Of a stretch of 24,254 bases of DNA, positions 1 to 24,254 are shown one piece after another (position 1 is the first letter of the stretch; every line of letters begins with the position of its first letter). This DNA is from Candidatus Firestoneibacteriota bacterium (GTDB lineage Bacteria > Oederibacteriota > D2-FULL-39-29 > JBBTED01). Below the pieces are notes generated by a model. The model was given only the letters and a program-made list of their open reading frames with translations. It ran no database searches and was not told the DNA's origin. The position numbers were made by a program, and so were the translations under genes. The stretch spans positions 1 through 24,254 of the forward strand of contig JBBTED010000165.1 in NCBI GenBank assembly GCA_038042445.1. The letters run 5' to 3'.

Positions 1-2195
1 TTACCATAACCATTTTCTGTAACAGTCAAAAGAGTTGCATTCTCTTTTACAATCTCCATACCAACAGTATAGTCATCTTTACCTAATCTAATACCTCTCA
101 CACCAACTCCTGTTCTGCCTATTTCACGAATTTCTTCTGCATTAAATCTTATTGCCTTCCCTTTACGAGTAGCCAATACTACATCTTCTTTGCCTGAAGT
201 AAGTTTTACAGCTATGAGCTCATCTTTTTCACGCAACTTTATTGCAATAAGCCCTGTAGACCTTGGATTTGAAAATGCAGAAAGTTCAACTCTTTTTATT
301 ACACCACATTTTGTAGCCATTAAAAAGAATACATCATCTTTAAATTCTTTTACAGCTATTGCCACAGTTATAGCCTCGTCTTTTTCCACTTTAAGCAAAT
401 TGATTATTGCTTTGCCCTTTGTATAGCGACCACCTTCTGGGATTTCATAAACTTTAAGCCAATAAACCTTACCCAAATTTGTAAAAAACAAAATGTGGTT
501 ATGCGTAGTAGTAATAAATAAATCTTCTACAAAATCTTCATCCCGAGTCTCCATACCCATAACACCCTTGCCACCACGTCTTTGCTGTTTATATACTGAT
601 GAAGGTATTCTTTTTATATAACCATTGTGTGATAAAGTAACTACAACTTCTTCCTCTGCTATCAAATCTTCAATCTTTATTTCTTCTGCCTTCTGAATTA
701 TTTCAGTTCTTCTCTTATCACCATATTTATTTTTTATTTCAAGTATTTCCTCTTTAATCAGATTTAATATTGCCTCATGAGATGATAAAATCATTTTAAG
801 CTGTTCTATCCTTTTTAGTAATTCCTGATATTCCTGCTCTATTTTATCACGTTCTAAAGCAGTTAATTGTTGCAAACGCATATCTAATATTGCCTGTGCC
901 TGCTCAATTGTTAATTTGTATTTTTTAATTAATGATTGTCTTGCTTCATCTACATTTTTAGAAGACCTAATTAGTTTGATTATTTCATTTAAGAATTTTA
1001 TAGCTATTTTCAACCCTTCAAGAATATGCGCACGTCTTTGGGCTTTATCTAATTCAAATTTAGTTCGCTTAATTATTACATCTTTTCTATGCTCAATATA
1101 GCAATGCAAAACTTTGCGTAAATTCAAAACACGAGGCTGACCATCTACTAATGCAAGCATTATTACACCAAAATTCGAACGCATTGACGTGCTTTTTAAA
1201 AGCTGATTCAATAAAACATTTGCATTCTCATCTCTTTTTACTTCTATTACAATACGCATTCCTTCTCTATCCGATTCATCTCTAATATCTGATATTCCTT
1301 CAATTTTTTTATCGCGAACCATACCTGCTATAGTTTCAATCAAAGTAGCTTTATTAACCTGATATGGAAGTTCAGTTACAATTATTCGTTCTCTATCTTT
1401 TTTTGTAGTTTCTATATACGCTTTTGCCTGCATTACAATTGACCCTCTACCTGTGCGATATGCATCAATTATACCTTGCTTGCCAAGTATATAACCTCCA
1501 CCCGGAAAATCAGGTCCCGTTATTTTAGTCATAAGCTCTTCTATAGTAATATTAGGATTATCTATCATTGCAATTATTCCATCTATAAGTTCAGATAAAC
1601 TATGTGGTGGGATATTTGTTGCCATACCAACTGCTATACCTGAAGATCCATTTAGCAAAAGATTTGGAAGTTTTGCAGGTAAAATACTTGGTTCAAAACG
1701 GGATTCATCATAATTTGGAACAAAATCAACAGTATCTTTATCTATATCAACAAGCAATTCTTCGGCTATTTTAGAAAGTCTGACTTCTGTATAACGCATT
1801 GCAGCTGGAGGATCACCATCTATAGAACCAAAATTTCCCTGGCCATCTACAAGAGGATATCTACAGGAAAAATCCTGAGCCAATCGCACCATAGTATCAT
1901 ACACAGCAACATCACCATGTGGATGATAATTACCTAATACTTCACCAACAACTTTTGCAGATTTTCGATGTGGTTTATTTGAATTAAGCCCCATTTCATT
2001 CATTGCATAAAGAATTCTTCTATGAACAGGTTTTAAGCCATCTCTCGCATCAGGTAAAGCTCTGCCAACAATAACACTCATCGCATAGTCAATATAGGAA
2101 TTTTTCATTTCATCTTCTATATAAACTGGAATAACTCTTCCACCTGTTTTAGTCGGTAATTCTATATTTTCTGTTTTTTTAGTTTCTTCTGTCAT
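1..2195 (-). CDS. gyrA: DNA gyrase subunit A (3' end outside window; missed by ORF track)
   Basis: Manual translation from ATG at 2195: MTEETKK...[36 protein letters not shown]...[19 protein letters not shown]...[18 protein letters not shown]. GyrA-box QRRGGKG at ~565-585 distinguishes it from ParC. Still open at base 1 (TENGYG). ATGA overlap with the mog stop. Confidence 0.98.
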
Positions 2196-2680
2196 TCTTT
2201 CGCCACTCCTTTTAAAATTTCAATTGCATGAAAAATTGCCGGATGTATTATACTTAAACATTCCCTTACTGCTTTTGGGCTACCCGGTAAATTTATTATC
2301 AAACTTTTACCTCTTGTGCCACTAACTGCACGCGACAAAAGCGCATTAGGAGTTTTCTTAAAACTCTCCTGCCTCATTATTTCAGAAAAACCAGGAACCT
2401 CTTTCTCTATTACAGACAAAGTTGCTTCAGGAGTAACATCTCTTAGAGCAACACCTGTTCCACCAGTAGTTAATACCAAATCTGTTTTTAAGGAATCTGT
2501 ATAAGTAATAATTTTTTCTTTTATTATATCTTGCTCATCTGGAACTATTTCACATTTAACAAGTTCTATTTCTTCAAAAAACTTTTTTACTTCTTCAATT
2601 ATTGCAGGCCCGCTTTCATCCTGCCGTTCACCTCTTGAACTTCTGTCACTTACTGTCAACACAGCTACACGTATTTTCAT
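2192..2680 (-). CDS. mog: Molybdopterin adenylyltransferase (MogA/MoaB family)
   Basis: LTVSD...D.SG, TTGGTG...[29 protein letters not shown] motifs. Confidence 0.93.
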
Positions 2681-3111
2681 CTCCTAATATATGTCCCGCT
2701 TTTTCCACCACGTTTTTCCAGTAAAACTATTTCAGAAAGAACAATATTTTTATCAAGTGGTTTACACATATCATAAATTGTTAATGCAGCTACTGAAACA
2801 GATGTTAAAGCTTCCATTTCAACACCAGTTTTAGCACTCGCACTAACACTTGATTTTATTTCAATTCTATCAGATTTAACCACAAGCTCAACATCAACAT
2901 TTTCTATTTGAATAGGATGACAAAGAGGCAACAACTCAGGAGTTTTCTTGGCTGCCATTATCCCCGCAATTTTTGCAGTAGTTAAAACATCACCTTTTGG
3001 TACAACACCATTTTTAATAGCCCTTATTGTCCCCTTCCCCATTGAAACAATACCTTGAGCAATAGCAACCCTATATGTCACATCCTTTTTACTAACATCA
3101 GCCATTTTCAT
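2677..3111 (-). CDS. moaC: Cyclic pyranopterin monophosphate synthase MoaC
   Basis: MADVSKK, KGDVL..AKIAGIMAAKKT.EL.PLCHP, TGVEMEAL, LTIYDMCK, KRGGKSG. Confidence 0.97.
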   Translation of the reverse strand: MKMADVSKKDVTYRVAIAQGIVSMGKGTIRAIKNGVVPKGDVLTTAKIAGIMAAKKTPELLPLCHPIQIENVDVELVVKSDRIEIKSSVSASAKTGVEMEALTSVSVAALTIYDMCKPLDKNIVLSEIVLLEKRGGKSGTYIRR

Positions 3112-3120
3112 AATTTTTTA

Positions 3121-3150
3121 ATTTTAGCACAAAAATTACTGCTTTTGCAA
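3121..3150 (-). promoter_or_regulatory. Putative sigma70 promoter of moaC-mog-gyrA (probably leaderless or very short leader)
   Basis: Minus strand TTGCAA-N18-TAAAAT with TG extension, ending 10 nt before the moaC ATG; no Shine-Dalgarno sequence. Confidence 0.5.
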
Positions 3151-3196
3151 TGAATTTTACGCTGTTTCTTGTAACAGATTAGTTATTATAAGTGAT

Positions 3197-3216
3197 GTAG
3201 TTGCCGATTTATCGGC
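3197..3216 (+). repeat. REP-like element (GTAG + hairpin)
   Basis: GTAGTT-GCCGAT-TT-ATCGGC; exact reverse-complement copy at 20972-20991. Confidence 0.75.
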
Positions 3217-3236
3217 GTTGTTGATAATTTTTTAAG

Positions 3237-4025
3237 TCAAAGCAATGTTTTTGCGGGACAGATTTCAACATAATCACACCAAGGGCACAAACCAGATTCG
3301 TTTGTTTTAAAATCAACCTCAGACTCAATTTTCTTTATAATCTCAATTATTTGCAATTTAATATCTTCAAGTTTTTCTAATGTGTGAGAAACTATCATTT
3401 CTTCATCAAACCTCAAATAATGCCATATTAAATCTACTTTTTTCACATCTTCCAGCTTATTCATTAAAACAATTTGATACATAACCAATTGTCTGTCTAC
3501 CATTAATTGTGTGATAGACGGCAACCTATTTGATGTTTTATAATCATGAATTTCATAATATCCATTTTCAATTTTTACTACTCTGTCAGGTAATCCCTTG
3601 ATTTTATATTTCTTTTCTATATCAAGATGCCCGTATAGATTTTCTTCTAAGAATACTACAGTTCCCTTATCAAATGGATAGTATCGTTTATAATATTTTT
3701 TTAACCATTCTTCTCCTGCATTCTTACAATCCTCTTTAGTATATTTAATTTTCCTTATCACAATATCGTCAGTCCATTCTTTTGCCCAAATTTCTCTATA
3801 ACAATCAAGCAATTCATCTAAAGATAAAACTTTAGACATTATAATATTTTTATAAAGTTCTTCCAAAGCATCATGAACACGACTTCCTAAAAATGCTTCT
3901 ATGCTTGCTCTTTTAACAATATCTGGTTTTTCAATATAAGCAAACCTATACTGTCTCGGACAATTCCCAAAGGTTCCTAATGCCGACGGAGAATATTCTT
4001 TCATTATGTCTTTATTATTGTTCAT
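3237..4025 (-). CDS. RecB/Cas4-like PD-(D/E)XK nuclease with 4-Cys Fe-S motif
   Basis: YSPSAL..F..CP..Y, G..VH.ALE, KGLPDRV, IHDYKT, QL..Y, C-terminal CPWCDY..ICP. The true start may be the second Met (MKEYSPS). Confidence 0.88.
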   Translation of the reverse strand: MNNNKDIMKEYSPSALGTFGNCPRQYRFAYIEKPDIVKRASIEAFLGSRVHDALEELYKNIIMSKVLSLDELLDCYREIWAKEWTDDIVIRKIKYTKEDCKNAGEEWLKKYYKRYYPFDKGTVVFLEENLYGHLDIEKKYKIKGLPDRVVKIENGYYEIHDYKTSNRLPSITQLMVDRQLVMYQIVLMNKLEDVKKVDLIWHYLRFDEEMIVSHTLEKLEDIKLQIIEIIKKIESEVDFKTNESGLCPWCDYVEICPAKTLL

Positions 4026-4329
4026 AAATCAGTTTTCCCTCTATAAAAGCAGTATGTAGAATTGTACCAATAATATTTTTATATTTTTTCTCCTCTTCTG
4101 GAGTAAAAACAAAAACATCAAGCGAAAAATTTCTATGAGGAAACAACCTTCTTATTTTCATATTTCTCTTATGGGGATTTAAATTTGAATTCCATATTAC
4201 AACTAAATCTACATCGCTATCTTCTGTTACTTTACCTCTTCCATAAGAACCAAATAGAATAATTTTTTCCGGTGAAATAGCTTTTATAATTTTTTCTTTA
4301 ATTTCTTCTATTTTTCTTACATTCAACAT
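4015..4329 (-). CDS. Minimal nucleotidyltransferase (MNT, pol-beta superfamily)
   Basis: PEKIILFGSYGRG..TEDSDVDLVV, later LDVFV.TPEE and EGKLIYE. Confidence 0.9.
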   Translation of the reverse strand: MLNVRKIEEIKEKIIKAISPEKIILFGSYGRGKVTEDSDVDLVVIWNSNLNPHKRNMKIRRLFPHRNFSLDVFVFTPEEEKKYKNIIGTILHTAFIEGKLIYEQ

Positions 4330-4361
4330 ATAAATTATCCTCTATATTTTATTACTAACAA

Positions 4362-4382
4362 ATGTTAGTGTTTTATCTGACA
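4362..4382 (-). promoter_or_regulatory. Variant TGTCA-box promoter (9-nt spacer) overlapping palindrome ACTAACA-AA-TGTTAGT, upstream of MNT
   Basis: Minus strand TGTCAG-ATAAAACAC-TAACAT; palindrome at 4354-4369. Confidence 0.4.
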
Positions 4383-4494
4383 ACTAAAAAATTATACTAT
4401 AGATTTTTATAGAAATCTATATGAAAGATTATAAAAAATGTTATATTCATCGCAGCATTTTTTTATAACACGAATTTAACAACACTTATCCTAT

Positions 4495-4656
4495 TTATTT
4501 TTGTTGTTTCTTTTCTTCTTTTTTCTTCTGCTTTTCTAAATCAGTTGAAATATCTTCTTCCTTCTGGTCATCTATAAGAATGTTAAATTTGGAATCAACA
4601 AGGAATATTTTCACTTTAGAACAAGTATTATTAATATCACAAGCAGGAAAAGCCAT
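4495..4656 (-). pseudogene. 53-codon ORF, probably a 3' gene remnant
   Basis: MAFPACDINN...DLEKQKKKEEKKQQK*; no RBS; charged tail resembles a protein C-terminus. Confidence 0.25.
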
Positions 4657-4684
4657 TAAAATACCACTGTTATTTTTTTATTAT

Positions 4685-5698
4685 CTATGCTTCTTCTTCA
4701 AGAACATATTCTTTAGGACTAATATTAAATGTCCACGCAAGTGCTTCTTTACAAGTTTTCATATCAGGTGGAACCCTCAAAGTATACCACACACCACTGG
4801 ATGAACATTTAGCCTTTAATAACATAATATTTTCTTCTTCTCTTCTATATCTATTGATTCGTACTAATGAATATTCACCCTTTTTATGCACTACACAATG
4901 TGGCATTTGAGTTAGAAATTTCTCATACCCCATTAATTCAAGCATTATTCTTCTTACTTCAGCATTTGGCTCAGCAATTATTTGTTCTGCTTTTATCTTT
5001 TCTGGATAAAAATATATCTCCTTTGGAATTTTCACTCCCCTGAAATATGTCTCTTCTTTTACCAAATTATCCATTCTATCATAATATTTTGCTGTACCAT
5101 GTATTTGGCCATTATCATTTAAAATTTCAAATCTTTCAAAACCTTTTGCTGTCATTCTTATAACTCCTTTTTCCAAACCATGTTTTCTTCCATCTATAAA
5201 TAAAACTTCCAGTTTACTTTCTCCATCTGGATACCATTCTTTTACCAAACCATGAAATCTGCCATTTATATATGAAAGTTCAGATTTTTGATTCCCATTT
5301 TCATACCACTTTTTATTTATTCCATGAAAAACTCCCTTGTTATATGAAAGTTCGAATTCTATCTGTCCATTCTCATACCATTTTCTTTCTAAACCATGCT
5401 TTATATGACCTAACCATGAAACTTCATATTTTGGAAATCCATTCTTATACCACTGCTTTTCTATACCCTGCTTTATACCATAACTATAAGTTATCTCATA
5501 TTCTTGCTGCTCATTTTCATACCACCCCTTTTCTATTCCATGTAATTGCCAATCAACATAAGAAACTTCATATCGTATTTTTTTGGGCTCACTAAACCAT
5601 CTAAATTTACTCAGTAATCCGTTATCACTTAGAAATTCAGTTTTCAAAACTCTATTTTTGTCCCAAAGTCTTTCCGTAGTTTCCATATCCTTTTCCAA
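4685..5698 (-). CDS. MORN-variant repeat (YwqK-like) protein with C-terminal DUF6745-like domain
   Basis: About 7 repeats of HG.EK.WYENGQ..E..Y. C-terminus I.AEPNAEVRRIMLE.MG.EKF...C.SSG..Y.LRVPP...TCKEALAWTF......Y matches the DUF6745 pattern as I recall it. Confidence 0.8.
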   Translation of the reverse strand: MEKDMETTERLWDKNRVLKTEFLSDNGLLSKFRWFSEPKKIRYEVSYVDWQLHGIEKGWYENEQQEYEITYSYGIKQGIEKQWYKNGFPKYEVSWLGHIKHGLERKWYENGQIEFELSYNKGVFHGINKKWYENGNQKSELSYINGRFHGLVKEWYPDGESKLEVLFIDGRKHGLEKGVIRMTAKGFERFEILNDNGQIHGTAKYYDRMDNLVKEETYFRGVKIPKEIYFYPEKIKAEQIIAEPNAEVRRIMLELMGYEKFLTQMPHCVVHKKGEYSLVRINRYRREEENIMLLKAKCSSSGVWYTLRVPPDMKTCKEALAWTFNISPKEYVLEEEA

Positions 5699-5709
5699 TT
5701 TATGCCGAG

Positions 5710-6012
5710 TTAATCTGCAACTGGCCGCGGAGATTCCGGCAAATATTCACGTTGTTTTATTATTCTGTAATCACCTCTTGGCAATGCTATTTGTTTATGT
5801 TCTTCATGTACTACTATTGCCTCATCATTTTCAACTTTAGCAAAAATATCACCCTTTTCATCCAGATACAAAACACCATTCATCAACATATGTTTATGCC
5901 CTATTGCTTCACCCTCTGCTATGACATTATCTGATTTTTTCACAAGCCCCTCTTTTATTTTATCAATTTTCACAAACAAAATATCCCCTTGTCTCTTTTT
6001 CATTTCTTTCAT
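5710..6012 (-). CDS. Small His-motif beta-protein (RQGD...GEA.GH.H...HEEH...QREY family), typical partner of DUF6745 proteins
   Basis: Conserved motif string, AGGAGG RBS, second copy at 11429-11731. Confidence 0.85.
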   Translation of the reverse strand: MKEMKKRQGDILFVKIDKIKEGLVKKSDNVIAEGEAIGHKHMLMNGVLYLDEKGDIFAKVENDEAIVVHEEHKQIALPRGDYRIIKQREYLPESPRPVAD

Positions 6013-6036
6013 ATCAACCGCCTCCTTTTAATATAG

Positions 6037-6058
6037 AGTATATATCTTCCCTGTGACA
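6037..6058 (-). promoter_or_regulatory. TGTCA-N10-TANNNT promoter, type A copy 1
   Basis: Minus strand TGTCAC-AGGGAAGATA-TATACT, followed by RBS and the ATG at 6012. Confidence 0.7.
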
Positions 6059-6113
6059 TTTTTTAAGTAATCCACGTGACTATATTCTATAAGGTTATTA
6101 GCATTTACTTAAT

Positions 6114-6150
6114 CTAATACAAATATTAGCATAGAGGTATGACAAAATTT
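6114..6150 (-). promoter_or_regulatory. TGTCA-N10-TANNNT promoter, type B copy 1, with palindrome CTAATA-N4-TATTAG
   Basis: Minus strand TGTCAT-ACCTCTATGC-TAATAT (6123-6144); palindrome at 6114-6129. Confidence 0.7.
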
Positions 6151-6175
6151 GAGAGAAAACTCTGAATTCGTTTTC

Positions 6176-6329
6176 TGTCACTCTGAACTGTCTAAAAGAG
6201 ATGCTGAAATGAATTCAGCATGACAAATTCCAGTTATAATATATCTCTTAGACAGATTGGAATTCCTAAAAATAAAGGCTGGATACCGCATCAAAGCTTG
6301 TCCTCGTGAAAACGGGGATGCGGTATGAC
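6176..6329. repeat. Cluster of small palindromic extragenic elements
   Basis: ATGCTGAA-ATGAA-TTCAGCAT-GAC (6201-6224). ATACCGCATC (6283-6292) pairs with GATGCGGTAT (6317-6326) and encloses hairpin TCCTCGT-GAAA-ACGGGGA. Both elements end in ATGAC. Confidence 0.65.
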
Positions 6330-6434
6330 GGCTAATACTGGTTATTTGTATTTTTCTAAAGTGCGGATACAGGTTTCTTTTATGGATTTTCTGAATTCTG
6401 GGGGATTTAATTTAATACTGTTTTTTTATTCATA

Positions 6435-7784
6435 TCATAATCTATATGCTTTATTTATCTCAGGTAAAATAACTTTTTCGCATACTCCTTTAAATAATTC
6501 CGGGTGTTGGGTATGGATTGGAAATAATACTTTTGGATTTATATCCTTAATTATATTCATTATTTGTTTTTTTGTGCAATGTCCAGATGCGTGCAATTGG
6601 TGAAAAATCAATCCAAAATGTTTAATCCATTTATCCATTATATCCGCTTCTATGTCTTCCTCGCTGAACGGCTCACTCATTGAGTGTATAAAATGGCTTC
6701 CCTTATCTGGTCTTATATCAATAAGTTCTGTGAAATTTGTAAAATCAAGATTTAATATAAGTTCGCTTTGATGCTTATGTATATAATCCGCTCCAACTGA
6801 ATTTTGCAAATAAGGTCTTTCCCATTTACTATAATCATTCTCTTCATATTCACCGCTTCTTTTTCTTCTTTTATATATTAGAATATTTTTATCTTTGAAA
6901 ACATTCGGCATTCTTAATTTCAAATCATCTTTTAGTTTGTTTATAAGATTTGCAAGTTTCATTGAAATAACAAATTTTCGTTTATTTTCTTTTGCGACAT
7001 TATAAAAAGTGTAAAACCTGTCTATATCCCTTCCATAAAAAGTTGCTATCACTAATTTTGATGTCTTTGATACTATTTCAAAACTTTTTTCATACACATC
7101 ATCTTCGCTCGTATTATATTCTTTTTTACTTGTAGATACTTTTGTTCCCTCGCATATCATTATATTTGGTTTTGCTTTTTTTGCTTTTCTTAAAAAATCC
7201 TTTGTCAGTTCTGATGCAGAACCGTGTATTCTTAAATCACCAGTATAAACAATATTTCCGTCTTTTGTGTAAATTATAAATCCATAAGCACCGGGCACAG
7301 AATGGTCAACATGTATTGGCTCTATAGTTATTTTTCCTATTCTTATTTTCCTGCCAGTCCTGAATGTTTTATAGTTATGCTCACCATAATCCATATTTCC
7401 GCTTTCTTCCATTGCTTCCATAATCAATTTTGTTGTTTCTCCGCAATATATCGGAATATTTTCATCTATTGCCCAAATATCTCCAATATGGTCTATATGA
7501 ACATGGGATATAAAAACTCCATCATAAATTGGTTTTTGATATTTTATGCTGGTATGCAGCAATAACTCTTTTGAATAGAGTCCTTTTAGAGATGGCAATA
7601 AGCCAAACTCCAGATAATCTGCTACGCCATTAACATTCCTTGGCTGAAGATAATCAGTAAAATACTCTCCTGCTTTGGAAAAACTCATCCCAAAATCAAA
7701 AAATATCTTGGTTTTATTATGTTCAAGCAGAATTTTATTCCCGCCAATCTCCCCCACTCCCCCATAAAATGTTAGGTTAAGCAT
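6435..7784 (-). CDS. RNase J-like MBL-fold/beta-CASP metallo-hydrolase
   Basis: GG.GEIGGN, FDFG, SHVHIDHIG (HxHxDH), VDHSVPGA, YTGDLR, CEGT, HASGH, PIH. Confidence 0.9.
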   Translation of the reverse strand: MLNLTFYGGVGEIGGNKILLEHNKTKIFFDFGMSFSKAGEYFTDYLQPRNVNGVADYLEFGLLPSLKGLYSKELLLHTSIKYQKPIYDGVFISHVHIDHIGDIWAIDENIPIYCGETTKLIMEAMEESGNMDYGEHNYKTFRTGRKIRIGKITIEPIHVDHSVPGAYGFIIYTKDGNIVYTGDLRIHGSASELTKDFLRKAKKAKPNIMICEGTKVSTSKKEYNTSEDDVYEKSFEIVSKTSKLVIATFYGRDIDRFYTFYNVAKENKRKFVISMKLANLINKLKDDLKLRMPNVFKDKNILIYKRRKRSGEYEENDYSKWERPYLQNSVGADYIHKHQSELILNLDFTNFTELIDIRPDKGSHFIHSMSEPFSEEDIEADIMDKWIKHFGLIFHQLHASGHCTKKQIMNIIKDINPKVLFPIHTQHPELFKGVCEKVILPEINKAYRL

Positions 7785-7788
7785 TTTA
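7756..7788. repeat. 33-bp direct repeat covering the MBL start codon (partner at 8585-8617)
   Basis: ACTCCCCCATAAAATGTTAGGTTAAGCATTTTA is identical at both sites. Confidence 0.95.
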
Positions 7789-7827
7789 ATATTTTTATAT
7801 AGTTTTTTTAGAAATATATTATTGTAA

Positions 7828-7848
7828 ATTATACATTACTCTCTGACA
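7828..7848 (-). promoter_or_regulatory. Type A-like TGTCA promoter variant (9-nt spacer) upstream of the MBL gene
   Basis: Minus strand AAAAA-TGTCAG-AGAGTAATG-TATAAT-TTACAA; flanks resemble the copy at 14880. Confidence 0.55.
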
Positions 7849-7880
7849 TTTTTTTATGTTATGTAATAACAGGTAAAAAT

Positions 7881-8282
7881 TTATAGAAATTCAACAGATG
7901 GATATTTCTTTATCTTTTCGTAAAGTTTTTTATCTGAAGTTATGAATTTGTAATTCATATCTAATGCCAAAGCAAGATAATGAGCATCATATTCTGTAAT
8001 TTTATTTTTATAAGAAAGATTTATTGCTCTTTTCATAATATGAGGTACAGGAGCTATTATATTTATACCCATATCAAATATACTTTGAACTACTTCTGTA
8101 ACTGCATACTCTGTAAAAGACTGTTTGCTTAAAAGAGCATTAGCGACTTCATGTAAAAGTAAATCAGGAACATTAATGCTGATTTCTCCTTTGATATATC
8201 TATCTCTTATATCACGGGCTACTTGAGATTTTTCTTCTTCTACAAACCATTTCAAAACTACTGAAGCATCTAAGATGAACAT
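7881..8282 (-). CDS. vapC: VapC-type PIN-domain toxin
   Basis: From the ATG at 8282: MFILDASVVLKWF..EE, P.LL..EV.NAL, IT.YDA.YLALA, FITSDKKL. The ORF-track start at 8324 lies inside the antitoxin gene. Confidence 0.9.
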   Translation of the reverse strand: MFILDASVVLKWFVEEEKSQVARDIRDRYIKGEISINVPDLLLHEVANALLSKQSFTEYAVTEVVQSIFDMGINIIAPVPHIMKRAINLSYKNKITEYDAHYLALALDMNYKFITSDKKLYEKIKKYPSVEFL

Positions 8283-8485
8283 CTGGTTTCTCTTAATTTT
8301 CTTACTTGTGATACTGAGTCCCAACTATTATCTTTCTTGCCAAAGGTATTTCTAATATCATCTTGCTTCTTTACAGCTTTCAACATTCTATCTTTATCTT
8401 TTACTGTTGCCTGCAATAAAAGAAAATATCTCCTTGAAATCATATCTTTTAAATTTATTGAAGAACTTTTTTCTAAAGTATGCAT
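8270..8485 (-). CDS. Putative VapB-type antitoxin
   Basis: 71 aa, GAGGTG RBS, overlaps the vapC start; C-terminal DSVSQVRKLRE is typical of PIN antitoxins. TGGTATAAT extended -10 at ~8507-8515. Confidence 0.7.
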   Translation of the reverse strand: MHTLEKSSSINLKDMISRRYFLLLQATVKDKDRMLKAVKKQDDIRNTFGKKDNSWDSVSQVRKLRETRCSS

Positions 8486-8550
8486 TTACTATCACCTCTT
8501 TATCTATTATACCAAAGACAAATTTATTATCAATAACATTATTCTTTTTG

Positions 8551-8613
8551 CTATCGTCTAATCTTATCCCCACCAATTTCTCTTACTCCCCCATAAAATG
8601 TTAGGTTAAGCAT
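8551..8613 (-). pseudogene. Truncated 5' copy of the MBL hydrolase gene
   Basis: MLNLTFYGGVREIGGDKIRR* versus MLNLTFYGGVGEIGGNKILL in the intact gene. Confidence 0.9.
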
Positions 8614-8618
8614 TTTAT

Positions 8619-9986
8619 TTATGGACTAAAATCCATTTTTAGTCTTTGAAGTTCTTTTTTCAATAAATCACTATCCTTGATATCTCTCACCTCTCCTTTT
8701 ATATCATCAAGTATATAGTTATTTTTTTCTCCATTGTTTCCATTATTTCCAGTATTATTTTTTTCATTATCTTTTTCATAACAAGGAATATCATTTTGCT
8801 GTTTATATGATTTTCTTGTAGATATTTTCAATATTTGATCTATTTTAATTTTAGGATTTTTTATTATAACTCCGCATTCAATATTTTTTCTATTATTTAG
8901 TCCTAATCCACTACTTGTTATATTTGAAGAACCTATAAAGATTTTATCTGTATTATCCTTGTATTTTATATAAATAATCTTTGCATGATTAAAAGTCCTA
9001 TAAGTTCTATATGTTATATCATTTTCTAAATTTTTTTTAAAAATATCTATTATCTTTTCTTTATTGTTTTTTTGAGTCCTTATTTTTCTATTTAATTCCT
9101 GTTCGGTTGAAACAAGCCATTCTTTTTTTGTTATATCAACAATTTTATTTAAGTGTTTAAATATTTTTTTGTCTTTTTCATTTTCTAATATTAATTTAAT
9201 GCTTTCGTCTATTTCTGAATTTTCTTCAGAAGAAATACTTCTATCTGAAGTATTCTTAAATAGATAAATATCCTTGCTATTCCTAACGATTTCTTTGGGG
9301 AAATCTTTTTCGGAATTGTAATAAAAATATTTTTTCCCATTAGCTTCCTTAATGATTTTTTTAACACATTTTTCACCCCAAAAAGGTGAAATTAGATGTA
9401 TTTCTTTTATGTTTTTTTTATCTGCAAAAATTTGTTCGTAAATACAATTATTATTTTGAAATATGAATTTGGATCCATTTGAAAAATCAATCTTAATCTT
9501 TATGTTTTTCTGTGGGTAAATTTCACTCACAAATTTATTCAAATTTGAGGTCTTGTTTGTATTTGTTTCAGGAAATTCTTTTACAAATGCATATTCATAA
9601 TTATTATTCAACCCTGCTTTAGTGAGATTAAATGAACCAATTATTATTCTATAAAAAATTTTATTTTCCTTTCTATTTGTATTTTTGTCGTATTTTATTA
9701 TATATAATTTGGGGTGAAAAGAAGTTCTTTTACGAGAATTATAGACTATTACTTTTTTATCATACAACCAATTGGAGATTTGTTTTATTTGTGAAAAATG
9801 TACAATTATTTTAAAAAACTCTAATTTTTTTATTTCAGCTCTTGATTTTATGTTTAAATTGTTAAGTATATATTCTTTAAAATAATTTCCATCAAAACTA
9901 TAAGTAAAACCCAAAAATCCTTTAAGTTTATATCTGCAATCCAAACTAAAAATTTCCGAAACAGACTTTTTATATATTTCTGGCAT
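8619..9986 (-). CDS. Phospholipase D-superfamily protein with two HKD-type motifs (likely nuclease)
   Basis: GFTYSFD; FHPKLYII...IGSFNLT; ISPFW; NHAKIIYI...IGSSNIT..G...NIECGV. Confidence 0.85.
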   Translation of the reverse strand: MPEIYKKSVSEIFSLDCRYKLKGFLGFTYSFDGNYFKEYILNNLNIKSRAEIKKLEFFKIIVHFSQIKQISNWLYDKKVIVYNSRKRTSFHPKLYIIKYDKNTNRKENKIFYRIIIGSFNLTKAGLNNNYEYAFVKEFPETNTNKTSNLNKFVSEIYPQKNIKIKIDFSNGSKFIFQNNNCIYEQIFADKKNIKEIHLISPFWGEKCVKKIIKEANGKKYFYYNSEKDFPKEIVRNSKDIYLFKNTSDRSISSEENSEIDESIKLILENEKDKKIFKHLNKIVDITKKEWLVSTEQELNRKIRTQKNNKEKIIDIFKKNLENDITYRTYRTFNHAKIIYIKYKDNTDKIFIGSSNITSSGLGLNNRKNIECGVIIKNPKIKIDQILKISTRKSYKQQNDIPCYEKDNEKNNTGNNGNNGEKNNYILDDIKGEVRDIKDSDLLKKELQRLKMDFSP

Positions 9987-9991
9987 TTATT

Positions 9992-10867
9992 TTATTTTTT
10001 TGTGTTAATTTCTTTCTTGATTTTATATAAAACATCAAATCTAAATTTACTTACATCATTTTTTTCTGAGTCGCCATATTTTTTCTTAAAATCCGACATA
10101 AGCTTTATCTTTTTATCCTCAATTTTATATGGTACCATTCCTTTTTTCTGTATAATTCTTTCTCTTATTTCTTTAAGTATATTCTCTTCCTTTGTTTTTC
10201 CACCTTCCTTTTTACACTTATGAATATTTTCAATAAATTTTATTATATCCCGATAATCTTCTTTTAATTTTTTAATATATTCTTTATTTGTTTTTTCTTT
10301 TTTAAACAGTTTTGTTAGTTCACCATTATCAAAAATTTCTGAGATTGAGACACTTCCATTCTTATTTTTTAATTTTTTAATATTATTTACTATCAGTAGT
10401 ATAGGTTTTACAATTTCATAAAAATACTTCATTTTTTTTAGTGTATCTCGTATTTCTATGCTTTTTATTTTTTTAATTACATCAGGAAACTTGTCATCTT
10501 TAAATGGCTCTGCTTTTAGTTTTAGTTGTCCATATATATCTTTTATATGTTTTGACGGAGGACTTAATTTATCCCTCCTGTATTTTAAGCTAATTATAAT
10601 TCTCTCTATTTCTTTTTTAATTTTGCTATTTAGATTAAAATTACATCTATTTTCTTTATTATATTTTTTTATATTGTAGAATCTTTTTTTTATATAATTA
10701 TATATATCTTTCCATTCATTATATTCAAGTATAAAGTTTAAAAAGCTTTCGCCTTTATCTGTTAGATTATTATTTTCTTTATTTTTAAGACCACAAAATT
10801 CCAATGAAGACTTATATCTATCATACGCATAAGTCTGTGAAGAAGTTAAAAAATCTTTCAAATCCAT
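9992..10867 (-). CDS. Hypothetical protein preceding PLD, probably 5'-truncated by a deletion
   Basis: Long open frame, 5 nt from the PLD start. Its ATG is an out-of-frame triplet inside the MORN copy-2 NGFERF codons, with no RBS. Confidence 0.6.
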   Translation of the reverse strand: MDLKDFLTSSQTYAYDRYKSSLEFCGLKNKENNNLTDKGESFLNFILEYNEWKDIYNYIKKRFYNIKKYNKENRCNFNLNSKIKKEIERIIISLKYRRDKLSPPSKHIKDIYGQLKLKAEPFKDDKFPDVIKKIKSIEIRDTLKKMKYFYEIVKPILLIVNNIKKLKNKNGSVSISEIFDNGELTKLFKKEKTNKEYIKKLKEDYRDIIKFIENIHKCKKEGGKTKEENILKEIRERIIQKKGMVPYKIEDKKIKLMSDFKKKYGDSEKNDVSKFRFDVLYKIKKEINTKK

Positions 10868-11417
10868 TTACTTTTATTTTGAATTTTTTCTCCAAACCAT
10901 GTAGCCTTCCGTTTACAAAAAAAGCTTCTTTTACAATTTCTCCATTTGGGAACCATTCTTTTGCCAAACCATGCAATTGGCCATTTATATATACACACTC
11001 ATCTTTCTGATTCCCATTTTTATACCACTTTTTATTTATTCCATGAAAAATTCCCTTCTTATATGAAAGTTCAAATTCCATCTGACCATTCGCACACCAT
11101 TTCCTTTCTACTCCATGCTTTATATGACCTAACCATGAAACTTCATATTTTGGCAATCCATTCTCATACCACTGTTTTTCTATGCCCTGCTTTACCCCAT
11201 AACTATAAGTTATCTCATATTCTTGCTGCCCATTTTCATACCATCCTTTTTCTATTCCATGTAATTGCCAATTAACATAAGAAACTTCATATCGTATTTT
11301 TTTGGGCTCACTAAACCACCTAAATTTACTCAACAATCCGTTATCACTTAGAACTTCAGTTTTTAAAACTCTATTTTTGTCCCAAAGTCTTTGAGTAGTT
11401 TCCATATCCTTTTCCAA
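10821..11417 (-). pseudogene. MORN-variant repeat protein copy 2, truncated (no DUF6745-like domain)
   Basis: Aligns with 4685-5698 up to GFERF, then runs into unrelated sequence and stops after 9 codons. Confidence 0.8.
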
Positions 11418-11428
11418 TTTATGCCGAG

Positions 11429-11731
11429 TTAATCTGCAACTGGCCGCGGAGATTCTGGCAAATATTCACGTTGTTTTATTATTCTGTAATCACCTATTGG
11501 CAATGTTATTTGTTTATGTTCTTCATGCACTACTGTTGCTTCATTATTTTCAACTTTAGCAAAAATATTACCATTTTCATCCAGATACAAAACACCATCT
11601 ATCAATATATGTTTATGCCCTGTCGCTTCACCTTCAGCTATAATATTATCTGATTTTTTGATAATATCTCCTTTAATCTTATCAATCTTCACAAACAAAA
11701 TATCCCCTTGTCTCTTTTTCATTTCTTTCAT
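11429..11731 (-). CDS. Small His-motif beta-protein, copy 2
   Basis: 100 aa, same motifs as 5710-6012 (GEATGHKH, HEEH, QREY), AGGAGG RBS. Confidence 0.85.
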   Translation of the reverse strand: MKEMKKRQGDILFVKIDKIKGDIIKKSDNIIAEGEATGHKHILIDGVLYLDENGNIFAKVENNEATVVHEEHKQITLPIGDYRIIKQREYLPESPRPVAD

Positions 11732-11755
11732 ATCAACCGCCTCCTTTTAATATAG

Positions 11756-11777
11756 AGTATATATCTTCCCTCTGACA
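11756..11777 (-). promoter_or_regulatory. TGTCA-N10-TANNNT promoter, type A copy 2
   Basis: Minus strand TGTCAG-AGGGAAGATA-TATACT. Confidence 0.7.
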
Positions 11778-11828
11778 TTTTTTTAAGTAACCCACATGAC
11801 TGTATTCTATAATTAGTATTTACTTCAT

Positions 11829-11865
11829 CTAATACAAATATTAGCATATAGGTATGACAAAATTT
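11829..11865 (-). promoter_or_regulatory. TGTCA-N10-TANNNT promoter, type B copy 2
   Basis: Minus strand TGTCAT-ACCTATATGC-TAATAT (11838-11859); palindrome CTAATA-CAAA-TATTAG. Confidence 0.7.
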
Positions 11866-11934
11866 AGGGGATTAAAATGATAAATTAGTTATAACTTTTA
11901 AGTGTATAAATACAGGTTTCTGATAACAACAAAA

Positions 11935-13260
11935 CTATAACTCAAAAAGTTCATCATCTGATAAAATATGAACATTATCAAATAATTTTTTATATTGGTC
12001 TGCGTGAAAAGTATGAATTGGAATTAATATTTTAGGTCTTAATGCCTTATTAAAAGATTTAAGATCCTTTACAACCGCATGTCCACTGGTATGAATATGT
12101 TTAAGTATAAGATTATTCGTATCGACAAAATTCCAAAACTTGCTTGCCTTTTCCTTATCTCGGATATATCCTTCCCATTGAGAATAAATAACCGTTGCAC
12201 CGTTAATTTTTGGAATCTGCTTAACTAATGGAATCATAGAATCACGCATAACAACAAGACACTTTTCGCTACCGATTTCCCATGTTTTTATCTTATGCTT
12301 CCCTATATCAAAAGTAAGATATTTTAAATTTGATTTAACAATTTTTTCAATGTACATATCGCCATTGCCATAATAATTACCTATCAACACCTTAATATTT
12401 CTCCAATCTAATTGAGGAATATTCTTGTTTTCATTTTTTACCACATGTAGGACGATAGCGATATAAGGATCAATAATAAACGTAGCTTTCATATGTCGTA
12501 CCGCCTTATAAAATGTTACTATGCGGTCAATATTTTGTCCTGAGCAATATGCAAATACAATATTATTATTTTTTTTTAAAACCTCTTGCACTCCCTTCAA
12601 AACAGCCTGCTCATCTGAAAAACTACTTTCTTGCCGTTCTATCATAGTTCCCTCCATTAGCAGACAACTTACATTTTTAGGAGGATGTTTTATAAAAGAA
12701 TCAAATAAATATTTCTTCCATCCGCTTGCACGAAAATCTCCTGAGTAAAACAGACTTTTGCGTGTTGATTTCTCTTCAACCAGAAAAGACATGGCATCAA
12801 AACCTGAATGGTCAACCAGATAAGGAGTTATATGTAAACCACCAATATCAAAACCTATCCTATGCTTTACTATACACGGTTTTAAAATGTTACTATGGTT
12901 TTGCTTGTGCGTAAAAACATTAAGAACATGAATAAGTTTACAAGCTCCTTCGCTGATATATACGGGAATATCAGGATTTACATACTTTAATAATCCATAA
13001 TGATCTTTGTGAGAGTGAGATAATAGAATTGCATCTATTTTCTTTTCTTCATCATTATAAACTCCTGTGATATCTGGCAATACTTTCATTGCTTTTAATT
13101 CAGCAATGGATTTATTCTCTAATTTCTTTTCATCAAAAGAAAGTTTGTTTTCATCAACAAGCGGCATCCCAAAATCAATTAATATCCTGGTTTTACCAGC
13201 AATTACCTCAACACAACTTCCACCTATTTCTTTTGTGCCACGATGAATAATGAGTTTCAT
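11935..13260 (-). CDS. RNase J-like MBL-fold/beta-CASP metallo-hydrolase (second, divergent)
   Basis: HRGTKEIGGSC, IDFG, SHSHKDHYG, VDHSGFDA, YSGDFR, MEGT, YSQWEGY, HTSGHA, PIH. Confidence 0.9.
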   Translation of the reverse strand: MKLIIHRGTKEIGGSCVEVIAGKTRILIDFGMPLVDENKLSFDEKKLENKSIAELKAMKVLPDITGVYNDEEKKIDAILLSHSHKDHYGLLKYVNPDIPVYISEGACKLIHVLNVFTHKQNHSNILKPCIVKHRIGFDIGGLHITPYLVDHSGFDAMSFLVEEKSTRKSLFYSGDFRASGWKKYLFDSFIKHPPKNVSCLLMEGTMIERQESSFSDEQAVLKGVQEVLKKNNNIVFAYCSGQNIDRIVTFYKAVRHMKATFIIDPYIAIVLHVVKNENKNIPQLDWRNIKVLIGNYYGNGDMYIEKIVKSNLKYLTFDIGKHKIKTWEIGSEKCLVVMRDSMIPLVKQIPKINGATVIYSQWEGYIRDKEKASKFWNFVDTNNLILKHIHTSGHAVVKDLKSFNKALRPKILIPIHTFHADQYKKLFDNVHILSDDELFEL

Positions 13261-13276
13261 TTGATTAGATTCTCTT

Positions 13277-14053
13277 CTAATTTTCCAATTTTATAACTTC
13301 AGCATTCAACTTATTACTGCGATTCATCTTTTTTAAAATATCGTCTGATATTTTCAATATTTTAAACTTATTTTTTATTGATGCTATTTTGCACAGTTCT
13401 TTAATAAAATGTTCCTTCAATAATATATCTATTGCTTTTAAGTAGGAATCGACTTGGACTACGGGATTGTCTTTCTTGTTTTCTTTGTTTTTAAATTCAA
13501 CCAGAACAAATTCATTCTTTTTATTATTATAATATACTGCATCAAATCTACCACATTTATCGGATTGCGCATCTCTATCTTTTCTGTGAAATATTATCTG
13601 ATGATCTATCCATACAATATTATCATCTGGTTTTTGCATATACTTAAATTGCCTAGATAACTCATTGTTTTTATTATATCCATCAACTTTTGACTTTTTT
13701 TTCTTAATTATTTCATTAATATTCGTATTGTTCAACTCACCTGTTGGTTCAGATTCAACTTGAAACTTATCATTTACTTTTTTAAATGCTATCTTTTGCT
13801 TTACCCTTGTTATATTTAAATATAAAATTCTGTTCCCATTATAATAACAATGAATCACAGAATTATATGGTATATCATTTCCCCATCCTTTTTTGTAATT
13901 CCTTTGATCTCTAAAATCAACAGATATCTTGTTTTCAAGACATATAGAAATGAATTTTTTTATTATTTCTATCTTGTCCGAATTCTCATTTAATTTCTGA
14001 AAACACTTTTCCCACACAGTTCCTCTAAAATAACCAAATCTTTTATTCTCCAT
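13277..14053 (-). CDS. Putative PD-(D/E)XK nuclease-fold protein
   Basis: GRFDAVY...FVLVEFK...Q..SY motif order; GAGGAGG RBS; 16 nt from the MBL gene. Confidence 0.65.
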   Translation of the reverse strand: MENKRFGYFRGTVWEKCFQKLNENSDKIEIIKKFISICLENKISVDFRDQRNYKKGWGNDIPYNSVIHCYYNGNRILYLNITRVKQKIAFKKVNDKFQVESEPTGELNNTNINEIIKKKKSKVDGYNKNNELSRQFKYMQKPDDNIVWIDHQIIFHRKDRDAQSDKCGRFDAVYYNNKKNEFVLVEFKNKENKKDNPVVQVDSYLKAIDILLKEHFIKELCKIASIKNKFKILKISDDILKKMNRSNKLNAEVIKLEN

Positions 14054-14273
14054 ATACTCATCCTCCTCTTTTTATAAATTCCTCTTAATAATACTATCTG
14101 CCATGATAAAATACAACAAATTATCCAAATTTAGTTTCATATATTTTTTAAACATTCTTCTCGCCACTGCAAATAAATCTATATATGTATTCAGCATCAC
14201 CCTCATTATTTACAGCAAACAAATTATAATCCATAAAATCAGAAAAATCACGTTTAATCTTCAAATTCCTATA

Positions 14274-14855
14274 TTACTTTTTATTATTTCCAGTTAGTCC
14301 TTTTATATAGGTTTTATATTTCTTCAAAAAACCATATAACACAGAATGTCCCCTCGTAGTATATTTTCTTCTATCTATTGCTATTAAATCAAAAATAAGC
14401 CACCTTAATTCTTCTGGATGTTCTACTAAAATTTCAGCAATACATCTTGTAGCATCATGCCATCTATTCCACCACTTATATAAAAGCGATAATTCAGTTT
14501 TCAAAATAAATAAATCTGGAGCAAGCTTAATTGTTTTAATATAATATTTTTCTGATGTTTCATAATCATTTATAAACTTATAACACGCTGCTATTGTACG
14601 ATAAATTGCTATCTTATAACAAGGATATTTTATAAGTAACTTTTTTAATCTTAAGATTGCATTTTTACCCAACTGCACCAATTCCTTTGTTGGTTCTTTT
14701 TTATGTTTTATATTGGAAAAAGCCTTGTGTAATAAATACTTATAATCTTTTAAAATAATATTCCATTTTTTATCAGTTCTTATATCTGGAATAAAAGATA
14801 TATAAGGTATAAAGTTTTTATTTATCCTTGCATTCATTTCTTTATACTTTTCCAC
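14274..14855 (-). CDS. Helical, TPR-like hypothetical protein
   Basis: GTG start with AGGAGG RBS; IYRTIAACY....DYETSEKYYIKTIKLAPD fits the TPR consensus. Confidence 0.65.
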   Translation of the reverse strand: MEKYKEMNARINKNFIPYISFIPDIRTDKKWNIILKDYKYLLHKAFSNIKHKKEPTKELVQLGKNAILRLKKLLIKYPCYKIAIYRTIAACYKFINDYETSEKYYIKTIKLAPDLFILKTELSLLYKWWNRWHDATRCIAEILVEHPEELRWLIFDLIAIDRRKYTTRGHSVLYGFLKKYKTYIKGLTGNNKK

Positions 14856-14879
14856 TATTATCAGCCTCCTTCAATGTAA

Positions 14880-14901
14880 ATTATATATCTCCCCTCTGAC
14901 A
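14880..14901 (-). promoter_or_regulatory. TGTCA-N10-TANNNT promoter, type A copy 3
   Basis: Minus strand TGTCAG-AGGGGAGATA-TATAAT (perfect -10, no -35 hexamer at canonical spacing). Confidence 0.75.
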
Positions 14902-14927
14902 TTTTTTAAGTAACTTACGTAACCATA

Positions 14928-16520
14928 TTAAGCAAATTTTTCTCCTGCCTGAGAATATTCAACCTCCAAATTATTTTTTACTATATTCTGTTTGAATTTA
15001 TATTCATCAATTAACAGCTTTGTATGGGAACACTTGGAATTAAAACCATGGAACATAAATGAAGAAAGAAGCTCTTCCATTATTGTTCTTAATCCTCTTG
15101 CTCCAACACCATTATTAATTGCCTCTTCTGCTATTAGATAAAGCACTTCTGAAGTAATTTGCAAATCCACCCCATTCAATCTGAACATCTCCTGATACTG
15201 TTTTAAAATAGCGTTTTTCGGAACAGTTAATATATCAACCATTTGATCCAATGTAAGTTCTTCAAGAGTAGCAATAACTGGAATACGGCCTATCAACTCT
15301 GGAATCATTCCATATTCTATGAGATCTTCAGTATTCACTTTATTAATATCTCTATGGTAATTTTGTTTGTTAGTATCTGACGGACAAAAACCAATCTTGT
15401 TTTTTTTCCGTCTATTTATAATATCACGTAAACCATCAAAAGCACCTCCAACGATAAATAATATATTTTTAGTATTCATATCAGGAAAATAATGATGTGA
15501 GTAACTTATAATATTGCTTTCTATGAGTTTCAACAATTCTTCCTGAACAGACCTCCCAGAAACATCTCTATCTGAGTTATGAGCTTTTGTTATTGACTGT
15601 GTTGCTATTTTATCTATTTCATCAATGTATATAATCCCACGTTGTGCATTTTCAAGATTATATCCTGCTTTTCCATATAATTTGGATAACATATCCTCTA
15701 CGCAACCACCCACATATCCAGTTTCTGTATAAACAGTTGCATCAGTTATAACAAATGGCACATCAAGTGTTTTTGCTAAAGTTTTACATAATAATGTTTT
15801 ACCACATCCTGTTGGACCAATTAAAAGTATATTACTTTTTTCTATTTCAATACCATTATTATTATGAAATATCCTTTTAAAATGATTGTATACCGCAACA
15901 GATAATATTTTTTTTGCATAATCCTGACCTATCACATATTTGTTAAGTTCAGAATATATCAACTCAGGAGATTTAATATTTTTTTTATTGATAATATATT
16001 TGTCTTTATTTTTCTTACATTTAGGAATTGCTTTTCTGCCATATGCAATTTCACGAATAGATAAGGATGTGAGAAAATAATCGGCTTGAATTTCTGGCAT
16101 AATGGTTAACCCTGTTAATCGATCAGAACTTATTATACCTTTTTTTCTCAATCTTCCCTCTTTGCTCAAATACCGCATATTCTTTAGTGCCACAACTGAA
16201 TCATTGTTAGATATGATTTTTAAAAGTTCCACTCCGCTTAATCTTGACTTGCCTTGCTGCAAATGTGCATTAAGTAATACAAGAACAATCAGCGATTCTT
16301 CTTCATTTAAGTGGTTGCGTTTTATTAAGCGTCCCAAACTTGTATTTTTACCTCTTTCAATAATAGTGCTTATCTTGTTAATGATATTATGAGTTGCATC
16401 TACTTTCGTTTTTTCATCATCATTCTTTTTCATTATTCTTCTATATACATGATTTGTTGCACAAAACAATTCCTTTACAAGCTCCATTTGTTGACGCAAT
16501 ACATCATCACTTTTGCTCAT
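14928..16520 (-). CDS. clpX: ClpX-family AAA+ unfoldase paralogue with ~175-aa non-zinc-finger N-terminal domain
   Basis: VIGQ..AKKILSVAVYNH.KR, KSNILLIGPTGCGKT, DAT..TE.GYVG, IDEIDK, RDVSG, KIGF loop, PELIGRIP, GARGLR. No C4 zinc finger and no RKH loop. Confidence 0.9.
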   Translation of the reverse strand: MSKSDDVLRQQMELVKELFCATNHVYRRIMKKNDDEKTKVDATHNIINKISTIIERGKNTSLGRLIKRNHLNEEESLIVLVLLNAHLQQGKSRLSGVELLKIISNNDSVVALKNMRYLSKEGRLRKKGIISSDRLTGLTIMPEIQADYFLTSLSIREIAYGRKAIPKCKKNKDKYIINKKNIKSPELIYSELNKYVIGQDYAKKILSVAVYNHFKRIFHNNNGIEIEKSNILLIGPTGCGKTLLCKTLAKTLDVPFVITDATVYTETGYVGGCVEDMLSKLYGKAGYNLENAQRGIIYIDEIDKIATQSITKAHNSDRDVSGRSVQEELLKLIESNIISYSHHYFPDMNTKNILFIVGGAFDGLRDIINRRKKNKIGFCPSDTNKQNYHRDINKVNTEDLIEYGMIPELIGRIPVIATLEELTLDQMVDILTVPKNAILKQYQEMFRLNGVDLQITSEVLYLIAEEAINNGVGARGLRTIMEELLSSFMFHGFNSKCSHTKLLIDEYKFKQNIVKNNLEVEYSQAGEKFA

Positions 16521-16600
16521 AACAACTCACCCCCTATTTCGTTAAACGAATTTAACGAAATTCCTAATTGTAAAAGCATCTGTATGTCTTTCATACTCAT

Positions 16601-16637
16601 CTAATATAAATATTAGCATAAAGGTATGACAAAATTT
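16601..16637 (-). promoter_or_regulatory. TGTCA-N10-TANNNT promoter, type B copy 3, upstream of the clpX paralogue
   Basis: Minus strand TGTCAT-ACCTTTATGC-TAATAT (16610-16631); palindrome CTAATA-TAAA-TATTAG. Confidence 0.7.
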
Positions 16638-16872
16638 TTGGGATTAAGACACACTAATTTATAATTATGGATTAAAAGTATGAATAGTTTCTATTTTCTT
16701 TGGGTTTAACGCTAATTCAAGTCGTCCCAACTTCTGCACTTTTTCATTAAAAAGGAATCTTTTTAGTAACTTCTAAAAAACAAACCATTGATATTTTCAA
16801 AGGCATAGCAAATTCCATAATGAATGCCGAAACTTTTTTCCCATAGGCATTATATCCAAAATACAAAAAATA

Positions 16873-17211
16873 TTACTTATCTTTAGGGGCAATCCAAAAG
16901 GAATCCCCACAAATTTGACCATCAACAAGCATAACATCATCAAGAGAAGGTTCGCTAAGTCCTCCAAGATAATTGGGCCAGGTCTGACTTATTTTGCAAG
17001 AGCTAATTAAATAATCAAAATCCTTACGAGATAACATCCCTATAAATTTATACCATCTATTATATGCTAAATAGTAACCTTCTTTTCCTTTAACCTGAAC
17101 CCTTTTAATCATATATATTTGTCTATATCGATTGCCATCTTTTTGATAAGGCTCAAGTATTAAACCTTTTGATACTTCAATTAATTCTTCAACTAAGTTT
17201 TTTATTTCCAT
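16873..17211 (-). CDS. Hypothetical protein
   Basis: 112-aa ORF, protein-like composition, co-oriented with neighbours; no recognisable motif. Confidence 0.55.
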   Translation of the reverse strand: MEIKNLVEELIEVSKGLILEPYQKDGNRYRQIYMIKRVQVKGKEGYYLAYNRWYKFIGMLSRKDFDYLISSCKISQTWPNYLGGLSEPSLDDVMLVDGQICGDSFWIAPKDK

Positions 17212-17216
17212 CTATG

Positions 17217-17347
17217 TTATGTATTCAAAGTGTCCACTTTTATATTTCCATCGGGATATTTTTATATTATTTTCCTTGTTACCTCTTTACTACACAGCTA
17301 TTTAATGAAAACACCAAAATCAATATTGCAATATAAATTCTACTCAT
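17217..17347 (-). pseudogene. Remnant of a lipoprotein gene (possibly MORN-type)
   Basis: GAGGAG RBS then MSRIYIAILILVFSLNSC (signal peptide + lipobox). After a frameshift it reads SKEVTRKII*KYPDGNIK. Confidence 0.5.
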
Positions 17348-17936
17348 CTTCTCCTCTTTTGTAATAACAATTTATTACTTTATTTATTATTGTATCGTCA
17401 ATTTTGTCAAAAACTGCTTTCATTTTTGTTTTTTTGCTCCAATATTTCAGAAATTCATTTGAATCAATTATGAAAAGTTTAATGTTAGGTTTACTTTTAA
17501 TTAATCTTATTAGTTTTTTTGCTTTTTCTATTCGTCTTATTCCTTCACACTTTAATGGATATACAAAAATAAAATTCACATTTTGTTGTCTTATAATCTC
17601 TTTTAGGATATACCAGATTACTCCAAATCCAGTTCCGCCACAACCAGTAATGATTACAAGTTTATTGCTATTAATCGCTTTCTTAATTTTTGAACCATAC
17701 ATAATCGCAAGCATCAATCCATAGTCATAAACACCCAAAGCACTTTCTCCCTTGCCAATAAGAATTTTCTTTTTTATATGATGTAATTTTCCGATTGAAG
17801 AACTATTACTATCTATAGCAACGCAATTAGATTTTAATTGAGGATGCAATTGAGAAATTCTATCGGCAAAATACGAACCACAACCACCAAGACCTATAAT
17901 TTGTATTTTCATATGGATTATTAATTGCACTATCAT
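17340..17936 (-). CDS. Stand-alone FtsZ/tubulin-like GTP-binding domain
   Basis: KIQIIGLGGCG (T1), AIDSN, KILIG, GCGGTGFG (T4 signature), P.K.EG.RR..A...I (T5), IIDSNEFL, AVFDKIDDTI (H7). Ends before the T7 loop. Start may be the Met at 17912. Confidence 0.8.
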   Translation of the reverse strand: MIVQLIIHMKIQIIGLGGCGSYFADRISQLHPQLKSNCVAIDSNSSSIGKLHHIKKKILIGKGESALGVYDYGLMLAIMYGSKIKKAINSNKLVIITGCGGTGFGVIWYILKEIIRQQNVNFIFVYPLKCEGIRRIEKAKKLIRLIKSKPNIKLFIIDSNEFLKYWSKKTKMKAVFDKIDDTIINKVINCYYKRGEDE

Positions 17937-18182
17937 TTACTATATGATAAAGAATTGTTTCATACAATTTCTTTACTGCCTTTTCACAAATACATAAAAT
18001 TTCCTCTTTGGATTCATAATTACCAGACCAATTATAATTCATAAAACCAGAAGATTCAATTTAAATTTATTGTACATAATTCAAACACTCAACTTTGTTT
18101 GTAAGTTTTCATATAACAGGACTTTGTTAAATTTTAGTCCTATTTTTTCTTTAACTCCTTTATTTTCAATACTTTTGCTCAT
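17860..18182 (-). pseudogene. Disrupted ORF upstream of the FtsZ-like gene
   Basis: Strong AAGGAGG RBS and ATG at 18182 give only 33 codons. Another frame (17860-18042) is open downstream and overlaps the FtsZ-like start. Confidence 0.35.
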
Positions 18183-18226
18183 AAAACCCCTCCTTGTAGG
18201 TTTTCCATTTAAAAAAACTGCAACTC

Positions 18227-18553
18227 TTACCTCTTATTTACTTTATTCATTAGTTCCTGTGTACCAACAAATACATAGATCAACAGTGTCAAAGGAAATA
18301 ATAAAATAGCCATACTAACAATTGCATACTGAATTATAATTCTTCTTATTTTGTCATGCCGGGTTTTCATTAGTATATATTTATTTTCCTCTTTAACTTG
18401 AGTAAGTGTCTTAGGAGGTTCATCAATAGACACCGTTATATCATCAAGATGCTTTTCATCTATATATAATTTATCACCTCGCTCTTTAAATATATAATCC
18501 ACTATCTCTTTTGGGTCTTTATATTTACTATTTATATTATCCATTTCAATCAC
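18227..18553 (-). CDS. Small protein with C-terminal transmembrane segment
   Basis: Hydrophobic IIIQYAIVSMAILLFPLTLLIYVFVG; lies directly behind type B copy 4. Confidence 0.65.
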   Translation of the reverse strand: MIEMDNINSKYKDPKEIVDYIFKERGDKLYIDEKHLDDITVSIDEPPKTLTQVKEENKYILMKTRHDKIRRIIIQYAIVSMAILLFPLTLLIYVFVGTQELMNKVNKR

Positions 18554-18573
18554 TCTACCTGTTACCTATGTAA

Positions 18574-18601
18574 ATATTAGCATAGAGGTATGACAAAATT
18601 T
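18574..18601 (-). promoter_or_regulatory. TGTCA-N10-TANNNT promoter, type B copy 4
   Basis: Minus strand TGTCAT-ACCTCTATGC-TAATAT (18574-18595), identical to copy 1. Confidence 0.7.
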
Positions 18602-18613
18602 TGAGATACCCCA

Positions 18614-18718
18614 CAGCATACATCTGAGAATTTCATGAAAAACTGCGGTGAACTTGATATCAAACAAATATTTACAACATGGTCGAATCCAAAAGGAAAT
18701 TCAGATACGGAAAGAGTC
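18614..18718 (+). mobile_element. Fragment of a DDE (rve; IS3/IS481-like) transposase
   Basis: Translates QHTSENFMKNCGELDIKQIFTTWSNPKGNSDTERV, matching the Q.TS..F...C..L.I.Q......P..N...ER core around the catalytic Glu. Confidence 0.75.
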
Positions 18719-19114
18719 AGCAGCAATCATCTCAACAATTATCCCTTTCTTTTCCATATCCTTTATTTTATTTTCCACAGCCCAGGTATCCCTGAATTTA
18801 ATGTTGTAGAAGGCAAAAAAGCAAACTTTTGCAACATCTTTCTTCTTAGTCAGTTTCTCCACATCTTTTTTCACGTAAATACCGCCCTCCCAAAAATACT
18901 TGAATTCACAATAATACTCAACATTATCATCAATTTTCAAATACAAATCATAATTTTCTTTTTCGCTCTGCCATTTGACCCTCTCCTTAAATTCTTCTAT
19001 TAGATAATGACAAAACCAAATAATTATATCTCTTTCTACTCTCAAGTTATCATATTGCTCTCTTATGACCTTTTTAAATATTTCTTTCAATTTATTATCA
19101 AACACTTGAATCAC
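18701..19114 (-). CDS. Small PD-(D/E)XK nuclease-fold protein, 3' end running into the IS fragment
   Basis: ERD...YDLYL.......CEFKY........KDVEKL motif order; the stop codon lies inside the transposase fragment. Confidence 0.6.
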   Translation of the reverse strand: MIQVFDNKLKEIFKKVIREQYDNLRVERDIIIWFCHYLIEEFKERVKWQSEKENYDLYLKIDDNVEYYCEFKYFWEGGIYVKKDVEKLTKKKDVAKVCFFAFYNIKFRDTWAVENKIKDMEKKGIIVEMIAADSFRI

Positions 19115-19192
19115 TCTCCTTTAAATTTCTTTAACTTCTTCACCATAATATAATTTGTTCTATACTATTACAAAAGCAAAATTATACTGTAT

Positions 19193-19417
19193 TTAAAATT
19201 GTTTTGCTACTATAACAACTTTTACAAAATTCTTTCTTTCACTAACCTGATAACAAAAAACAATATTTACATTTTTATTCATTAATTTTTGTATATAAGT
19301 AGTTGCATCACAATATTCACCAAGAGTATTAGCATCATTAACTTTTACTAATACTTTAAGATTAGAAATACCAATTCCAACAATTTTTTTTCCAAGTTTA
19401 TCAAATTGTTCTTGCAT
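19193..19417 (-). CDS. Stand-alone FtsZ C-terminal-domain-like protein
   Basis: VGIG...KVLVKV...TLGEYCDATTYIQ......NIVFCYQV......VKVVIVAKQF parallels FtsZ MGIG...GVLVNI...TL.EV.EA...I.......NIIFG..I......IRVTVIATGF. Confidence 0.6.
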   Translation of the reverse strand: MQEQFDKLGKKIVGIGISNLKVLVKVNDANTLGEYCDATTYIQKLMNKNVNIVFCYQVSERKNFVKVVIVAKQF

Positions 19418-19439
19418 AATACAAATCCTTACTTTTCAT

Positions 19440-19470
19440 CTAATATGAATATTAGAAAAGAGGTGTACTC
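19440..19470 (-). promoter_or_regulatory. Degenerate type B element (TGTCA box lost)
   Basis: Keeps palindrome CTAATA-TGAA-TATTAG and ACCTCT....-TAATAT, but has GAGTAC in place of TGTCAT. Confidence 0.6.
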
Positions 19471-19517
19471 CCTTGCTTTTCTATATCACTAAACCAGTAC
19501 ATATCAATAAATTTCTT

Positions 19518-20387
19518 TTAACGTTTTTTATTTGAGTAGTATTCATATATATATTTTGAAATCATTGTAGTTTTATCTTGTTTATTATTACAACTACATT
19601 CAACAATATTGTTTTTTGAATCATATTTAACTACATCTCTTATCTTATTTTTAATATCGCCATTTAAATTATATCTATTGATTATTAGACCTATTCTTCT
19701 ATTTCTATAATACATATAAATTTTCTTCATATACATCCTACCGTGTAAGTTATACCTTTTTTCTTTAGTTTTATTACTATTTTCATCATATTCAAAAATC
19801 CGTCTTTCCTTAATATCGCCATTTGATAGATACAAGATATTTTCTATTTCATTTCCGTTATTATCATACTTTTGCATAGATTCTTTTCCAGTTTCGCCTA
19901 TTGTGATTTTATTTCCAACTGTATCATATTTATAAATTGTTCTATGCTTGACATTATGCTTTGAATCATAATACAAACATTCGATTTTTCTGCCCTCTAC
20001 ATCATAAATATCTCGTCTCATAATATATTTATATTTTTTACTAATATACCACCATATTTCCTCATTTATTCTTCCCTTATTGTCACACTTGTAAATCATT
20101 TTATTTCTTATATTTGATTCAGGACATATACTAATATCCCAAATTTGTTTACCTTCACTATTAAATTTTTCAACTAATATGTGATGAATACTGCCATTTG
20201 AGTTGTAGTGTGTCTGTTTAACTGGATATCCATTGTAATCATATTCTAAAAATAACTGTTTATAACTATTTTTAAGTTTCCCATTTTTATATGAATATAC
20301 CCATATAGTGAAAGATTTAATTTTTGATGACTTAATCCTCTCTCTTTCTATCTCATACCACGGCTTTTTTTGTGATTTCTTTAGCAT
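19518..20387 (-). CDS. YD/RHS-like beta-hairpin repeat protein
   Basis: Repeated YD..GN.IE...Y..NG.I units; no signal peptide and no RHS core terminal motif. Confidence 0.7.
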   Translation of the reverse strand: MLKKSQKKPWYEIERERIKSSKIKSFTIWVYSYKNGKLKNSYKQLFLEYDYNGYPVKQTHYNSNGSIHHILVEKFNSEGKQIWDISICPESNIRNKMIYKCDNKGRINEEIWWYISKKYKYIMRRDIYDVEGRKIECLYYDSKHNVKHRTIYKYDTVGNKITIGETGKESMQKYDNNGNEIENILYLSNGDIKERRIFEYDENSNKTKEKRYNLHGRMYMKKIYMYYRNRRIGLIINRYNLNGDIKNKIRDVVKYDSKNNIVECSCNNKQDKTTMISKYIYEYYSNKKR

Positions 20388-20526
20388 ATAATTTACTCTT
20401 CGTTTTTCAAAATATTTTTAAGAGCCATACATACTTCTTTTTTAATCCAAATTGGTATATCTACCAAAAGTGTCTTCCCTCTACTTGAAGTAGCATCTAT
20501 TATATCTCTTTTTGAAAATAATTTAA

Positions 20527-20751
20527 CTATAATATTCTTTTTGTTATTTTTTTAATATAATTTTCACATTCTATATTTTGATATATAAACAACTTATCAT
20601 TATCATTAATATTACTATATCTTGATAATTTATCAGCATCATTATCTACTATTAAATAATTGTAGTCAGAATTATCTTTAATTATATCATTTAAAAATTC
20701 ACAGCTAAATTCTCCAATTCCCACTATTGTTGTATTTATCATTGTTTTCAA
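20527..20751 (-). pseudogene. Short ORF resembling the first strands of an FtsZ/Rossmann-like domain
   Basis: TTIVGIGEFS.......YLIVDNDADKL...KLFI resembles FtsZ S1-H1-S2 (IGVG...NTD...L); stops after ~70 aa. Confidence 0.4.
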
Positions 20752-20754
20752 GTA

Positions 20755-20880
20755 TTAAAAAACGAAACCATGCATTCTCCTTTTCTTTTTGTGACAAGTT
20801 TTTAAAATATCTACTTTATCTTCTAAATCATTATCCTCTTCATCTTCATTGAAATTATTTTTATTATCCAAATCTAACAT
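20755..20880 (-). CDS. 41-aa acidic ORF
   Basis: GGAGG RBS, MLDLDNKNNFNEDEEDNDLEDKVDILK...; may be a frameshifted remnant. Confidence 0.35.
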   Translation of the reverse strand: MLDLDNKNNFNEDEEDNDLEDKVDILKTCHKKKRRMHGFVF

Positions 20881-20929
20881 ATTCTTCCTCCCAAATTTTT
20901 GTTTGTATGTTTTTACTTTTCATCTATAT

Positions 20930-20991
20930 GCAGTTGCTGATTTATCAGCGATTTTTTAAAAAAACCGCAATGCCGATAAATCGGCAACTAC
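20930..20991. repeat. Inverted REP doublet (REPIN-like)
   Basis: GCAGTTGCTGATTTATCAGC (20930-20949) ... GCCGATAAATCGGCAACTAC (20972-20991); a further decayed copy at 21096-21115. Confidence 0.75.
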
Positions 20992-21010
20992 TTAGAATAT
21001 ATATTGTAAT

Positions 21011-21039
21011 AGATTAACACACAGGTATGACAAAATTTT
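21011..21039 (-). promoter_or_regulatory. TGTCA-N10-TANNNT promoter, type B copy 6
   Basis: Minus strand TGTCAT-ACCTGTGTGT-TAATCT (21011-21032). Confidence 0.65.
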
Positions 21040-21239
21040 GAATAGCGAACAAATTACCATTCGCTTTTTGGTTGGATAGTAATTTACATGCTATTGCAGA
21101 TAAATCGGAGACTACAATAGATTTCATAATGTATATGATACTCATTTGAATTTTACATATATTTTATACCCCATAGGGAGTAATAAATACAAATAATCAA
21201 AAATAAACCGCATAAATATATAAATTTATCAAATTCTCA

Positions 21240-21268
21240 TTGACATTATACCTTTAAGGGTATATAAT
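21240..21268 (+). promoter_or_regulatory. Consensus sigma70 promoter of hipBST with palindromic operator
   Basis: TTGACA-N17-TATAAT exactly. TATACC-TTTAAG-GGTATA (21247-21264) fills the spacer; a weaker copy at 21165-21182. Confidence 0.88.
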
Positions 21269-21281
21269 TTCATAAGTAATT

Positions 21282-21479
21282 ATGGATATCGGAGAAAAAA
21301 TAAAGGAATTAAGAAAAAAAACAGATTTAACACAAAAAGAATTTGCAGAACGAGCAGGTATAGGATTAAGGTTTTTAAGAGAACTTGAACAAGGTAAAAA
21401 AACTGTAAGAATTGATAAAGTAAATCAGGTTTTGGAATTTTTGGGGTATCATATTGAAATACTAAAAAATGAAAAATAA
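21282..21479 (+). CDS. hipB: HipB/y4mF-like XRE-family HTH regulator
   Basis: LTQ.EFAERAGIGLRFLRELEQGK.T.RIDKVNQVL..LG. Confidence 0.88.
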   Translation: MDIGEKIKELRKKTDLTQKEFAERAGIGLRFLRELEQGKKTVRIDKVNQVLEFLGYHIEILKNEK

Positions 21480-21804
21480 ATATTTAAGAAAAGCTATTGT
21501 GCGATTTAAAGATGAAATTGCTGGTATTTTAGAAGAAATAGAAACTGGTTTCAAGTTTACTTATGACAAAAATTTTATGCGCAAAAATATAGCAATTTCA
21601 AGTTCATTGCCTATTCAAGAAAAACCTTATGAAAGCAATCATTTGTTTTCATTTTTTTTAGGGCTTCTACCTGAAGGCTGGTATTTGAAAATAGTATGCA
21701 AAACATTAAAAATTGATGAAAATGATTTTTTTGGGATTCTAGTTGCGACTTGCAAAGATACTATAGGCGCAATATCAATAGAGGAAATAAAAGAAAATGA
21801 ATAG
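21469..21804 (+). CDS. hipS: HipA N-terminal domain protein (HipS-type antitoxin)
   Basis: AG.LEE....F.F.YD, IS.SLP, L..FF.GLLPEGW, D.IGAIS. Confidence 0.85.
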   Translation: MKNKYLRKAIVRFKDEIAGILEEIETGFKFTYDKNFMRKNIAISSSLPIQEKPYESNHLFSFFLGLLPEGWYLKIVCKTLKIDENDFFGILVATCKDTIGAISIEEIKENE

Positions 21805-22735
21805 GTGCTTATTCTGTGGATTAGAAATAATGGAAACATCGTTATTGCATAATAAGTGTATTAAAAAAGTTTTTGGAGTTGATTACATACCTGAAGTAAA
21901 CTTTACTTTATCTGAAATATCATTAAAAGCTCAGGAAATGACAGGTAAATTATCAATTTCTGGAGTCCAACCAAAATTATCAGTTAAATTGAACCATAGA
22001 ACAAAAAAACTTGAAGTTGTTGCAGAAAAAGGAGAATATATTTTAAAACCACAGGTTGAAACTTTTTTAAATCTACCTCAAAACGAGAACCTATGTATGA
22101 CAATTGCATCAAATTTAGGAATACCCGTCCCTCCACATACATTAGTTAAGCTGAAAGATAATACTTGGGCATATATTATAAAAAGAGTTGATAGATTTAA
22201 AAAAGAAAAAATACATCAGGAAGATTTTTTTCAAATATTAGAGAAAACAGATAAATATGATGGTTCTCTTGAAGAAATAGGAAAAAAACTAAAACAAATA
22301 TCAGATGTACCCGGTTTAGATATTCAACTTTTTTATGAAAGAATATTATATTTTTTTCTTATTGGTAATGGAGATGCTCATATGAAAAATTTTTCAATAA
22401 CATATAAAAATAACCAAGCACGATTATCTCCAGCGTATGATATAGTTTGCTCTAAAATATATATCTCCAGCGAAAATGATTTTGCTCTTTCTATGAATGG
22501 CAAAAAAAATAAAATAACAGGAAAAGATTTTAACGAGTTTTTTAAATTTCTACAAATTCAAAATAAAAAAATAAATCAAAAATTTTTGGATAAGAAAAAT
22601 GTTGTTTTAGAATTCATAAAAGATTCAATTTTTAGTGACTATCAAAAAGATCAAATGCTAAAAACAGTTCAAGACAGATTTTCAAGATTGTCCGATATAC
22701 AGAAATCTGTAGCTAATAAATCTATATCACCATAA
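21797..22735 (+). CDS. hipT: HipA-family kinase toxin (HipT-type)
   Basis: LSISGVQPK Gly-rich loop, YILKP, NE.L.M, HQEDF.Q, GNGDAHMKNFS, LSPAYD. Confidence 0.9.
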   Translation: MNRCLFCGLEIMETSLLHNKCIKKVFGVDYIPEVNFTLSEISLKAQEMTGKLSISGVQPKLSVKLNHRTKKLEVVAEKGEYILKPQVETFLNLPQNENLCMTIASNLGIPVPPHTLVKLKDNTWAYIIKRVDRFKKEKIHQEDFFQILEKTDKYDGSLEEIGKKLKQISDVPGLDIQLFYERILYFFLIGNGDAHMKNFSITYKNNQARLSPAYDIVCSKIYISSENDFALSMNGKKNKITGKDFNEFFKFLQIQNKKINQKFLDKKNVVLEFIKDSIFSDYQKDQMLKTVQDRFSRLSDIQKSVANKSISP

Positions 22736-22751
22736 TTACTTCCTCCTTTTT

Positions 22752-24053
22752 TTATTTTTTATTAAGAAATCCTAACTGTCTTGTTTTTTCTACGATTTTC
22801 TTTGTTTTTTCAAAAGATTTATCTATGTAGTCCTTTTTCAAAATAACTTTGCCATTAACTTCCATAGAACCATCAATAACGGCAAATTTTTTTGCCTCGA
22901 GAATCATTTCTTTCATGCAAGCACCACTGAAATCGTTTGTTATTTCCGCAATAAGTTCAAAATTTATAGCATCGGATAAAACCATATCTTCTGTAAATTT
23001 AGAAAGCATTTTAATTCTTGCATCATAATCAGGATTATCTAATTGTATTCTTAAATCAAATCTGTTGGGTCTATGACTAATGGCTTCATCTAATATTTGA
23101 GGAGCATTTGTAGTCGCAATGGTTATTATGCCTTCATAAGAACTTAATCCGTCAAGATGATTTAACAATTCACCCAATTGTGCAGGATCATTGCTAATAT
23201 TTCTGTTTGAAATTGTTAAATCTATGTCCTCCCAAAATATTATTGATGGCGAGAGTTTATCGCCAAGCTCATACAGGTCTTTAATTTCGTTAGTATATCC
23301 TCTAAAAGTTTTTGGGGTTATCCAAATAATAGTAAATAATTCCAACGATGCTAAAATTTTACCTACGAGTGTTTTTCCATTACCGGGCGGACCTTCTAAT
23401 ATAATACCACGCTTAAAAGGGATATTATATTTTTCAAAAAGTTCTTTATGTCTTAGTAATCCCAATGTATTTTCCTTTATAAGTTTTATTTTTTCATCTT
23501 CAAGAATGAGTTCGTCAAAAGAATACTTTCTATCAAGACAGATTTTTTCTTTGGTTGGAGTAATAATTTTCCCTTTTAATGAATACCCAGAGAAAATCTG
23601 ATTGTACATAGTTGAAGCAATATCACTACAATTTTTATGAACAATTAAATCTATAGTGAAATACATTCTTTTTGCAAACGGACTAAAAGTCCCACATGAT
23701 AGAATCAATTTATCTTTACAATTTTCGTAAAATTGAAGTCCGTCGATGACTGGGTTTTGTTCCTCACCTGAATGTACTGCAACATTCATCGTTGTTTTCC
23801 ATCTACCTCCTTCTCTTACTTTTTTGAATCCACATAAGTTGAGATATTCGGCTGCAAGTTTAAAAAAACTTTCATCATAATAATACATCCCACATCTTAA
23901 TAAAAACAACTCATCCCGTTTGCATTCCAGAAATAAACAAATTTCGTCTAGGTCAATATCAATAAAAAAGTCGTCCAATAATTTGTTAGGTGTTTGCATG
24001 ATATCCTCTCCTGGAACACTTAAACGACCATTTTTACCAAATTTTATCAACAT
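22752..24053 (-). CDS. Single-domain classical-clade AAA+ ATPase
   Basis: IPFKRGIILEGPPGNGKT, FWEDID, LLNHLDG, ATTN....LD.AI..RP.RFD, FSGA; ends in LGF; GAGGAGG RBS. Confidence 0.9.
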   Translation of the reverse strand: MLIKFGKNGRLSVPGEDIMQTPNKLLDDFFIDIDLDEICLFLECKRDELFLLRCGMYYYDESFFKLAAEYLNLCGFKKVREGGRWKTTMNVAVHSGEEQNPVIDGLQFYENCKDKLILSCGTFSPFAKRMYFTIDLIVHKNCSDIASTMYNQIFSGYSLKGKIITPTKEKICLDRKYSFDELILEDEKIKLIKENTLGLLRHKELFEKYNIPFKRGIILEGPPGNGKTLVGKILASLELFTIIWITPKTFRGYTNEIKDLYELGDKLSPSIIFWEDIDLTISNRNISNDPAQLGELLNHLDGLSSYEGIITIATTNAPQILDEAISHRPNRFDLRIQLDNPDYDARIKMLSKFTEDMVLSDAINFELIAEITNDFSGACMKEMILEAKKFAVIDGSMEVNGKVILKKDYIDKSFEKTKKIVEKTRQLGFLNKK

Positions 24054-24139
24054 TGTATAACCTCCTCAAATAAAATACTCTTTCATATTTTTACAAGCGT
24101 AATTCCATCACTAACTCTTTTATTACAGACAAATCAAAC

Positions 24140-24254
24140 CTACTTCTCAGAATGAACAGTCAAATTTTCGAATCTTGTATGTTCATCCAAAAATGTAACT
24201 TTAATATCTCCGGTTGGACCATTTCTTTGTTTTGCAATTATTATATCCGCTTCT
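24140..24254 (-). CDS. dnaB: Replicative DNA helicase, C-terminal end only
   Basis: Manual translation [37 protein letters not shown]. Confidence 0.92.

Follow-up and report, generated by a model that had tools for sequence, protein, structure and literature searches.

The window, meaning the whole 24,254-nt stretch analysed here (contig JBBTED010000165.1), comes from the 2.8-Mb, 90%-complete assembly of a groundwater bacterium. Its genes and gene modules are as follows.

3237..4329, minus: minimal nucleotidyltransferase and PD-(D/E)XK nuclease, at the far end of the island
4685..6012, minus: 100-aa QGD protein and MORN-DUF6745 protein; truncated duplicate at 10821-11731
7881..8485, minus: PIN-domain gene with a small ORF upstream
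8619..9986, minus: PLD-family nuclease-like protein
11935..13260, minus: beta-CASP/RNase J-like metallo-hydrolase; paralogue at 6435-7784
14928..16520, minus: ClpX paralogue, 47% to the native ClpX
17340..17936, minus: FtsZ/tubulin protein, GTPase domain only
21240..22735, plus: hipB-hipA(N)-hipA(C) toxin–antitoxin module
22752..24053, minus: AAA+ ATPase after the second dnaB; weak IetA-like match, below the family cut-off
24140..24254, minus: 3′ end of a second dnaB

The N-terminal domain of the ClpX paralogue is predicted to be a winged-helix variant resembling PF22977, and positions 20527-20751 contain an FtsZ-like remnant with a frameshift. The QGD protein has phage homologues; no relative of it was found in the virus collection, and the term DUF6745 was found in no paper of the literature searched. 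Among the island's own genes we found no complete known defence system. The hipB promoter reads as canonical sigma-70 (TTGACA-17-TATAAT) and is free of the repeated box described below, as the initial annotation had it.

Another contig of the assembly, C89, carries fic-pafB-pafC at C89:1344-3328 together with a hipA remnant, and it ends in the likely 5′ end of the second dnaB, preceded by an A box (see below). We infer that C89 probably joins the window through the unassembled second dnaB, and pafBC probably heads the island to which the window boxes belong. No contig bridging C89 and the window across the dnaB gap was found among the contigs listed, and gene order after dnaB varies among five class relatives, so that it cannot settle the pairing.

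Repeated boxes in the window and on C89

The pattern TGTCA-N11-TANNNT occurs at 6037, 6123, 11756, 11838, 14880, 16610, 18574, and 21011. All eight sites are on the minus strand, intergenic, and oriented with the gene downstream, as first reported, and they exceed what shuffled sequence yields (mean 1.53, maximum 5; 8 or more in 0 of 100 shuffles). The density of the rest of the genome predicts 0.41 sites per strand, giving P(≥8) = 1e-8 and P(≥6) = 5e-6. The sites and the repeats around them are listed here.

4362..4382, minus: TGTCA-N10-TAACAT, with only TGTCAG in common with A
5129..6150, minus: arm one of a 1,025-nt, 89% duplication (B, A, QGD gene, 5′ part of MORN gene); second arm at 10851-11865
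6037..6058, minus: box A, duplicate of 11756, TGTCAC variant
6123..6144, minus: box B, duplicate of 11838
6366..6404, minus: second copy of the pafC 3′ tail, with REP-like insertions between tail and box 6123
7828..7848, minus: A-derived copy with a 1-nt spacer deletion, heading a beta-CASP nuclease gene
11756..11777, minus: box A, 24 nt 5′ of the 100-aa QGD gene
11838..11859, minus: box B, within a copy of the pafC 3′ tail and intergenic DNA
14880..14901, minus: box A with ribosome-binding site, upstream of TPR ORF 14274-14855
16610..16631, minus: box B, upstream of the ClpX paralogue
18574..18595, minus: box B, 21-29 nt 5′ of the 108-aa membrane ORF 18227-18553
19449..19470, minus: decayed B copy, TGTCA replaced
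21011..21032, minus: box B, most diverged copy, TGTC-N12-TAATCT

The eight sites are not independent, because 6037/6123 and 11756/11838 sit in the one 1,025-nt, 89%-identical duplication; counting it once brings the number of placements down to six, all descended from two ancestral sequences (A and B) that were duplicated inside the island. The two sub-families of the initial annotation therefore keep their shared geometry and lose their independence, A and B being duplicated modules. The A boxes are TGTCAG and TGTCAC variants, while the B copies are near-identical across ~30 nt and all six have TGn before the −10. The pafC-tail copy around box 11838 (11824-11921) is 82.5% identical to C89:3292-3394, and the ORF behind 19449 (19193-19417) is a duplicate, 25 aa shorter, of the ORF that comes first behind pafC on C89. 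Three further sites had been proposed, two with a spacer one nt shorter (4362 and 7828) and one without the box (19449); all of them exist, but it is doubtful that 4362 belongs to the set.

Genome-wide counts show no enrichment of the pattern (137 sites at the motif spacing versus 100-149 at other spacers). A matrix scan found one further B copy and one further A copy, both on C89 (scores 42.6 and 33.2; next matches 18.5 and 20.1). Within the assembly, the boxes are confined to the window and C89.

The layout tGTC, 12 nt, tA-N3-T is common to all eight window sites and the A copy on C89, and it equals the PafBC motif tGTCgg(N10)tA(N3)T, whose GTC is read by R46 and R50 of PafB (PMC8635444), which bears out the PafBC-like geometry first proposed. 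Both the TGTCAG and the TGTCAC variant have been described in M. tuberculosis (PMC8151990). The B copy directly after pafC on C89 has TAATAA as its −10, without T-7.

The PafB–PafC pair and its relatives

The initial annotation had placed a WYL activator elsewhere in the genome. The predicted regulator is present as a true PafB–PafC pair with conserved contact residues, although probably at the head of this island rather than elsewhere. The two genes are in tandem (C89:1344-2345 and 2345-3328); both proteins contain WYL and WCX, and the second also HTH_PafC. Their best PDB matches are PafB (E 5.8e-24) and PafC (E 6e-24) of 7P5X. The recognition helix of PafB, RMFERDK, is identical to that of mycobacterial PafB, whose GTC-reading R46 and R50 correspond to R44 and R48 here. 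In 7P5X numbering, the C89 protein retains R8, S40, R46, R50, K52, and Y76, has Lys for R56 and Tyr at wing Trp70 in a shorter wing, and does not retain K5, E42, or A43. Of its ssDNA residues, R181, Y196, R208, and R214 are identical, and R204 and R211 are Lys. In PafC, Glu replaces D62, the acid that contacts sigma region 4, and Y254/Y255 are missing; the assembly yielded no primary sigma factor. A PafB–PafC heterodimer model scored 0.73 against 0.00 for the best control, a result that may pass from likeness to the solved 7P5X/6SJ9 (51 of 78 solved pairs and 2 of 108 mismatched pairs attain the mark), with contact agreement of at least 89% and pLDDT of at least 77. No Pup ligase was found in the assembly, the neighbours of pafBC being fic and small ORFs, and no box was found upstream of pafB in G000.

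Five further genomes from the phylum, representing four independent loci, have a box 27-45 nt after pafC and then more boxes; in two, these stand ahead of CBASS or DISARM. Five of the 11 pafBC loci of the phylum have no box after pafC. Among 3,584 gapped words scored over the phylum's pafBC loci, TGTC-N12-TANNNT ranked first, with 10 counts in 5 of 9 loci, 1 on the reverse strand, and a mean of 0.30 and maximum of 3 in 500 shuffles. Between lineages, the box families agree only in TGTC, spacing, and −10. In a quick tree, the C89 PafB falls outside the clade formed by PafB from the other genomes with box arrays. G004 and G008, of the same class, have related cargo and no boxes, and pafB was not found in either. 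The DUF6745 loci of four other genomes in the phylum have no box upstream. In G020 an AAA protein adjoining pafBC was considered as a ClpX and proved not to be a homologue.

A GTDB scan with a PafB alignment returned at least 80 loci, mostly actinobacterial (3 of 80 were left out because PafB was not located), and among the matches listed none of the 68 loci with sequence there had a box within 150 nt after pafC. A PafC scan of metagenomes gave five distant WYL loci, two patterns found no PafB relative in the virus collection, and plasmids gave 19 records, mainly single WYL proteins.

A proposed private sigma-adaptation regulon and its rivals

We propose, with a probability of roughly three in four, that the boxes are candidate hybrid −26/−10 promoters read by the genome's own PafB–PafC, co-inducing the island genes on ssDNA build-up. 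Because pafB–pafC is found together with repeated promoters of PafBC layout, the island is likely a private ssDNA alarm circuit; our best reading of the sequences is a private ssDNA-triggered sigma-adaptation regulon enlarged by promoter duplication. By analogy with the mycobacterial mechanism, the WYL domains would bind ssDNA, the helix-turn-helix of PafB would recognize GTC at −26, that of PafC would take sigma region 4, and the housekeeping polymerase would then initiate 6-8 nt past TANNNT. The anatomy suggests that the regulon would enlarge when a short promoter module is copied ahead of new genes, B with the pafC tail and A with a ribosome-binding site and first codons, and that one captured gene would be a duplicate of the host dnaB. 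The likely output is a set of nucleases, ATPases, and FtsZ-like proteins that would act together against stress and phage, separate from core repair wiring.

That the boxes are instead ordinary constitutive sigma-70 promoters, duplicated locally and keeping TGTCA only because the copies are recent, is unlikely. B would then be an extended −10 promoter and A one with a weak −35. The near-identity of the B copies suits this account, and with TGn before every B −10, B might need no activator; in some copies a −35 at an 18-nt spacing can also be made out, and 7828 can be read as a canonical 17-nt promoter (ATGTCA-17-TACAAT). However, TGTC-N12 is common to the copies and the 17/18-nt reading is not, unrelated box families elsewhere, which occur solely in the vicinity of pafBC and for the most part lack TGn, keep the geometry, and recent duplication leaves the agreement across genomes unexplained.

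We consider it very unlikely that the repeats serve as sites of recombination or as the operator of a repressor. They do lie at gene boundaries with gene-end fragments alongside, and B is an imperfect palindrome (core CATA-N4-TATG), but B forms no hairpin beyond chance (z −1.2 to +1.4), and neither A nor the boxes of relatives are palindromic. The window and C89 have no annotated recombinase, and no well-supported joint between B copies appeared among the joints listed. The spacing of the core, set against the layout of dif, does not fit.

Still less credible is a genome-wide, mycobacteria-like PafBC DNA-damage regulon of which the boxes are the visible part, in spite of the true PafBC and of M. 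tuberculosis dnaB, reported as partly PafBC-dependent (PMC8151990). The initial annotation had expected enrichment before recA, ssb, uvr, and rtcB. We found no intergenic box before any of 21 putative repair ORFs chosen by repair-gene signatures (a set that excludes uvrC, dinB, ligA, xseA, sbcD, recJ, rtcA, and recQ, which the signatures missed), nor at recA (TTGACA-17-TACAAT), nor in any of eight recA promoters read in the phylum (G024 and G018 not included). Outside the two contigs, the 18 gene-upstream sites with a 12-nt spacer fall inside the range of other spacers (6-20). Since recA and the 21 ORFs lack the box, this is not a genome-wide damage regulon; the core of the original WYL/PafBC proposal is supported and its scope as a damage regulon is not.

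Finally, we give almost no credence to TGTCA, 10-11 nt ahead of the −10, being a PhoB half-site read by a single PhoB: phoB-phoR-pst is present and the geometry resembles a pho box, but a pho box is two 11-nt direct repeats, no such repeat lies upstream at the 12 sites examined, the pst operon has no TGTCA-type box upstream, and the boxes follow pafBC across genomes.

Beyond the private regulon, we suggest tentatively, at somewhat less than even odds, that pafBC plus one downstream box may be a portable platform that captures genes by copying a 30-100-nt promoter module, yielding an ssDNA-triggered defence array. The layout is present in two distant PafB clades of one candidate phylum. Such a platform would capture anything between complete anti-phage systems and duplicates of host genes (dnaB), and the housekeeping polymerase would be reprogrammed with core regulons untouched.

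Comparison with known systems

To our knowledge, mycobacteria are the only bacteria in which sigma adaptation has been demonstrated, and there it is a global switch for repair. We found no publication on PafBC-type promoters outside actinobacteria or on a PafBC-driven defence island in the literature searched, which is thin in subscription papers. If our reading is true, sigma adaptation is portable across phyla and usable as a private circuit, and the 22-nt box is a handle by which the genes behind it become candidate stress or defence genes, including the unstudied QGD/DUF6745 pair and winged-helix ClpX.

The pair shares with actinobacterial PafBC (RecA-NDp −26/−10 promoters and sigma adaptation; PMC8635444, PMC11804915, PMC8151990, and PMC8223512; PDB 7P5X, 9FND, 6SJ9) its tandem wHTH-WYL-WCX proteins, RMFERDK helix, ssDNA-binding residues, and GTC-N12-TANNNT layout. 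It differs in its non-actinobacterial host, in the Pup ligase not found, and in recA and repair genes without the box; the island would be a one-locus regulon of duplicated promoter modules, whereas actinobacterial PafBC governs ~150 scattered genes. DdaA of Moraxellaceae is likewise a WYL activator coupling DNA damage to anti-phage systems, but it is a global regulator that binds ~50 bp upstream of the start site and perhaps does not use sigma adaptation (PMC12392091). SiwR of M. smegmatis is, as proposed here, a local WYL activator of adjacent genes acting at the −26 region, but it is a homodimer that reads a 19-bp palindrome with a GGA triplet and serves one operon (PMC10693628). With CapW and BrxR (PMC11662680, PMC9122601) the island shares a linked WYL regulator and ssDNA as the likely signal. 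The CBASS or DISARM systems downstream in relatives are a further likeness to the defence islands under CapW and BrxR. Compared with the layout of CapW and BrxR operators, the arrangement here is of one asymmetric box per gene. CapW and BrxR are homodimeric repressors released by ssDNA and the pair here is predicted to be of the heterodimeric activator type; if our reading holds, it would add an activator route to ssDNA-triggered immunity beside their known repressor route.

Two families of oriented boxes in the window

A pattern count of the window recovered the eight minus-strand TGTCA-N11-TANNNT sites of the initial annotation, each at its original coordinate, and upheld their division into family A (AAAAAATGTCAGAGGG...TATAAT or TATACT) and family B (AAATTTTGTCATACC...TAATAT):

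6037, minus strand, A box
6123, minus strand, B box
11756, minus strand, A box
11838, minus strand, B box
14880, minus strand, A box
16610, minus strand, B box
18574, minus strand, B box
21011, minus strand, B box

As had been described, all eight are intergenic and directed into island genes. Shuffled versions of the window held a mean of 1.53 such sites, and 0 of 100 shuffles reached eight. Because one 1,025-nt duplication contains both the 6037/6123 and the 11756/11838 pairs, the sites amount to six placements from two ancestors; six placements still far exceed the genome background (P = 5e-6). Two shorter-spacer sites had also been proposed: that at 7828 stands, as an A copy minus one base, while that at 4362 is doubtful. 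The site at 19449 is indeed a B copy with TGTCA replaced, and the gene behind it is a duplicate shorter by 25 aa. In family A 24 nt separate the -10 element from the downstream start codon, and this interval contains a strong ribosome-binding site, an arrangement that would fit a promoter.

Other sequences were noted in the region. A REP-like palindrome has inverted copies at 3197-3220 and 20968-20991, close to either end of the stretch that bears the boxes, and its 20-nt core occurs 85 times genome-wide. An orphan 58-nt copy (8560-8617) of the beta-CASP gene start (7731-7788) looks like a trace of gene replacement. A TGTC-N12-TAGCAT match antisense in hipA (22655-22676), retained in the hipA remnant of a second contig, C89 (L071:5949-5970), is probably chance.

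A PafB-PafC pair probably linked to the island

The proposed WYL regulator exists: a WYL search gave three matches in the genome, a tandem PafB-PafC pair on C89 and a helicase-WYL protein on contig C69. The pair matched M. smegmatis PafB and PafC (PDB 7P5X) with E about 6e-24 each. Excerpts of PMC8635444 give the PafBC motif as tGTCgg(N10)tA(N3)T, with GTC read by PafB R46/R50 and sigma region 4 contacted by PafC D62. In C89 PafB the RMFERDK helix is identical and R8, S40, K52, and Y76 are kept; K5, E42, and A43 are absent, and W70 is Tyr in a shorter wing. Of the ssDNA-binding residues named in excerpts of PMC11804915, 4/6 are identical and 2/6 are Lys. C89 PafC has Glu for D62 and lacks Y254/Y255. 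Family A consists of exactly the TGTCAG and TGTCAC box variants reported in excerpts of PMC8151990. A PafB-PafC heterodimer model scored 0.73 against 0.00 for the best control (contacts agreeing at least 89%, pLDDT at least 77), a mark attained by 51/78 solved and 2/108 mismatched pairs; because like complexes are already solved, this score speaks for likeness only. Further sources, cited from excerpts, were PMC6789036, PMC8223512, PMC9122601, PMC11662680, PMC12392091, PMC10693628, and PMC12288472. No Pup ligase was found in the assembly. By tblastn it has a single sigma-70-type gene (297 aa, contig C92) and seems to lack a full-length primary sigma.

Across the assembly (2.81 Mb, 32% GC, 90% complete) the pattern occurs 137 times, compared with 100-149 for other spacers, and is thus not enriched. 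Matrix scans of all 181 contigs found one extra B and one extra A copy; both lie on C89, and the next matches score far lower. The B copy begins 30 nt past the pafC stop and reads TAATAA, without T-7; the A copy is joined, together with its ribosome-binding site and first codons, to the start of a dnaB gene at the contig end, and the right end of the window is a dnaB 3' end. Native dnaB begins after rplI on contig C147, another dnaB 3' end precedes argB on C55, and the core common to the copies is unassembled. Since the C55 end carries Tyr, as do 3/3 class relatives with comparable dnaB ends, and the window His, the order C89-dnaB-window is the likelier one on this sequence comparison. Copies of the pafC tail, part of hipA, and a duplicated first cassette are also common to C89 and the window, and both contigs are covered by runs of three studies, one possibly the source. 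No piece bridging the dnaB gap was among the run-derived pieces listed. The DNA is carried by groundwater metagenomes, where labelled. Among named matches to its RecA, Candidatus Firestonebacteria ranks highest (70%), which gives a tentative placement.

The C89 start (L071:1-72) matches an end sequence that also occurs on four further contigs' ends and is likely to be an unassembled insertion element adjoining fic-pafBC. The ClpX-paralogue region (window 15759-17197) is present as a diverged variant in runs X4 and X5, which suggests related strains with the island.

The expected enrichment upstream of repair genes was absent. None of 21 ORFs chosen by repair-gene signatures (uvrA, uvrB, ruvABC, radA, ssb, rtcB, and others) had an intergenic box, two matches lying inside upstream genes; eight further signatures had no match in the assembly. 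The recA promoter, TTGACA-17-TACAAT, has no box; among the recA promoters read in the phylum, 0/8 have one. The assembly has two LexA-like genes. We conclude from these upstream regions that the boxes are not a core repair regulon. In three relatives, G030, G053, and G076 (L203, L205, L206), a GTATAC-N4-GTATAC palindrome is placed at the recA promoter or immediately ahead of it and is a candidate box of LexA type for that family.

The box geometry in other genomes

In a 99-genome phylum sample, 11 tandem pafBC loci had sequence beyond pafC. TGTC with a -10 element at 12 nt lies 27-45 nt from the pafC stop in six, exact in G020, G076, G053, and G061 (G053 and G061 being near-identical) and with one mismatch in G030 and the source assembly, G000; the other five lack it. 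With G000 and G053 excluded, an unrestricted count of gapped words in the intergenic DNA that follows pafC at nine loci placed TGTC-12-TANNNT first among 3,584 (count 10; mean 0.30 and maximum 3 in 500 shuffles; 1 on the opposite strand), supported by five loci, of which the one in G018 is probably chance. Additional boxes follow in lineage-specific families, four each in G076, in G061, and around the G020 pair; G020 has four boxes in 4.1 kb versus two in 69.7 kb of flank, the 4.1-kb interval having been chosen after the sites were known. Family patterns in four genomes gave three off-island matches, all inside genes.

One possible alternative is that the B boxes are constitutive extended -10 promoters, as TGn in 6/6 B copies would allow; such promoters do not explain the cross-genome geometry. 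A pho box is unlikely, as the second repeat is absent, and B folding was no better than chance.

Phylum pafBC loci neighbour ArdC, RadC, recombinase, McrBC, and methylase genes. In G030 a box stands ahead of a CBASS operon and an FtsZ-like gene follows pafC; in G061 a box stands ahead of a small ORF and DISARM. The exact B pattern was absent from 40 relatives, and PafB was not found in the 12 same-class genomes. Two of that class without detected pafB, G004 and G008, have extended ClpX, and G004 additionally QGD, MORN-DUF6745, and beta-CASP genes, with no box ahead of this cargo. The boxes thus track pafBC, not cargo.

In G004 (L216:1336-6001) the winged-helix ClpX paralogue adjoins QGD and two DUF6745-like genes, and in G008 (L217) a ClpP-like gene; these neighbourhoods are possibly an unstudied protease module. 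G051 (L122:1772-5593) has fic-pafB-pafC, in the order of C89, followed directly by a sigma-70-family gene without a box. High-GC G065 has two boxes (L210:4700, 7295) 12-15 kb past pafBC, at least one directly ahead of a Thr-Pro-rich lipoprotein-like gene.

Among 80 listed GTDB loci (mostly actinobacterial), 0/68 with sequence past pafC had a box within the next 150 nt. Nine loci were classed non-actinobacterial, of which six are Gemmatimonadota by title; these nine had 11 sites at 12 nt versus 1-3 at other spacers. In a quick tree (71 rows) C89 PafB falls outside the G020/G076/G053/G030 clade, so the common layout is either very old or arose twice.

A putative island circuit and the known PafBC system

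Since no box precedes pafBC, the pair would be steadily expressed behind fic. The activating signal would be single-stranded DNA, arising through damage, at stalled forks, or from invading DNA, and activated PafBC would redirect the housekeeping polymerase onto the boxes. The array appears to expand when the promoter module is copied along with bits of old neighbours and to decay upon box loss, as at 19449. Its cargo comprises nucleases (PD-(D/E)XK, beta-CASP, PLD-like, PIN), an AAA ATPase, winged-helix ClpX, truncated FtsZ-like proteins, a phage-related QGD/DUF6745 pair, and the dnaB copy, a mix that suggests growth arrest and defence; no complete known defence system was matched within the island.

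The feature is real, and we put at about three in four the probability that it reflects sigma adaptation of the PafBC type, which this member of a candidate phylum has likely turned into a circuit private to the island. The literature searches turned up no account of PafBC promoters beyond the actinobacteria, and the supplementary WYL-distribution figures of PMC6789036 might list non-actinobacterial PafBC pairs. The island would be a variant of the known PafBC system.
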